A DNA stretch of 64,000 nt from Candidatus Latescibacterota bacterium (GTDB lineage Bacteria; Latescibacterota; UBA2968; GCA-2709665): the NCBI GenBank assembly GCA_965222075.1, contig OZ244937.1, forward strand, positions 5,216,001-5,280,000, given 5' to 3'. This document shows positions 1 through 64,000 of the stretch, piece by piece. Below the pieces are notes generated by a model. That model was not told the DNA's origin, did no database searches, and worked only from the letters and a program-made list of their open reading frames with translations. The position numbers were made by a program, and so were the translations under genes. How positions within the stretch are numbered: the first letter of the stretch is position 1; every line of letters begins with the position of its first letter.

Positions 1-7
1 CGACTGG

Positions 8-691
8 GTGTCCATTGAAGTCATCGACATCAAGGTGGGCCCCTACGGCTACTACAACAATGGCGGCCCCTTCCGGGGTAGCCTGCGTTCCGTCGCTCCC
101 GTGCGGGACGGGCTGGTCCACTTCCCTCCCGATTTCGTCGTCCCATCCCGTCCTATGATCGGCGTCATGCAGCTGGAACCCGTATCCCAGCACCCCTCTC
201 CCTGGAACCACGGCGGCAACATGGACTATAATTCCATCCGGGCCGGAAGCACCGTGCACATCCGCACCCAGAAGGAGGGTGGCTATTTTTTCGTGGGCGA
301 TGTCCACGCCCGGATGGGGGATGGAGAGCTTACCGCGACCGGCATCGAGATCGACGCCGATCTTACCCTGCGCATCGACCGGTCGCCCGGTTTCCCCACC
401 GGTGGCCCGGTGGTAGAGACCGCCGATGAGATCCTCACCTGCGGAATGGGCGCTAATTGGGAGGAGGCTTTGAAGATCGCATGGACCGAGATGGTGGGCC
501 TGATCGCCTACCGCTACGACACGACAGTAGAGTACGCCAACCTCATCGTGGGCACGATCGGCGACGCCATCCCCGGGTACGCTGCTGGTACTCTTAACCA
601 TCGAGGTTTCAAAAGGGAGGGCGTTTACGCGACCTGTCAAATCGCCATCACGAAGGACCTGCGCCGCACGGGAGAACCCTATAAACCGTAA
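8..691 (+). CDS. Acetamidase/formamidase family protein (probably 5'-truncated by the window edge)
   Basis: Motifs PMIGV, HGGNMD and GDVHARMGDGE..TGIE are typical of the FmdA/AmdA family; the frame is open back to the window start. Confidence 0.85.
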   Translation: MSIEVIDIKVGPYGYYNNGGPFRGSLRSVAPVRDGLVHFPPDFVVPSRPMIGVMQLEPVSQHPSPWNHGGNMDYNSIRAGSTVHIRTQKEGGYFFVGDVHARMGDGELTATGIEIDADLTLRIDRSPGFPTGGPVVETADEILTCGMGANWEEALKIAWTEMVGLIAYRYDTTVEYANLIVGTIGDAIPGYAAGTLNHRGFKREGVYATCQIAITKDLRRTGEPYKP

Positions 692-733
692 GGCGTTCCG
701 TGTTTTCAGCAAAATACAAGAGGGAGACGATCC

Positions 734-1711
734 GTGGCGAAGCACGATGTGTTGAAAGTAGCCGTTATTGGCGGCGGCAATATCGCCCGGCACCACCTGC
801 CCGTGCTGGTAGACCTGCCACAGGTGGAAGTGACCGCTCTGGTGGACATCCATGCGAAGACCCGGCAGGAGACCGCGGACCGCTTCGGGATACCGCAGCG
901 CCTGAGCGCTCACGCGGAGCTATGCGAAGGGGACCGGCCGGACGCCGTCTTTGTGCTGGTGAGCGTGCTGCAGGTTGCCGATGTGGCGGCCGACTTCATC
1001 CGCGCGGGCATTCCCACCTTTCTGGAAAAACCGCCGGGCCTTTATACATCGCAGACGCGCTACCTGGCGCAGCTGGCGCGGGAGCACCACACCCTGGCCA
1101 TGGTTGGCGTCAACCGGCGCTTTTATTCTACCTTGCTCAAAGGCAGGGAAATGCTGCTTGAGGCAGGGCCGATCCGGAGCATTTCGGTGGAAGCACATGA
1201 GGACCTGGAGCGCGTGCGTGAGAACCCCAAGTTCTCCGAGGAGGTGGCGCGTCGGTGGAGCGCCGCCAACGGCATCCACGCGCTCGACCTGCTGCGGTTT
1301 TTTGGTGGTGACGTGGCCCAGGTCAAGTCCGTGGGCCGAGTGGTCGAGGGCCCCATGCCGGACTGCTGCACTGCGACCATCGAATTTGTCGATGGCGCCA
1401 TTGGCCGCGCCCTGATGGACTGGTTCGCGCCGGGCGGTCACCGCTTTGAAGTGCGCACCACGGGCGCGACCCTCACGTCGGACCCGTACAACTATGCACC
1501 TGTGTTGCGCCGCCGCGGAAGGGCGTCCGTTACGATCGAGCTGGAGGAGATTGATCGACGCTACAAGGCGGGGTTCTACCGGCAAGACGAGACCTTTGTA
1601 AAATGCGTCGTTGAAGGAACGCCACTGCCTTTTCCCGCCTGCGGCCTCGACGACGCCGTGAAGACCATGGCGTTAATTGACGCCATCGCCGGCACCGGGG
1701 AGTGTGAGTAG
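734..1711 (+). CDS. Gfo/Idh/MocA family oxidoreductase
   Basis: Rossmann VIGGGNIA, EKP motif, GIHALD; RBS GGAG upstream of GTG. Confidence 0.9.
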   Translation: MAKHDVLKVAVIGGGNIARHHLPVLVDLPQVEVTALVDIHAKTRQETADRFGIPQRLSAHAELCEGDRPDAVFVLVSVLQVADVAADFIRAGIPTFLEKPPGLYTSQTRYLAQLAREHHTLAMVGVNRRFYSTLLKGREMLLEAGPIRSISVEAHEDLERVRENPKFSEEVARRWSAANGIHALDLLRFFGGDVAQVKSVGRVVEGPMPDCCTATIEFVDGAIGRALMDWFAPGGHRFEVRTTGATLTSDPYNYAPVLRRRGRASVTIELEEIDRRYKAGFYRQDETFVKCVVEGTPLPFPACGLDDAVKTMALIDAIAGTGECE

Positions 1712-1767
1712 CCATTCAACAGAGCCCTGAATGCAAATTTACGGATGCGAGGGAGGGGGGACACCGT

Positions 1768-2889
1768 ATGACAGATCCGTCGATCCATAACAAATTGGAG
1801 GGGCCGCGGCCGGCGCGGGTCGAGGATCAAGGAGCGATTCTGGATACGATCGATTTTGTGCACCGTACATCTGTGGGCAGGTCGCCCTCTATGGCGAGGG
1901 ATTATCCGCACGTGTACGCGTCCGGCAATCTGAAGAATGTCTTTGTGATCGAGGCAGGTGAGAAGGTGGTCTGCTCCACGGGCGTCTGGGTGAACGAGGT
2001 TCAATTGGGTGGAACGCGTCTGCGCGTGGGTGGGATCAACTCCGTGGCCACGCTGCCGGGGTTTCGGAAACGGGGTCTGGGGGCGGCGGTTATGCAGGCA
2101 GCGCATGCGCGCATGCGCGAGATGGGCTGTCACGTGGGCCTTCTGGGCACGGATATCTCCAACTGGTATCGACGGCTGGGCTGGGAATACGGGGGCATCG
2201 AACGGTCGTACCGCCTGGACCGGGGCAACATCGGGCTGCTGCCGACGCTGCCGCAGGACATCGCGTGCGAGGCGTTTAAAGAGGAGATGGCCGAGGAGGT
2301 GCTGGCGGTACACCACGCCGATCGGCTGGGCGGGATTCGAACGCCGGGATTGTTCGATCAGCTCTTGTCTGCCAAGAAGATCTCGAATGCGGTGGTGGCC
2401 AGGAAGGATTCGGAGGTGATCGCCTATCTGTTGACCAGGGGACAGACGGCGGTTGAGTGGGGCGGTCCAGCGGCGGTGGTTGCCGGGCTTGTGCAGGCGT
2501 GGTTTGAAGATCTGGACGACCCGGCGTCCAGCACGTCCACGCGCGATGCCGACTTCAGACCGGTCGGGCTGGTGGGCTTGACAGTTACCACTCCCGGAGG
2601 AGGCCACCCGTTTATAACGGTGCTTGAGGATCTGGGGATTCCTTACAGTACGGGGTATGTGGGGATGATTCTGCTGATAGATCCGCAGGAGGTTCTGAAG
2701 GCGTTCGGGCACAGGGATATCGTCGTTTTCGAGGAGAAGGGGAGGGTCGGCCTGGCGCGGGGGGATGAGTCTGACACGCTGACGCGCAACGAATTGGTGA
2801 AGCTTTTTTTGGGACCGGAACGGGTGAGCAGTTTTGCCGGCGATGTGTTTCCGCTTCCGTTCTACCAGTGGGTGCTGGAACACGTGTAG
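1768..2889 (+). CDS. GNAT family N-acetyltransferase (Eis-like)
   Basis: GGINSVATLPGFRKRGLG acetyl-CoA motif A; WYRRLGWE. Confidence 0.85.
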   Translation: MTDPSIHNKLEGPRPARVEDQGAILDTIDFVHRTSVGRSPSMARDYPHVYASGNLKNVFVIEAGEKVVCSTGVWVNEVQLGGTRLRVGGINSVATLPGFRKRGLGAAVMQAAHARMREMGCHVGLLGTDISNWYRRLGWEYGGIERSYRLDRGNIGLLPTLPQDIACEAFKEEMAEEVLAVHHADRLGGIRTPGLFDQLLSAKKISNAVVARKDSEVIAYLLTRGQTAVEWGGPAAVVAGLVQAWFEDLDDPASSTSTRDADFRPVGLVGLTVTTPGGGHPFITVLEDLGIPYSTGYVGMILLIDPQEVLKAFGHRDIVVFEEKGRVGLARGDESDTLTRNELVKLFLGPERVSSFAGDVFPLPFYQWVLEHV

Positions 2890-2914
2890 CGGATTGTACA
2901 AGGAGACAGGTAAG

Positions 2915-4525
2915 ATGGAAATCATCTGTGGACCCTATCTGCAAAATGTGACGAAACACGCGATCACGATTATGTGGCACACGAATGAACCGGGAACGTC
3001 GCTTGTGGAATACGGGGCGAGCGAGAGGCTGGGGTGGAACGCGTACGTGGGAAGGCTCAAACCCGTTTATGATACCCGGCAGGGGGACGAGAGGCCAAAG
3101 ACGATCCACGCGGTCAGGCTGGAGGGGCTCGAGGAAGAGTGGGTGTATGATTATCGCGTACGGTCCAGCGGCTCCGACGGCTCGGAAGCAATGTCTGTTC
3201 CGGCGAGCTTCCGGACGGCCGCCAAAGATGGCTCTCCTTTTCGCTTTGTGACATACGGTGACAGCCACGGGATCAACCAGATGCACAGGCGAAATGCAGA
3301 GCTGGCCCGGGCGTACCGGGCCGATATCTGCGTTGGAACCGGGGATACTGTGCACGATGTGATCTCGAGGCTCAGGGGACAGTTTTTCGGCAGTACGCAC
3401 GAATTGCTTAAATATACTCCCTGGTTCGCGTCGATGGGAAATCATGACTCGCCCAATGAGGGGTATTTCCAGTATTTTTCGTATCCGGAACCGAGGTACT
3501 GGTATTCGTTCAACTACGGCTGCGCACACTTTACGATTATGAACAGCAACATGGACTACCGGGCCGGGTCGGAGCAGTGGGCGTGGCTGGAAAGGGATCT
3601 GGAGCGGTTTCGGGATGCACGGTGGAAGTTCGTGGTTTTCCACCACCCACCCTTCTGTTCCAATAATTGCGAGATTGTTGAGACACGGGTGCTCTGCCCC
3701 CTGTTTGAAGCGTACGGGGTGGACATTGTGTACAATGCGCATGCAACGATTTACGAGCGATTTCACCCGTTGACCGGGGGGCAGTACGATGCTGGGGGAG
3801 GGGTGGTTTATTTCGTGTCCGGCGGTGGAGGGTACGACATGGGGCGGACGCCAAGTGAACTGTGGGATCACCTGCATCCATTCTCGGCCTTTGCCAGGCC
3901 GGTGAATCACTTTCTGCTTACGACCGTGGCGGCAGATGAGTGCCGCGTTCGGGCGATTGACACCGAGGACCGGGTGTTCGATTCTCTGGTTCTGACCAAA
4001 CCCTCGTCCAGGCTCGTTTCCCTGCCCCCGGCGAGCGCTCAGCTTCCCTATCCCGACCTGCCGGAGGCAGGTACGGTGGTGGCCGGGTTCGAGGAGGCCC
4101 CTGTGCGGTGGGTGCTGCCCCGGCCCCAGTATGCGGTGGATGCGGATGTGACCCATTCCGGGGGGAACAGCATCCGCTGGACGAACGACGGAAGCGAACC
4201 CGTTTTCCCCGCTCTGCGGCGGGTTTTGAAGGCGGACGACAGGGCCTTAGATGCTGTGGCGGGCAAGTCTTACCGGGTTTCCGCCTGGGTGAAGACACAG
4301 GATGTGTCCGGCGGGGTGACGGTGTCTCTCTCCTGGAATGGGGATATGGGGTTCATCGGGCGTGCGCAATCCGATCCGCTGGACGGCACGCGGGATTGGA
4401 CCCGGGTCGAGGTCGAGGTTCCGACTATGTATCCATACGTCTATTTCTGCCGGGTGCTGCTTTCCGCCACCCCCGGGTCTACGGGGACGGCCTGGTTTGA
4501 TGATGTAGAGGTGGAGGAGATTTGA
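2915..4525 (+). CDS. Purple-acid-phosphatase-like metallophosphoesterase with N-terminal FN3-like and C-terminal carbohydrate-binding-like domain
   Basis: GPYLQ start, YGDSH, TGD, MGNHD, FHHPP; C-terminal YRVSAWVKT...GTAWFDDV. Start reassigned to ATG 2915 after AGGAG. Confidence 0.85.
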   Translation: MEIICGPYLQNVTKHAITIMWHTNEPGTSLVEYGASERLGWNAYVGRLKPVYDTRQGDERPKTIHAVRLEGLEEEWVYDYRVRSSGSDGSEAMSVPASFRTAAKDGSPFRFVTYGDSHGINQMHRRNAELARAYRADICVGTGDTVHDVISRLRGQFFGSTHELLKYTPWFASMGNHDSPNEGYFQYFSYPEPRYWYSFNYGCAHFTIMNSNMDYRAGSEQWAWLERDLERFRDARWKFVVFHHPPFCSNNCEIVETRVLCPLFEAYGVDIVYNAHATIYERFHPLTGGQYDAGGGVVYFVSGGGGYDMGRTPSELWDHLHPFSAFARPVNHFLLTTVAADECRVRAIDTEDRVFDSLVLTKPSSRLVSLPPASAQLPYPDLPEAGTVVAGFEEAPVRWVLPRPQYAVDADVTHSGGNSIRWTNDGSEPVFPALRRVLKADDRALDAVAGKSYRVSAWVKTQDVSGGVTVSLSWNGDMGFIGRAQSDPLDGTRDWTRVEVEVPTMYPYVYFCRVLLSATPGSTGTAWFDDVEVEEI

Positions 4526-4732
4526 CTGCTCTACCTGGCGCGGGGAAATCCGGGCGTTCATACCTTTCCAGCACAAAAAGGGCTTGCCGAAAGATGACCC
4601 GTTTTGTTTTTTTACTCTGTATTGGCGATGTGCCTATTTTGACTGCCTTTACCTGTTTGTAGACCCTTTTCTACCCGTCCGTGTTCGGGCACAAGACGCG
4701 GGAAACAAGGCCGAGAAGAGGCCCAAACAGGG

Positions 4733-7700
4733 ATGGCTGAGAACAGGAAGTCCCCATTGAGTGCTGGAATCGCCATCAGGGAAGGACAGGTTCTCACCGG
4801 TCCGCTGTTCAGCGAGCCGATGCAGGTGGAGACTGTTCGCTCAAACGGGCCTGACGTCTGGGTCGCGGGCCTCGTCGGTCAGCGATCTGAACGGTTCCGC
4901 CGGGTCACGCTCACGTCAGACGATATTTCCAACCTGACCATCGCCGACTCCGCTCTTTCCTACGATGGCGATGGGCGGCTTCTGCGGATCGGCCTCCAGG
5001 CCTATACGCTCGGTATCGCCTACGAGTTCGATCCCTATTTCGGGCTTTCCATCTCGCGCGTGGACCCGCTGCCGCACCAGCTCGAAGCGGTCTACGAGCA
5101 CCTGCTCAAGCTGCCCAGCGTGCGCTTTCTGCTCGCCGACGATGCGGGTGCGGGCAAGACCATCATGGCGGGTCTCCTGGTGCGTGAGCTCAAGCTTCGG
5201 GGTCTCATCGAACGCGTCCTGGTGGTATGCCCCGCGAACCTGACGTTTCAGTGGCAGCGGGAACTCAAGGAAAAGTTCGACGAGAAGTTTATCGTGTTCA
5301 AGGGCAGCGACATCCGCGACCAGTTCGGGGTCAACCAGTGGCTGGAGCAGAAGCAGGTCATCACCTCGCTCGACCTGGCCAAGCGTACCGAGATCCTGCC
5401 CGGACTGGCGCAGGTGCGCTGGGATCTGGTGATCGTTGATGAGGCGCACCGCATGTCGGCACGCGACGAGACCCACAAGAGCCAGCGCTACCGGCTGGGG
5501 GAGCTGCTGCGTGACAGTTCCGATCACGTGCTTCTGCTGACCGCCACGCCACACAAGGGCGACCCACAGAACTTCACGCTGTTCCTGCAGCTGCTGGACC
5601 GGGACGCTTATGCGGACGTGAGATCGATCCACGAGGCGATGGAACGACGGCGAGCGCCTTTCTACCTGCGTCGAACCAAGGAGGCGATGGTCCATTTTCC
5701 GGAGCCCCAGGAGAACGGAGGGTGGACCGCGAAGCCGGTATTCACCAGGCGTATCCCGCGCACGGCTGCCTTCAATATCGATGGTCCCGAGTTCGCGCTC
5801 TACGACAGGATCACGCGGTTCGTGAAACGGCAGAGCACCCGTGCAGCCGCACAGGGCGACGATCCGAGGGCGCGGGCCGTCGGATTCCTGATGGCGCTCT
5901 ACCAGCGGCGCCTCGCTTCCAGCACGTACGCGATGCGGCGGTCGCTCGAGAACCGGGCAAGGCGTCTGAAGGAGGGACTCAAGCGCGCGCAGGATCTGGT
6001 GCGGACTGCGCCCCCGGACCTTCCCGATCCGGAAGATCTCGATGAGCTTGAGGACGCCGAGCGCGAGCGCCTGGAGAGGATGCTGGAGGCGATCACGCTG
6101 GCCGGCAATGCCGAGCAGGTCCGTGACGAGATCGCCGAACTCCTGGAACTTGCCGAAGAGGCGAAGGTTGTCGAGGGCGCGGGTAGTGAGGCGAAACTGG
6201 GCCATCTGCGGGAGATCATGCAGGATGAGGGATTCTTCGACCGGCGTGACCAGCGACTGCTGATCTTCACCGAGTTCAAGGATACGCTCGACCACCTGAT
6301 GGAGCATTTGAAAGCCTGGGGCTTCAGCGTCGGCTGCATCCACGGCGGGATGAAGCCTGGCTCGCGTGACGAACCGGGAAGCCGGCTCCATACCGAACAG
6401 CAATTCCGCGAGGGCGCCATCCAGGTTCTGGTGGCCACCGAGGCGGCCGGCGAAGGCATCAACTTGCAGTGCTGCCACATCCTCTTCAACTACGATATCC
6501 CGTGGAACCCGAACCGGCTCGAACAGCGCATGGGCCGCATCCACCGCTACGGACAGCACCACGATTGTTTGATCTTCAACTTCGTGGCGAGCAACACCAT
6601 TGAGGGACGGGTGCTGCAGCGTCTCTTATACAAGCTCCAGGAGATCCGCGACGCCCTTGATGACGACGCGGTGTTTAACGTGGTGGGAGAGGTCTTGCCG
6701 TCCGCCCACGTGGAGCGCGTGCTGCGGGACTACTACGCGGGGAAGCTGGGCGACGCCGATCTTGAAGAGCGGCTCTTGAAGGATGTGGATGAAGGCCACT
6801 TCCGGGCCATCTGCCAGACGGCGCTGGAGGGCCTGGCCGCCAAGAGGCTCAACCTGGACATGCTCATCGAGCGCCGGGCACGGGCACAGGAGCGGCGCGT
6901 GGTGCCCGAGACCCTCGCGCGGTTCATTTGCGAGTGCGCCCGGGATGCGGCGCTGGCTCTGAAGCCGGTGAGCCGCCTGGCGCATACGTATGAGCCGGGG
7001 CGGACGCCGTCCGGCTTGAAGAAGTACGAGCGCGAAGCGGATTGGAAGCTCCCGGAATTGGCGGTCCGTTATCCGCGCCTGTCGACCGACCGCAACACAG
7101 CGGAGGAGCACAACCTCGAGTGGGTGACCCCCGGGCATCCGCTGTTCGAGGCCCTGCGCCGGCACAGTCTCGAACTGGGTCAGGACGCCTTCACCAGGGG
7201 CGCGTGCTTCTATTCTCTTGCGCACGAAGCGCCGGCGCGTCTCGACTTCTACCGGGCGCGGGTCGTGGATGGTCTTGGACAGGTTATCCACGAACGGCTG
7301 TTCACCGTAGAGCTGAATGGTGACGGTTCCCCCGGTCTTTGTGAGCCGGATGTCCTGGGCAATCTGACTCCCACCCCTGCACCGGATGGCTTGCCCGCCG
7401 TGGCCTCGCTGCCGGAAGACACGGCCTGGCTGAACGAGCACGCGCTGCTCCCGTTCATCGACGAGGTGCGCGCAGAGCGTCTGGCCGAGGTCGAGCGCAT
7501 TGCCGAGCACGTCGAGCTTTCCTTGACCGAGGTGCTGCAGCGGATCGATGAAGAGATCGGCCGTGCCGCCGAGGAGGTGGAGAATGACGTGACCGGCGCC
7601 GAGGGCCGCCTGGCGCAAGCCGAAACCCGGCATGCCGAGGTGATGGTGCGCCGCGAGCACCGACGTGAGGAACTCAAGCAGCAGCGGGCGGTAACGCTGC

Positions 7701-8209
7701 AGGGCGTGGAGCGGCTGGCCAGCGCGCTCGTTCTGCCTCACCCCGAACGCGGGACGCTGGATGTCCGCCGCCTGCGGCCGCATCCTGAGACCGAGATGAC
7801 GGCGATGCGTGTGGTCATGGAATACGAGACCGCGCGGGGGTGCCAGGTCTATGACGTGCACAAGAAGAACCTCGGCTACGACGTGACCAGCCTCGATCCG
7901 CAGTCAGGCGAGTTGCGTCTGATTGAGGTGAAGGGTCTCGCTGCGGCTACCGGGAGTATTCTGCTCACGCCGAATGAGCGTCGCGTGGCCGAGGATCGGC
8001 CCGACTGCTTCTGGCTCTATGTGGTGACCCACTGCGCCAGCGTCCCGCAACTTCAGGAGCCGGTCAGAGATCCCGCGCGGTTCCCGTGGCACGAGGTCAC
8101 CAAGGTCGCCCATTACTGGCTGAGCGTGAACGCCCTGAAGCAGCCGATGGAGGTTCGGGAAGGCAGGGTGAGCTACGGCGGGAAGAACGAGCCATCAAGA
8201 AATCGATAG
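4733..8209 (+). CDS. SNF2-family helicase with C-terminal DUF3883 (PD-(D/E)xK-like) domain; core gene 1 of a DUF499/DUF1156 restriction-like system
   Basis: LADDAGAGKT, DEAH, LTATPH, EGINLQ, WNPNRLEQRMGRIHRYGQ; C-terminal GYDVTS...IEVKG. Confidence 0.9.
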   Translation: MAENRKSPLSAGIAIREGQVLTGPLFSEPMQVETVRSNGPDVWVAGLVGQRSERFRRVTLTSDDISNLTIADSALSYDGDGRLLRIGLQAYTLGIAYEFDPYFGLSISRVDPLPHQLEAVYEHLLKLPSVRFLLADDAGAGKTIMAGLLVRELKLRGLIERVLVVCPANLTFQWQRELKEKFDEKFIVFKGSDIRDQFGVNQWLEQKQVITSLDLAKRTEILPGLAQVRWDLVIVDEAHRMSARDETHKSQRYRLGELLRDSSDHVLLLTATPHKGDPQNFTLFLQLLDRDAYADVRSIHEAMERRRAPFYLRRTKEAMVHFPEPQENGGWTAKPVFTRRIPRTAAFNIDGPEFALYDRITRFVKRQSTRAAAQGDDPRARAVGFLMALYQRRLASSTYAMRRSLENRARRLKEGLKRAQDLVRTAPPDLPDPEDLDELEDAERERLERMLEAITLAGNAEQVRDEIAELLELAEEAKVVEGAGSEAKLGHLREIMQDEGFFDRRDQRLLIFTEFKDTLDHLMEHLKAWGFSVGCIHGGMKPGSRDEPGSRLHTEQQFREGAIQVLVATEAAGEGINLQCCHILFNYDIPWNPNRLEQRMGRIHRYGQHHDCLIFNFVASNTIEGRVLQRLLYKLQEIRDALDDDAVFNVVGEVLPSAHVERVLRDYYAGKLGDADLEERLLKDVDEGHFRAICQTALEGLAAKRLNLDMLIERRARAQERRVVPETLARFICECARDAALALKPVSRLAHTYEPGRTPSGLKKYEREADWKLPELAVRYPRLSTDRNTAEEHNLEWVTPGHPLFEALRRHSLELGQDAFTRGACFYSLAHEAPARLDFYRARVVDGLGQVIHERLFTVELNGDGSPGLCEPDVLGNLTPTPAPDGLPAVASLPEDTAWLNEHALLPFIDEVRAERLAEVERIAEHVELSLTEVLQRIDEEIGRAAEEVENDVTGAEGRLAQAETRHAEVMVRREHRREELKQQRAVTLQGVERLASALVLPHPERGTLDVRRLRPHPETEMTAMRVVMEYETARGCQVYDVHKKNLGYDVTSLDPQSGELRLIEVKGLAAATGSILLTPNERRVAEDRPDCFWLYVVTHCASVPQLQEPVRDPARFPWHEVTKVAHYWLSVNALKQPMEVREGRVSYGGKNEPSRNR
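8069..8165 (+). repeat. Helicase 3'-tail anchor, copy 1 (within the intact gene)
   Basis: Encodes DPARFPWHEVTKVAHYWLSVNALKQPMEVREG; diverged copies at 13442 and 27455. Confidence 0.9.
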
Positions 8210-8224
8210 TCAAATCCGTCGAGT

Positions 8225-8432
8225 TTGAGGCCTGGTACCAATGCACTATCCTCCAGACACCGTCTGGAATTTCACCAACCCTAACGGAGTGGTCAGTCGC
8301 GTCAGCAATTTGCCAGACACCGTCTGGCGAATTGGAGATCACCCCTCCAGTCGGAATCCGCAGACAGGGTCTGCAGAATTGTCGTTGGGCAGCATTACGT
8401 TGCACTTTCCGCTTCCCTGGTCCGCCTACGTC
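8225..8432 (+). pseudogene. DUF1016/YhcG internal fragment 1
   Basis: ILQTPSG...ICQTPSGE and FPLPWSAYVR, the same motifs as the larger fragment at 13005-13430. Confidence 0.7.
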
Positions 8433-8440
8433 CGGAGGCT

Positions 8441-8839
8441 ATGCCAATGGAAGCAAAACTGAAACATCTCGAATTCATCCAGGGCGTAATCAACCGCCTC
8501 GCCACCGACTCGTTCCGTATGAAGGGATGGGCTGTGGTCTTAGTCTTAGTCTCGGCGATTCTCGTCGTGCTGGCGAAGGAAGGTCGCGTTGAGTTCGCCT
8601 ACATTGGCTTCGTCCCAGCGCTTGTCTTCTGGGGCCTCGACGGCTACTTCCTCTGGCAGGAACGTCTGTTTCGAGACCTTTACGACCACGTCCGAGTTCT
8701 GGACGAAGCGGATATCGATTTCTCGATGGAAACGGCCGCCTCCAAAAGAACCTGGCTCGGTGCGACATTCTCAAGAACACTGTACCCCTTCTATATCGCG
8801 TTGGCTCTCCTGGTCGGTGCCGCGATGATCATTAGCTAA
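8441..8839 (+). CDS. Small multi-pass membrane protein, probable effector partner of a TIR-domain gene
   Basis: KHLEFIQGVINRLA.DSF.MKGW then hydrophobic helices, LDGYFLWQERLFR.LY; directly followed by a TIR-like gene start. Confidence 0.7.
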   Translation: MPMEAKLKHLEFIQGVINRLATDSFRMKGWAVVLVLVSAILVVLAKEGRVEFAYIGFVPALVFWGLDGYFLWQERLFRDLYDHVRVLDEADIDFSMETAASKRTWLGATFSRTLYPFYIALALLVGAAMIIS

Positions 8840-8860
8840 CCGCACAAGGAGTCTTACGCA

Positions 8861-8995
8861 ATGGCACGCAGAGTGTTCTACAGCTTTCACTACAAACCTG
8901 ACAACTGGCGGGCCGAAGTGGCAGCCGAGCGCTCCGAGAGTCTTCAGCGCGCGATCCATTGTCTACGGAAACTCGTCGATACCGCCGGTGACTAA
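8861..8995 (+). pseudogene. Chimeric 44-codon deletion scar: ThsB/DUF1863 TIR-like N-terminus fused to a DUF4276-like C-terminus
   Basis: Reads MARRVFYSFHYKPDNWRA|EVAAERSESLQRAIHCLRKLVDTAGD*; AGGAG upstream. The TIR-like head is well recognisable; the tail assignment is weaker. Confidence 0.6.
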
Positions 8996-9170
8996 GGCCG
9001 AATTGCTCGAACTGATCCGCCGTGGTGGGGGCTCGACTCTGGCATTCAAACGAGAGGGGGTGCAAGCCCACGATGTTGCGAGAGCGGTGGTGGCGTTTGT
9101 CAACATGGCCGGCGGTACGGTTCTGATTGGCGTCGAGGAAGGGAGCGTTTCCGGCGTGACTCGTGACCGC
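8988..9170 (+). pseudogene. AlbA_2/Schlafen-domain gene 5' fragment
   Basis: MTKAELLELIRRG..STLAFKREGVQAHD.A...VAFVN..GG.VLIGVE aligns with the N-terminus of 16307..17536, then similarity stops. Confidence 0.8.
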
Positions 9171-9250
9171 CGTGCGTGGTGCGTGTCGAGGAGGATAAGT
9201 GATCACGGATTCATGCAGCAACATCTCGAGTGTTGAAAAGGAATTTGAAG

Positions 9251-10618
9251 ATGGCAAAGCATCGAACATCAAAAAATGATCCAAAAGAAGACCAGAATGA
9301 AGGTATCACTGCAATCTCGGTGCAGGGCTTCAAGTCGCTTGCTGAAGCAAGCCGGATTGAAATTCGTCCGCTGACGATCCTGGCAGGTGCGAACAGTTCC
9401 GGCAAATCGAGTATTATGCAGCCTCTGTTGCTGATGAAGCAGACCCTTGAAGCCAGTTATGACCCCGGACCACTTCTGCTAAATGGACCGAATGCGAAAT
9501 TTACGTCCTTCAACCAATTCATTTCGCGTTCACAGAAAGATTCTGATGGCCAGGCATTCAGCGTTGAAATAGGGTACGCGTATAGGACGCTTAAAGTTGC
9601 GTTTGCTCTCACCGAAGAACAGACGCTTGAAATCCGAGATATGATCATTGGAGAAGGCGAAAGTTCTCTTCATTTGATGCCACACCAAAGGGCAGATGAT
9701 TTAGAGAAGGCGATCTCAAAATTTGTTCCAAAGGAAAAAAAATGGCTTAAGTTACCAGAAGGGATTCAGTGGGCGGTTTTTAGAGATCGGTGTTTTCTTA
9801 ACATCACTATCGAGATCCTCGAGGGTAAGGGGGAATTTGTCTTTACCAGAGCTGTCAATCCGGAACTACTTTCTACAATACTTACTACTATATTTTCTAC
9901 TACTGATGAAGAGCTACACCGCATGATTCACGTCCCTGGTTTCCGTGGCAACCCCGAGCGCGCCTATAAGGTAACAACCCCCGGCCCTGATTTCCCAGGC
10001 ACATTTGAACATTATGTCGCCACGATCATTGCACATTGGCAGGCAGAACATGACGGTCGTGTCAAAATGCTTGCGGACTTACTTGCAGACCTTGGCCTAA
10101 CCTGGAAAGTTTCTGCCAGGTCCGTTGATGATACGCAGATTGAATTGCAGGTTGGACGCCTTCCACAACCAGAGTTGGCAGACGATCTGGTAAGTATCGC
10201 TGACGTTGGCTTTGGCGTCTCACAAGTGTTGCCCGTGCTTGTTGCGCTTCTAATTGCTGAGCCGGGACAACTTGTATATCTCGAACAACCGGAATTGCAT
10301 TTGCACCCGCGAGCGCAGTATGGACTGGCGAAAATTCTGGTAGAGACGGCAAAGCGCGGCGTGAAATTGGTCGTGGAGACACATAGCACGTTGTTGTTAC
10401 TACAAGTGCAGACGTTGGTGGCGGAGGGTGATCTCGATCCTGATTTGGTGAAGCTACACTGGTTCTCACGCAACCCCAAAGATGGAACGACATCGATTCA
10501 GAGTGCTGATCTGGATGAAAATGGCGCTTTTGGGGATTGGCCGGAGGACTTTGGCGATGTCGAGTTGATGGCTGAAGGCGCGTATCTGGATGCGATGGAA
10601 GAGCGGAGCAAACAATAA
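9251..10618 (+). CDS. ABC/AAA_15-type ATPase with C-terminal DUF3696-like domain
   Basis: GFKS, Walker A GANSSGKS, DVGFGVSQVLP, Walker B LEQPELHLHP, ETHS, G.FGDWPEDF.D. Confidence 0.85.
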   Translation: MAKHRTSKNDPKEDQNEGITAISVQGFKSLAEASRIEIRPLTILAGANSSGKSSIMQPLLLMKQTLEASYDPGPLLLNGPNAKFTSFNQFISRSQKDSDGQAFSVEIGYAYRTLKVAFALTEEQTLEIRDMIIGEGESSLHLMPHQRADDLEKAISKFVPKEKKWLKLPEGIQWAVFRDRCFLNITIEILEGKGEFVFTRAVNPELLSTILTTIFSTTDEELHRMIHVPGFRGNPERAYKVTTPGPDFPGTFEHYVATIIAHWQAEHDGRVKMLADLLADLGLTWKVSARSVDDTQIELQVGRLPQPELADDLVSIADVGFGVSQVLPVLVALLIAEPGQLVYLEQPELHLHPRAQYGLAKILVETAKRGVKLVVETHSTLLLLQVQTLVAEGDLDPDLVKLHWFSRNPKDGTTSIQSADLDENGAFGDWPEDFGDVELMAEGAYLDAMEERSKQ

Positions 10619-11139
10619 TGACACAGCAGCGTCTTCGGCGATTGGTGATTGATGCCGATGTTGCGCATTCTGCGGGTGAATCGGAGCATCCGATTTCAAG
10701 TGCGTGTCGGAGGTTTTTGGAGACAGTGTTGCGTGTTGGACACTATGTTGTGATGACAGAGGCGATACAGGAAGAGTGGCGTCGCCACATATCCAAATAT
10801 TCGAAAAGATGGCGTAGGCGAATGTACGGGCGAAAGTTGGTTATACGGATCGAGGTCGATGAAGATGAGACCTTGCGAGGACGCATTGATGCGGCTGTGC
10901 ACTGGGATCAGAAGGCGATTGTTGCTAAAGATGTCCATCTCATTGAAGCGGCGATTGCGACGGATCGGCTGGTTACTTCCCGAGATAAAGAAGCACGCGA
11001 GGCATTTGGAAATGCGTCGGATAACGTAGGAGAATTGAGACAAATTGTGTGGGTCAATCCGACGCAGGCCGACGAAAAGCCTATTGACTGGCTGCGGAAT
11101 GGTGCAAAGACTGAAGCGCATCGTCAGTTAGGTGCCTGA
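10618..11139 (+). CDS. PIN-like protein translationally coupled to the ATPase
   Basis: LVIDADV, KDVHLIEAA, VTSRD acidic motif pattern; TAATG stop/start overlap. Confidence 0.65.
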   Translation: MTQQRLRRLVIDADVAHSAGESEHPISSACRRFLETVLRVGHYVVMTEAIQEEWRRHISKYSKRWRRRMYGRKLVIRIEVDEDETLRGRIDAAVHWDQKAIVAKDVHLIEAAIATDRLVTSRDKEAREAFGNASDNVGELRQIVWVNPTQADEKPIDWLRNGAKTEAHRQLGA

Positions 11140-11182
11140 TTCAATCATTGGTTTGAGAAGCAGACCTGGAGATATGGTAACG

Positions 11183-11437
11183 TGAAGGAATTCTATCAAG
11201 TGTGGTCAGCTGAACAGATTCTTCAGACACCGTCTGAAATATCGCAGGTTCTGACTGAATGGGCTATGGATGTAGCAATTCTCCAGACAGCGTCTGGCAA
11301 ATTTGATACCACTTCCACCTGAAGTACGCCTGGGGGAGCTCCTCGCGGTCTTTCCACTCCCCTGGTCCGTCTACGTGCGGCTGCTGTCGGTCAAGGACGA
11401 GCGCGCCCGCGAGTTCTACGAAGCCGAGGCGCTGCGC
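11183..11437 (+). pseudogene. DUF1016/YhcG internal fragment 2
   Basis: EFYQVWSAEQILQTPSE...FPLPWSVYVRLLSVKDERAREFYEAEALR with a frameshift; about 110 bp nearly identical to 13285-13397. Confidence 0.8.
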
Positions 11438-11447
11438 AGTTTCCGTG

Positions 11448-11591
11448 GTCGGCGGCATGAAATATCTATTGACCTGGAACTTCAAACATCTGGCCAATGC
11501 AACGATGCGCGGTCAAATCGAGCGAGAGTGCTGATTGAGAGGGTTGGAACCTCCCATCATCTGTACTCCAGAGGAGCTATCAGGAGAATAG
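11448..11591 (+). pseudogene. PIN/VapC-family toxin 3' remnant with internal stop
   Basis: GMKYLLTWNFKHLANA...EC*LRGLEPPIICTPEELSGE*; LLTWN.KH.AN and IICTPEEL are characteristic of this PIN subfamily. Confidence 0.75.
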
Positions 11592-11593
11592 CC

Positions 11594-11773
11594 ATGCATC
11601 ACGATGAGATCATTGAAGAAGTGTGGGCCAATCGCGAGCGGTTGGCGGTGCAACGAAACTACGACGTGCGCGCCCTGTATGAAGATGCAAAGAACCGTGA
11701 GCGTTCCAGTGATCGGAAGGTCGTTAAGCTGGCGCCTCGACGGTGGCCGACCGTTGAGACTATAGAGGAGTGA
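11594..11773 (+). CDS. Small putative antitoxin partner of the preceding PIN remnant
   Basis: MHHDEIIEEVWANRERLAVQRNYDVRALYED, RBS AGGAG; this type of ORF typically follows the ICTPEEL PIN genes. Confidence 0.6.
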   Translation: MHHDEIIEEVWANRERLAVQRNYDVRALYEDAKNRERSSDRKVVKLAPRRWPTVETIEE

Positions 11774-11793
11774 AGAGTGAGAGCGCGTAGCTG

Positions 11794-11926
11794 ATGATCC
11801 CCCGCGACTGCAAACGCCTCGCCGAGGTCTCGAAGCACGCCGCGCGGGAGAAGTCGATTCGACACGGGCATCCCTCGACGCTGCATCTGTGGCGGGCGCG
11901 GCGGCCGCTGGCTTCGAGCCGGGCGG
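11794..11926 (+). repeat. DUF1156 methylase 5'-head anchor copy A (21-nt internal deletion)
   Basis: [12 protein letters not shown]|[32 protein letters not shown] matches 30478 onward; DFPIAEV lost between two GCCGAGGT repeats. Confidence 0.9.
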
Positions 11927-11936
11927 AGAACGTGCG

Positions 11937-11990
11937 ATGAATGAGAGCGAACTAAAGCGGATTTGCCGCAATGGCGAAAACTCCGGCGTC
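11937..11990 (+). pseudogene. Second, shorter AlbA_2-gene 5' fragment
   Basis: [18 protein letters not shown] resembles MNKADLIELIRNGEDSTL at 16307. Confidence 0.6.
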
Positions 11991-12005
11991 GTCCGACCAG
12001 GATGT

Positions 12006-12027
12006 TTGACAGCATATTTTGCTGTCA
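12006..12027 (+). promoter_or_regulatory. Putative TA promoter/operator: TTGACA -35 overlapped by inverted repeat TGACAGCA-N5-TGCTGTCA
   Basis: Perfect 8-bp inverted repeat about 50 bp upstream of the antitoxin start. Confidence 0.65.
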
Positions 12028-12076
12028 TTAGGCTTTTTCGGTTGACCGAACGCAACGTCCGATAAAGGAGACTGCA

Positions 12077-12334
12077 ATGAGTTCCACCGTCACTGTCCGC
12101 GACATCGACCCGGCGGACAAAGCTTGGCTCAAACGGGAAGCGCGCCAAGTCGGCGTTTCTATGGAAGAGTTCATCCGCCGTCTGATCCGCGAGAAGCGCG
12201 CCAGGGCCGAGCGCCGCGCGACGCCTTCCGAGGCTTTCAGGCGGTATTTCGGACCCGAGCACGGGGTCGAGCTGCCGGAGCCTGGGCGCTACGCATACCG
12301 GAAGGTCGAGTTCGCCGGTGAGAGCGAGACGTGA
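12077..12334 (+). CDS. FitA/RHH-like antitoxin
   Basis: TVTVRDID...KAWLKREA...GVSMEEFIRRLI...FGPEHGVEL; RBS AAGGAG; overlaps the VapC start. Confidence 0.8.
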   Translation: MSSTVTVRDIDPADKAWLKREARQVGVSMEEFIRRLIREKRARAERRATPSEAFRRYFGPEHGVELPEPGRYAYRKVEFAGESET

Positions 12335-12556
12335 ACGCGCCTGTTGCCTGGCTCCTCGATGCGAATGTCGTATCGGAGATGATGCGCCCGCATCATGGAA
12401 GAGAAGCGGCGGCGAGGCGAGGCGCTCGAAGACCACCTGCCGGACGCCTTTCTCGCGGCAACGGCAGCCCGGCTCGGTCTCACCATCGTCACGCGAAACG
12501 CAAGTGAATTCCGCAACACCGGCGCTGAAGTCGTCGATCCGTGGGCCGGTGGATGA
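12331..12556 (+). pseudogene. VapC (PIN) toxin with large internal deletion/frameshift
   Basis: WLLDANVVSEMMRP joined out of frame to DAFLAATAARLGLTIVTRN..EF...G.EVVDPW*. Confidence 0.85.
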
Positions 12557-12602
12557 CGGTTCAGAGATCGGTTGCAATGAACATGAGACGAAAAGCAGCA
12601 CG

Positions 12603-12926
12603 ATGCTGGACCAACCGACCTTGGACGAAATCATCCGGCGCATCGTAGAGGTTGCCCAGCCGGAGAAGATTATCCTGTTCGGGTCCGCCGCCCGAGGCGA
12701 CATGAACCGCCATAGCGATGTCGATCTGCTCATCATCAAGGAGGGCGCGGATCGGCGGAGCCTGGCGGGACGGATCTCCGAGAACCTGTACGGCGTCGGC
12801 GCGGCGGTCGATGTGGTTGTGGTGACGCCGGCGGATGTGGAGCGCTACAAGGACAGCCATGCGCTGGTCATCAAGCCGGCGCTGCGTGAGGGGAGGCTGG
12901 TATATGAAGCGTTGCCTGAGCGTTGA
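12603..12926 (+). CDS. Minimal nucleotidyltransferase (MNT antitoxin-like), no intact HEPN partner
   Basis: PEKIILFGSAARGD...SDVDLLII...VDVVV...ALREGR.VYE. Confidence 0.85.
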   Translation: MLDQPTLDEIIRRIVEVAQPEKIILFGSAARGDMNRHSDVDLLIIKEGADRRSLAGRISENLYGVGAAVDVVVVTPADVERYKDSHALVIKPALREGRLVYEALPER

Positions 12927-12938
12927 TGCCCTGAAGCA

Positions 12939-12998
12939 CCTGCCTGCGCAGTGCCCCCTGCTTGCGCGCAGCGCGCAGGCAAGTGCGCTGCAGGCAGG
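12939..12998. repeat. Nested CCTGCCTG...CAGGCAGG palindromic element
   Basis: Outer CCTGCCTGCGCA...GCTGCAGGCAGG encloses inner CCTGCTTGCGCGCAGCGCGCAGGCAAG. Confidence 0.7.
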
Positions 12999-13004
12999 CC
13001 GGAT

Positions 13005-13430
13005 GCTCAGTACCAGGCTATCTTTGGCGATGTGTCCAGGATTGTTGACGCCGCCAGGCGATCGGCCGCCCGTTCGGTGAATGCCGCCATGACCGCCGCG
13101 TATTGGCTGATTGGGCAGCGTGTCGTTGAGTTTGAGCAATCAGGAGAAAAGCGGGCTGAATATGGAACCGCGCTCATTAAAAGACTGGCGGCGGATTTGA
13201 CGCAGCGATTTGGCCACGGTTTCTCTCGCCAGAACATCCAGCAGATGCGTCAGTTTTATCTTTCGTATCCGCCTGAGCGAATTCGCCAGACAGCGTCTGG
13301 CAAATTTGATACCACTTCCACTGAAGTACGCCTGAGGGAGCTCTTCACGGTCTTTCCACTTCCCTGGTCCGCCTACGTGCGGTTGCTTTTGATCAAGAAA
13401 GAGCATACTCACAGGTTCTGCGAGACGGAG
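13005..13430 (+). pseudogene. DUF1016/YhcG N-terminal half, truncated before the nuclease domain
   Basis: ARRSAARSVNAAMTAAYWLIGQRVVEFEQSG.KRAEYG...GHGFS..N..QMRQFY...LPWSAYVRLL; ends at the helicase-tail copy. Confidence 0.85.
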
Positions 13431-13441
13431 ACTTGTGCGGT

Positions 13442-13576
13442 GATCTCGCGCGATTCGGGTGGCACGAGGTTACCAGGGTCGCCCACTACTATCTGAGCGT
13501 TGACACTCTCAAGCAGCCGATGGAAATTCGGGAAGGTCAGAAGACATCCGAAAGATGGCAAACACGCGATGAATGA
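13442..13576 (+). repeat. Helicase 3'-tail anchor, copy 2
   Basis: DLARFGWHEVTRVAHYYLSVDTLKQPMEIREG...* versus DPARFPWHEVTKVAHYWLSVNALKQPMEVREG; the stop overlaps the start region of the PHP-ATPase. Confidence 0.9.
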
Positions 13577-16298
13577 GAGGGCCAAAATGGAAACCATGTC
13601 GAGTGTGAGTGCCAAAGACCCCATCACCAAGGCAAAAGAGTTGCCAGAGGGTGCTGCATTTCATCGGTGTGCACTCCAGGTGAACCCACACGACTACGGC
13701 GGAATCTTCCAAGGGCAGAAAACCAGCGGCGATGCCCGCCAGCACGCTAAAGCCATTGTCGACAAGGCGGTCGAAATCGGCGTTTCCGTGCTCGCCATCA
13801 CTAATCACAACGACGTGAGCGGAGTAGCCGCATTCCAAGAAGCCGCCAAACATACCAACGTCACAATATTCCCCGGTTTCGAGCTTTCTTCCTCTGAAGG
13901 CATTCACATCCTGTGCATCTATCCGCCAGATACTGGCGGGAACCGTTTGGAGCGGTTTCTCGGCAAATTCGGAATCCAAGAGACTAGATCTTCATCGGAT
14001 TTGTCGAGCGAGCCGTTCGACAAGGTACTTACAATGGTCGAGAAACAGGGCGGAGTCGCCATCGCTGCGCACGTGACAAACGACAAAGGGCTTTTCGAGG
14101 CGCTCGAAGGCCAAGCGCGGATCAAAGCATGGCGTGCTAAAGACCTGCTCGCGATACAGATCCCCGGGCCTGTTGCTGACCTGCCCCCAGATTTACGCCC
14201 AATTATCCAGAACAAGAATCCAGAGTATCTGCGGAACCACCCTGCGGATGAGGGTCTGGCCATAGCCGCGATCAACGCGAAGGATGTCATTGATCCTAGA
14301 GATCTGAAAGACCCTTCGGCTACATGCTGGATCAAGATGTCCGAGATCACGGTTGAGGGTCTGCGGCAGGCTTTTCTCGATCCTGGATCGAGAATCCGAC
14401 TAAACAGCGACCCCACACCCGACGAACATACCAAACTCGTTTCGCTGACTTGGGAAGGCGGCTTTCTGGACGGTGCGGCTATTAACCTCAATCGGAACAT
14501 GAATGTCTTAGTCGGCGGGCGCGGCACCGGCAAATCGACCGTCATCGAGAGCCTGCGATACGTGCTCGGATTGGATCCCATCGGCGAGGAGGCAGACAAG
14601 GCCCATAAAGGGATCGTGCGCCAAGTACTCCGTAGCGGAACGAAGGTTTCGCTTCTCGTGCGCTGTTACCGCCCAGCGCGACGCGAGTACCGCATTGAGC
14701 GGACTGTGCCAAATCCGCCTGTGGTTCGTGATGAGGACGGCAAGATATCGAACCTTCTTCCAAAAGAGATGCTTCCTCGCGTCGAGGTTTACGGGCAACA
14801 CGAAATCTCCGAACTCACCAAGAGCCCCGAGAAGCTCACGCGCCTTCTCGACCGCTTCGTCGAGCGAGACGATTCCTCGGCTCGGCGCAAGGCCGATCTC
14901 CGCCGAGAGCTCGAGAAGACGCGGCGATCCATAATGGACGTGTGCACCGAGCTCCAGCAGATCGAGGAGCGCCTAGCCTCCCTGCCAAGACTTGAGGAGA
15001 CACTCAAACGCTTTCAGGAAGCCGGTCTTGAAGATCGCCTGCGCGAACAGAGCTTGCTCGTTCGCGAGGAGCAAGTGCTTGATTCGATTCCCGAGCGCCT
15101 GCGGAATTTCCGCGAATGCCTCGACCTTCTCCACCAAGAGCTCCCAATTGACCGGGTGTTCTTGTCTGAGAGGGCACTCCAGGATCTGCCGGGCAAGAAG
15201 ATTCTTGCGGGCGGCAATGACATACTGGAGTGCCTGAGCACTGATCTCGATAAATTGGCTGGCCAATTTGAAGAAGCACTAAAGCAAGCAGATGAAGGGA
15301 TCGCCAAAATCCGCTCTCGCTGGAATGAGCGCAAAGAAAAGGTCCAAGCCGCCTATGAGAAAATTTTGCGCGAACTTCAGAGATCGGCAGTGGACGGGCA
15401 AGAGTTCATTCGTCTTCGGCGCGAAATCGAGAACCTTCGCCCGCTTGGGGAGCGTAAGTCTTTATTGAAACGGTTAGAAAAAGAACTCCTCGAACGACGG
15501 CGCACGCTGCTTGCCGAATGGGAAGATATCAAGGCAGAGGAGTTCCGGAACTTCGACAGAGCCGCGCAAGCAGTCAGCAAGAAACTTCGCGCCCGCGTCC
15601 AGGTGGAGGTCACCGCCGCAGGCGACCGCGAGCCGCTGCTTCAGTTGCTCCGCGACGAGATCGGGGGCCGTCTCTCCGAGGCAGTATCCATCCTCGCCAA
15701 AGAGGAGGACTTTTCGCTGCCGCAATTCGTCGATAGCTGTCGGATGGGTGCGGATGCCGTTCACCAGACCTACGCGATTCCGCCAGCCCAAGCGCAGCGG
15801 CTTGCCGAGGCGTCTGCCGAGACTTTGATGCACATTGAAGAGTTGGAGCTTTCCCCCACGACCGCAATCCATCTCAACACGGCTCCTGCTGGCAAACCGC
15901 CGTCATGGCAAGCACTCGAAGCTCTCTCGACTGGCCAAAAAGCTACCGCTGTGTTACTGCTCCTACTGCTTGAGTCCGATGCTCCGCTCATCGTTGATCA
16001 GCCCGAGGATGATCTGGACAATCGCTTCATCACCGAGGGCGTGGTTCCCAAAATGCGCGAGGAGAAACGACGCCGCCAATTCGTTTTCTCAACCCACAAC
16101 GCTAACATCCCGGTGCTTGGGGATGCCGAACTGATCGTTGGCCTCACCGCCACTGGAGGTGTGGACGGAGGGAATGCCTACATTGAATCCAAGCACATGG
16201 GATCAATTGATGCGCACCCGGTGCGGGAAATGGTTGAGGAGATTCTTGAAGGTGGCAAAGATGCTTTTGAGCGCCGCCGCCGGAAATACGGATTCTGA
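13569..16298 (+). CDS. PHP-domain + coiled-coil ABC ATPase fusion (Ppl/TrlF-like defence protein)
   Basis: N-terminal AITNHN, GFELS..GIHILC, AAHV; Walker A GGRGTGKS, long coiled coil, LSTGQ, LIVDQPEDDLD, STHN. Start could be 13569, 13588 region or 13596. Confidence 0.8.
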   Translation: MNERAKMETMSSVSAKDPITKAKELPEGAAFHRCALQVNPHDYGGIFQGQKTSGDARQHAKAIVDKAVEIGVSVLAITNHNDVSGVAAFQEAAKHTNVTIFPGFELSSSEGIHILCIYPPDTGGNRLERFLGKFGIQETRSSSDLSSEPFDKVLTMVEKQGGVAIAAHVTNDKGLFEALEGQARIKAWRAKDLLAIQIPGPVADLPPDLRPIIQNKNPEYLRNHPADEGLAIAAINAKDVIDPRDLKDPSATCWIKMSEITVEGLRQAFLDPGSRIRLNSDPTPDEHTKLVSLTWEGGFLDGAAINLNRNMNVLVGGRGTGKSTVIESLRYVLGLDPIGEEADKAHKGIVRQVLRSGTKVSLLVRCYRPARREYRIERTVPNPPVVRDEDGKISNLLPKEMLPRVEVYGQHEISELTKSPEKLTRLLDRFVERDDSSARRKADLRRELEKTRRSIMDVCTELQQIEERLASLPRLEETLKRFQEAGLEDRLREQSLLVREEQVLDSIPERLRNFRECLDLLHQELPIDRVFLSERALQDLPGKKILAGGNDILECLSTDLDKLAGQFEEALKQADEGIAKIRSRWNERKEKVQAAYEKILRELQRSAVDGQEFIRLRREIENLRPLGERKSLLKRLEKELLERRRTLLAEWEDIKAEEFRNFDRAAQAVSKKLRARVQVEVTAAGDREPLLQLLRDEIGGRLSEAVSILAKEEDFSLPQFVDSCRMGADAVHQTYAIPPAQAQRLAEASAETLMHIEELELSPTTAIHLNTAPAGKPPSWQALEALSTGQKATAVLLLLLLESDAPLIVDQPEDDLDNRFITEGVVPKMREEKRRRQFVFSTHNANIPVLGDAELIVGLTATGGVDGGNAYIESKHMGSIDAHPVREMVEEILEGGKDAFERRRRKYGF

Positions 16299-16306
16299 GG
16301 CAAACC

Positions 16307-17536
16307 ATGAACAAAGCCGATTTGATCGAACTAATCCGCAACGGCGAGGACTCCACTCTGGAGTTCAAACGAGACGGCGTGCAGAACCACGATCTGGCCA
16401 AGGAACTGGTGGCTTTTCTCAATCTGGAGGGCGGCATCATCCTGCTCGGTGTCGAGGACGACGGGCGGATTTCGGGAACATCCCGCGAATCTCTTGATGA
16501 GTGGGTTGCCGAACTCTGCCGCGTCAAGATTGAGCCGCCAGTCGTGCCGCTGCTTTCATGGGCGAGAGATGCCGAGCCGGGTCGGGATGTTCTCGCCATT
16601 CGCGTCACGCGTGGTCCCGACAAGCCTTACGCGCGTGTTCACGGAGGCCGCAGAACTTACTACATCCGTGTCAGCAATACCTCCCGGGAAGCAAGCCGCG
16701 AGGAACTTGAGAGAATGTACCAGGCGTCAGGTCACTTGCGCTACGGCATGAAACCGGCCCCAGGTACCGGTCTCGATGCTTTCGACCTCCGCCGTTTGCG
16801 CGATTACCTGACCCGCATTCTCAACGCGACTGTCCCGGCTGAGGACGATCTTGGTGGCTGGGAGACGTTGTTGCGAAATATCGAGTTGATGACGGTGTCC
16901 GCAGGGCAACTCGTCGCGACTATCGATGGCTTGCTTCTCTTCGGAATCACGCCGAACAGGTACGTGCCGCAATCAGGCATCCGCGCGGTCTGTTTTCCGG
17001 GCACTGAACCCGACTACGCAACCCGAGCGGATGAGGACCTGCGCGGCCCCATGGTTCCGCTGGGAGCCGCGGACGGATCCATGGTCGAAACGGGTCTCGT
17101 GGATCGAGCATGGGACTTCGTCCGTCGTAACACGACGCCAACGGCCCGTCTCGAAGGTGCTCGGAGGATTGACTGCTGGGAATACCCGGAAAGTGTGATT
17201 CGGGAAGCCGTGGTGAACGCACTCGTCCACCGCGACTACAGTATTGCGGGAACCGACGTCATGGTGTCCATCTACTCTGACCGCCTTGAGATCCAGAGCC
17301 CTGGCAGACTACCCAACACGGTGACGCCCGAGGGAATGAAGTTGGGCATGCGTTACGCGCGCAACCAGACGCTGGTCAATATCATGCGTGACTATGGATA
17401 CGTGGACGCCCGCGGCATGGGCGTGCGGAACAAGATCATTCCCGGAATGTTCGCCCACAATGGCACAGAGCCCGACCTGATCGAAGAAGAACACCGCTTC
17501 ACGGTCCGCCTGTGGAAAGAGGGTGAAGGATCGTGA
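16307..17536 (+). CDS. AlbA_2 (Schlafen-like) + HATPase_c_4 (RecG C-terminal-like) protein
   Basis: GEDSTLEFK, VAFLN..GG..LLGVEDDG; REAVVNALVHRDY, DRLEIQSPG, RN..L...GMG. Confidence 0.85.
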   Translation: MNKADLIELIRNGEDSTLEFKRDGVQNHDLAKELVAFLNLEGGIILLGVEDDGRISGTSRESLDEWVAELCRVKIEPPVVPLLSWARDAEPGRDVLAIRVTRGPDKPYARVHGGRRTYYIRVSNTSREASREELERMYQASGHLRYGMKPAPGTGLDAFDLRRLRDYLTRILNATVPAEDDLGGWETLLRNIELMTVSAGQLVATIDGLLLFGITPNRYVPQSGIRAVCFPGTEPDYATRADEDLRGPMVPLGAADGSMVETGLVDRAWDFVRRNTTPTARLEGARRIDCWEYPESVIREAVVNALVHRDYSIAGTDVMVSIYSDRLEIQSPGRLPNTVTPEGMKLGMRYARNQTLVNIMRDYGYVDARGMGVRNKIIPGMFAHNGTEPDLIEEEHRFTVRLWKEGEGS

Positions 17537-17611
17537 TCTCCACTCGCCCGATGGACTGTCCCATCGCCGGGGTTTCCAGACGTGGAGTGCGAAAAGTCGA
17601 TACGCCGGGGC
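17533..17611 (+). repeat. DUF1156 methylase 5'-head anchor copy B (degenerate)
   Basis: CTCGCCCGATGGACTGTCCCATCGCCGGGGTTTCCAGA...GAAAAGTCGATACG aligns to CTCGCCGAGGTGGACTTCCCGATTGCCGAGGTTTCCAGG...GAGAAGTCGATTCG; begins GTGATC on the stop of the preceding gene. Confidence 0.75.
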
Positions 17612-17889
17612 GGTAAGCCAAGTGCAGTGGGTCCGCGCTTCTTTGGGGTTTAATTTAGGGTTGTTCATATTGCCCCGCCATCAATCGACCGTATAGTGAA
17701 TCCCACTCTGAGCGCTACTACACGGTACCCAGCCGATTTACGTAGCACCCAGAAAGCTGAGATATCCTCATGACAAAATCCTCTATCGTGCTTGGTGATC
17801 TTGCTTCCAAACTTGATCCACTGCGACCATTTGTAGAAAGAATTGCCACTGTGCGTTATTTCACAAAAAGGTTGTTTTCAAGTATTCTG

Positions 17890-18070
17890 AGAGCCTCGTT
17901 TGTCAGAAGCCGTTTTAAAATTCAGATTTGGGAGCGAGTCTTTTGATCAAAAGGTGAATCATCGCAATGTAAATGAGCGCTTCGCTATTTCGTGTCAGGA
18001 CTTCATAATCCTTGCAAAGACGCCGAAAATTCAACAACCAAGCAAAAGGTGCGCTCAACCACCCGGCACC
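17890..18070 (-). mobile_element. IS5-family transposase 3' remnant
   Basis: Minus strand gives VVERT.AWLLNFRRLCKDYE....SEALIYIAMIHLLIKRLA. Confidence 0.75.
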
Positions 18071-18098
18071 ATTTCATCACCTCACCCTGGAGGCACTA

Positions 18099-18154
18099 CC
18101 TGCTGCCTGCGCCTGCCTCGTCTGAGGCTTCAGCAGGCAGGTCGGACAGGCAGA
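18099..18154. repeat. Nested CCTGCCT...CAGGCAGG palindromic element
   Basis: CCTGCTGCCTGCGCCTGCCT...CAGCAGGCAGGTCGGACAGGCAG. Confidence 0.6.
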
Positions 18155-18322
18155 TCGGCTGGATCAACTGAACCTGTTTGATTGATCGCCACCTTCAGGT
18201 GGCGCCAAGGTCTCAGCCGCTTTGAGCGATTCACGGTTTTCAAACCTCCAGCTTTGCCAGAGGTCTCTGATTCCTGTATCCTCGAATAGTTCTGCGAAAC
18301 ATATCCTGTAAGGTACACCCTT

Positions 18323-19819
18323 ATGATTAAATATATCATCCTCAAAGAAATCCGTTATAACTTGATAAGCCCTGTTTTCGTAGCTACCTTTGTTCTCAGC
18401 TTTATTGTTATTATTCTAAGTATCTATATGGGACTCCGTAGCTTCAATGATCAGGTTATAGAATATTCTCAGATGAAGATAATTAACCGTAAAGAGTTGA
18501 ATGACAAAACTTATTATAGTGAAATTGGTGCTCAGGGTTTATATGTCAGTAAGCCCCCAGAAATTTTGGGTGTGCTGGTAGCTGGAGTAGAAAATATCAC
18601 AGGTCGTTATGTGCTTGTCAATATGACAAACAATCCTCGAATTATAGGTAGCAAAGTGGAAGGGAATCCGATATTTGCCATTTTTGGAGAACTAGATTTA
18701 ATGTTTGTTGTTAAAAACGTATTTAGCCTTATTATTGTTCTTCTTACTTACAGCACCATTTCTGGTGAGAAAGAAGAAGGAACCCTTAGGCTTATTTTTT
18801 CGAATCCTATACCTAGAGACTCTTTAATTTTAGGCAAAATGGCAGGAAATTTCCTATGTTTAATGGCTTGTTTGGCTATTCCTACTCTGCTTGGGATAGC
18901 ATTATTCGTGTCTTTTCAAAGTGTCCATTTAACATATGAAGGTATATTAAGGCTATTATGTATCTTGGGTGTATTTTTTTTATATATTACTTGCTTTTTT
19001 TCTCTGGGAATGTTCATCTCTACTTTAAGTAGTAGATCTCTGATCTCTTTTCTCGCATTGCTTTTTATTTGGATAACTTATATAATGGTGATTCCTAAAG
19101 GAAGTGTAATTTTAGCAAGCCAATTTGCACAAGTGCCTTCTATTCAACATTATTATACTCAAGTATCTCAGGTTCAAAAAGATATTCGAAAACAAGGCAG
19201 CCGTGAACTAAATCAATACCACAGTACAAACCCTCGCCCAAGAAGACCTCAAATTAAACCCAGTATTTCAAAAGGAGAACGTGAAGCAATTTTAGCTGCT
19301 TATAGACAATCTGTAGATGAATGGCGAGAGAGAGGAATCGCTAAGTCGAACGAAATTCGAGAAAAAGTAAGGGATAAGTGGCAGACAGAGCAAAGTAAAT
19401 TAGACCAGATCTATAAAAAACAGCGAGATGAATTAATCAGAGTGGCCACTAACCTGTCACGGATTTCTCCAGCTTCTGCAATGAACTATGCATCAATGAG
19501 TTTAGCAGGTACGGGTATCGAACAGCAAGGTATGTTTCTTACACAGGTAAGAGCATACCAAAGTGTATTTATTAATTATATTAAGAAAAAAATAGAGGAC
19601 GAGGGAGGGAGGATCTATCCTGATGGTCACATTAGCCTGTCTAGATCAAATATGGACAGTCCAATAGATCTAAGCGATATGCCGGTATTTCAATATAGAC
19701 AAAAACCATTCAGAGAAGTGATAGAAAGCGTTATGTTTGACTCAGCGTTGATAGTTCTATTCTCTCTATTGTTTTTCACAGGAGCGTATTTCTCCTTTCT
19801 CCGATATGATGTTCGTTAG
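18323..19819 (+). CDS. ABC-2 type transporter permease subunit (AT-rich, no ATPase partner nearby)
   Basis: IILKEI, ISGEKEEGTLRLIFSNPIPR...ILGK, SRISP, FLRYDVR; several TM helices; visibly AT-rich. Confidence 0.85.
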   Translation: MIKYIILKEIRYNLISPVFVATFVLSFIVIILSIYMGLRSFNDQVIEYSQMKIINRKELNDKTYYSEIGAQGLYVSKPPEILGVLVAGVENITGRYVLVNMTNNPRIIGSKVEGNPIFAIFGELDLMFVVKNVFSLIIVLLTYSTISGEKEEGTLRLIFSNPIPRDSLILGKMAGNFLCLMACLAIPTLLGIALFVSFQSVHLTYEGILRLLCILGVFFLYITCFFSLGMFISTLSSRSLISFLALLFIWITYIMVIPKGSVILASQFAQVPSIQHYYTQVSQVQKDIRKQGSRELNQYHSTNPRPRRPQIKPSISKGEREAILAAYRQSVDEWRERGIAKSNEIREKVRDKWQTEQSKLDQIYKKQRDELIRVATNLSRISPASAMNYASMSLAGTGIEQQGMFLTQVRAYQSVFINYIKKKIEDEGGRIYPDGHISLSRSNMDSPIDLSDMPVFQYRQKPFREVIESVMFDSALIVLFSLLFFTGAYFSFLRYDVR

Positions 19820-19960
19820 ACCTAAATGATATGAGTGTGTAGGAAATCGCGGGCGCTTTGAAAGGGCTTTCAGACGGCATAAATGCCTGCTCGATATTTC
19901 CCAAATCCCATTTTGGCCCCTGAGGCTGCTCATTGAGACCAAACATCGAGGATACTTTAA

Positions 19961-20110
19961 CTCTATTTTGGCCTTGATGGCAGCGAAGGCCTGACGCTTG
20001 AAGAAATCAGCGATATGATGAATCTCACGCGCGAGCGCATCCGCCAACTCAAAGAGAAGGCACTCCGAAAGCTACGGCGTCGGGCGTGTTACCAAGAGCT
20101 AAAGGTACTT
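19961..20110 (+). pseudogene. Sigma-70 (RpoD/RpoS-like) region 4.2 fragment
   Basis: [39 protein letters not shown]; in-frame TAA immediately upstream. Confidence 0.85.
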
Positions 20111-20406
20111 ACCAAAAGGCCCATTACGTCAAGCTGTTGAACGCCGCGATGGACGACATCGGTGGGGTGAAAAAGCTAACGCACATTCGGGAACTGGGTA
20201 TCCACGGACGACACGATGTAAGGACCCACGCAGGCGAAGTACCTGCTATTTTGGGCGTAATTCTTATTTGATGGTTATTTGATAGGTAAGGCAGTTTTCG
20301 AATCTGAAAAACCATGATTTTGACATAATATATGTATTTACAATAATTTAAATATTTCCAACTCTATTTGACGTTTATTTGATCTCGACTTTGTCCAAAT
20401 AGCTGC

Positions 20407-21819
20407 TCAGGCAGCTACTGGAAGGTCAAACATACACAAGAGATCCAGCATTTCCTTCGGAAATTGTACAAACTCAGCTTCTGGAGCAGAGTTCACGAGA
20501 AACCTGGCACGCCAGATATGGCGTCGAACCAGCAGTATACAGTCGGAGAAGGTCGGTTGCTGTTTTTTATACCACGCGGTAGTTTGAATCGGGATGGCGT
20601 TGTCCTGGCACAGGTGTAGGGTCATCAAGGTCACGAGGGAGAAAAGGGCCAGCAGGCAAGGTGTGGTTCTCTCGATCGCCAGGTCCGACCACTGGCGCTG
20701 TGTTTCCAGCCCCAGGTGAGCCCGAGCTTCCTCAAAGGTGACTTCGACCGACCAGCGCATGACCACCCATTTTAGGATCTGGAGGGGGCAGAGGCTTGGA
20801 TCGGTGCAGAAGAAGACCTCGTCCTTGAGCTTGCTTTGGGGGTCTCGCACGATCACATAGCGGATGGGCACAGGGTCCCAGCCGGGACGATACCACAGCG
20901 CTGTGCGAGAGAAAAGCAACATTGTCTTGCGTTTTCCGCCATACCAGAAGATCTCGTGGGACTGCCAGGGCGTGTCGGAACGGGCAGCCCATGTGCGTAA
21001 CCGTCTTTGCCGCTGGCCTTTCTTCGGCGTCGGACCACGCTGTCCTTTTTGTCGCGGCTTTGGGGGATGATAAAGCGCAGCGTCCCAACGCAGTCTTGAG
21101 ACCATCGTCGTGGAGATGCCCTTACAGGCCCAGATCAGCGACATCGCGGCAAATCCGCCATCTACAACCAATACCAGCAAGCGGTTGGGCAGCCAGCGAT
21201 GTACCTGTTTGATCATCTGGCGCGCCCAGTCAACACTGGTTTTATGCCTGCCCTTGGAAGGATGCGTTGGCTTCTTCTTGCCTGAGTTGGCGTTTTTTTC
21301 CTTCACCTCAGGTTCGCAGGGAAGCGTCAGGAAAGGCAAGGCCCAGATCCGATGGGAAAAAGGCACAGGCACCAGAAGCATCATAGAGACCCACTTGACG
21401 CCAAAACAACGCACCACGTGCTTCCTTGTTGAACGCACCGGATCTCGATAACAGCCCACATGCTTGATCTTTTTGCCACTGCGACGCTCGATCGTCTCAT
21501 CGACTCCCAGGACAATCGCACCTGGAGAAGGAAACATTGCCAGGAGCAATCCCAGCAAAATACGGCTCCCCTGAAGGCTATTCCATTTCACGCGGTTCAA
21601 CACGCGATGATAGTTGGTGAAATGCCTCTCCTCAGACCTGTCTGCGTGCAACGCACAGGCAGGTCGGCCCATCACGCGCAAAGCTGCGCTGACGGTGCGT
21701 TTGCCCGGTGACAGGATCGCTCCGATCATCAATTCTTGAGCGTGATACCAGACCCGGTCAGAAAACAATGGCGCAAATGCGGCGAGAATAGTTATGATAC
21801 CTTCTGGCAGAGGATGCAT
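20407..21819 (-). CDS. IS701-family DDE transposase
   Basis: GVDETIERR, VVDGGF, RW.VEVTFEEARAHLG. Confidence 0.85.
   Translation of the reverse strand: MHPLPEGIITILAAFAPLFSDRVWYHAQELMIGAILSPGKRTVSAALRVMGRPACALHADRSEERHFTNYHRVLNRVKWNSLQGSRILLGLLLAMFPSPGAIVLGVDETIERRSGKKIKHVGCYRDPVRSTRKHVVRCFGVKWVSMMLLVPVPFSHRIWALPFLTLPCEPEVKEKNANSGKKKPTHPSKGRHKTSVDWARQMIKQVHRWLPNRLLVLVVDGGFAAMSLIWACKGISTTMVSRLRWDAALYHPPKPRQKGQRGPTPKKGQRQRRLRTWAARSDTPWQSHEIFWYGGKRKTMLLFSRTALWYRPGWDPVPIRYVIVRDPQSKLKDEVFFCTDPSLCPLQILKWVVMRWSVEVTFEEARAHLGLETQRQWSDLAIERTTPCLLALFSLVTLMTLHLCQDNAIPIQTTAWYKKQQPTFSDCILLVRRHIWRARFLVNSAPEAEFVQFPKEMLDLLCMFDLPVAA
21636..21664. repeat. Palindromic element ACCTGTCTGCGTGCAACGCACAGGCAGGT inside the transposase ORF
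   Basis: Imperfect hairpin with the same arms as the other copies; read in frame as RPACALHADR. Confidence 0.7.
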
Positions 21820-22014
21820 TGGAATCTCCTTGACTTGGATATTGGCATAATACCCAAGATAGGAAATTCTGTGTCCTCTGCTACTTCATTTTGGCCAAAG
21901 TCCAGTTTAAATGTTTGGCCTAAAAAGCAAGAAAATTCACGATAATAAATTTCATAAGTGATTTTTTTACAGACTGTTAATTCGCCCGTAAAATCCTACA
22001 CACTCAAATGATAT

Positions 22015-23734
22015 GAGTGTGTAGGAAATCGCGGGGGTATCAACTGACTGTAAAATCGATAGTTTTTGAAGTATGAAAATTTGATAGGACGCCTATATTG
22101 GCAAACATCCAGAACACTATCTCATGTTTGACCAAAAAGGAGCCCTATCATGATGACAATGTACGAAAAGGAAGCCTTGTTTGAAAGCCTAGATGACACA
22201 TTTTCTGAGATCAAGGCATATCTTATAGGAGCTATAGACCGAGAAGAACTCCATGAGGTTGAGCACCATCTGTTTCGCCAGATGCAGCGCTTGGGTCGTG
22301 GTTTTCTGGAGGCCTTTGTTGCTCTGTCGGGCACGGGATATGAAGCTGGCAATCCAGTGCTGAGTGAAGAAGGGCATAAAATGGAGTATAAGGGAACCGA
22401 GGCGGAGGGTTCGCCCTATATGTCCATCTTTGGAGAAATCAGGATCTACCGTGCAGCCTATGCCCATCCTGCTGGTGGGAGGGTATATCCCATCGATGCG
22501 CAACTGAATCTGCCAGCACATAAATACTCTTACTTGCTTTTGAAGTGGCTACAAGCTTCAAGCACACAACAGGATTTTCGCAGCGCGGTCAACCGATTCA
22601 ACGAGATCTTAGATTTTTCCTTTTTCCCGGATCTGCCTCAGCGTCAGGGCCTACCCATTGCGGAGTATATCGAGCCTTTCTATGAGCAGGTTGAAGCGCC
22701 ACCCCTACAATCAGAAAGCAGTCATATAGCCATCAGCGCCGATTGTAAGGGCGTACGTATCCTGAAAAGTAAACAGGAAGAGACAAAGGAAGAACCGCCT
22801 GCCAAACCCCGTCGGGGCAAAGGAGAAAAGCCCGGCATCAAGAAAGATGCGGTGGTCGTCACAGACTTTTCATTCGACCCACACGCACGCGATTCTGAAG
22901 AAATCGTCAAAGGCTTGCTTTCCCAGTTCACAAAAGAAGAACAAGAACAGAAAAAACAGGATCGGAAATGTCGTCGAGAAGAAGGTCTGCCTGAGCCTCG
23001 GGTACCACACAATAAGCACGTCTTTGCGACTCTCCAGGGCAAAAAAGCCGCCTTCGACCATATGCTTGAGCACGTCCAGAAGCGAGATCCCCAGGGCCAA
23101 AAACTACTGATCGCGCTACTGGATGGCGATCCTTATCTGGAGGATCGGTTGCTCAAAGACCTGAACATCCACGGCATGGAGGATCAACTCGATGCGCTGA
23201 TCCTGGATATCATCCATGCCAGTGAATACCTCTGGGATGTGGGCACAGCGCTCTATGGCGAAAAAGGACCTGAACGAATCAAGTGGATCGAAGAAAAGCT
23301 CTATGCCCTCCTGGAGGGTAAAGTCGGCTACCTCATCGGGGGACTACGCCAGATGCTGACCAAAAACCAAGACCGGCTCACCCAGCCTCAAAAGAAGGCT
23401 CTAAAAAAAACCATCATCTACTTCGATAACCACCAACATATGATGCACTACGACGTCTACCTCAAGAAAGGTTACCCGATTGCTACAGGCGTAGTCGAAG
23501 GCACCTGCGGCTCTCTCGTCAAAGACCGGATGGAGCAATCAGGCATGCGATGGTCCATCAACGGTGCTCAGGCTGTCTTGGCTCAGCGCGCCGTTGTGAA
23601 AAATGGCGACTGGAATGACTTCTTCACATACTACATTGACTCCGAACGTGACCGACTCTACCCAACTGTATATGAGAGAGTCGCACCTTACCAAAAAGCT
23701 GCTTAAACCTGCTCCCGTGAACTCCTACACACTC
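22015..23734 (+). mobile_element. ISKra4-family insertion sequence, complete
   Basis: 21-bp imperfect IRs GAGTGTGTAGGAAATCGCGGG / CCCGTGAACTCCTACACACTC; 9-bp DR AAATGATAT at 22006-22014 and 23735-23743. Confidence 0.9.
22150..23706 (+). CDS. ISKra4-family transposase
   Basis: YMSIFGEI, SADCKGV, LLDGD, LDIIHASEYLW, M.YD.YL..GYPIATGVVEG.C..LVKDRME.SGMRW. Confidence 0.9.
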   Translation: MMTMYEKEALFESLDDTFSEIKAYLIGAIDREELHEVEHHLFRQMQRLGRGFLEAFVALSGTGYEAGNPVLSEEGHKMEYKGTEAEGSPYMSIFGEIRIYRAAYAHPAGGRVYPIDAQLNLPAHKYSYLLLKWLQASSTQQDFRSAVNRFNEILDFSFFPDLPQRQGLPIAEYIEPFYEQVEAPPLQSESSHIAISADCKGVRILKSKQEETKEEPPAKPRRGKGEKPGIKKDAVVVTDFSFDPHARDSEEIVKGLLSQFTKEEQEQKKQDRKCRREEGLPEPRVPHNKHVFATLQGKKAAFDHMLEHVQKRDPQGQKLLIALLDGDPYLEDRLLKDLNIHGMEDQLDALILDIIHASEYLWDVGTALYGEKGPERIKWIEEKLYALLEGKVGYLIGGLRQMLTKNQDRLTQPQKKALKKTIIYFDNHQHMMHYDVYLKKGYPIATGVVEGTCGSLVKDRMEQSGMRWSINGAQAVLAQRAVVKNGDWNDFFTYYIDSERDRLYPTVYERVAPYQKAA

Positions 23735-23779
23735 AAATGATATTTGAGAAAAATTAGCTACATTTTTCTGTCCTTATCT

Positions 23780-24040
23780 GATAGACTGGATTCCGGCGTG
23801 TGGCTATGCCATCGTCTTCGGCATGCGTATGATGTTCATGTCGTGATCTCCACAACACCATCTGTCCGAGGAGGTTTGACATAATCGGGCCTCTCTGTGG
23901 GTGCGGAAACAGCGGCGGTTGATCAGTCCCAAGGGTGAGGAAAAGCTCTCACAAAGAGCATTGTCATAGCAGCAGTCGCCTACAGATCCCACCGAGGAGC
24001 GCACCCCCGCCAAAATCTTACATGAACCCCTTTTTATCAA
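23780..24040 (-). mobile_element. IS3-family integrase-core remnant
   Basis: GSVGDCCYDNALCESF...LINRRCFRTHREAR, degenerate. Confidence 0.7.
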
Positions 24041-24054
24041 GTTGGCGAACGATT

Positions 24055-25890
24055 ATGATTTATCTCAGGACAAGTTTTCTGCTGATTTTTTTCTATATGG
24101 GGAATGCTGGGTGTACCCAGCATATTGGTGGGCTTATTGAAAATCTTAAGCATAAGCGCAGGGGAGTCCGTGTACATGCTGCACAGGAGCTGGGAGAGAT
24201 TGGGGACAGACAGGCAGTTGTTCCGTTGATTGGATCTTTAAGAGATGAGGAGGTTCGGGTTCGCCTGGCTGTCATAGAGGCTTTGGGAAAACTTCGGGAT
24301 GAGCGGGCTGTAGAACCTCTAATCGCTGTATTGAAGGATCGGGAGGTCATTGTCAGGCTGGCTGCCGTGAACGCATTGGCGCAGATTGGTGATTCTCAGG
24401 CAGTCAGGCCATTGCTGGAGTTTCTGCAGGTTGGAGGAGATGCAAACCTCCGGTTGGAAGCGATAGAGGCTTTAGGTGAAATTGGAGATGCGCGCGCTAT
24501 TGGTCCGCTATCTGCCGCATTAAAAAGCGGAGACCGCAATACCAGGTGGGTGGCCGCAGCGGCTCTGGCCGGAATTGGTGATCGATCCGGGCTGGGTCCG
24601 TTGCTGGATGCACTTATAGAGAGAGATGCGTCTGTTCGGCATATTGTGGTATATGCGCTTGGAAAAATCGATCCGGACTGGAGACAAAGAGAAGAAGCAG
24701 GCCAGGCGATGACACGTTTGATAGATGCTTTGAAGGACAAAACACTTGTTCTTTCCGATCGTCAGCTTGTTGTTCTGGCACTTGATGAAATCGATCCGAA
24801 TTGGAGGCAAATGGCGTGGGCTGACAGTGTGATATCTGATTTGATAATCCGTTTGAAGAACGAAGATCCGCTGGTACGAGAAGCCGCTGCAGAGGCGCTG
24901 GGTGAGGTTGGAAACCGGCGTGCAGTGGAAGGACTTTTGAATGCGTTACACGATGAAGCGGCGGCAGTTCGGCAGGTTGCGGCCTGGGCACTGGGAAGGC
25001 TGGGAAATGGACGTGAGGTTGAGCCTCTCATAGCGGCCCTGAAAGATCCGGATCGGCGGGTTCAATTTTCGGCTGCTATTGCATTGGGAGAGATCAAAGA
25101 CGTTCGCGCTGTGGAGCCTTTAATTTCGATGCTGTCTGTGGAGATACCGAATCCACAAAGATTTTTAGACCCGAAGGATGTTCGGGTAGGGGCGGCAGTG
25201 GCTCTGGGAAAACTGAGAGATGTTCGAGCGGTAGGTCCACTTACTTCGCTGCTGAGTCATTGGAGTGAATTTATCCGCCGGTCAGCAGCGGATGCTTTGG
25301 GAAGGATCGGGGATCATCGTGCTGTAAGGCCATTGATTGTTGCTCTGGGAGATGCTGACAGGGTGGTTCGCCGGGCAGCAGCAGACGCACTGGGGAAGAT
25401 TGGGGATGCACGTGCTGTGGGTCCCCTTATTGCAGCGATGCAGGCCGGGCGTATCGTCCCTCAGCAAGTTGTGTCGGCATTAGAAAAGATCGATCCGATG
25501 TGGCGAGACCACAAGGCGGTGGCCCCATTGGTTTCCAGTCTGATTGAACAACTGAACCATTCAGATCCAGCAGTTCGGTGGCAGGCGGCGGAAACCCTGG
25601 GAGAAATCGCGGATGAAAGCGCAACGCAGGCGTTGATTGATGCTATGATGAAACGGAATATACCGGTGGTGGCCGGCGCTCATCCTTTTTTTCTTCGTAA
25701 AAGGATACGAGAATCCGAATACAGGCTTGTTGAAGCGTTGAATACCTATGGCGATGAAAGTATGGCCAATAGGTTTATGAGATCAGGGCGACCGTTACTT
25801 ATAAAGGCTGCCCAAAAATGGGCACGGTTTAAGGGGATTGCGCTGATCTCCTGGCCACTCGAACGAAATTACTGGTTGAGCAGAGAATGA
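24055..25890 (+). CDS. HEAT (PBS lyase-like) repeat protein, possible lipoprotein
   Basis: Many VR.AAA.ALG.IGD.RAV.PLI.AL.D repeats; from ATG 24055 a hydrophobic leader ending NAGC. The upstream ORF extension is IS3 remnant. Confidence 0.85.
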   Translation: MIYLRTSFLLIFFYMGNAGCTQHIGGLIENLKHKRRGVRVHAAQELGEIGDRQAVVPLIGSLRDEEVRVRLAVIEALGKLRDERAVEPLIAVLKDREVIVRLAAVNALAQIGDSQAVRPLLEFLQVGGDANLRLEAIEALGEIGDARAIGPLSAALKSGDRNTRWVAAAALAGIGDRSGLGPLLDALIERDASVRHIVVYALGKIDPDWRQREEAGQAMTRLIDALKDKTLVLSDRQLVVLALDEIDPNWRQMAWADSVISDLIIRLKNEDPLVREAAAEALGEVGNRRAVEGLLNALHDEAAAVRQVAAWALGRLGNGREVEPLIAALKDPDRRVQFSAAIALGEIKDVRAVEPLISMLSVEIPNPQRFLDPKDVRVGAAVALGKLRDVRAVGPLTSLLSHWSEFIRRSAADALGRIGDHRAVRPLIVALGDADRVVRRAAADALGKIGDARAVGPLIAAMQAGRIVPQQVVSALEKIDPMWRDHKAVAPLVSSLIEQLNHSDPAVRWQAAETLGEIADESATQALIDAMMKRNIPVVAGAHPFFLRKRIRESEYRLVEALNTYGDESMANRFMRSGRPLLIKAAQKWARFKGIALISWPLERNYWLSRE

Positions 25891-26356
25891 TTGTTAATGG
25901 CGATCCGGATAGCCCCCATCTCCGTCTGTCGATGCCAGGTTCAAGAGATAGCAGTTCGAGATTTATGGAGGACTATGTCCTGCAGCAGTCAGGAGTTGTT
26001 GGGGATTCGGTCCTGCAGCGTCGAAGATTTTCTGGACTTCCGGATCAACTCTGTTGAGGATCCAAAAGGTTTGCCCGGACCGCTGGAAGGAAATCAAGGA
26101 AATCTCTGTGATACGCACCTTCTTGAAAACAACTCAGATCGGGTGGCCTCACTTTCGATATAGGATATCTCGATAGTCAGAGTCTCCAGGTGGCCGTCTT
26201 CCTGAGATGCCCTTGATGATCCACACCACCCTGGAGCAACACCTTTTCAAGGAGTCAAAGTAGTGATAAAGAGCTACTTACATCTGGCCATCCGAAATCT
26301 TTTCAGGCACAAATACCTTTTTAAAACAGCTTCTCAGAGCCTTTGAATTCGTCGAT

Positions 26357-27169
26357 TTGGCATCGACACAGGAGTCTCGAAGTGCTTTCTTTCTCGTACC
26401 AGCACTCCGGAGTATTACTGAAGAAATTATCTTGCTTCGTTTTTTGTCGCGCTTTCCCCATGAGGTGCGTCACCAAACTCTGAACAATATGCTCAACCTC
26501 ATGGCCGCGAAAACATTACACGATCAAGAGGCCTTTTTTGTGACGTTTCGACCATTTCAACCAGTTCTCCGGTCGGCAAATATAGAAAGTATGGACATAC
26601 AGAAAGTCAGGCACGAACTTCGTTCGTTTTGGCGGAATAACGGGTGGCTAAAGTTGAACAGAGACATGCCACCAACCAGGGAAATTGCTGAGAGATCGGA
26701 CCCAGAAGTACTACATGTGGTCTACGATTTCATATATCGAATCGCGTCAGACGCGGTCCACTTTAACCCTCGCGCGTTGTTGCGAACGGGCTGGGGGAAC
26801 ATTCCGCGAGAAGCAACATTTAGCTCCAGAAATATGGGTGACTACTACCTCGCGATGTGTCGGGTTTACGGCAGCTATCTATTTTGTTTGTACTTTGAAT
26901 TCTTTGGCCAATTCTTAAGGCTAAATCAGGAAGAGAAGTCCGCAGTCAGAGAACTTAGAAAGTACCTTCTGAGTCTACCCCGTTGGCCAGAAATGATTAC
27001 GTTTGAAGAAATGAATATAGATGTGTCCCGACCTACGTTTTCATCAATGCTTCTTTATGCAATGTACGACGGCATTATGGCAGACGGGTTTATTTCCGGA
27101 ACAAAACAAATGATTGCTCTCCGCGAAAACCAGAGATCGCGATCATCGAAAGAAGCACCACGAAAATGA
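26357..27169 (+). CDS. DUF5677-like (HEPN-related) protein, 5' end uncertain or damaged
   Basis: LRSITE...L and Y.FIYR.ASDAVH patterns; TTG start with no clear RBS; the stop overlaps methylase-head copy C (ATGA). Confidence 0.5.
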   Translation: MASTQESRSAFFLVPALRSITEEIILLRFLSRFPHEVRHQTLNNMLNLMAAKTLHDQEAFFVTFRPFQPVLRSANIESMDIQKVRHELRSFWRNNGWLKLNRDMPPTREIAERSDPEVLHVVYDFIYRIASDAVHFNPRALLRTGWGNIPREATFSSRNMGDYYLAMCRVYGSYLFCLYFEFFGQFLRLNQEEKSAVRELRKYLLSLPRWPEMITFEEMNIDVSRPTFSSMLLYAMYDGIMADGFISGTKQMIALRENQRSRSSKEAPRK

Positions 27170-27447
27170 TCCCTAGAGAATGCAAACGCCTCGCCGAAGT
27201 CGACTTCCCCATTGCCGAGGTTTCCAGGCACGCGGCGCGGGAGAAGTCGATTCGGCACGGGCACCCCTCGACGCTGCACCTGTGGTGGGCGCGGCGGCCG
27301 TTGGCCTCGTCGCGGGCGGTGTTGATGGCGTTGCTGCTGCCGGATCCGTGCGACGCGCACTGTCCGGAGGCGTTCGAGTCGGAGGCCCGCCGCATTCTCC
27401 TCGAGATGGACGGGCGGCGGCAACGGTGGACAGCGGCTGTCGAACCC
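27166..27447 (+). repeat. DUF1156 methylase 5'-head anchor copy C (about 280 bp, highly similar to the intact gene)
   Basis: [69 protein letters not shown]...MDGR..WT.A.EP. Confidence 0.95.
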
Positions 27448-27552
27448 CATCTGCGATCCGGCACGCTTCAACTGGAACGAAGTGAGGAAGGTCGCGCACT
27501 ATTACCTGTCCGTCAACGGATTGACACAACCGATGTAGTTGGGGGAGAATGA
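27448..27552 (+). repeat. Helicase 3'-tail anchor, copy 3, fused directly to methylase head C
   Basis: DPARFNWNEVRKVAHYYLSVNGLTQPM* in an alternative frame from 27455. Confidence 0.9.
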
Positions 27553-28691
27553 GTCTCCTTATTGAGGGTAATATGACTAATTCCCAACCATCAACATTAC
27601 CCTCCCTGACGGAGGAAATCGCGATGAAAACAATTCGTGATTTTTTTCGCGACAAGCCGTTTGTGTTATTTGGAACGGGGATGTCCTGCGCGCTTGATCC
27701 GCGGTTCGGGATGCCTGCACTTCGAGACGAACTCTATTGCAATGTCGTCCCGGATTCGCAGGCATCTGCGCAGGGCCGTCAATGGAAAAAGGTTATTGAG
27801 TCACTGCAAACTGGAAGTGGATTGGAAACTGCACTCGACAACGTCACTGATTCATCATTACTTCAGAAGATCACATGTGCCACTGGTCGATTCGTCTCAT
27901 CGATTGATCGTGAGTGTGCATTGCGGATTGCAAAAGGAGAAGTGACATGGCCCGCCACAGGGTTCTTTAAGCGTATAGTCGACACGCTCCCTGAAGGAGA
28001 CCCCATACTTCACGTTTTGACGCCAAACTATGACACCCTGTTCGAGCATGCCTGCGATGCGGTTGGCATCCATTACACAAGTGGATTCTTTGGCGGACTG
28101 GAGCGCCGGACTGATTGGGGTGCTGTCAGTCAATCTTTGCTCTTAGGTCAACAAGTCCCCCAAAGGGGACGACTCAAGATGATTTACAAACCCCGTAAGC
28201 ATGTTCGCCTTTACAAAGTTCACGGTTCATTGAATTTTTTCTTCTACCGAAACATCGTTGTTGAGAACAACGCGTGGATGTGGGATGCGCCAAGCTTTTC
28301 CAACCGAGTCATGATCACACCTGGGCTCTCCAAATACCAGACACTGCAAAACTATAGACAAGAATTGCTGAAGTACGCCGATGCGGAGATTGACAAAGCA
28401 AACCACTTCCTTTTCCTCGGCTACGGCTTCAATGACACCCACTTGGAGGCGTACATCAAGCAGAAACTCATTACTCAAGCCTGTAAGGGGCTTATTGTGA
28501 CGAAGGATTCCAACTTACGTATTGAATCCCTACTTGCCGAGGCCGCAAACCTTTGGTTGGTATGCAAGGCGCAGGAAGATGACGCAGACGGAACACGCAT
28601 ATTCAACAAGCAGTATGCAGGATGGCTCAGTTTACCCACAAAAAAGCTTTGGGACATCAGTACGTTCACAACGGAAATCCTGGGAGGATAA
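27549..28691 (+). CDS. SIR2-family (SIR2_2) NADase of a SIR2-HerA defence system
   Basis: LFGTGMS, LTPNYD, LYKVHGS, FLGYGFNDTH; adjacent to HerA. Start may be 27573. Confidence 0.9.
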   Translation: MSLLIEGNMTNSQPSTLPSLTEEIAMKTIRDFFRDKPFVLFGTGMSCALDPRFGMPALRDELYCNVVPDSQASAQGRQWKKVIESLQTGSGLETALDNVTDSSLLQKITCATGRFVSSIDRECALRIAKGEVTWPATGFFKRIVDTLPEGDPILHVLTPNYDTLFEHACDAVGIHYTSGFFGGLERRTDWGAVSQSLLLGQQVPQRGRLKMIYKPRKHVRLYKVHGSLNFFFYRNIVVENNAWMWDAPSFSNRVMITPGLSKYQTLQNYRQELLKYADAEIDKANHFLFLGYGFNDTHLEAYIKQKLITQACKGLIVTKDSNLRIESLLAEAANLWLVCKAQEDDADGTRIFNKQYAGWLSLPTKKLWDISTFTTEILGG

Positions 28692-28693
28692 CG

Positions 28694-30436
28694 ATGGCAA
28701 TATTCACATTCGATTCATCCCATGTGCTCGGAAAGGTCCGGGCGGTGGACACACGTCGCGTTGATGTCCAAGTGAACAGTGACGAAGACTTGAGGAAAGC
28801 AAGGGTTGGGCAACTTGTGGCCATCGCTTTACCGGGGGCAATTGAAGAATGGCTGATCGGTGTCATTGACAGGGTGGTCAAGACTCCCATTCTCGAAGAC
28901 CCGCCAGAACCAGACTTGGAAAGCGATGAAGATATGGCCAGCGTCTCTCTGCAGCGCGAGGGAGTTCTCAACACGGTTCGAATCACCTTGGTAGGGACAG
29001 TAGGGCTGACGCTGGACAATAAGCCGCAATTCTCTCGTTCCTTGGTACAGGTGCCGGAAATCGATGGAATCTGTCACATCCTTCGGGATGCTCAACTCCA
29101 GGCTTTTATGGCATTGCTTTCAGCCGAGGGGAAAACTGAACATTCCCTGGAGATCGGTCGTTACACAATCGACAAAAAGGCGGCGGCGTATCTTGATGGG
29201 AACAAATTCTTCCAGCGTCACGCTTCGCTTCTTGGTAGCACCGGCTCTGGCAAGTCGTGGTCAGTGGCGGCCATCTTGGAGCAAGCGGCCAAACTCCCGT
29301 CATCCAATTTGATCGTGTTCGATCTTCACGGCGAATACAGCGAGCTCTCATACGCTCGCCACCTTCGTATTCCAGGACCAGAGGAACTCGGACAGTACGA
29401 CGACTCCCTCTTGTTCCTTCCCTATTGGCTGTTGAATGCAGAAGAACTGCAAGCAATGTTTATCGACAGGAGCGAGTTCAGCGCGCACAACCAGGTCATG
29501 GTGTTCCAGGATAAAGTGGTCGCCGAGAAGAAAAAACGGCTTCAAGAATTGAAAAAAACGGATGTCTTAAACGCCTTCACTTTGGACAGCCCGGTTCCAT
29601 TCTCAATAGAAAACGTTGTCGCTGAACTTAAGCGTATGAATGAAGAGATGGTTCCAGGTGCGAAGAGTGGAAATGAAAAACGAGGCCCCTTCTATGACCA
29701 ATTCAGCCGATTGCTCCTCCGTCTGAACAGCAAAATCACTGATAAGCGGTATGGCTTTCTATTTCAGGCACCTTACTCAGCACACGAATACGATGCAATG
29801 GCTGAAATGATGAAACGACTAATGGATTATTCCGAGTCGAAAGCACAGATCAAGGTTATCGATTTTTCAGAGGTGCCAGCCGATATCCTGCCGGTCATTG
29901 TTGGGCTTGTCGCACGCATCATATACCAAGTGCAGTTTTGGACGGATCGACAGAGACGGACGCCAATGGCTCTCGTGTGCGACGAGGCTCATATGTATCT
30001 GCCCAAAAAGGATGGGAAGAACCCGGTCGAGCAACGGGCTATTGAGAATTTCGAGAAGATTGCCAAGGAGGGACGTAAGTATGGCGTTGCGCTATTGGTC
30101 GTCAGCCAACGGCCCTCTGACGTAAGCTCCACAATTCTCAGCCAGTGCAACAACATCATATCTCTCCGGCTTACCAATGGCGACGATCAGGCAACGGTCA
30201 AAAGGCTCATGCCCGAAAGCCTCGAGGGTCTAATGGACACTCTGCCAATCTTGGACATCGGGGAAGCCCTTGTGGTCGGCGACGCAGTTCTGCTCCCGAG
30301 CAGGATTCGCATTCACCCGCCCGAGGAAAAACCGCTGAGCGCCACTATCGACTTTTGGGACGAATGGACGAAGAAGCCCGACAAACCGGATTTCGCAAAG
30401 ACGGTTGAGAATATGCGCAAACAAAACAGAGCATAA
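28694..30436 (+). CDS. herA: HerA/FtsK-family ATPase (DUF87) of a SIR2-HerA system
   Basis: RHASLLGSTGSGKS, FDLHGEY, VCDEAH, IAKEGRKYGV, SQRPSD, SQCNN..LRLTN..DQ; start ATG 28694 after GGAGG. Confidence 0.92.
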   Translation: MAIFTFDSSHVLGKVRAVDTRRVDVQVNSDEDLRKARVGQLVAIALPGAIEEWLIGVIDRVVKTPILEDPPEPDLESDEDMASVSLQREGVLNTVRITLVGTVGLTLDNKPQFSRSLVQVPEIDGICHILRDAQLQAFMALLSAEGKTEHSLEIGRYTIDKKAAAYLDGNKFFQRHASLLGSTGSGKSWSVAAILEQAAKLPSSNLIVFDLHGEYSELSYARHLRIPGPEELGQYDDSLLFLPYWLLNAEELQAMFIDRSEFSAHNQVMVFQDKVVAEKKKRLQELKKTDVLNAFTLDSPVPFSIENVVAELKRMNEEMVPGAKSGNEKRGPFYDQFSRLLLRLNSKITDKRYGFLFQAPYSAHEYDAMAEMMKRLMDYSESKAQIKVIDFSEVPADILPVIVGLVARIIYQVQFWTDRQRRTPMALVCDEAHMYLPKKDGKNPVEQRAIENFEKIAKEGRKYGVALLVVSQRPSDVSSTILSQCNNIISLRLTNGDDQATVKRLMPESLEGLMDTLPILDIGEALVVGDAVLLPSRIRIHPPEEKPLSATIDFWDEWTKKPDKPDFAKTVENMRKQNRA

Positions 30437-30477
30437 ACGCTCCAAGGAAACAATAAAGTGATTTGGAACGCGGCAGC

Positions 30478-33459
30478 ATGATCCCCAGAACCTGCAAACG
30501 CCTCGCCGAGGTGGACTTCCCGATTGCCGAGGTTTCCAGGCATGCGGCCCGGGAGAAGTCGATTCGGCACGGGCATCCCTCGACGCTGCACCTGTGGTGG
30601 GCGCGGCGGCCGCTGGCCTCGTCGCGGGCGGTGCTGATGGCGTTGCTGCTGCCGGACCCGTGTGACCCGCACTGCCCGGAGGCGTTCAAGCAGAAGGCCC
30701 GCCAGATTCTCCTCAAGATGGACGGGCGGCCGCAAGGGTGGACAACGGCTATCGAACCGGATGAGGGATTGCGGCGGATCATGCTGAAGTTCATCGCCGA
30801 CTTCGCCAATTGGGATCTTGCCGCGAATCGCGCCTATCTCGACGTGAGCCGTGCACTTGTGAAGGCTGCGCATGGCGAGGAGTCGCCGCTCGTGGTGGAC
30901 CCGTTTGCGGGCGGGGGTTCGATTCCGCTGGAGGCGCTGCGGCTCGGTTGCGAGGCGTTCGCCAGCGATCTGAATCCGGTGGCGTGCCTGATTCTGAAGG
31001 TGATGCTGGAGGACATCCCGCGCCACGGACCGGGGCTGGCTGAGGAACTGCGCCAGGTCGGCGGCGAGATCAAGCGGCAGGCCGAGCAGGAACTGGCAGA
31101 TCTCTATCCGGTGGACTTGGACGGGGCGACGCCGATTGCCTATCTCTGGGCGCGGACGGTGCGTTGCGAAGCGCCCAACTGCGGCGCGGAGATTCCGTTG
31201 ATGCGTTCGTTCTATCTGTGCAAGAAGCCCAAACGCAAGTGGGCGTTGCGGCACCGGATCGAGCGATCCGAGGGGGAGCCACCGAGCGTCGAGTTTGAGG
31301 TGTTCGAGCCGAAGGCTGATGGCGAGGTGCGTGGCGGCACGGTCACGCGCGCCAAGGCGACCTGCCTGTGCTGTGGCGCAGTACTGCCGCCCGAGCGGGT
31401 GCGGGCGCAGCTTGCGGCCCAACGGGGCGGCGCGGATGTGATTTTCGACGCAGAGGGCAACCGGACGGGCGGGGCGCGGATGACGGCGGTGGTGACGCTA
31501 CAGCCTGGCGTGAAGGGCCGCCACTATCGGCTACCCACTGACGAGGACTACGAGGCGGTGCGCCGGTCACAAGCGCGGCTGGCAAACATCCTTTGCGAGT
31601 GGAAGCGGGGCGGGAAACAGGGCCTTTGCCCGGTGCCGGATGAGCCGTTGCCCATTGAACGGCAGAGGGGTAGTTCAGGCTTCCGGGTATTGCTCTATGG
31701 AATGAATACGTGGGGTGATCTCTTAACGGCTCGGCAGAAGGTGGCGTTGGTGGAGTTGGGGCGGTTGACAGCTTCCGGGGAGACGCATCGACAGACTCTT
31801 TCATTGGCTCTAACTCGGGTGGCCAACGCCGGATGTTCGCTCTGTAGATGGCATACGACCAGAGAGAACCACGAGGGTGTCTTTTCCCGTCAAGCGCTTC
31901 CAATGGTCTGGGACTATAGTGAGGGCAATCCGTTTTCTGATTCAACGGGCGGATATGCTGGCGCCTTAGACTGGATTGCTAAGGTAGCTGAGGTTTGGCC
32001 TCAGTCTGACACTGGACAGATTCAACCAGCCGACGCCACCGACCACCCGTTACCCGACCAATCCGCCGGAGTCTGGTTCACCGACCCGCCCTATTACGAT
32101 GCCATTGCCTACGCAGATCTATCTGATTTCTTCTTTATCTGGCTTAAACGTGTCCTCCCACGGGATGACCCCTTGTTGCAGAATCCGTCTAACCCGAAAA
32201 ATCCTCTGTCTCCCAAACAAGAGGAAGTAATTCAGGACCCTGCTCGTTTCGTCAATGGCGCGGCCAAAGACCAGGGCTTCTATGAATCGAGAATAGCGAA
32301 GGCCTTTGCGGAGGGCTGCCGTGTTCTCCAAGAGGACGGCGTTGGCTCCGTCGTCTTCGCTCACAAAACGACCGAAGGCTGGGAGGCGCTGCTCTCCGGC
32401 ATGATCCAGGGCGGCTGGACCATCACCGGCTCCTGGCCGATTGCGACCGAGATGGGGTCCAGACTCAACGCACGCGACACCGCATCCCTCGCCACCAGCA
32501 TCCACCTGATCTGTCGCCCGCGTCCAGAAAATGCGTCGGTTGGCGATTGGGCCGATGTGCTGCGGGAACTGCCGGTCCGCGTCGGTGATTGGATGGAACG
32601 GTTGCAGAGTGAAGGGATTCGAGGTGCGGATCTGGTGTTCGCCTGCATCGGGCCGGCGCTGGAGATTTTCAGCCGCTACCGCGCAGTGGAGACTGCCGAA
32701 AGTGATACGGTCGGCCTGTCTGAATATCTGGAGAAGGTCTGGGAGGTGGTCGGCCGCGCCGCGTTGCAACAGGTGCTGGGCACGGCACAGGCCTGCCTGT
32801 CTGCCGACGAGGCAGGTGCGCTGGAAGAGGATGCCCGGCTGACCGCGCTCTTCCTCTGGACGCTCCAGAGCACGGACACCGTTGCAGAGAATCAGGAACA
32901 AGCGGACGAGGTAGGCGAGGAAGCCGTCGCCAAAGTAGCGTCGAAGGGGTTCAGCCTGCCCTTTGACGTGGTACGCCGCTTTGCCCAACCCATGGGCATT
33001 GACCTGGATACATGGAAGGACCGTATCATCGGCCAGGAAAAGGGCGTGGTGCGCCTGTTGCCAGTGGCCGAGCGGGCCGGGGAACTCTTCGGCGAGGATG
33101 GCGCTGCCGCCGCGGCTGACTGGATCGAGAGCGACCCGCATGCCGACGTGCAGCAGACGCTTTTTTCCGACTGGCAGGACAGCGCGCCTGCAATCGTCCG
33201 GGAGCCGCGGCCGCGATACGGCGAAGCATCCGACGAATACCCCGCTTCGACTCTTGGCGACACCACCCTCGACCGCGTCCACACCGCCATGCTGTTCCAG
33301 GCCAGCGGTCACGCCAATGCGCTGCGGAAGCTGATTGGCACCGAGCAGGATCGCGGCCCTGACTTCCTGCGGCTTGCCAACGCGCTATCGGCCCTCTATC
33401 CTCAAGGGTCCAACGAGAAACGCCTGCTCGACGCCATGCTCCTGGCGGTACCGAGGTGA
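30478..33459 (+). CDS. DUF1156-domain adenine DNA methyltransferase; core gene 2
   Basis: LHLWWARRPL, SAM motif DPFAGGGSIP, Zn-ribbon Cys pairs, catalytic TDPPYYD. Confidence 0.92.
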   Translation: MIPRTCKRLAEVDFPIAEVSRHAAREKSIRHGHPSTLHLWWARRPLASSRAVLMALLLPDPCDPHCPEAFKQKARQILLKMDGRPQGWTTAIEPDEGLRRIMLKFIADFANWDLAANRAYLDVSRALVKAAHGEESPLVVDPFAGGGSIPLEALRLGCEAFASDLNPVACLILKVMLEDIPRHGPGLAEELRQVGGEIKRQAEQELADLYPVDLDGATPIAYLWARTVRCEAPNCGAEIPLMRSFYLCKKPKRKWALRHRIERSEGEPPSVEFEVFEPKADGEVRGGTVTRAKATCLCCGAVLPPERVRAQLAAQRGGADVIFDAEGNRTGGARMTAVVTLQPGVKGRHYRLPTDEDYEAVRRSQARLANILCEWKRGGKQGLCPVPDEPLPIERQRGSSGFRVLLYGMNTWGDLLTARQKVALVELGRLTASGETHRQTLSLALTRVANAGCSLCRWHTTRENHEGVFSRQALPMVWDYSEGNPFSDSTGGYAGALDWIAKVAEVWPQSDTGQIQPADATDHPLPDQSAGVWFTDPPYYDAIAYADLSDFFFIWLKRVLPRDDPLLQNPSNPKNPLSPKQEEVIQDPARFVNGAAKDQGFYESRIAKAFAEGCRVLQEDGVGSVVFAHKTTEGWEALLSGMIQGGWTITGSWPIATEMGSRLNARDTASLATSIHLICRPRPENASVGDWADVLRELPVRVGDWMERLQSEGIRGADLVFACIGPALEIFSRYRAVETAESDTVGLSEYLEKVWEVVGRAALQQVLGTAQACLSADEAGALEEDARLTALFLWTLQSTDTVAENQEQADEVGEEAVAKVASKGFSLPFDVVRRFAQPMGIDLDTWKDRIIGQEKGVVRLLPVAERAGELFGEDGAAAAADWIESDPHADVQQTLFSDWQDSAPAIVREPRPRYGEASDEYPASTLGDTTLDRVHTAMLFQASGHANALRKLIGTEQDRGPDFLRLANALSALYPQGSNEKRLLDAMLLAVPR
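32792..32816. repeat. Palindromic element CCTGCCTGTCTGCCGACGAGGCAGG inside the methylase ORF
   Basis: Same terminal arms as the other copies; read in frame as ACLSADEAG. Confidence 0.55.
33346..33459 (+). repeat. Methylase 3'-tail anchor, copy 1 (within the intact gene)
   Basis: QDRGPDFLRLANALSALYPQGSNEKRLLDAMLLAVPR*. Confidence 0.95.
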
Positions 33460-33505
33460 GGACATGCGACAGACGTGAACAACGTGTGAAGTTGATTCGA
33501 GACCG

Positions 33506-33817
33506 ATGCATATAGTCCCATCAAAGAACGACGTTTCAATCAGGTTGACCGAAGAGAGGTGGCGTCATGTTGCGGAGCGCCATCCCGAGATGAAGAAGCA
33601 CCGGGCGGAGGTTCTCGAGACGATTGCGGAACCGGACGTCATTCAACAGGGTGACTTCGGCGTCTTGTTGGCAGCACGTCTGTACCCCCGGACAGCGCTC
33701 ACCAGCAAGTATGTCATAGTGGCCTATCGAGAACGTGGGGAAACGGACGGCTTTGTGCTAACCGCATACTTGACCAGCCGGCCGACATCAAGGAGGAGAA
33801 TCCTATGGAAACGCTGA
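33506..33817 (+). CDS. Putative RelE/BrnT-like toxin of a DUF2283-associated pair
   Basis: IRLTEERW.H...HPE, PD.I..GD, KY..V.Y....DGFVLTAY; overlaps the DUF2283 gene. Confidence 0.65.
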   Translation: MHIVPSKNDVSIRLTEERWRHVAERHPEMKKHRAEVLETIAEPDVIQQGDFGVLLAARLYPRTALTSKYVIVAYRERGETDGFVLTAYLTSRPTSRRRILWKR

Positions 33818-34032
33818 AGATTCTGGAAAGCAAGCAGAGCCTGAACTGGGACTACGACGGCGAGGCGGATGTGCTGTACATCTCTGTCGCGTCACCGAAA
33901 CCCGCGGTGGGCATCGACGTTGGGGAGGGCGTGATCGTTCGCTACGACGAGATGCACAAGGAAGTCGTCGGTCTCTCAATCGTCGGTCTTCGCGAGAAAA
34001 TGCTGCGCGAGCTGTCGACCCGCGCGCGCTGA
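33805..34032 (+). CDS. DUF2283 family protein
   Basis: YD.EADVLYI...EGVIVRYD....VVG..I.G. Confidence 0.85.
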   Translation: METLKILESKQSLNWDYDGEADVLYISVASPKPAVGIDVGEGVIVRYDEMHKEVVGLSIVGLREKMLRELSTRAR

Positions 34033-34084
34033 GGTAGGGCCGCCGGGCCTTCGGAGCCTGGAACACTGTAGGAAGATATGAATG

Positions 34085-34281
34085 AAGAGAATGGCCAGCA
34101 GGAACAGGAAGACGAGGCCGACCTGCCTGCCAGGAAGTCTCTCGCAGGCGAGGAAGCGGTCGCCAAGCAGGATCGCGGCCCCGATTTCCTACGGCTTGCC
34201 AACGTGCTATCGGCCCTCTATCCACAGGGCTGCAACGAGAACCGCCTGCTTGACGCCATGCTGTTGGCGGTGCCGAGGTGA
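34085..34281 (+). repeat. Methylase 3'-tail anchor, copy 2 (internally deleted)
   Basis: 34085-34167 matches about 32886-32934 (QEQ.DE...GEEAVAK) and is joined to a 114-nt match of 33346-33459; contains a CCTGCCTG insert at 34122. Confidence 0.92.
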
Positions 34282-34422
34282 TGCTTGATCCAGTACTTAG
34301 GTGTGCAACAAAGGTTTGCCGAAAAAGGTTGACACGAAGCGAAAATCCCGGTTAAATACACAAATCCCGAGTCATACGAGGAGACAACATGCGTCGAATT
34401 CCAGCGGGGAGGGGTACACTCT

Positions 34423-35316
34423 ATGGCCGATGATAGGACCGCGCAACCTGCGCCACAAAAAAATCCAGCTACGAGCGATTCAATCGCGGTCGAGTGGCTT
34501 CGTTCCAAGCTCGCTGAAATTGAGAAGCATACCTGTATGGATGCGCTGACAATTTTCGGTCCGATCATGGGGTCAGTCGATCACCGCGTCAGGTTGGCGA
34601 TCGAAAGCGTGCCGGAACGCCGCGAAGGTTCGCTCGTGATCATTGATACAATTGGTGGAATCGTCGAGGTCGCCGAACGCATTGTAACCACGCTCAGGCA
34701 TTACTATAAAGAGGTGAAGTTTCTCATTCCCGATAGGGCGATGTCGGCGGGGACGGTACTCGTGATGTCTGGGGACGCAATTTTGATGGATCACTTTTCT
34801 TGTTTGGGGCCGGTTGATCCCCAGTTGGATATAGAAGGCAAACCAATCCCGATATCAGTTCTTTCTTATCTTGAACAATACGAACGCTTCGTTAAAAAAG
34901 CCGAAGAAGGCACCCTGACAAGTGCGGACTTGGTACTGCTTCAGAAACTTGATGCCGCTGATTTGCGGCAGTACGAACTGGCGGCCAAGCTATCGGTTCG
35001 ACTCATTCAAGATTGGCTTGTGACGTACAAATTCAAGGATTGGTCAACACACGGTTCTACAAAGAAAACTGTTACCCAAAAAGAAAAGGAGAAGCGTGCG
35101 GAAGAGATCGCCCAAGCACTTAACGATCAAGAAAGATGGGGCACTCATGGACGTGGAATTAATCGGGATGTTCTTGCTGAATTGAAGCTCAAAATTGATG
35201 ATTTGGAAGCCGATCCTACATTGAGCAACTTGATCAAGGAGTACTTCTGGTTTTTCAGGGATTTTGCGTTCAAGACAGAAGCGATTAGCCTAGTCCATAA
35301 CCGTTATTACTTTTGA
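34423..35316 (+). CDS. SDH/SppA-like ClpP-fold serine protease
   Basis: IDT.GG...AE.I, P.RAMSAGT...SGD.I.M...S.LGPVDPQ, W.THGRGI. Confidence 0.85.
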   Translation: MADDRTAQPAPQKNPATSDSIAVEWLRSKLAEIEKHTCMDALTIFGPIMGSVDHRVRLAIESVPERREGSLVIIDTIGGIVEVAERIVTTLRHYYKEVKFLIPDRAMSAGTVLVMSGDAILMDHFSCLGPVDPQLDIEGKPIPISVLSYLEQYERFVKKAEEGTLTSADLVLLQKLDAADLRQYELAAKLSVRLIQDWLVTYKFKDWSTHGSTKKTVTQKEKEKRAEEIAQALNDQERWGTHGRGINRDVLAELKLKIDDLEADPTLSNLIKEYFWFFRDFAFKTEAISLVHNRYYF

Positions 35317-35327
35317 AAGGAGTCCCC

Positions 35328-35549
35328 ATGCTAAAGGAACACCAACTAATGCTAACCGAAGAGCAGATCGCGAAGAATCCAGCGATCGATCCCAAGATCG
35401 TCAAAGAGGCCCTGCAAATGCGCCGAGAACTCGAAAAACTGGGAGTGTGGGAAGATAGCGGTAGTCGAGTGAGAAACCCCTTTGAAATCAAGCCTGCCTT
35501 GAATCCACGGGGACAAAGCGGGAATCGGCTCATCACGCAGAACCGATAA
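35328..35549 (+). CDS. Small hypothetical protein downstream of the protease
   Basis: AGGAG RBS, 73 codons, co-oriented 11 nt after the protease stop. Confidence 0.6.
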   Translation: MLKEHQLMLTEEQIAKNPAIDPKIVKEALQMRRELEKLGVWEDSGSRVRNPFEIKPALNPRGQSGNRLITQNR

Positions 35550-35582
35550 TTCCTATTGATGCCTAAAGCGCTCAGAAGGCAC

Positions 35583-35660
35583 ATGACCTCTTGGAAAAGG
35601 CTTTCCTTCCCACACTGCGAGATTCGTGGAAACTGTTCCTTCAACCCGACAAACTCAACC
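35583..35660 (+). repeat. Degenerate DUF499 ATPase 5'-head anchor
   Basis: MTSWKRLSFPHCEIRGNCSFNP aligns without gaps to LEPWYKIVTLRKEVREGRSFSP (W4, E13, R15, S19, F20, P22 conserved). Confidence 0.6.
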
Positions 35661-35685
35661 GTCCTTCGCCGACACTGATCGTCTC

Positions 35686-35802
35686 TGAGCAAACCTTGGT
35701 CCCGAATTCCCACATTTTGCCAAACTCCCTAACCGCCCTCTATCCTCAAGGGTGCAACGAGAAACGCCTGCTCGACGCCATGCTGCTGGCGGTACCGAGG
35801 TG
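35686..35802 (+). repeat. Methylase 3'-tail anchor, copy 3
   Basis: GCCCTCTATCCTCAAGGG..CAACGAGAAACGCCTGCTCGACGCCATGCT.CTGGCGGTACCGAGGTG is nearly identical from about 35735; degenerate upstream. Confidence 0.92.
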
Positions 35803-35805
35803 GCC

Positions 35806-37488
35806 ATGATCCGGTGCGTTACGATCAAGAATTTCAAGCGCTTCCGCAAGCAGTCGTTCGAGCTGGCGGATTCAGTCGTCCTCGCCGGGCCGAACAACGC
35901 CGGGAAGTCCACGTTGCTCCAGGCGATTGCGACCTGGAAGTTCGGGCTCGACCGATGGGTCGCTCAGCGGGTGGGGGGCAGGGCCGTTACGCGGTCCGGG
36001 ATCGCGATCCCACGCGCCGACATCACTGCGGTGCCGCTTCGGGAGATGAATCTCCTCTGGGAGGATCGCAGAGTCACCGGCCCGCGCGGCATGTCCGGGA
36101 CGCGGCGGCTGATCGAGATCGTCGTGGAAGGGCAAGCGAACGGGGAGCCCTGGACGTGTGGGATCGAACTCCAGTACGCCAATCCCGAGCTGGCGTACGT
36201 ACGGCCTCGGGATGCGAAGAGTCTGGATCGCGAAGCCTTGCGGGATTTTCCGCCGGAGGCGGCACAGCAACTCAATATCGTCCATGTCCCCCCGCTCTCG
36301 GGTATTGAGCGCGATGAGCCTCGGCGCGACCGGGGTATGCAGGACCTGCTCGTCGGCCAGGGGCGACCAGGCGAGATCCTGCGCAATCTTCTGCTGGAGA
36401 TTGCCGAGAGCAAGGATGAAGAGAGTTGGTCGTTGCTTGCGCGGCACATCCAGGACCTCTTCGGGATAGAACTGCTCAAGCCCGCCTATTCGCCGGCCCA
36501 GCCGTACATTGTGTGCGAGTACCGCGAGCCGGGGCACACCCGGCCGCTCGACCTTTCCAACGCCGGGAGCGGAACCCTGCAAGTGCTTCTCCTGTTCGCC
36601 TTCTTGTACGCCCGACCCGCCACGGTGATCCTGCTCGACGAGCCTGACGCGCACCAGCACGTCATCCTGCAACGGCAGGTGTACGACCTGATCCGCAAGG
36701 TCGCCCGCGAGCGCGGCGGGCAGGTGATCGCGGCGACGCACTCCGAAGTCGTCCTCGATGCGACGGAGCCGGCCCGGGTGATCGGGCTCTTCGGCGAAGC
36801 CCCCCGTGCACTGGCTAGCGAGACCGAGCGCAATCAGCTTCGAGAGGCGCTCAAGCGCGTCACCACGACCGATCTGTTGCTGGCTCAGGAGGTCGGGGCC
36901 GTGCTCTACGTCGAGAGCGAAACGGACGAGAGGATACTGGCGGAGTGGGCGCGGATCCTCGATCATCCGGCGCGACGCTTCTTCGAGCGGCCTTTTGTCC
37001 ACTGGCTCAGTGGCAGGAGCCTGCGCGAAGTGAGAGCACATTTCTTCGCCATGCAGGCGGTCTTTCCCGGGATGCCCGCCCTTTGTCTGCTTGATGGGGA
37101 CAATCGCGATGAGCCGGACGTAGAGACGACGCATGCCGGTCTGGTCCTGCTGCGCTGGCGTCGCTACGAGATCGAGAACTACCTTCTGCAGCCGGAGGCG
37201 ATCAAGCGATTCGTCGATTTCCCGCTGATGCAGCCAGAAATTGACGCTGCATTCTGGAGCCAGGTGCCCCAGGGGACCGACCTCTTTGGGGATCACGTCT
37301 CGCTCGTGCGCGTCAAAGCAAGCGATGAGTTCCTGGTGCCGCTGTTGGAAAATCTCGGCAGCAACACCCCCAAGAGAGATCTATATCTGCTGGCAGCCGT
37401 TATGAACAAAGACGAGATCCACCCGGAGATCCACGAGAAACTCGACCGTATCGCAGAGTCGCTCAATCCTCACGAGCCAGGGGCGTAG
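35806..37488 (+). CDS. ABC ATPase fused to TOPRIM-like nuclease (OLD/PARIS-fused-like)
   Basis: KNFKRF, GPNNAGKS, GSG..Q, LLDEPDAH, ATHS; C-terminal YVESETD, LLDGD, RYEIENYL. SD GAGGTG supplied by the methylase-tail copy. Confidence 0.85.
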   Translation: MIRCVTIKNFKRFRKQSFELADSVVLAGPNNAGKSTLLQAIATWKFGLDRWVAQRVGGRAVTRSGIAIPRADITAVPLREMNLLWEDRRVTGPRGMSGTRRLIEIVVEGQANGEPWTCGIELQYANPELAYVRPRDAKSLDREALRDFPPEAAQQLNIVHVPPLSGIERDEPRRDRGMQDLLVGQGRPGEILRNLLLEIAESKDEESWSLLARHIQDLFGIELLKPAYSPAQPYIVCEYREPGHTRPLDLSNAGSGTLQVLLLFAFLYARPATVILLDEPDAHQHVILQRQVYDLIRKVARERGGQVIAATHSEVVLDATEPARVIGLFGEAPRALASETERNQLREALKRVTTTDLLLAQEVGAVLYVESETDERILAEWARILDHPARRFFERPFVHWLSGRSLREVRAHFFAMQAVFPGMPALCLLDGDNRDEPDVETTHAGLVLLRWRRYEIENYLLQPEAIKRFVDFPLMQPEIDAAFWSQVPQGTDLFGDHVSLVRVKASDEFLVPLLENLGSNTPKRDLYLLAAVMNKDEIHPEIHEKLDRIAESLNPHEPGA

Positions 37489-37546
37489 CGATGCAAGTAA
37501 GGTGACGACCAATGGTCCCCTGGTACAGATCGAGGAGAGGTACAGA

Positions 37547-40348
37547 ATGGCGCTTGAGCCCTGGTATAAAATCGTAACGCTCCGCAAGGAAGTGCGGGAA
37601 GGCCGTTCGTTCAGCCCGGACGAGTTCGCCATCGCGATGGAACAGGTGGTCGCCAGGACCGCGCCGGAGGACTACAGCGATCCGGCGCAGTTCTTTTCGC
37701 GCACGTGCTTCACGCGTGCGTTGAAGGAGCATGCCGGTATGGTTCTTCGGCGGCTTTCCGGCAAGACCGGGAACACGGCGCCGGTTCTGACGCTGATCAC
37801 CCAATTCGGCGGTGGCAAGACGCACACCCTCACCGCGCTTTATCACCTCGCCAACGCTGGCGCGGAGGCGTCCAGGTTCCCCGGTGTGGCCGATCTGCTG
37901 ACTGAGGCCGGGATAGCAGAAGTACCCTCTGCCCGCGTGGGCGTCTTTGTGGGCAATGCCTGGGACCCGGCGGAGGGGCGGGAGACGCCCTGGATTGATC
38001 TGGCTCGCCAGCTGGCGGGCGAGCAGGGTGTTGCCGCGCTTGGCGCTGCTGCGCGGACCACACCGCCGGGAACCGAGGCACTGGCCAGGGTGTTCGCGGC
38101 TGCGGAGGCGCCCGTGTTGCTGCTGTTCGACGAGGTGCTCAACTTTGTCAACCGCCACCGGGGCATGGCCGAGGGCTTCCACGCCTTCCTTCAGAACCTG
38201 ACCGTCGCCGTCACCGGTACGACCCGGGCGGCTGCGATTATCAGCCTGCCGCGCAGCCAGGTGGAAATGACCGATTGGGATCAGCAGTGGCAGGACCGGA
38301 TTACCAAGGTGGTCCGCCGCGTCGCGCGCGACCTGATCGCCAATGACGAATCCGAGATCAGCGAGGTGGTGCGCCGGCGGCTGTTCGAGGATCTCGGCAA
38401 AGCGCGCATTCGCAAGAGAGTCGCCAGGATCTACGCGGACTGGTGCTTTGAACGGACCGCCCGCCTGCCCTCCGAGTGGCTGGCGGTGGATACCGCGACG
38501 ACGGAGGGCAGGGCGAGAGAGTTTCTGCGGGGCCGATTCGAGGCGTGCTATCCGTTCCATCCTGCGACCCTTTCGGTTTTTCAGCGGAAGTGGCGCGCGC
38601 TACCCCAGTTTCAGCAGACCCGGGGCGCGCTGGCCATGCTGGCGCAATGGATCTCCTGGGCCGCGCACGAGCAGTTTAAGAAGGCGCGCACGGAGCCGCT
38701 GATTACGCTGGGGTCGGCGCCGCTGGACGTTTCCGAGTTTCGTGCCGTGGTCCTGGGCCAGTTGGGTGAATCCAGGCTGGATGCGGCGATTGATGCCGAT
38801 CTCGCGGGGCCGATGGCGCATGCCAGATCCCTGGATGTGGACGCTAAGGGGGCTCTGCGCGATATCCACCGCCGCGTGGGCACGGCGATCCTGTTCGAGT
38901 CCTCCGGTGGACAGGTGGACAAGGTGGCCCACCTGCCGGAGTTGCGCTTCGCGCTTGGCGAGCCCGAGGTCGATACGACGACGATTGACAATGCTGCGAC
39001 GGACCTGGAAAGGTCCGGGTTCTTCATCCGCAGGGTCGGGACGGACGGCTATCGCATCCATCACCAGGCGACCTTGAAGAAGGTCGTCAGTGACCGGCAG
39101 GCATCGCTCGATGAAGACACGGAGATCAGGCCGGCGATCCGCAAGCTCATCGAGGATGCGTTCAAATCCGGCGCAACCCTTCCGGTTGTTTGCTTCCCGG
39201 GGGATAGCACCGAGGTCCAGGATTCGCCGAGTCTAAAGCTGATCGTCCTCGACCCCGAGACCGGGTGGACGCCCGTCAGCCAGGTGAGCGAGCGCATCGG
39301 CAATTGGACCACGGAGCGGGGCAATTCGCCACGGCTTTACCCGGGTTCGCTGGTCTGGTGTGCGAGAAAACCGGGGCGGGAGCTTCGCCAGAAGGTTGAG
39401 TTGTGGCTCGCGTGGCAGCGCGTGGCTGGCGAGGTGGCCGAGGGCGTTCTCGGCGCGGAATTCGACCGCGCGGATCGTGTGGGAGTTCAAGCACAGGTCA
39501 GAGACGCGCATGAAGCGGCCAGGGACGAAGTATGGGCGAGCTATCGCTTCGCAGTGCTGGGGGACAGCCAGGAGGAGCATGGGCTCAAGACCATTGACCT
39601 CGGCGCCGGCCACGCAAGTACAGGTGAGACCCTGTGCGGACGGATTATCGGCGCGTTGAAGGCCGAGGCCCTGCTCAACGAGTCCGTTGGGGCGGGCTAT
39701 ATTGACCGACATTGGCCGCCGGCGTTAAAGGAATCCGGGGCCTGGCCTCTCACCAGCCTGCGTCAAAGCTTCCTGAATGGATCGCTCACACGGCTGATTG
39801 ACCCGGACGCGATCCTTCGCCGCAAGATCGTTGAGTTCGTGGGAAGTGGAGATTTCGGCCTGGCATCCGGTGCGAAGGATGACGGTCAATATGAGCGGCT
39901 GTGGCATGCGGAGTCAATCGGGGTCGAGGAAGTGGCGTTTGAGGCCCGTGTGTTTTTGTTGACCAAAGCCAAAGCCGAGGAACTCAAAACGACACCTGAA
40001 GATCCGCCACAGCCGCAACCGGAGCCTGCGCCAGGTCCAGTCCCGGAACCCGAGCCGGAGCCTGAACCGGGAGCCGGTCCCGAGCCGAGTCCGGGCACTC
40101 AGAAAACAACACTTCGGCTTTCCGGCACCGTTCCCCCCGAGGTCTGGAACCGGCTTGGAACCAGGCTATTGCCCAAGCTGCGCTCCGGGGACGACCTCAG
40201 CGTGGGTATTGACTTCTGCGTGAGTGTCGGCTCGGCGTCCGCCAGGAACCTGGAGGAAGAGCTGCAGCAGATTCTGGATGATCTCAGGCTGGGCGACCGG
40301 GTTCGTGTCGAAAGATCCGAAACGAAAGGGTCGAGAAATAACGAATGA
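37547..40348 (+). CDS. DUF499 AAA+ ATPase; core gene 3
   Basis: PW....R.EVREG, TQFGGGKTH, LLLFDE, VRRRLFE, YPFHP, FQQTRG.L; Pro/Glu-rich linker near the C-terminus. Confidence 0.92.
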   Translation: MALEPWYKIVTLRKEVREGRSFSPDEFAIAMEQVVARTAPEDYSDPAQFFSRTCFTRALKEHAGMVLRRLSGKTGNTAPVLTLITQFGGGKTHTLTALYHLANAGAEASRFPGVADLLTEAGIAEVPSARVGVFVGNAWDPAEGRETPWIDLARQLAGEQGVAALGAAARTTPPGTEALARVFAAAEAPVLLLFDEVLNFVNRHRGMAEGFHAFLQNLTVAVTGTTRAAAIISLPRSQVEMTDWDQQWQDRITKVVRRVARDLIANDESEISEVVRRRLFEDLGKARIRKRVARIYADWCFERTARLPSEWLAVDTATTEGRAREFLRGRFEACYPFHPATLSVFQRKWRALPQFQQTRGALAMLAQWISWAAHEQFKKARTEPLITLGSAPLDVSEFRAVVLGQLGESRLDAAIDADLAGPMAHARSLDVDAKGALRDIHRRVGTAILFESSGGQVDKVAHLPELRFALGEPEVDTTTIDNAATDLERSGFFIRRVGTDGYRIHHQATLKKVVSDRQASLDEDTEIRPAIRKLIEDAFKSGATLPVVCFPGDSTEVQDSPSLKLIVLDPETGWTPVSQVSERIGNWTTERGNSPRLYPGSLVWCARKPGRELRQKVELWLAWQRVAGEVAEGVLGAEFDRADRVGVQAQVRDAHEAARDEVWASYRFAVLGDSQEEHGLKTIDLGAGHASTGETLCGRIIGALKAEALLNESVGAGYIDRHWPPALKESGAWPLTSLRQSFLNGSLTRLIDPDAILRRKIVEFVGSGDFGLASGAKDDGQYERLWHAESIGVEEVAFEARVFLLTKAKAEELKTTPEDPPQPQPEPAPGPVPEPEPEPEPGAGPEPSPGTQKTTLRLSGTVPPEVWNRLGTRLLPKLRSGDDLSVGIDFCVSVGSASARNLEEELQQILDDLRLGDRVRVERSETKGSRNNE

Positions 40349-40401
40349 CGCGATAGCAAGGAGCAAGCCGTTGTTATCCTTTCTAAACAGGAGGTTACCG
40401 G

Positions 40402-41394
40402 ATGCCCAAACCGCTTTATCAACTGGACTGGCAGCGCCAGGAGCAGCCGGTTCTTTCGGCGATGACGACCGATGAGGACTGGTGTAACGTACAGCTCTAC
40501 AACCCCACGGTGGTGCGACACGGGAATCGGTACCTGATGTGGTACGTTGGCAACAGCAGCGCCGCGCGGGTAAGCGACATGGAGATCGGACTGGCCGAGT
40601 CGGACGACGGCATCCACTTCACGCCCCATCCGGGCAACCCGATCCTCAGGCAGGAGGATCTGCCGGCGGGGACGTGTTGGCAGACACCCCACGTGATGTT
40701 CGATCCTGACGAGGACCGCTTCAAGATGTGGTTCATCATGTCCGCTGGCGAGTGGGATCCGGAAACGGGCGGGGTCACCATTGACATGCATGACCTGGGG
40801 TTTGCGACCAGCTCCGACGGTCTGGCATGGGAGGTCCACCCGGAGCCGCTCTACGCCGGGGGGCGCCGGCCCTGCGTTATCAAGGATGGGCCCGGGGCCT
40901 ACCGGATGTGGATGGGAGCGGCGCCGGACTGGAAGGACGCGGAGGTGACCGATGCGGTGTTCCGGTTCGTGTCGACGGATGGGCTGGCCTGGAAACGGGA
41001 TCCGGAGCCGGTGATAACGGCTGAGGATGACGACCGGATCGGAAGCGTGGTATACCCCTTCGTATTGCAAACCGAGGATGGTTATGTGATGTGGTACAGC
41101 TGCCACGTGGCCGGTGGAATATTCGAAGTCTTTGCGTCGACGTCTGACGACGGCCTGGCGTGGACGCATCATCTGGACACGCCCGCTCTGCCAGCCACGC
41201 GGGACCGCAACGATTACGACGGGCGGTATACCTCTACGCCGTGTGTGCTGGATGACGGGGACCGGTACCTGATGTATTACTGCACGCGGGACTGGGGCAA
41301 TCTCTACCGGACGGGCGACGGGACGATCAGGACTGACAGCGAGGGTATCTACCGTCACATCGGCGTGGCTACTGTGGCAAAGGACCGGTTGTAG
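40402..41394 (+). CDS. Five-bladed beta-propeller glycosidase-like protein (GH32/43/130-like)
   Basis: Repeated P.V....Y.MWY...IG.A.S.DG..W blades. Confidence 0.75.
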   Translation: MPKPLYQLDWQRQEQPVLSAMTTDEDWCNVQLYNPTVVRHGNRYLMWYVGNSSAARVSDMEIGLAESDDGIHFTPHPGNPILRQEDLPAGTCWQTPHVMFDPDEDRFKMWFIMSAGEWDPETGGVTIDMHDLGFATSSDGLAWEVHPEPLYAGGRRPCVIKDGPGAYRMWMGAAPDWKDAEVTDAVFRFVSTDGLAWKRDPEPVITAEDDDRIGSVVYPFVLQTEDGYVMWYSCHVAGGIFEVFASTSDDGLAWTHHLDTPALPATRDRNDYDGRYTSTPCVLDDGDRYLMYYCTRDWGNLYRTGDGTIRTDSEGIYRHIGVATVAKDRL

Positions 41395-41430
41395 GGATAA
41401 GCTTCTGCTACGAGGCAGAGGAGGTCGCTT

Positions 41431-41652
41431 TTGCCGGATGGGTCTCAAAGGGAAGGCCTGCAGGATCGGGCCGTTCTTGAGGAACGCGGCCTGTCGGATG
41501 TGGAGGAGGCTGCGCGGGATGGGCTGACGCTTCGAGCATTCCTGATCGGGCTTGGGCTGTGCGCCTTCCTGGCGGTTGCGCTGGTCTACAATCGGATGGT
41601 GGGTGGTGGTGGATTTTTTACAGGGATGGTGGGGAATAGGGTCTATTTTTGA
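41431..41652 (+). pseudogene. Truncated 5' duplicate of the downstream transporter gene
   Basis: RDGLTLRAFLIGLGLCAFLAVALVYNRMV versus RDGLTLRAFLVGLVLCVFLGLALTYNRMV. Confidence 0.8.
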
Positions 41653-41675
41653 GCGAGACAACAGCTTTGTACGGT

Positions 41676-41712
41676 AAGAAATGACAGCGGTTTCAGGCTG
41701 TCATTTCTTTTA
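41676..41712. terminator. Intrinsic terminator-like hairpin
   Basis: AAGAAATGACAGC-loop-GCTGTCATTTCTT followed by T residues. Confidence 0.7.
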
Positions 41713-41805
41713 TTGATTTCGTATGAAAATTGTTGCATATAGTTTCAATTCACGGTGTTTCGGTTTTTAACATCTCCAGCGACCTGGGTGTGCAAGGGAT
41801 CTGAG

Positions 41806-43791
41806 ATGAATGGCTTTCAACTGCGGGATCGGACGGACCCCGTGCCGGAGGCGGCCTCCCCGCGGGACGGGCTGACGCTCCGGGCGTTTCTGGTCGGGCT
41901 TGTGCTGTGCGTCTTCCTGGGGCTGGCGCTTACCTATAACCGGATGGTGATCCAGGGCTCTTTTATGGCGGCCTATTTTATGGACCGGGGGGCGCTTTTT
42001 ATTTTTTTCTGCCTTGTCCTGCTCGTCAATCCTGTTCTGGCCTCCCTGAAGCGCCGCTACGCCCTGGGCCGGGGCGAGATGCTGGCGATCTACGTGATGT
42101 TCCTGGTGCTCCTGCCTGCCTGGATGATGACCAAGCCGTTGATCTCCTACCAGACCGGTATGACCTACTACGCTTCTCCGGAGAGGCGCGACCTGGAGGC
42201 GGTGCTGCCCTACAGCCTTCCCTGGCTGGCGCCTGAGAATAACGAAGTGGTGCGGGGACTATACGAGGGGCTGCCGGAGGAGGTCCGCCCGCCCTGGGAG
42301 GCGTGGTTTGTGCCTCTGGTGAGCTGGGGGGTCTTCCTGATGGTGCTGTTCGGGGTGCTGATCTGTCTGGCTGTGATTATGCGGAGGCAGTGGGAGGAGT
42401 ACGAGCGGTTCCCGTTTCCGATTATGCAGGTGCCGCTGGAGATGAGCGAGACGGGGGGGGGGAAGGTCGGGCCGCTGTTCAAGAGCCGGCTGATGTGGGC
42501 GGGGTTTGCGATCCCGTTTCTGATCGGTTCGATCAACGGGCTGCACAACTATTACCATGCGCTGCCATCGATCGATCTGGGGACACAGGTTCGGATTTTC
42601 CGGCAGACGACGCCCCTGCCCTTCAGGCTGCACTTCGCTATTTTAGGATACACTTATTTTGTGGATTTAGACGTGAGTTTGAGCATCTGGCTTTTCAACG
42701 TGATTTCGAGGGTGATCCGTGGGGTTCTTGCCATTTTCGGAGCGGAGTATACCGATGTGTCCGGGATGGTGGGTCGGTTCAGTTCGAGGGGATCGGCGGT
42801 TCTGGCATTGATGGGTATGGGGTATATGCTGGCGCTGGCGGGATACAGCCTCTGGGTGGCCAGAGGGCACCTGAAGGGGGTGTTTACAAAAGCGCTGGGG
42901 AGGCCGTCGCGGGCCGACGATTCGGGAGAGGTGATGTCCTACCGGACGGCGGTGCTCGGGATTGGAGGGGGCACGCTGTACCTGGGATGCTGGCTGTATC
43001 AGGCAGGGATGTCGCCGCCGCTGATCCTGTTCCTGTTTGCCGCCTGTTTTGTGGTGTTCCTGGTGATGGCGCGGATTGTGAGCGAGACGGGGTTTGTGAC
43101 CACGTACTCGCCGATTAATCCGGCAGATTTTGTGGTGTGTGTAACGGGCTCCTCCGCGTTTAGCCCGACCGGCCTGGTGACGTTGGGATTCAGCTATGCA
43201 TGGACGATGACGCGGATGAACAATTTGATGCCGCACGCGCAGGGGGCGTTGCGGCTGACCCGGGAGATCAAGCGGAAGCGGGGACTGGTCTGGGCGATGG
43301 GATCGGCCATGGCCATCGGGCTGATTACCGCAGGTTATATGACCCTGGACCTGGGCTATACGCACGGCGGGCTCAACCTGGACCGGTTCTTTCAGGACTA
43401 TGCGATCATCCCGTTCGACGTGTTCGTGGGACGCCGGCTGTTAGAGCCAAGCCCGATTTACACCAGGGGATTTTACTATACCGGGATAGGGATGGGGATC
43501 GCAGCGCTTCTGATGCTGCTGCGCACCCGGTTTGTGTGGTGGCCGCTGCACCCGGTGGCGCTGCCGCTGAGCACGATCTGGTTTACGGATACGTTCTTTT
43601 TCAGTGTGTTTTTGGCATGGGGGATCAAGGCGGTGGTGTTGAAGTTCGGTGGCGCGAACCTCTACAGGACGACCCGACTCTTTTTTATGGGGATTATTAT
43701 CGGAGAGGTGGTCTGTTCGGGGGTGTGGATTATCGTGGATTATTTTGTGGGGATGTTCGGGACGCTTCGGATGCCGCTTGGGTGTTGTTGA
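41806..43791 (+). CDS. DUF6785/DUF6784 family multi-pass membrane protein (OPT-like transporter)
   Basis: GLT.RA...G, PW.AW..PL..W, RRQW...ER..FP, WWPLHP, W..K...LKFGG...Y.....FF.G.I.G. Confidence 0.8.
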   Translation: MNGFQLRDRTDPVPEAASPRDGLTLRAFLVGLVLCVFLGLALTYNRMVIQGSFMAAYFMDRGALFIFFCLVLLVNPVLASLKRRYALGRGEMLAIYVMFLVLLPAWMMTKPLISYQTGMTYYASPERRDLEAVLPYSLPWLAPENNEVVRGLYEGLPEEVRPPWEAWFVPLVSWGVFLMVLFGVLICLAVIMRRQWEEYERFPFPIMQVPLEMSETGGGKVGPLFKSRLMWAGFAIPFLIGSINGLHNYYHALPSIDLGTQVRIFRQTTPLPFRLHFAILGYTYFVDLDVSLSIWLFNVISRVIRGVLAIFGAEYTDVSGMVGRFSSRGSAVLALMGMGYMLALAGYSLWVARGHLKGVFTKALGRPSRADDSGEVMSYRTAVLGIGGGTLYLGCWLYQAGMSPPLILFLFAACFVVFLVMARIVSETGFVTTYSPINPADFVVCVTGSSAFSPTGLVTLGFSYAWTMTRMNNLMPHAQGALRLTREIKRKRGLVWAMGSAMAIGLITAGYMTLDLGYTHGGLNLDRFFQDYAIIPFDVFVGRRLLEPSPIYTRGFYYTGIGMGIAALLMLLRTRFVWWPLHPVALPLSTIWFTDTFFFSVFLAWGIKAVVLKFGGANLYRTTRLFFMGIIIGEVVCSGVWIIVDYFVGMFGTLRMPLGCC

Positions 43792-43828
43792 TCTTTTCTT
43801 TTGCCGCGGAGGACGCGGAGGGGTTAAA

Positions 43829-45121
43829 ATGAAAACGGTTGAACCTGCTGCGGTGTGGGATGTCCGGCCCTGGGGGTGCCCGGCTTTTAGGGTTGGTGAC
43901 TTTAACGGGGACGGCAGGAACGAGGTGCTGTTTGTTCAGACGGCCGGGGCGCACGCCAACGAGGCGTTTGATCCGCGCTTTCCGGAGGTTCAGGGGTACA
44001 AGACGGGGGTTGAAGACCAGGAGCTGTTCTGTTTGACACTGACGGATGGGGAGGGGAATATCCTGTGGCAGGTGGGAGAGCCGTGGGCGCTGGAGCGGCC
44101 CTTTTCGTGGAATGGGAGCAATTTTTGTGAGGTTGTGGACTTAGACGGAGATGGACAGGTGGAGGTTATGTTTGTCCACAAGGCCGAGTTGATGGTCTAC
44201 AAGGGGGCGACCGGTGCGCTTTGCCGGCACCATAAGCTGCCTCATTCGGGTTTTTATTTTGCCCGGGCGGTTAAGACCGATCACTCGGGCCGGTATCACA
44301 TTTTCACAAAGAGTGTGACAACGTCGGCCACGCACAGCTACGGGAATCCCAGTCTGTTGCTGGACCACGATTTCAATGTGGTGTGGGAGCAGGAGGTGGA
44401 GGGGGCCGGACATGGGGGCGACACTGCCGATGTGGACGGGGACGGGCTGGACGAGCTGCTGATTGGGTTCAGTCTGTTCGACCACGACGGCACGCCGCTG
44501 TGGTCCCATTCGCCGATGTCGGAGAACGATCATTTAGACGATTCCGTGATTGCGGATATCGACGGGGACGGGCGCTTCGAGTTCGCCCTGGCGCACGACG
44601 GGCACGATGCGGTTGTGCACAATGCGGATGGGACGGAGCGGTTCCGCGTTGCGATGCACCATTGTCAGAATATTTGGTCGGGGGAGTTTTTCGAGGCCGA
44701 ACCGGGGCTGCAGCTGGCGTTTGTTGACAAGGCGATCGGGAAGGCGGAGGACCGGGCGGCGGCGGTTGTGAGCGCAGACGGGCGGGAGCTGTCCCGGCAT
44801 CGGACGATGGGTTACTATTCGGTAATCGGCTGGCCGACCGACCTGGGGACGCAGAGCCTGATCCGTTTGGAGTGGCCGGTTGAACCCGACGCGGACCGCC
44901 GCGTGCTGTGGGTGGATCCCACCGGCCGGGAGCTGGCGCGGCTGAAGGTGCGGGAGAATTTTTACGATCGGTTCCGGAAGTACGGGCTGGATACCTTCCC
45001 CGGAAGGGGCCGCTACTTCGGGACGTGCCATACGGCCGCGGTGGGGGACCTGGACGGGGATGGCCGCGACGAGTTCCTGGTTACGGATCGGGAGAGGGTA
45101 TGGATTTTCCAGCAGCCATGA
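43829..45121 (+). CDS. FG-GAP/VCBS repeat beta-propeller (rhamnogalacturonan lyase family 11-like)
   Basis: Repeated D.DGDG..E motifs; G.ILWQVGEP; GAGH. Confidence 0.75.
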   Translation: MKTVEPAAVWDVRPWGCPAFRVGDFNGDGRNEVLFVQTAGAHANEAFDPRFPEVQGYKTGVEDQELFCLTLTDGEGNILWQVGEPWALERPFSWNGSNFCEVVDLDGDGQVEVMFVHKAELMVYKGATGALCRHHKLPHSGFYFARAVKTDHSGRYHIFTKSVTTSATHSYGNPSLLLDHDFNVVWEQEVEGAGHGGDTADVDGDGLDELLIGFSLFDHDGTPLWSHSPMSENDHLDDSVIADIDGDGRFEFALAHDGHDAVVHNADGTERFRVAMHHCQNIWSGEFFEAEPGLQLAFVDKAIGKAEDRAAAVVSADGRELSRHRTMGYYSVIGWPTDLGTQSLIRLEWPVEPDADRRVLWVDPTGRELARLKVRENFYDRFRKYGLDTFPGRGRYFGTCHTAAVGDLDGDGRDEFLVTDRERVWIFQQP

Positions 45122-45131
45122 GGAGGCGACT

Positions 45132-45803
45132 ATGGGGCAGGAGGAGGTTCTGTTTCAGGAGCCATTCACAAATCTGGACCACTGGCATTTAGAGGGGAGC
45201 AAGACGGTGTCCATTTCGGAACCGGGGACGATGCGGCTGGAGTGTATTGGGAGCCAACAGGGGAGCGTGGGGTGCCACGCGTTTTGCCGGGAGGATTTTG
45301 CGGATGGGATCGCGGTTGAGTACGATTTGCTCGTGCGCGAGAGCAACGGTCTGGTGATTACGTTTGTGGCGATACGAGGGTTGAACGGGGAGGATATGAT
45401 CCAGGATCTGCCTGCCCGGGAGGGGGTGTTCAGGGATTATGTGGGGGAGGATGCGCTTCTGCGGTCCTACCATACCTCGGTGAGCCGGTACAATGACAAG
45501 GGAGAACACACGGGGGTGAGCAACTGGCGGCGGAATCCGGGGCTACACCTGGTGGGGCAGGGAGAGGATCTGTGCGAGGAGATCGGCCGCAGGTACGCGA
45601 TTCGGATCGAGAAGGACGGTGGGCGCTGCGCGCAGTTCGTGGACGGGAAGGCCGGGCCTGCGTTTACCGATCCGGATGAACTGCCCGACGAGATTCCTTC
45701 GTCCGGGAGGGTGGGGTTCCGGGCGATCGGGTCGCGGGTGATCGCCGATGTTTCCAATTTCAGGGTGCTGCGTCTGGCAGGAGGGACGGCCGGTGAAGGG
45801 TGA
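45132..45803 (+). CDS. DUF1961/YesU-like protein
   Basis: F..LD.W.LEG, SYH.S..R, RRNPG..LV.QG.D, GRVGFR. Confidence 0.7.
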   Translation: MGQEEVLFQEPFTNLDHWHLEGSKTVSISEPGTMRLECIGSQQGSVGCHAFCREDFADGIAVEYDLLVRESNGLVITFVAIRGLNGEDMIQDLPAREGVFRDYVGEDALLRSYHTSVSRYNDKGEHTGVSNWRRNPGLHLVGQGEDLCEEIGRRYAIRIEKDGGRCAQFVDGKAGPAFTDPDELPDEIPSSGRVGFRAIGSRVIADVSNFRVLRLAGGTAGEG

Positions 45804-47211
45804 GGCGATTCTGGAGAAGGTCTGTGGTTCGATTGACGTGTTGGTGGAGGCGGGGAAGGCATACGAGGGGTTGTTTCCTTCGTTGCTGGATCTGGAGACG
45901 CACGAGATGTTAAAGGAACTGCCTCCGCCGATTGAGGGGCAGCGGATGCACGACCGGGCGCACCCGGGATGCAACCCGATGCACGACCACCCCACGCTGA
46001 AGGCGATGTACGGGTTGAGCCGGGCGCTGGACCGGGTCGATTATTCGGAGGCGGCGGACCGGTACTTGCGCCGGTTTGCGACCCACTGTACGGAGACGGT
46101 TACGGGCCTGTTCCCGTGGGGAGAGCACGCGTTTTGGGATTTTGAGAAGGATTGCGTGGGAGACAGCCATCGGTTCGGCGATCCCGCGGTGATGGCAAAC
46201 CAGCACTGGGACGGCACCGCGCTGCACGACCATTTGCGGCAGGCGCCGGTGTGGCTGTGGGAGAAGCTGTATGAATTCAACCCCCAATGTGTCGAGCGGT
46301 TTGCCGAGGGACTGGATTACCACTACAAGGCGGTGGAGCCGCGCCGGTATATGCGCCATGCCTATATCGAGGTGAAGGCTCGCCACAAACCCTGGCCGAG
46401 GTCCCAGGACTATCCGCGGCACGGGGGGTTCTACATCTTAGACTGGGGCTGCGCGTATGTCAAAACGGGTCGTGAGGACTTTTTGAGGCAGATCGACGAG
46501 ATGGTGGATTATGCATGGCCGCGACGAGAAGGGGGTGCTTCTGCAGCACGTTGTGCCCGAGGATGCGCACGATTACAATGTGAACGCGGTGGCGCAGACT
46601 CTGTCGTTGGCCGCAAGCCTGCTGGAGTCCGCGGTTCTGCTGGAGGATCGGGAGCCGGGGCTGGCGCAGCGGATGCGGGAGCGGGCCGGGGTGTACATCG
46701 GGGGATTCCTGGGGGCGCCGCACGACCTGAATAACTTTATTGTGAGTACCGTCAGGCGAGGGACCGGCGAGCCTCTGGGGAATGCGCCGATCTGGGGCAG
46801 CGTGTACGGGCTGTGGCCTGCGGCATACGTGGCGCTGATGTGCCTGTGCGCTTACCGGCTGGCGGAGGACGAAAGGCTGCGTGTGTGGGCGGAAGGCGTG
46901 GGGCGTTGCTATATGAAAACGGCGTTTCCCGAAGGGGTCGCCATACCCGCGATGGACCCCGGTTTGGGAATCGAGCTGCTGGGGGATCTCTACGATCTGA
47001 CCGGCGATGTCTCCTGAAAGGGGGATTGACGCTGGCGGAGCAGATGATCGGGATCTATATGGACGGAACGCTGGTGCGCGGGGCAGCGGGCATTGACTGG
47101 TATGAGTCTCAGATGGTGCCAGGGGATCTGTTGCACGGGCTGGCCAGGCTGGCGCTGGTTGCTGTTGATCAGGAAAATTGTCCGATGGAGGCGAATTATT
47201 CGGGCAGGTAA
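45793..47211 (+). pseudogene. Frameshifted paralogue of 47368..48777
   Basis: Three ORF pieces align end to end with the downstream gene; short deletions near 46524 (about 5 nt) and 47015 (about 4 nt). Confidence 0.85.
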
Positions 47212-47250
47212 ACGCCTGGTTAACCTGAAAAATTGAAAACCGTCACATAA

Positions 47251-47299
47251 ATTCGAGTATGAAGGCAAGTTATTCGAGTATGAAGGCAAGTTATTCGAG
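47251..47299. repeat. 21-bp tandem repeat ATTCGAGTATGAAGGCAAGTT x2.3
   Basis: Exact copies at 47251 and 47272, partial at 47293, between the two paralogues. Confidence 0.9.
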
Positions 47300-47367
47300 G
47301 GGATTTGCGACCTTCAAATTGTCCAAAGCGCTGGTATGAATGGTTCAGATTGAAAGAAAGGGAATCT

Positions 47368-48777
47368 ATGACTCCTGAAGCGATTCTGGAGAAGGTTTGC
47401 GATTCGATCGACGTGTTGGTGGAGGCGGGGAAGGCATACGAGGGGTTGTTTCCTTCGTTGCTGGATCTGGAGACGCATGAGATGTTAAAGGAACTGCCTC
47501 CGCCGATTGAGGGGCAGCGGATGGGAGACCGCGCCTTTTTGGGAAGCAATCTGATGCACGACCAGCATGTGCTCAAGACCATGTATGCGCTGGACCGGAG
47601 AGGCTATAAGGAAGCGGCGGACCGGTACTTGCGCCGGTTTGCGACCCACTGTACGGAGACGGTTACGGGCCTGTTCCCGTGGGGAGAGCACGCATACTGG
47701 CACCTGGAAGAGGACCGGGTGGGGGACAGCCACCGCCTGGGCAGTCCCGAGAAGGAGCCGGGCACCACGCTGCACGACCATTTGCGGCAGGCGCCGGTGT
47801 GGCTGTGGGAGAAGCTGTATGAATTCAACCCCCAATGTGTCGAGCGGTTTGCCGAGGGGCTGGACTACCACTACAAGGAGGGGGAGCCGAGGGAGTATAT
47901 CCGGCATGCCCACATCGAGCGGAAGGCGCGGCTCGAACGGGGGCCGAAGTCTGCGGATTTTCCGCGTCACGGGGGATTTTACATTCTGGACTGGTCGTTT
48001 GCCTATGTGAAGACGGGGCGCGAGGATTTTCTGAGACAGATTGAGATTATGGTGGATTACTGGTGGCCGCACCGGGACGAGAAGGGCCTGTTGCTGGTTC
48101 ATACGCAGTGCCCTGAAGAGGTTGCGCACCAGTACAATGTGAACACCATGTCACAGACGGTTTCCCTGGCGGCCAGCTTGCTGGAGTCGGCGGTTCTGCT
48201 CGACGGAAGTGCGCCGGAACTGGTCGATCGGATGCGGGAGCGGGGTGGGGTCTATACCGGCGGTTTTCTGGCGGCGCCGCACAATCCGGAGGCAGGCGTT
48301 TTTGTGTATGCATGCCAGCGTCGGACGGATGAGATCTTGAGTACGATGTCCATCTGGGGCAGCGAGTACGGCCAGTGGCCGGTGGCTTATGTGGCTTTGA
48401 TCGCCCTGTGTATTTATCGGTTGACGGAAGATGAACGGCTGCTGAGCTGGGCAGAAGGTGCGGGGCGCTGGTATTTGAAAACCCCCTTCCCGGAAGGGGT
48501 TTCGGTTCCGGCGATGGACGCTGGGCTGGGCGTCGAGCTGCTGGCGGACCTTTACGATCTGACCGGCGACGCTTCCTGGTTGGAACGGGGATTTGAACTG
48601 ACAGAGACGCTGATCTCCATTTATATGGACGGGGATCTGATACGGGGCGCGGCGGGCATCGACTGGTACGAGTCTCAGATGGTGCCGGGGGACCTGCTGC
48701 ACGGGTTGGCCAGGCTGGCGCTGTTGGCCCTGGACCGGGATGGATGTCCGCTGAGGACGAATTATACCGCAAAGTGA
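47368..48777 (+). CDS. Hypothetical alpha/alpha-barrel protein, possibly polysaccharide lyase family 2-like
   Basis: Y..AAD.YL..F.......TGLF.WGEH motif; located in a carbohydrate-catabolism cluster. Function uncertain. Confidence 0.55.
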   Translation: MTPEAILEKVCDSIDVLVEAGKAYEGLFPSLLDLETHEMLKELPPPIEGQRMGDRAFLGSNLMHDQHVLKTMYALDRRGYKEAADRYLRRFATHCTETVTGLFPWGEHAYWHLEEDRVGDSHRLGSPEKEPGTTLHDHLRQAPVWLWEKLYEFNPQCVERFAEGLDYHYKEGEPREYIRHAHIERKARLERGPKSADFPRHGGFYILDWSFAYVKTGREDFLRQIEIMVDYWWPHRDEKGLLLVHTQCPEEVAHQYNVNTMSQTVSLAASLLESAVLLDGSAPELVDRMRERGGVYTGGFLAAPHNPEAGVFVYACQRRTDEILSTMSIWGSEYGQWPVAYVALIALCIYRLTEDERLLSWAEGAGRWYLKTPFPEGVSVPAMDAGLGVELLADLYDLTGDASWLERGFELTETLISIYMDGDLIRGAAGIDWYESQMVPGDLLHGLARLALLALDRDGCPLRTNYTAK

Positions 48778-48791
48778 GGCGTGAAGTGAGC

Positions 48792-49835
48792 ATGAAGACG
48801 TTCAAACTGTGGGCGGGAGGGGATGCGCATGTGGGTACGGATCTGGCGCGAGACAACCGCCGGAGTCTGGCGGAGGCGATCCTGCAGGCGGAACAGGGCG
48901 GCGCCGGGGGTGGACCTCCGTTCGAGTGGGATATTATGCTGGATATCGGGGATCTGTCGGGGTCGCAGACGCCGCCCGAGGACGAGGAAGGGGAAGAGGT
49001 GGTCAGGCAGTACAGCGTATCGACCAGACACCCCCGGGAAGATTTCTACAATATCGTGGGCAACCACGACGCCAGCGGCCCGGACGAGCCGTGCCAGTGG
49101 TGGTTCCGAAAATGGGTGGACCCCACCGGGAAGAATACCGAATATTCCGGAGTTCACGCCGACCGACGGCCGTATCCGGTCGAGGGGAGCTGGGAGCGGT
49201 ATTCGTTTCAGGTAGGGAATATCCTGTTTCTGGCGATGGGGGACCGCAACGACGGGGGGCCTCCGGTGGGTCGGGGCGAGAGGGGAGGATTTCCTGCAGG
49301 GGCGGTGACACTGGAGACGTTCGAGTGGTGGAAAGAGAAGGTGGAGGCGCATCAGGATAAGATTATTGTGACGGCGCACCACCACATGTTGAAGGAGACG
49401 ACGGTGGCGTCGGGCCCCTGGGAGGGGGTGGACGGAGGGTATCACGGCCGGTTTGAGGACGGGGCGCCGATTGGCGCATCTTACGTCTATTTTGTGGGGG
49501 GAGAGCCAGATACGGGGGCGTTCGAGTCGTATTTGGAAGCGCATCCGGGCGCGATCGATTTATGGCTGGGGGGACATACGCATACGAATCCGGACGATAC
49601 GCACGGTGGACGGTCTCACGTGGAGCAAAAGTGGGGGGTGACGTTTATCAATGTGGCGGCGATTTCGAGGTATCACGGCAAGAAGAATATTTCGATGAGC
49701 CGGCTGTTGACGTTTACGGAGGGGAAGGAGGAGGTGAATGTGAGGTGCTACCTCCACATGAGCGATTATGCGCCTCAGGGGTGGTACGATAAGGCGGAGC
49801 GGACGGTGCCGCTGCGGATGGCCTTTTCATTATGA
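48792..49835 (+). CDS. Calcineurin-like metallophosphoesterase
   Basis: DAH, GD, GNHD, HH, GHTH. Confidence 0.85.
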   Translation: MKTFKLWAGGDAHVGTDLARDNRRSLAEAILQAEQGGAGGGPPFEWDIMLDIGDLSGSQTPPEDEEGEEVVRQYSVSTRHPREDFYNIVGNHDASGPDEPCQWWFRKWVDPTGKNTEYSGVHADRRPYPVEGSWERYSFQVGNILFLAMGDRNDGGPPVGRGERGGFPAGAVTLETFEWWKEKVEAHQDKIIVTAHHHMLKETTVASGPWEGVDGGYHGRFEDGAPIGASYVYFVGGEPDTGAFESYLEAHPGAIDLWLGGHTHTNPDDTHGGRSHVEQKWGVTFINVAAISRYHGKKNISMSRLLTFTEGKEEVNVRCYLHMSDYAPQGWYDKAERTVPLRMAFSL

Positions 49836-51487
49836 ACGGCTCCCACCGCTTTATCCTGCTGGTCGATCTCCACCTGTCGGACTATTCACACACAGCGGCC
49901 TGGCACGCACTGCAGTGGGCTGTAGACTGCATCAACCGGGAGAAGCCGGACTTTCTGGCCGTGGGCGGAGATATAACGACTTTTGCTACGGCCGGGTCGA
50001 CTGTCCGATGCCTGGAGGCCTTCGAGCGGGTTGAGGTTCCCGTGTTCTTCACGCCGGGCAATGCGGAACTGCGCAGGCCGGACGCGCTGCCGTTGCTGAG
50101 AGACCTGCTTGCGCCCGAACGGCGGTTTACCGTGCGGGAGGATCTGCTGGTTCTTTTTCCCGATACGTCGACCGGAACGCTGTCCGGGGATGAGCGGGCA
50201 TGGTTAAACCGGGTTGTCGATTCTTCCGGCGTCGAGCGGCGGATCGTGATTACCCACTATCCGCCGGATAGGATGGATGAGGAGGCCCGGGCGTGGCTGA
50301 CGCGGTGGCTTTCACGGCATCGCGTGGAACTCCTCGCAGTGGGGCACAGCCACTTTCACCGGACGCGGCACGTCAACGGGTGTCTGGAGGTTGTCGTTCG
50401 GGGATTGGACCCGGACAAAGCGGTGGGAGACATGCCTGGAATCAGCATGTTTGAGAGTTCGAAACCGGGCGAATGGTCCGAGCGGTTCATTCCCTGGTCC
50501 CCCGCCATCCGATTGCTGCCGACAGACCTTCCGGATGGTGTTTCACCGGTGGGCTGGTCGATCCACGGCGATCCTGTGGACGCTGCCAGGGAGACCCTGA
50601 GTTTCGGGCTGGCCTGCCTGGAGCTCCGCCCGAGGGAGCTGGACTTTTCCCGGAAGGCGCTTGCAGGGGCGCTTCAAGCGCTACGAGATCGAGGTTCTCT
50701 TTTTCTCTCCTACCACCTGCCGAATCTGACGTGGAATGCGGAAGCCGGCCGGATCGAGAGGGAAGAGGCGGTCCGGGCGAACCTGGACTGCGCATTAGAA
50801 GCGGGTGTGGACAGCCTGACCGTACACGTTCCCCGCGCACGGACCTGCGAGATGGAGCGGTTGGAGGGGGACACACCACAGCCTACCGAATGTTATCAGG
50901 CGTTTGAGGAGGTCTACGCCCGGCTCTTCCGGGAGCCCGCCCGTTCGGGCGTCCGAATTGCCATTGAGAATATTCACAATCCGCAAGGGACGCCGGCGGA
51001 TTCGCCGGATCTGGAGTTTGCGACCCGGATCGACGAATACCTCCGCTGGATCGATGCGGTAGACCGGGGGATGGCCGATATTCCGAATGCGACCGTGGGC
51101 GCCCTGCTGGATGTGGGGCACGCGCGGAACAACGGGGGTGACTTAAATAACATGCAGCCTGTGGGGGACTGGTACGCCCGTCTCGGGCGGCGCGTCTTGG
51201 GGTATCACATCCATCAGGTGGATACCGATCCCGACACAGGCAGGCTTTCCAATCACCGGGAGATTCCCGGGTTTTTCAGCAGGCGGATTTCCTACGCAGG
51301 TTTTCTCTGGGCATGGTCCGCGCACCAGATTACCCGTGCCCCTCTGTTCATAGAGGTCCGGGATGACGAGGGTCGACGGAATACGGTGCGGCGTTTCAAG
51401 CAGCTTTTTGAGAATGCGCATCGCATCAGGGAGGCGGTGGAGCTGCCGGATAGGGGTGAGGGCGAAGTACGGAGAAGTCGGTTATGA
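49832..51487 (+). CDS. Metallophosphoesterase fused to xylose-isomerase-like TIM barrel
   Basis: N-terminal DLH, GGD, GN, THY, GHSH; C-terminal IEN, LDVGH, HIH, IEV. Confidence 0.75.
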   Translation: MNGSHRFILLVDLHLSDYSHTAAWHALQWAVDCINREKPDFLAVGGDITTFATAGSTVRCLEAFERVEVPVFFTPGNAELRRPDALPLLRDLLAPERRFTVREDLLVLFPDTSTGTLSGDERAWLNRVVDSSGVERRIVITHYPPDRMDEEARAWLTRWLSRHRVELLAVGHSHFHRTRHVNGCLEVVVRGLDPDKAVGDMPGISMFESSKPGEWSERFIPWSPAIRLLPTDLPDGVSPVGWSIHGDPVDAARETLSFGLACLELRPRELDFSRKALAGALQALRDRGSLFLSYHLPNLTWNAEAGRIEREEAVRANLDCALEAGVDSLTVHVPRARTCEMERLEGDTPQPTECYQAFEEVYARLFREPARSGVRIAIENIHNPQGTPADSPDLEFATRIDEYLRWIDAVDRGMADIPNATVGALLDVGHARNNGGDLNNMQPVGDWYARLGRRVLGYHIHQVDTDPDTGRLSNHREIPGFFSRRISYAGFLWAWSAHQITRAPLFIEVRDDEGRRNTVRRFKQLFENAHRIREAVELPDRGEGEVRRSRL

Positions 51488-52446
51488 CATTTGAAATTGA
51501 AGGGCGGGACAAACAGGGGCCGATCCGGCTGCGGATTGAGGCCGACAATCCGTTTGCGGGAGGAGGACGCTGGGTTCGGGGTGGGCTTCACAGTCACGTG
51601 GCGCAGATGGGGGACCCCGAAGCGGTTTGCGCGCACTACCGGACGCTGGGGTTCGATTTTCTGGCGGCTACGGATTATCTGAGCATTACCCCACTGCCCG
51701 AGGCCACGGAGGCGTTTGTGACGCTGCCGGGGGCTGAGATTTTCTGCCCGGGGCAGGATGACTTGACGCATATTATCTGCCTGGGGCTGAAGGCGCTTCC
51801 CCGGCCGCTGGACGACACGCTGGAGGATGTTCCACGGCTGGTACGGGAGACGGAGGCGCAAGGGGGGGTGGCGGTGCTTGCGCATCCGGCATGGAGCGAC
51901 TACTCCTGGGAGAAGGCGTACGCGCTGGCGCGGTCCGGTGTCGTGGGATTTGAGGTGAGCAATCGGCTGACCTGGCAGATCAACGGGAAGGAGCGGTCTG
52001 AAGAACTCTGGCAGATGCTGCTGAATGCGGAGGTCCGGCTGGCTGCGATCGGCGTGGACGATGCGATTGTGCTGGACGACGGGGCGGTGACGGGCCGGAC
52101 CTGGACGGGGGTGCTGGTTCGGCGCCCCGGCGTGGAGGGGATATTGGAGGGGATTCGGGCGCACCGTACCTATGCGAGCGAGGGGCCGGAGATTCAGGAT
52201 ATTCGCATCGAGACACGGGGCGCGGTCGTGGTGGAATGCAGTCCATGCGTTGCCTGTCACGTCCGGTCGCGTGGGTTTGGGGTGCGCAGCGTGCAGGCGG
52301 AGTTGCCGTCGCAGCAGTTCGAGGTGGACCTTGCGGTGGACGGCTACCGCGTGCGAGACTGGATATTTGTGTGCGTGGAAGACGGGAACGGGCGCCGGGC
52401 GTGGTCCAGCTCCATTCCTGTCCGCGTTGATATAACACCCTTATAA
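51484..52446 (+). CDS. PHP-domain (CehA/McbA-like) metallohydrolase
   Basis: GGLHSH, GFDF.A.TD, PGAE, LAHP.WS, EV.N, YASEGP, AWS. Confidence 0.8.
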   Translation: MTFEIEGRDKQGPIRLRIEADNPFAGGGRWVRGGLHSHVAQMGDPEAVCAHYRTLGFDFLAATDYLSITPLPEATEAFVTLPGAEIFCPGQDDLTHIICLGLKALPRPLDDTLEDVPRLVRETEAQGGVAVLAHPAWSDYSWEKAYALARSGVVGFEVSNRLTWQINGKERSEELWQMLLNAEVRLAAIGVDDAIVLDDGAVTGRTWTGVLVRRPGVEGILEGIRAHRTYASEGPEIQDIRIETRGAVVVECSPCVACHVRSRGFGVRSVQAELPSQQFEVDLAVDGYRVRDWIFVCVEDGNGRRAWSSSIPVRVDITPL

Positions 52447-52462
52447 GCAGGGGGGAAGCAGG

Positions 52463-54472
52463 ATGAAGCGGACGATTCGCAGGACGGCGATGCTGCATTT
52501 TGAGAAGGTGAGCTATTCTCGGGATTACGTCAAGTGGGTCAGTGAGGAGGGGTTTACCGATATCGGGTTGGGGCTGAAACCGGATGACAGGAAATTTGTC
52601 GGACAGGGATACGTATGGGAGCAGGTATGCCAGATGGGGGAGTGGGGCGCGGAGTTCGATCTGGGGCTGATCGTGTTTACGGGTTATATGAAGTACAGGG
52701 AGGAGTTCCTGAGGACCCACCCGGAACGGAGCCTGGTGTGTATTGGGGGCAGAGGTACGGCTCTCGACAGCGACAATATCGTGAGGACGAGGTGGCTCTG
52801 CCCGTTTCAGCCGGAGAACAAGGCGGAATACCTTGATCTGTTGAACAGGGTGATACAGCTGCCGTCGCTGCGGGAGATCCATCTGAACGATGAGGCGGAG
52901 ATCGGGTTTTCCAACGGGGACATCGGCTGTTATTGTGACCATTGTGTGTCGGAATACGAACGCGAATTCGGAGTTCCGCCGCCCCGGCAGGTCGACTGGG
53001 CATCGGAAGAATGGTGGGGGTGGGTGCAGCACCGGATGAAGGCCTGGACGGAGGTGCACGCCTATTTTCGAGCGGAGATCAAGAAGTCGCGTCCGGATGT
53101 TTCCGTAGGCATCCAGCATTCGCCCAAGGTGGTGTCGTTTGCAGAGAATCCCTGGCTGTCGGGGATTGACCTGTGCCGGGATGCGGTGGCCATGGATGTG
53201 CTGTGTACCGATCCATACCACCACATCCACTATCCGCACTTTACCTATCGTCCGATGCGACGGATTCTGGGAGAGGCGACCCGCGCGATGGCGGGGGCGA
53301 CCATCGCGCGTTCGCTGTTTATCTATCCCCAGGGTTTCATGCCGCCTTCAGGGAGCCTGGAGATAACGCACCGGGATGGATTTATGGCGGGGACGGTTCC
53401 TTTCGCGCTGGGCGCGGAGACGATCTCGCCCTATACGTTCGATCTGTGCCGGATTGTTCCCGGTTTCTATGAAGGACTGCAGGAGGCCAGGCGGCTGATC
53501 CCCTATTTTGAGAAGACCCGGCCCTATAGCGCTGTTACTGTGGTCAAACCCTCGCAGACGGAAATCTACGGGTACCCGGAGAAGCGCTGGGGACGGGAGG
53601 CGATCGCCGGCTGGCCGGATGTGATGAACCAGGTGGGGCTGCCCTGGCGGTGGGTGTTCGACCGACGGCTTCCCGATGCGAATGGAGCGCTGAGCGGTGC
53701 GGTGATTCTGCCGGAGACCCACTGTTTGACCCGGGAGCAGCGGGAAGCCTTAGACGCACACGCCGGGAACGGGCTGCTGTGGGTAGGGCGGACGCCGGTT
53801 GAGGACTGGTCCGGCGAAGGCGCCTGTCCGCCGCCGGAGGGAGAGACCGCCGGGCCTTCGGAGTTGAAGCCGGTCCGTTCCGACCATCCTTTGCTGGAAG
53901 GCGTTGCGCTTCCGATTATGCTGGGGTCGGCGTTTTCAGAGCCGGGGATTGAAGGGGAGACGATCGCCGAAGTGGAGGGGCGTCCGGGGCTGGTGGTGAG
54001 GGCGTCCAACGGTCGACGGGAGGTCTGGCTTGCAGGAACTCCGGTGTTCAATTACGTGGAGCCCGGAGATCACGGAGCAGTGCGTACTCCAACGGGTGGG
54101 ATGGCGCTGCTGCGCAACGCGCTGGGCTGGTTGTCGAACGAAGCTCCCAAGGCGCGGCTGTGGCCATACCCGCCGCACAACGATTATGGGGATGTGCGTC
54201 CCTGGGATCGGAGGGATGTGCCGACCATGGAGCTGTTTCCGATGGTGGGAGATGGCTGTCTGGTCTGTTTGATTTTCAACTATCTGGGGCTGGTCTACGA
54301 GACGAATCTGGTGATGCGTGTACCCCAGGGCGCGAGGGTCACGGCTCTGGTGGATATCTATACCGGAGAGGCTCTGTTGCATTCTGCACAGGTTGAGGGG
54401 CAGGAGGTCAGGCTGCCGGTGCAGATGCCGGGCGACAAGGAATTTTTGGCCGTTGAACTGCGGTGGGAATAA
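52463..54472 (+). CDS. Putative glycoside hydrolase (GH42-like TIM barrel plus trimerisation-like domain)
   Basis: LCP..P, LNDE, CYCDHC...Y...FG, TDPY. Confidence 0.6.
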   Translation: MKRTIRRTAMLHFEKVSYSRDYVKWVSEEGFTDIGLGLKPDDRKFVGQGYVWEQVCQMGEWGAEFDLGLIVFTGYMKYREEFLRTHPERSLVCIGGRGTALDSDNIVRTRWLCPFQPENKAEYLDLLNRVIQLPSLREIHLNDEAEIGFSNGDIGCYCDHCVSEYEREFGVPPPRQVDWASEEWWGWVQHRMKAWTEVHAYFRAEIKKSRPDVSVGIQHSPKVVSFAENPWLSGIDLCRDAVAMDVLCTDPYHHIHYPHFTYRPMRRILGEATRAMAGATIARSLFIYPQGFMPPSGSLEITHRDGFMAGTVPFALGAETISPYTFDLCRIVPGFYEGLQEARRLIPYFEKTRPYSAVTVVKPSQTEIYGYPEKRWGREAIAGWPDVMNQVGLPWRWVFDRRLPDANGALSGAVILPETHCLTREQREALDAHAGNGLLWVGRTPVEDWSGEGACPPPEGETAGPSELKPVRSDHPLLEGVALPIMLGSAFSEPGIEGETIAEVEGRPGLVVRASNGRREVWLAGTPVFNYVEPGDHGAVRTPTGGMALLRNALGWLSNEAPKARLWPYPPHNDYGDVRPWDRRDVPTMELFPMVGDGCLVCLIFNYLGLVYETNLVMRVPQGARVTALVDIYTGEALLHSAQVEGQEVRLPVQMPGDKEFLAVELRWE

Positions 54473-54502
54473 CCGCTGGTTTCAGAAGGAAGGGATAGAT
54501 CC

Positions 54503-55348
54503 ATGTCCGAACGAGCCGATGCGCATATTCATCTGTTTGAGGGTGGGTACCAGGATTCCTTTGTGAAACGACTGGGCCGGCCGATCGATGAGGCGGTATG
54601 TTATGCTTCGCTGGCGGAGGATCACGGGGTAAAGGCCGCGCTTGTGGTTGCGTACGCTGACGTCCCCTGGGCAGCAGAGAATAACCGCTATCTGGCCCGG
54701 ATGGTGGCCCAGTACGATTGGGTTCGCCCCGTGGCCTATTACGATCCTGGAGAGCCGCCCACAACGGATGATCTGGAGCGGTTGAAGTCCGAGGGGTTTG
54801 TCGGGTTGAGCTTTTACATTTTCGGGCAGGAGCGGGTGGATGCGCTTCTGAGCATTTCGGACGAGGTCTGGTCGTGGCTGACTTCCAGGCAATGGCTGGT
54901 AAGTGTGAATTCAAAGGGGGGGGACTGGACTGCCTGGCAGACGATCCTGCAGCAGCATGGGGAATTGCGTCTGGTTGTGTCCCACCTGGGTCTGCCGCCA
55001 AAGGTGAGCGAACCGCCTACCGAAGCCGGGGCGAGAGAGGCGATGGCCAGTGTGCTGGCGCTGGCCGGGTTTCCACAGTCACGGGTGAAGCTGAGCGGTT
55101 TCTACGCGATGACCGATCCGGGTCACGATTATCCGCATCGGGCGACGTGGCCTTATGTGGAAGCCCTGATGGAGGCGTTTGGTGTTGAGCGTTTGCTCTG
55201 GGCGTCGGATTTCTCGCCGTGTCTGGACTGGCTGACGTTTCCGCAGACTTTCGGGCTGTTTTCCAGGATGCCGTTTTTGAGTGAGGCGGATCGGGAACGG
55301 ATCGAGGGGTCCAACCTTCTGGCGTTGCTGGATGAGGTTGTGGTGTGA
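54503..55348 (+). CDS. Amidohydrolase_2 family protein
   Basis: DAHIH, SHLG.P, VKLSG, FG.ERLLWASDF. Confidence 0.88.
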   Translation: MSERADAHIHLFEGGYQDSFVKRLGRPIDEAVCYASLAEDHGVKAALVVAYADVPWAAENNRYLARMVAQYDWVRPVAYYDPGEPPTTDDLERLKSEGFVGLSFYIFGQERVDALLSISDEVWSWLTSRQWLVSVNSKGGDWTAWQTILQQHGELRLVVSHLGLPPKVSEPPTEAGAREAMASVLALAGFPQSRVKLSGFYAMTDPGHDYPHRATWPYVEALMEAFGVERLLWASDFSPCLDWLTFPQTFGLFSRMPFLSEADRERIEGSNLLALLDEVVV

Positions 55349-55371
55349 TCGTCAAGGAAGGAGCGTTTGAG

Positions 55372-56694
55372 ATGAGCAGCGATTTGCGGCAGGCGCGGCT
55401 GTTGTGGGAAGTGGACGTGGATGGATTCGGCGGGGATGAGCTTTTTGTGACGGATCTGAACGGCGATGGGGAGCCGGAGCTCCTCATGCGACAAAGTGCG
55501 GGAGGCGGACGAGCAGAATTCGTGTTCCGGAGGTTTGGGCCGAGGGGTATGTACACCGAAGAAGAGAGACATTTGAACTGTATCTCAGCCGTTGACCTGA
55601 AGGGAAATCTGCTCTGGCAGGTGGGAGAAGCCCACCAGGGAGAACATCCCTACTTCTGCCACGGGAGCGCCGGTTTTGCGTTTGCCTGTCTGGAGGGAGA
55701 TGCGCTGCCCGACGTTCTGGCCGTGGTGTGGGATGTGCTGACCGTTCTGGATGGGCGCTCCGGAGCGGTGAAGGCCGAGTTGAAGGTGCCCACGGACAAT
55801 TTCAACACTATCGTGTCTGTGAACCTTCGGGGTGATCCGACCCGCCAGCAGTTGCTGGTGAAAGCCGGAGGACGTGCGTACCCGCCCTACAGACCGGGGA
55901 ATCCGACCTTCGTGCTGGACAGTGACCTGTCGGAGCTGTGGGTGGAGACGGACTACCCGTGCGTGGGTTGCCGTCCGGTTGTTCTGGATCTGGACAATGA
56001 CGGGTGTGAGGAGATTCTGGTCGGAAGCTGCCTGGTGGACCACGACGGCCAGCGCCTCTGGACGCTTTTGGGGGTGGATCCCGAGAAGGAGCATGTGGAC
56101 CATGTCAATCCCGTGGGTTTGAAGGGAGACGGACAGATTCAGCTCGCCTACGCCGTCGACGGCGGCGATTTTTTGCTCGTTGATACACAGGGAGAAGAGA
56201 TCTGGAGACGGGAACACCGGCATTCCCAGAGTTCGATCGCCGGCCGGTTCCGAAGCGATGTGGAAGGATTGGCCATTGTTCTGACCGAGAAGTGGATCGG
56301 AATGACATGCTACACGCCGGAAGGACACAGGCTGTGGAACAAGGAGGGCGTGGGATACGGCCGGCGAACGGTGTTGGGCTGGGGCGAGGACGGGCTGGAT
56401 CTGATTCTTTACGAGCCGCATTTGCTCAAGGGGAGGGATGCGTGTCCTTACCACAGCGTGCCGGAGGAGACCCGCAACTTCTGGCCCTACCTGATTGATG
56501 GGGAAGGAAACCGGGTGATGGAGCTGCCCTGGAAGGAAGACTACGTCCAGCCCAGACAGCTTATCCGGGGTTTTCGGGCATACGATTACGGCATTGTGTT
56601 CCACAACCAGGTGATGGACCTGGACGGGGACGGCCGGGATGAGGTGGTTGTGTGGGACCGGCGGCGGGTGATGGCGTTCGGGGCGCCTGATTGA
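55372..56694 (+). CDS. FG-GAP repeat beta-propeller, paralogue of 43829..45121
   Basis: DLNGDG..E, GNLLWQVGE, DLDNDG.EEI, DLDGDGRDE. Confidence 0.75.
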   Translation: MSSDLRQARLLWEVDVDGFGGDELFVTDLNGDGEPELLMRQSAGGGRAEFVFRRFGPRGMYTEEERHLNCISAVDLKGNLLWQVGEAHQGEHPYFCHGSAGFAFACLEGDALPDVLAVVWDVLTVLDGRSGAVKAELKVPTDNFNTIVSVNLRGDPTRQQLLVKAGGRAYPPYRPGNPTFVLDSDLSELWVETDYPCVGCRPVVLDLDNDGCEEILVGSCLVDHDGQRLWTLLGVDPEKEHVDHVNPVGLKGDGQIQLAYAVDGGDFLLVDTQGEEIWRREHRHSQSSIAGRFRSDVEGLAIVLTEKWIGMTCYTPEGHRLWNKEGVGYGRRTVLGWGEDGLDLILYEPHLLKGRDACPYHSVPEETRNFWPYLIDGEGNRVMELPWKEDYVQPRQLIRGFRAYDYGIVFHNQVMDLDGDGRDEVVVWDRRRVMAFGAPD

Positions 56695-56706
56695 AGGGAG
56701 GGTTTT

Positions 56707-57564
56707 ATGGTTAAACTCGTCTGCCTGACGCTGCCCTATGTGAGGGAGAAGCTCCCGCTGGAGCGGGCGGTTGAGGGAATCGCCGGTGCGGGCTACCGGT
56801 ACATCGGCGTCGGCTGGGAGCGTCGGAGCGAAGATGTCCTGGGGCACGATCCCGAAGCGCGCGTGATGAGCCGCTGCCGCGAACTGTGCGGGGAAGCCGG
56901 ACTCACGCCTCTGGTGGTCTCGGGTACCGGGATTGGACCGCCGGGTCGGGTGCAGAAGCTGAAGGGGCGGATTGATGTTGCAAAGGCTCTTGGCGCCGAA
57001 GTGATCCAGATGGCTGGCGTGGGGTCCTACAAGAGGTTTCCAGACAAGCTCCTGGACTCCTCGGAATTCCAGGAGGCCCACCGGGCCTACGTCGCCGACC
57101 TGAAAGCGGTCGGCCCCCACGCCGAGCAGGCGGGGGTTGTGCTGGCCCTCAAACCCCACACCGGGAATACGGCCACGGCGAAACACCTCGCACAGCTCCT
57201 GCCTGAAATCGACTCCCCCGCTGTCCGGGCCTGCTACGATCCGGGAAATGTCCACTTCTACGAGGGCATCTCGCCTGAGGAGGATTTTCCCCTGATTGCA
57301 GATCAAACTTACGAAATCGTCGCCAAAGACCACAGGGGCGCCCGTGCAGAAAGTGATTTTCCAGTGCCCGGAGAGGGGGATGTGGATTTCAACCGGATTT
57401 TTACCACGGCCCGCCAGGCGGGTTTCAGTGGCCCGGTGATTGTTGAGCGGGCCGACGGGACCGGTGGGTCTTTCAGCCCCGAAGAGGTAGACGCCCGCAT
57501 CTTACAGGCCCGACGCAGCCTGGAGAAAATGCTCAGAGAATCCGGTCTGGAAGTAGAGGCATAA
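56707..57564 (+). CDS. Sugar phosphate isomerase/epimerase (AP endonuclease 2 TIM barrel)
   Basis: LKPH, YDPGN, KD, PGEG.VDF, GFSGP...E. Confidence 0.85.
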   Translation: MVKLVCLTLPYVREKLPLERAVEGIAGAGYRYIGVGWERRSEDVLGHDPEARVMSRCRELCGEAGLTPLVVSGTGIGPPGRVQKLKGRIDVAKALGAEVIQMAGVGSYKRFPDKLLDSSEFQEAHRAYVADLKAVGPHAEQAGVVLALKPHTGNTATAKHLAQLLPEIDSPAVRACYDPGNVHFYEGISPEEDFPLIADQTYEIVAKDHRGARAESDFPVPGEGDVDFNRIFTTARQAGFSGPVIVERADGTGGSFSPEEVDARILQARRSLEKMLRESGLEVEA

Positions 57565-57586
57565 TGGAAACGACTCCAGGAACGAG

Positions 57587-58594
57587 GTGACCATGGCGAA
57601 TGACAAAATTCTGAGGGCAGGTCTCGTCGGTTGTGGTGGGCTGGGCAGGCGCCATGCGAAGAACGCCGACGGGATAGAAGGCGTGCAGGTTGCCGCAGTC
57701 TGCGATTTTTACCAGGCATCTGCCCAGGAGTTGGCAGCCGGGCTGACCTCGAAACCGGCTGCGTACTCGGATCACCGAAAGATGCTGGCGGAGCAGGACC
57801 TGGACGCTGTTCTTGTCGTGACCCCTAACTACACCCACAGCGAAATCACCATTGACGCTGCGAACGCCGGCGTCCACGTTTTCTGCGAAAAACCGATGGC
57901 CCTCACCGTTGAAGACTGCGACGCCATGATCGACGCGGCCGAACGGGCCGGGGTCTTCCTGATGATCGGGTACGTGCTGCGCTTCTATGCGGCCAACAAA
58001 GAGATGAAGCGGCAGATCGATTCCGGAGCGATCGGTGAAGTGCGCATGGCGCACGCCCTCCGCCTGGGCACCGGACCTCCCGGGGGCGTACAGGGCTGGC
58101 AGAAAAAGCGGGACCAGTACGGGGGCCTCTTCTCACTTTACAGCCACCAGCTGGATCTGCTTGCGTGGATGGCAGGGGAGATTGCGTCCGTCAGCGCGGT
58201 GATGCGCTACGGTGATGATCCGGAAAATGAAATCGAAGAGAACATCTTTATCGGGCTTGAGTTCGCAAACGGCGCGGTGGGGACCCTGGGGTGCAGTCGG
58301 ATTTATCCGGTCGGCGGTGGGGAATTCGGCGTGGCCGGTACGGAGGGTGCCATCAAAAGCGCGGGTTCCGGAGGACCTGTTATTTCAACGAAAAAGGGCG
58401 AGTCGGTTGCAATTGAGGTTCCCCGGAACGACGGCCTTCTGGACGAACTGGTCTGTTTTTTCGGCTGTATCCGCGAGGGCAGAAAACCCGAATCGGACGG
58501 GATCGCCGGCCGCCGCGTGATCGCCGTGGCCCTGGCCGCACACGAGTCCGCCAGGACGGGCAGGCGGGTCGAGGTACCGCATCCGAGACCATGA
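57587..58594 (+). CDS. Gfo/Idh/MocA family oxidoreductase
   Basis: GLVGCGG.G, HVFCEKPMA, GG......H.LD. Confidence 0.9.
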   Translation: MTMANDKILRAGLVGCGGLGRRHAKNADGIEGVQVAAVCDFYQASAQELAAGLTSKPAAYSDHRKMLAEQDLDAVLVVTPNYTHSEITIDAANAGVHVFCEKPMALTVEDCDAMIDAAERAGVFLMIGYVLRFYAANKEMKRQIDSGAIGEVRMAHALRLGTGPPGGVQGWQKKRDQYGGLFSLYSHQLDLLAWMAGEIASVSAVMRYGDDPENEIEENIFIGLEFANGAVGTLGCSRIYPVGGGEFGVAGTEGAIKSAGSGGPVISTKKGESVAIEVPRNDGLLDELVCFFGCIREGRKPESDGIAGRRVIAVALAAHESARTGRRVEVPHPRP

Positions 58595-58663
58595 GGTCCG
58601 GTATCCGGTATTCTGTTACACGCCGCCAAAGGCGGCTCAACGACACGCATAAGAGGATATCCT

Positions 58664-59620
58664 ATGGAAGTCGCACCCGGCATCCACCGCATCGAGGTTC
58701 CCTTAGGCGACCGCTTCGTCTGCTTCTATCTGCTTGTCGGCGATCTGTGTGCCCTGCTCGTTGACACCGGCCTGGACGACTCCCCGAGGGCGTATCTGGC
58801 GCCCTATCTTGACAGAATCGGCCTGGCGCCGGAAAAGATCCGTTATGTAGTCAACACCCACGCCGACTTCGACCACACGGCCGGCAACGCCTCCGTGCGT
58901 GAGCTGGCTCCCGGCGCCTGTTTCATGTGTCACGGTCTGGACCGGACCATGGTGGAAGATGTCGAGCGTATGATCTCTGATCGCTACGGGGAGTTCGCAA
59001 AGGACCACGGCATTGCCGACAGTGACGAGACCAGGGACTTCATCCGTTCCTCGACGCGCCACATCCCGATTGACGTTACCCTCTCCGGGGGCGAGGCGAT
59101 CCGCCTGGGCGCCGACTGGCGCGTCGAAGTCTGGCATACGCCCGGCCATTCTTGGGGCCACCTGAGTCTCTACGATCCGCGCGGCCACAACTTGATCATC
59201 GCCGACGCCACCCTCTACAATGCCGTGCTGCGCGCCGACGGCGGCCAGGCCTTCCCGCCCACCTACCGCTATGTGGACACCTATGTCGCCTCCATGCAAC
59301 GGTTTATGGGTGTCAGGCCCAATTTGCTGCTCACCAGCCACTACCCGGTCTACACGGGCGCCGGCATTGCCGAGTTTCTGCACGAGAGCCGCGCGTACGT
59401 GGATCGTGTCAACCAGGTTCTGTGCGACTCGCTTGAGGGTGAGCCGTGCACCCTGAAGGAACTTACCGAGATTCTCGGTCCCGAACTGGGTGAGTGGCCC
59501 GCCGAGGCCCATACCTACCTTTGTTTCCCGCTGATGGGCCATCTGGAGCGTCTGGTCCAGTACGGCGCTGTAGAGATGGGACGACGAGACGGGCTGGTGA
59601 CATATAGACTGAAAGACTGA
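58664..59620 (+). CDS. MBL-fold metallo-hydrolase
   Basis: VDTG, THADFDH, HTPGHS.GH, D, SH. Confidence 0.9.
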   Translation: MEVAPGIHRIEVPLGDRFVCFYLLVGDLCALLVDTGLDDSPRAYLAPYLDRIGLAPEKIRYVVNTHADFDHTAGNASVRELAPGACFMCHGLDRTMVEDVERMISDRYGEFAKDHGIADSDETRDFIRSSTRHIPIDVTLSGGEAIRLGADWRVEVWHTPGHSWGHLSLYDPRGHNLIIADATLYNAVLRADGGQAFPPTYRYVDTYVASMQRFMGVRPNLLLTSHYPVYTGAGIAEFLHESRAYVDRVNQVLCDSLEGEPCTLKELTEILGPELGEWPAEAHTYLCFPLMGHLERLVQYGAVEMGRRDGLVTYRLKD

Positions 59621-59648
59621 AAAGGCGGATAAGAGGGGACAGGAGGGA

Positions 59649-60512
59649 ATGTTGCGTCGGTTCAAGGTCGGCCTGCTTCAGGGGGTGTTCCGGAGTGCGT
59701 TTAAGGAGACGATTCCGGAGGTCGCACGGGTTGCGCGCCCACAGGCAAAGATGGGTCCGGAGGATTTTCGGTACAACCACGGGCTGTTGATTTCGCTGGC
59801 CCGGGAGGCAGCCGGTAAGGGGGCGGATCTGGTCCTGGGGCCGGAGAGTTACCTGGACGGCTGGTCCGCGCGTCCCGATCTCTTACAGGCGGTTGCCACG
59901 ACGATTCCGGGACCGGAGGTGGACGAGCTCTGCGCGACCGCCGAGGCGCTGGGAGTCTGGATGTGCGCAGGGCTGTTCGAGCGGAAGGGGCGAGATATTT
60001 ACAACTCGGTGGTGCTGCTGTCGTCCGGAGGAAGGATCGAAGGGATTTACCGCAAGACGCATGAGACGGCGGGCGTTCTGGAGGATATGCCCTACACGCT
60101 GGGCGATGCGCTGCCGGTATTCGAGACACCCTGGGGGACGCTGGGCATCCTGGTGTGCCACGACCGATGGTACCCCGAGGCGGTGCGTACGCTTCGGGGC
60201 AAGGGGGCCGGGGTGGTTCTCAACCCGGTTGCCGCTGCTGCGTTTTCACCCTATCATCCCTACTCGGATATCCATCGGTGCGTCCTGCGGGCACACGCCT
60301 ACCAGAACGCGCTGTTCTGGATCAGTTGCAATGGTGCGAACCACGGCGGACACAGCCTGGTTGTGGCGCCGGACGGACGCCTTGTAGCGGAGGCTTCGGG
60401 CGAACAGGAGGTTCCGGTTGTCGATCTGGATCCCGACGCCTATGGGGGGTACGATTTCGTGTCGAATCTGAGGGTGGATCTCTATGCTTTCCCACAGAGA
60501 CGGGAGCGCTGA
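59649..60512 (+). CDS. Carbon-nitrogen hydrolase (nitrilase) family protein
   Basis: Catalytic PE, YRK.H, VC.D...PE..R. Confidence 0.9.
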   Translation: MLRRFKVGLLQGVFRSAFKETIPEVARVARPQAKMGPEDFRYNHGLLISLAREAAGKGADLVLGPESYLDGWSARPDLLQAVATTIPGPEVDELCATAEALGVWMCAGLFERKGRDIYNSVVLLSSGGRIEGIYRKTHETAGVLEDMPYTLGDALPVFETPWGTLGILVCHDRWYPEAVRTLRGKGAGVVLNPVAAAAFSPYHPYSDIHRCVLRAHAYQNALFWISCNGANHGGHSLVVAPDGRLVAEASGEQEVPVVDLDPDAYGGYDFVSNLRVDLYAFPQRRER

Positions 60513-60626
60513 GCCACTGGAGGTGCGGCTGCCGGGCCAGTACTGCGGAGACTGCGACCGTCGTGCGCCGCGACGCCCTGGGAGGAGGTTGTTCCGGCGA
60601 GCCTGCCCAAAGGTAAAGAGGAGGGG

Positions 60627-60695
60627 ATGGCCCGGCGTATTGAGATCAAGCTTGAGAAACGGGGTGTGCGCTGCGCTTCGGAAGCGACGGTCTGA
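60627..60695 (+). pseudogene. 5' fragment duplicate of the DUF3830 gene
   Basis: MARRIEIKLEKRGVRC versus MARCIEIKFEKRGVSC at 61860; has its own AGGAGG RBS. Confidence 0.8.
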
Positions 60696-60735
60696 AAACG
60701 GCTGTAGAGAGAAGGACAGAACACGGGAGAGAGCG

Positions 60736-61810
60736 ATGATTGCGGAATTTGAGGTGAAGGGAGCGCCCTTCCAGCGGGGCGAACAGATCGGGCGTCGGTT
60801 CAAGGCGCAGATACAGGGCACGCTTGTCCAACTGTCTGAGGATGAGGAAATTCGGAGGCGTCAGATCCCCCTGTTAGAGGCGATGCGCGGCTATTTGGAA
60901 GAGGCGTTCCCGGAGATCCCCGAACAGATACGGGGCATCGCCAGGGGTGCGGAGATTTCGGATGATGCCGCGTTTTTGAAAAACACGTACAATGCCGTGG
61001 GGCCTGCGCTGCGTGATGATCTCGCATGCAGCAGCGTGGCCTTTGCGACCAGCGACGTGGGGCCCTATCCTCGGGAAGACCGACGACGGGGGATTTCGCC
61101 CGGGACAGAATCGTTCGGACGGGTTGACGATTCTGACGATTCGTTCGGATGAGGGATACGATGTGCTCTGCGTGAACCAGGTCGGGACGGTGTGGTCGGA
61201 GTGCGGGGTGAACGAGAAGGGGCTGTGCATGGGAACGAATTCGGGGCATCCAACCATGCGGGGGCAGGACGGACGCGGTGTGCCCCAGCACATTGTACCC
61301 CGGCTTGTGTTACGCCGGTGCGCAAATGTGAAGGAGGGCGTCGATTTTCTCAAGTGTACGCCTTTGACAGGCAAGGGGATCAATATTGTGCTGGCCGATG
61401 CGGAGGGGAATGCGGCTGCCACGGAGAATGCCTGTACCATGCACGGGGTACGGGAGCCGGAGGATGGGGTTGTGTTCTCGACGAACCATTATTTCGCCGA
61501 GGAGATGCAGGCGGAGGCGTGGAGATGGGATCCGAAGTTTATCCGTTCGCGATACTTTCAGAACTCTCTGAACCGGATCGCGCACCTTTACGGACGATTT
61601 GGAGATGGTAAGAGAAGGCTGACGTTTCAGGATATGAAGGCGGTTCTGATGGATGAACACAATCCAGGCGGGCTGTGCCAGCGTCCTGAGAATAACGAGT
61701 CGAATATGGCCACGAATTTTGGCGTGATTCTGGTGTGTCGCGAGCGCGAGATGTGGCTGAATGAAGGGCCGCCGTCCCTGGACCGGTTCGAGCGGTACGG
61801 GTTGAGTTGA
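60736..61810 (+). pseudogene. Peptidase C45 (Ntn-hydrolase/acyltransferase), frameshifted near 61063
   Basis: G....RG.Q.G, CSSVA nucleophile, then +1 shift at GGGGCCC into ILGKTDD, G.NEKGL, STNHY; could be a sequencing error. Confidence 0.75.
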
Positions 61811-61859
61811 GGCGCTGGTTAGCGCGGTAAGCGTAATCGTATTGACGAGGGGGACCCAG

Positions 61860-62336
61860 ATGGCTCGATGTATTGAGATAAAGTTCGAGAAGCGCGGTGT
61901 GAGTTGCGTTGCGGAATTGCTGGATGATCTCGCGCCCAGGACGTGTGAAGCGATATGGCAGTCCCTGCCGCAGGGAGACCAGGCCTATCACGCCAGGTTT
62001 GCACAACACGAGGTCTACACCCTGGTACGTCCCTTTGCAGAGGCAGAGCCAGGCGTTGAAAACCCGTGTATTATTCCGATCCCGGGCGACGTGCTCTATT
62101 TCTTTTTTCCACCCGGCGTGGTTTACGTACAGGAGGCCGCCTGCAGCACGGGGGTGGTGGACCTTGCGGTTTTCTACGGACGGGACAACTTCCTCTTCTC
62201 GCCTATTACCGGTCCCTGCCCCGGCAACCGCTTTGCAACGATTACGGAGAATTTCGAGGAGATGGCGCAGGCCTGCGATAACGTCTGGCGCGAGGGGTTC
62301 GCAGGTGAGAAGCTGATTTTCAGCCGTGTGGAATAG
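61860..62336 (+). CDS. DUF3830 family (cyclophilin-like) protein
   Basis: LLDD.AP.TC......LP, HAR, EN....P.PGD, DLA.FYGR. Confidence 0.85.
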   Translation: MARCIEIKFEKRGVSCVAELLDDLAPRTCEAIWQSLPQGDQAYHARFAQHEVYTLVRPFAEAEPGVENPCIIPIPGDVLYFFFPPGVVYVQEAACSTGVVDLAVFYGRDNFLFSPITGPCPGNRFATITENFEEMAQACDNVWREGFAGEKLIFSRVE

Positions 62337-62382
62337 AAAAACCGGCACGCTGGATTGCTCTTGCCGGGGTTGGCAATCCGGA

Positions 62383-63135
62383 TCAGTCCGGTAAGGGCAG
62401 CTGCATCAACTGCCCCATGCCGGGAATGTCGTCTGAAATCCCCGACAGGCGGAGGGCATGCCACATGGTGGCCTGGTTCGCGGCTATGACAGGAGCGCCC
62501 AGGTCTCTTTCGAGGAGCTCAATCAGATCCAGGTCGAAAAAGTCCGTACAGGGGACGACGACTCCTTCCGCACCCGGAGACCACGCGCGTTTCACCAGGG
62601 AGTACTGAGTTTCTCGATCCACTCGAGCCACCAGGGGAAACATGTCGGCTTCTGAAAACTCCAGGGCTTCAAGACGGAGCACTTCAGCTTTGTGCACGGT
62701 CAAGAATTCGACGAGAGGATCGTTGACATCGTCCCTGTAGGGACTGGCCACCACCACACGGGTGAGGCGCAATGCGGTCAGTGCGGCCAGGATGGCGGTA
62801 GAGGTGGTGGAGGCGGGCACGCCGGCGGCTTTTGACATGGCGGATACCTGGGCCTGATCGCCGCCGGACCCGAACAGAAAGCTGCCGGAGGTGTCGGCCC
62901 AGGTGACACACGAGGGGCCCACGCCGGCCAGCAGGCGCGCTGCATGCTCCAGGTTGGAAGTTTCGCTCATGCTTTTTATATCGTCTGCCGTGCCGGTTCC
63001 GACCCACACGACCCGATATATGTGAACGGATACTCCCGGGGGGGCCATCCGGTAAAAGTCATGGTCCTTCAGGCCGGTACTGGGGTAAATGATACCGATC
63101 CGGGCTCTCCAGCCATACATATTATTTATCCTCAT
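62383..63135 (-). CDS. Maleate cis-trans isomerase / arylmalonate decarboxylase family protein
   Basis: YGWRARIG.I.PS, TSGS, SPY, CT, E.DLG.PV..ANQA..W..LR. Confidence 0.85.
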   Translation of the reverse strand: MRINNMYGWRARIGIIYPSTGLKDHDFYRMAPPGVSVHIYRVVWVGTGTADDIKSMSETSNLEHAARLLAGVGPSCVTWADTSGSFLFGSGGDQAQVSAMSKAAGVPASTTSTAILAALTALRLTRVVVASPYRDDVNDPLVEFLTVHKAEVLRLEALEFSEADMFPLVARVDRETQYSLVKRAWSPGAEGVVVPCTDFFDLDLIELLERDLGAPVIAANQATMWHALRLSGISDDIPGMGQLMQLPLPD

Positions 63136-63227
63136 TCCGTAAGGTTGTCATTTCTGGTGGACCGCCCTAATTTACCTTCGTCTGGTGCGGTGATCAAGGG
63201 AAATTACATACAGGAAGGAGAATCGCC

Positions 63228-64000
63228 ATGACACTGCGTGAACTCTACGAGACGGCCATCCAGCTGGGTATGGCGCTCGATTTTCGGGGTGAAGCAGCGC
63301 TCAAACAGGAGCTGGAGCGCCGGCGGGAGGAACACGAGGCTCTGCCGGAGTGGAGAAAGCCCTATCTTGACCAGGAGCGGCTGAGGAATCCGTATGCGGA
63401 TTGCCGCATCGTGAACGGGCCGGAGGATGTAGAGCTGAATACGGTTTTATTGGGCATCAATATCCAGATGCCCGAGTTCCTGCTGGCGGACCATCTGCGC
63501 AGTAAGGGCACGCAGATCGATGCGCTGGTGGCCCACCACACCACAGGCACCGGTGTGGGGCGTTCGCACGTTTACGACATTATGTCGGCGAATATCGATA
63601 TATTCGAGCGGGAAGGGGTCCCGCGGGCGGAGGCGGAGCGGATTTATCGTCCGCTTATGGAACAGGCGTGGAAGGACTACGACGATATCCCGAACCGCAT
63701 GGCGCCGGATATGGCGAGGTTTTTCGGTTTCCCGATGGTCCAGATCCACGCCCCGACCGACCTGTATCACGGGAAAGGGATCGATGATCTCTTTGCTGAT
63801 ACCCGGCCGGAGACGCTTGAAGATATCCTTCGTGTGCTTCTGACGATTCCGGAGATGCAGAGCGCTGCACGGATCGGGGCGGAACCAAGGATTGTTGTGG
63901 GAGAAAAAGACCAGGCGGCCGGCCGCATTTTACACCAGGATTTAGGCGGGTGGGGGTGGCCTGCGGACGCGTACCCGCTGCTGGCCGAGGCGGGGGTGGA
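63228..64000 (+). CDS. NIF3/NGG1p-interacting-like protein (runs off the window)
   Basis: Manual translation MTLRELYETAIQLG...D.RG...D.ERL.NPYAD.RI.NG...AHH; RBS GAAGGAG; no stop seen before 64000. Confidence 0.7.
   Translation, partial: MTLRELYETAIQLGMALDFRGEAALKQELERRREEHEALPEWRKPYLDQERLRNPYADCRIVNGPEDVELNTVLLGINIQMPEFLLADHLRSKGTQIDALVAHHTTGTGVGRSHVYDIMSANIDIFEREGVPRAEAERIYRPLMEQAWKDYDDIPNRMAPDMARFFGFPMVQIHAPTDLYHGKGIDDLFADTRPETLEDILRVLLTIPEMQSAARIGAEPRIVVGEKDQAAGRILHQDLGGWGWPADAYPLLAEAGV

Follow-up and report, generated by a model that had tools for sequence, protein, structure and literature searches.

Embedded defence genes have been published for Hma, BREX, DISARM and type I restriction operons, and the route by which they enter these operons has been left open ("genomic sink"). 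An integron array is a stockpile, in one orientation, of promoter-proximal and mostly defence or accessory modules with repeated boundary sequences. In homology-facilitated illegitimate recombination, which de Vries and Wackernagel reportedly described in transformable bacteria in 2002, a one-sided homologous anchor and a microhomology join together add foreign DNA; to our knowledge, the growth of defence operons has never been attributed to this process.

For Hma, defence cargo located between the same three core genes and in the same orientation as below has already been published (Payne et al., bioRxiv 10.1101/2024.01.29.577857). According to the accessible text of that survey, at most three embedded genes per slot were allowed and loci with pseudogenes or repeated hma genes were excluded; arrays such as the one described here would therefore have been filtered out. 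With regard to mechanism, the same text speaks only of a 'genomic sink', and the words recombination, fragment and truncated are absent from it. The Hma operon is also named the type-1 BREX-related system (PMC12839542), for which a core locus with embedded 'backup effectors' is described; in the accessible part of that paper core-gene fragments and the entry route of the effectors go unmentioned. Insertion of restriction-modification genes with long target duplication and without a mobility gene is described in the accessible part of Furuta, Abe and Kobayashi 2010 (PMC2853133), where each insert lies between direct repeats longer than 30 bp, of which the empty site has a single copy.

The window analysed here is the whole 64,000-nucleotide stretch of contig OZ244937.1 from a Candidatus Latescibacterota bacterium. 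Several of its cargo types match families in the accessible text of Payne et al., for example HEC-03B-like and PDC-S09, whereas the Hma loci described there differ from the window, in which slot 1 (helicase to methylase) measures 22.3 kb and carries fragments of core-gene ends, here called scars. Gene embedding in Hma is known; the core-end scars and the additive stacking appear to be new, no description of either in Hma having been found in the literature, and such loci may be among those tabulated in the supplement of Payne et al.

The Hma operon and its cargo

By its sequence, the locus is identified as a 36 kb Hma phage-defence operon composed of the HmaA helicase, the HmaB DUF1156 methylase and the HmaC DUF499 ATPase. 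The three genes lie on the plus strand in the order A-B-C, with one intact copy each (judged by full-length alignments to 80 relatives), and all extra copies are fragments. HmaA (4733-8209, 1158 aa) carries the Pfam domains SNF2-rel_dom and Helicase_C and a C-terminal NOV_C, matches the PADLOC model over aa 59-1099 (E 2.9e-172) and has full-length matches in relatives. HmaB, an N6-adenine methyltransferase (ORF 30463-33459; Pfam DUF1156, E 1.3e-22; PADLOC HmaB, E 1.8e-115), probably starts at 30478, since the alignments of relatives begin at aa 5-6 of the ORF. For the same reason HmaC (ORF 37502-40348; Pfam DUF499, E 1.6e-12; PADLOC HmaC, E 3e-97, aa 16-860) probably starts at 37547, the alignments beginning at aa 15-18. 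Both starts agree with those given in an earlier sequence-only reading, which had also described the three core genes as intact and about 22 kb and 4 kb apart; the measured distances are 22.3 kb (slot 1) and 4.0 kb (slot 2).

Slot 1 begins, just 3' of the helicase, with a DUF1016-like remnant (8248-8435, plus strand), which was detected by self-blastn to 11218-11312 and 13352-13382 and which matches DUF1016 regions of four related loci (L077, L010, L014 and L060). It is followed on the plus strand by a 132-aa ORF (8441-8839) without a Pfam match or an assigned family, to which an ORF located a short distance 3' of the helicase in L016 and L064 is 75-77% identical, and by the remnant of an AlbA gene head (8994-9139), a cargo-gene fragment with 73% identity over 146 nt to 16313-16458. 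An ABC ATPase of 462 aa (AAA_15/AAA_21; NsnB/HEC-03B-like) and its 173-aa partner occupy 9230-11139 on the plus strand (Pfam, PADLOC); the same pair, 65-68% identical in amino acids, is found in L014 with a methylase-head fragment about 0.4 kb downstream. A second DUF1016 remnant (11218-11437, plus strand) was recognised by self-blastn and by the DUF1016 regions of relatives. The block at 12077-13496 (plus strand; Pfam, PADLOC) consists of a FitA-like RHH gene, a PDC-S09-like nucleotidyltransferase and a DUF1016_N gene, and is collinear in L010 and L014.

The PHP-ABC ATPase (932 aa, Ppl-like; PADLOC Ppl, E 2.6e-39) and an AlbA_2/HATPase_c_4 protein of 409 aa follow at 13500-17536 (plus strand, Pfam). 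Next comes a low-GC block of about 8.7 kb (17605-26356, 40-52% GC, delimited by composition), which contains an ABC-2 membrane gene (18323-19819, Pfam), nested mobile elements (19824-23734) and a HEAT-repeat gene (23935-25890, Pfam). The nested elements include a DDE_5 insertion sequence of 1950 bp on the minus strand (19956-21905, Pfam) and an element with a 518-aa ORF, of which a second copy (99%) is present elsewhere in the genome. Contig joints 19823->23735 and 19955->21906 occur in all four public runs compared, and the ABC-2, HEAT and 518-aa genes have matches in none of the 80 related loci. The slot closes with a DUF5677 gene (26357-27169, plus strand, Pfam), which lies directly upstream of an intact methylase in L051 and L011, and with overlapping ORFs for SIR2 (380 aa; PADLOC E 7.9e-141) and HerA (604 aa; E 8.1e-230) at 27549-30436 on the plus strand, adjacent genes that together qualify as a SIR2-HerA defence system.

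All slot 2 cargo is on the plus strand. Two small overlapping ORFs of 103 and 75 aa (33506-34032) may form a toxin-antitoxin-like pair, because the second is a DUF2283 protein (Pfam E 4e-7); the first has only a weak PBECR2 match (E 0.056). A ClpP-like SDH serine protease (297 aa) and a 78-aa ORF occupy 34423-35549 (Pfam, ORFs), and the stretch 34161-35571 is collinear with an intact methylase end plus cargo in L011 (87%) and L018 (84%). The last cargo gene (35752-37488) encodes a 578-aa ABC ATPase of the OLD/AriA/GajA type (Pfam, PADLOC). The TOPRIM domain that had been proposed for it was not recovered, the best Pfam hint being DUF4435 (E 0.23).

Core-gene ends as scars, here and in related loci

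When the three core proteins were compared with the window by tblastn, six of the eight core-end copies reported earlier were recovered as strong fragments (E 1e-10 to 1e-47), and the other two were recovered by targeted alignment. All eight are on the plus strand and each is confined to the slot bounded by its parent gene, as had been claimed. In slot 1, methylase head 1 (HmaB aa 6-56) lies at 11794-11925 (80%, E 7e-17), and helicase tail 1 (HmaA aa 1113-1145) at 13442-13540 (76%, E 2e-11), overlapping the start of the PHP-ATPase ORF. A degenerate, frameshifted methylase-head remnant (about aa 14-36) at 17543-17604 was found by local nucleotide alignment, with a score of 41-48 against a mean of 18 (sd 2.1, maximum 26) for 200 shuffles. 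Methylase head 2 (HmaB aa 6-99; 27166-27447; 88%, E 1e-47) has kept an open frame and is 90.4% identical over 281 nt to the resident head at 30478-30758; helicase tail 2 (HmaA aa 1106-1150; 27434-27568; 58%, E 3e-10) overlaps the start of SIR2. In slot 2, methylase tail 1 (HmaB aa 960-998) lies at 34162-34281 (87%, E 2e-15), and methylase tail 2 (HmaB aa 957-998) at 35675-35802 (69%, E 1e-10), overlapping the start of the OLD-like ATPase gene at 35752. Between them, at about 35556-35650, is a degenerate HmaC-head remnant (about aa 6-39) with a BLOSUM62 score of 54, which none of 200 shuffles reached (maximum 45), and an E value of 8e-4 in a small flank search. The repeats that bound the units are ends of core genes, 62-282 nt long, and head fragments end anywhere from aa 36 to aa 99. 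The four units named in the earlier reading are present as it had described them: helicase tail, PHP-ATPase, AlbA and methylase head; helicase tail, SIR2, HerA and methylase; methylase tail, protease, ORF and ATPase head; and methylase tail, OLD-like ATPase and HmaC.

The same cargo adjoins intact core genes elsewhere. Among 80 related Hma loci, PHP-ATPase plus AlbA is the sole cargo between helicase and methylase in three (L037, L065 and L038) and is additionally present in L018 and L011; the protease lies directly 3' of an intact methylase in three (L011, L018 and L051), and so does the OLD-like ATPase in another three (L020, L068 and L056). SIR2-HerA, compared in 17 metagenome loci, lies between helicase and methylase in three (L093, L094 and L089) and directly after the helicase end in two of these (L093 and L094). 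The cargo genes of the window are full length relative to those of relatives, and the core-end copies are truncated. The proposal that the units are slot contents of other Hma alleles, added rather than swapped, is supported: all four units adjoin intact core genes elsewhere, and the architecture of the array is additive.

Core-end scars were found in 18 of the 80 related loci, two of which rest on a single weak match. The median length of slot 1 is 2869 nt in scarred and 1463 nt in unscarred loci, and that of slot 2 is 2162 nt and 934 nt, respectively, the loci compared being related to one another. The sister pair L013 and L015 provides an empty site and a filled one: L015 carries a 1.46 kb insertion that contains a gene for an ATPase of 359 aa and an ORF of 55 aa and lies between two perfectly repeated 70-nt copies of the hmaC start, and the flanks on both sides are 90-91% identical to L013. 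With its perfect repeat, its empty site and its absence of a mobility gene, this pair corresponds to the insertions in the accessible text of Furuta et al. (2010). The window differs from them, as far as that text goes, because its repeats are the operon's own core-gene ends, 82-92% identical and not near-identical, because they recur serially, and because at least two come from other alleles and not from a duplicated target. A helicase-tail-like match downstream of the HmaC-head fragment in L015 (E 0.003, small database) was unsupported on inspection.

Cargo also turns over without scars, as is seen from scar-free indels between L029 and L053 and from a swap of the whole methylase-plus-slots segment between L035 and L036. 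Among 60 relatives, no before-state (empty-site relative) of the window locus was found, and the one same-genus genome among them (94% complete, 320 contigs) gave no match to the query. A stray methylase-head-like stretch was noted at G000:C1:699538-699744; neither a further Hma gene nor any cargo of the window lies within 15 kb of it.

The earlier reading had further suggested testing whether each cargo is found alone in the same slot elsewhere and whether its flanking fragment best matches the core allele that carries it. PHP-ATPase plus AlbA is found alone in this way. Helicase tail 1 is nearest to the tails of L010 (91%) and L018 (94%) and only 83% identical to the resident tail; both loci carry the PHP-ATPase cargo or its remnant. 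The best DNA match of helicase tail 2 is L023 (81%), and blastn gives no match between it and the resident tail. L093 and L094, with their native SIR2-HerA, had been expected to be its closest relatives and are not; this comparison rests on a small sample in which the SIR2 genes are only 72-80% identical. Similarly, methylase tail 1 is 88-90% identical to resident-like alleles and 82.5% to the tail of the protease-bearing L011. On nucleotide identity, both helicase tails are foreign with respect to the resident gene. In contrast, no foreign allele is closer than the resident copy to methylase heads 1 and 2 or to methylase tails 1 and 2; these make up four of the six strong fragments and may therefore have arisen by local duplication. 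The identity of methylase head 2 to L021 (90.6%) and that of the current head (88.4%) differ too little to tell the donor.

Routes by which the array could have grown

The array was probably built by serial addition, in one orientation, of slot contents from different Hma alleles, through recombination between non-identical alleles. An incoming, non-identical allele would recombine with the resident operon; one crossover would be homologous and lie within a conserved core gene, and the other would be illegitimate, joining the two DNAs through a few bases of microhomology. With this combination the incoming cargo would be added beside the old cargo instead of replacing it, the truncated core-gene end would stay as a scar, and later deletions would trim scars and part of the cargo. 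The direction of transfer is likewise an inference, as is the view that the process would do without a dedicated enzyme.

The joint between methylase head 2 and helicase tail 2, at about 27440-27447, is the sole junction resolved to the base. Its alignment reveals 3-5 nt of shared microhomology, and the joint is an illegitimate join, of the kind that characterises homology-facilitated illegitimate recombination. Junctions of this head-then-tail type also occur in L077 and, within the window, in slot 2. Breaks also lie inside cargo genes (the AlbA-head remnant, the three DUF1016 remnants and a PHP-ATPase-head remnant in L010), and the process therefore has no specificity for core-gene ends. In the cargo-sharing loci, sliding-window identity over the methylase end plus cargo is hypervariable 200-350 nt before the stop and conserved over the last 150 nt or so, and no sharp common recombination boundary was found. 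One observation is not predicted by random illegitimate joining: the left ends of methylase-tail fragments lie within about 30 nt of each other in five of seven independent fragments. Selection for a putative cargo promoter in the tail may be a candidate cause of this clustering.

It is unlikely that whole Hma operons were instead acquired in tandem, after which deletion between the core genes of operons 1 and 2 would have removed the redundant core copies and left the cargo and the head-tail junction. Some loci would suit such a history: L043 has two consecutive Hma operons, in which helicase aa 587-698 lie 17 nt after an HmaC truncated at aa 590 and a second methylase comes next, and the order in L024 is helicase, methylase A, helicase-tail fragment and methylase B. 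The microhomology junction is equally consistent with deletion. However, the window would need at least three to four whole-operon acquisitions, each with a deletion of about 9-10 kb, and the L015 insertion, with flanks equally diverged from L013, bears no sign of a second operon.

We also consider a dedicated or semi-regular cassette mechanism improbable. In such a mechanism the repeated core ends would recombine, and tail-cargo-head circles would excise and re-insert through homology into any Hma locus, the core ends behaving like the attachment sites of an integron that lacks an integrase. In both slots units are bounded by the tail of the upstream gene and the head of the downstream gene, the PHP-ATPase plus AlbA unit is found with both scars in L011 (named as a different lineage), and the clustered methylase-tail starts and the perfect repeat of L015 are also in its favour. 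On the other hand, no circular junction turned up, contigs being unable to reveal one, the scar boundaries of that unit differ on the left, at helicase aa ~1084 in L011 and aa ~1113 in the window, the head ends are variable, and breaks are not restricted to core genes. Neither IntI nor any tyrosine or serine recombinase was found in Pfam scans of 28 larger ORFs (734-43791), where the sole mobility-type match is the DDE_5 transposase inside its unrelated insertion sequence. The likeness to an integron extends to a one-orientation stockpile of modules separated by repeated boundary sequences; in contrast to an integron, the boundaries here are coding-gene ends of variable length and the resolved junction is one of microhomology, not of site-specific recombination. 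Of the earlier suggestion that core-gene ends act as integron-like capture anchors, the flanking of cargo by such ends is retained, and dedicated anchoring is not supported, given the microhomology joint, the breaks inside cargo genes, the swaps and scar-free indels in relatives, the four strong fragments for which the nearest allele is indistinguishable from the resident copy, and the unmatched low-GC block of slot 1.

The resident slot ends could also have been duplicated locally in tandem and then have diverged, with cargo arriving by unrelated routes, but this is very unlikely to account for the whole array. In its favour are methylase head 2, which is closest to the resident head, and methylase tail 2, whose final 86 nt are 92% identical to the resident tail. 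The clearly foreign helicase tails speak against it, and each fragment is paired with the cargo found next to it in other loci. Moreover, synonymous divergence between fragments and resident genes is 0.18-0.34, and pN/pS is low (methylase tail 1, 0.14 with pS 0.34; methylase head 2, 0.36; helicase tail 1, 0.37), unlike a decaying local copy; mostly synonymous divergence fits copies that diverged while still belonging to functional genes.

Logan contigs (four runs, three studies) were compared with 16201-36200, the longest pieces being listed. Among the matches listed for the four runs no contig bridges the 27440 junction, holes in such a listing proving nothing, and short-read contigs end inside the methylase head near 27207-27237. 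A joint 27024->30478 in X1 and X2 might represent a variant that lacks the SIR2-HerA unit, its depth of 2-3, next to a side of 26, being below the reliability guide. In X5 and X6 the depth is 0-1.7 over 27540-29540 and 8-27 over 24205-26872, the uncovered part not counting as evidence. That the assembler concatenated strain variants of one hypervariable locus is highly improbable: the source appears metagenomic, public runs hold variants (for example without 19824-23734) and contigs stop as just described, but the genome is one 5.36 Mb contig, the methylase-head/helicase-tail joint offers no shared repeat to mislead an assembler, and like scars are present in 18 other assemblies.

What the scars say about defence operons

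A more far-reaching idea is that hmaA, hmaB and hmaC have, in their conserved ends, universal attachment sequences that work without a recombinase, and that tail-cargo-head cassettes are portable between Hma operons of unrelated phyla and accumulate in one locus, possibly via circles formed when the repeated ends recombine. We regard this as doubtful but conceivable; if true, Hma would parallel the integron, with anti-phage genes as cargo and homology as the driving force.

Serial addition from different alleles would have consequences for how such loci are searched and read. Searches for embedded defence genes will overlook the richest arrays if they limit the size of a slot or discard loci with pseudogenes. 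Core-end fragments could be used as markers which delimit cargo units and order their acquisition, and the scars constitute a readable record of how cargo enters defence operons. Since cargo travels with neighbouring core-gene ends and can be both added and exchanged, an operon of this kind can become a multi-system defence island without an integrase.

Core operon and contents of its slots

An intact Hma operon (helicase-methylase-ATPase phage-defence operon) is located on the + strand of the window (Pfam; PADLOC). It consists of HmaA, an SNF2 helicase with a NOV_C end (4733-8209; PADLOC E 2.9e-172), HmaB, a DUF1156 methylase (ORF 30463-33459; E 1.8e-115), and HmaC, a DUF499 ATPase (ORF 37502-40348; E 3e-97). 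The alignment of relatives begins at amino acids 5-6 of HmaB and 15-18 of HmaC, so that the starts proposed in the sequence-only reading (30478 and 37547) are probably right. The same operon is also called a type-1 BREX-related system (PMC12839542). The same genome has another DUF1156 methylase, a distant one (30-35% identity), at G000:C1:1437383-1440181; its helicase comes after the methylase, not before, which indicates a different BREX-related arrangement. Downstream of the operon, adjacent copies of ~1.4 kb (45801-47199 and 47376-48765), 76% identical, represent a tandem gene duplication.

Scanning genome contigs with HmaB gave 80 related loci from many phyla (59-78% identity). The gap between HmaA and HmaB (slot 1) is 22,253 nt in the window and has a median of 1,564 nt in these loci (n=64 of 80; largest measurable 10.8 kb); the gap between HmaB and HmaC (slot 2) is 4,042 nt, against a median of 935 nt (n=70 of 80; largest 7.4 kb). 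Embedding of genes in Hma has already been published, in a survey where slots hold at most three genes and pseudogene loci were removed, and which offers no mechanism (Payne et al. 2024, bioRxiv 10.1101/2024.01.29.577857). Neither core-end scars nor the additive stacking of cargo in Hma were found described in the literature searched, supplementary files aside.

The cargo of slot 1 begins with a 132-aa ORF, followed by an ABC ATPase and its partner gene. Next come an RHH gene, a PDC-S09-like nucleotidyltransferase and a DUF1016_N gene, then a Ppl-like PHP-ATPase together with an AlbA/Schlafen-type protein. A low-GC block, a DUF5677 gene and SIR2-HerA, in this order, complete the slot. Slot 2 contains a small gene pair that includes DUF2283, a ClpP-like protease accompanied by a 78-aa ORF, and an OLD/AriA-like ATPase. 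At 17.6-26.3 kb, the low-GC block (40-52% GC) carries genes for an ABC-2 membrane protein and a HEAT-repeat protein as well as nested mobile elements (19824-23734), in which a partial copy (left end) of a second element surrounds a 1950 bp DDE_5 insertion sequence (19956-21905, minus strand). The second element (~1.74 kb) carries a 518-aa ORF that has no significant match to a Pfam family (UPF0236, E 0.15), and another copy of this element, 99% identical, is located at G000:C1:4162841-4164577. Contig forms that skip the whole 3.9 kb and forms that skip the insertion sequence were found in all four public runs. The ABC-2, HEAT, 518-aa and 103-aa genes occur in none of the 80 loci. Judging from the match of the HEAT-repeat protein (23935-25890) to PADLOC model HEAT-ARM_XIII (E 8.6e-42), this block may also hold defence-related cargo.

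Core-gene ends within the slots

Searching the window with the three core proteins (tblastn) identified six truncated extra pieces (E 3e-10 to 1e-47): helicase 3' ends (tails) at 13442-13540 and 27434-27568, methylase 5' ends (heads) at 11794-11925 and 27166-27447, and methylase tails at 34162-34278 and 35675-35800. Two remnants were below detection in that search and were recovered by targeted alignment, namely a frameshifted methylase head at 17543-17604 (score 41-48, against a mean of 18 and a maximum of 26 in shuffles) and a degenerate HmaC head at ~35556-35650 (score 54, reached by 0/200 shuffles). All eight copies listed in the sequence-only reading were thus found, each on the + strand and in its own slot. 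Elsewhere in the genome (G000:C1:699538-699744, minus strand) a 115-aa open frame resembles an isolated methylase head (aa 12-86, 54-61% identity); neither other Hma genes nor cargo of the window lie within 15 kb of it. Four relatives (G003, G009, G057, G058) have stray heads or tails of a similar kind.

Homology to the methylase head gives way to homology to the helicase tail at 27440-27447, within 3-5 nt common to both, which is the mark of illegitimate joining. Slot 2 shows the same order of downstream-gene head and then upstream-gene tail (HmaC head remnant and second methylase tail), as does, in frame, the related locus L077. Among the public contigs listed for four runs, none bridges the methylase-head/helicase-tail junction. 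The left ends of methylase-tail fragments lie within ~30 nt in five of seven independent fragments, and the start of each following cargo gene is overlapped by a tail fragment; trimming may stop at cargo expression signals. Cargo genes have left fragments as well (self-blastn), with the head of AlbA at 8994-9139 and parts of DUF1016 at 8248-8435 and 11218-11437. In several loci a ~25-nt palindrome (window 8353-8379; L011 2264-2290), which may be a terminator, is common to the DUF1016-derived remnants 3' of the helicase.

The same cargo and scars in related loci

PHP-ATPase and AlbA are the sole helicase-methylase cargo in L037, L065 and L038, and follow an intact helicase in L018. The protease lies directly 3' of an intact methylase in L011, L018 and L051, and window segment 34161-35571 aligns collinearly with the end of the intact methylase and the cargo in L011 (87%) and L018 (84%); the OLD-like ATPase has the same position in L020, L068 and L056. 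SIR2-HerA occurs in none of the 80 loci. When metagenomes were scanned with SIR2, 17 loci were obtained, and in L093 and L094 SIR2-HerA lies directly between helicase end and methylase, as it does in L089 with 1.5 kb of extra DNA; none of these loci carries extra scars. All four units are thus present elsewhere in the same slot, beside intact core genes. An odd rearranged Hma remnant has an identical arrangement in four metagenome records (L102-L105, 8001-11503), where a helicase fragment (aa 566-1138) is preceded, at a distance of 1.2 kb, by a truncated SIR2 (aa 7-170).

When end peptides of all alleles were used as queries, and 10 loci were excluded where the "extra" match was the true core-gene end, extra fragments were found in 18 of the 80 loci (two on a single weak match); every fragment is on the + strand, and none lies outside its own slot. 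L015 provides the clearest example, being 90-91% identical to L013 on both sides of a 1.46 kb insert that holds a 55-aa ORF and the gene of a 359-aa ATPase; the site is empty in L013. A perfect 70-nt direct repeat starting at the hmaC start codon flanks the insert, which matches a described mode in which restriction-modification genes insert with a long target duplication and without a mobility gene (PMC2853133). Other sister pairs had other outcomes. L035 and L036 are 96-97% identical in helicase and HmaC and differ by more than 15% in the methylase and both slots, a swap. Between L029 and L053, indels without repeats lie right after the helicase and methylase stops.

Origin of the array

Recombination between non-identical Hma alleles fits the array. 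A homologous crossover would be paired with an illegitimate one, which would add cargo, and erosion would follow. In the main variant, whole operons would have stood in tandem before deletion; tandem core genes with internal joins are present in L043 and L024.

Local duplication may have produced the methylase fragments, since all four are as close to the resident (intact) gene as to any foreign allele. It is unlikely for the helicase tails: the first is 91% and 94% identical to the tails of L010 and L018, where PHP-ATPase or its remnant comes next, and 83% to the resident tail, while the second gives no match to the resident tail in blastn and is closest to L023 (81%). Over these short stretches divergence from the resident is mainly synonymous (pN/pS 0.14 at pS 0.34 for the first methylase tail, 0.36 for methylase head 27166-27447, 0.37 for the first helicase tail), as expected if the copies diverged while part of working genes.

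The array is unlikely to be an assembly artefact, because the genome was assembled as one contig of 5.36 Mb, no repeat at the junction could mislead an assembler, and other assemblies have the same pattern. A dedicated cassette mechanism is possible but is not supported by the variable boundaries or by the breaks that fall inside cargo genes. The proposal that core-gene ends act as integron-like capture anchors goes beyond the evidence. The additive reading itself is supported. The observation is real, and it extends to about a fifth of related loci.
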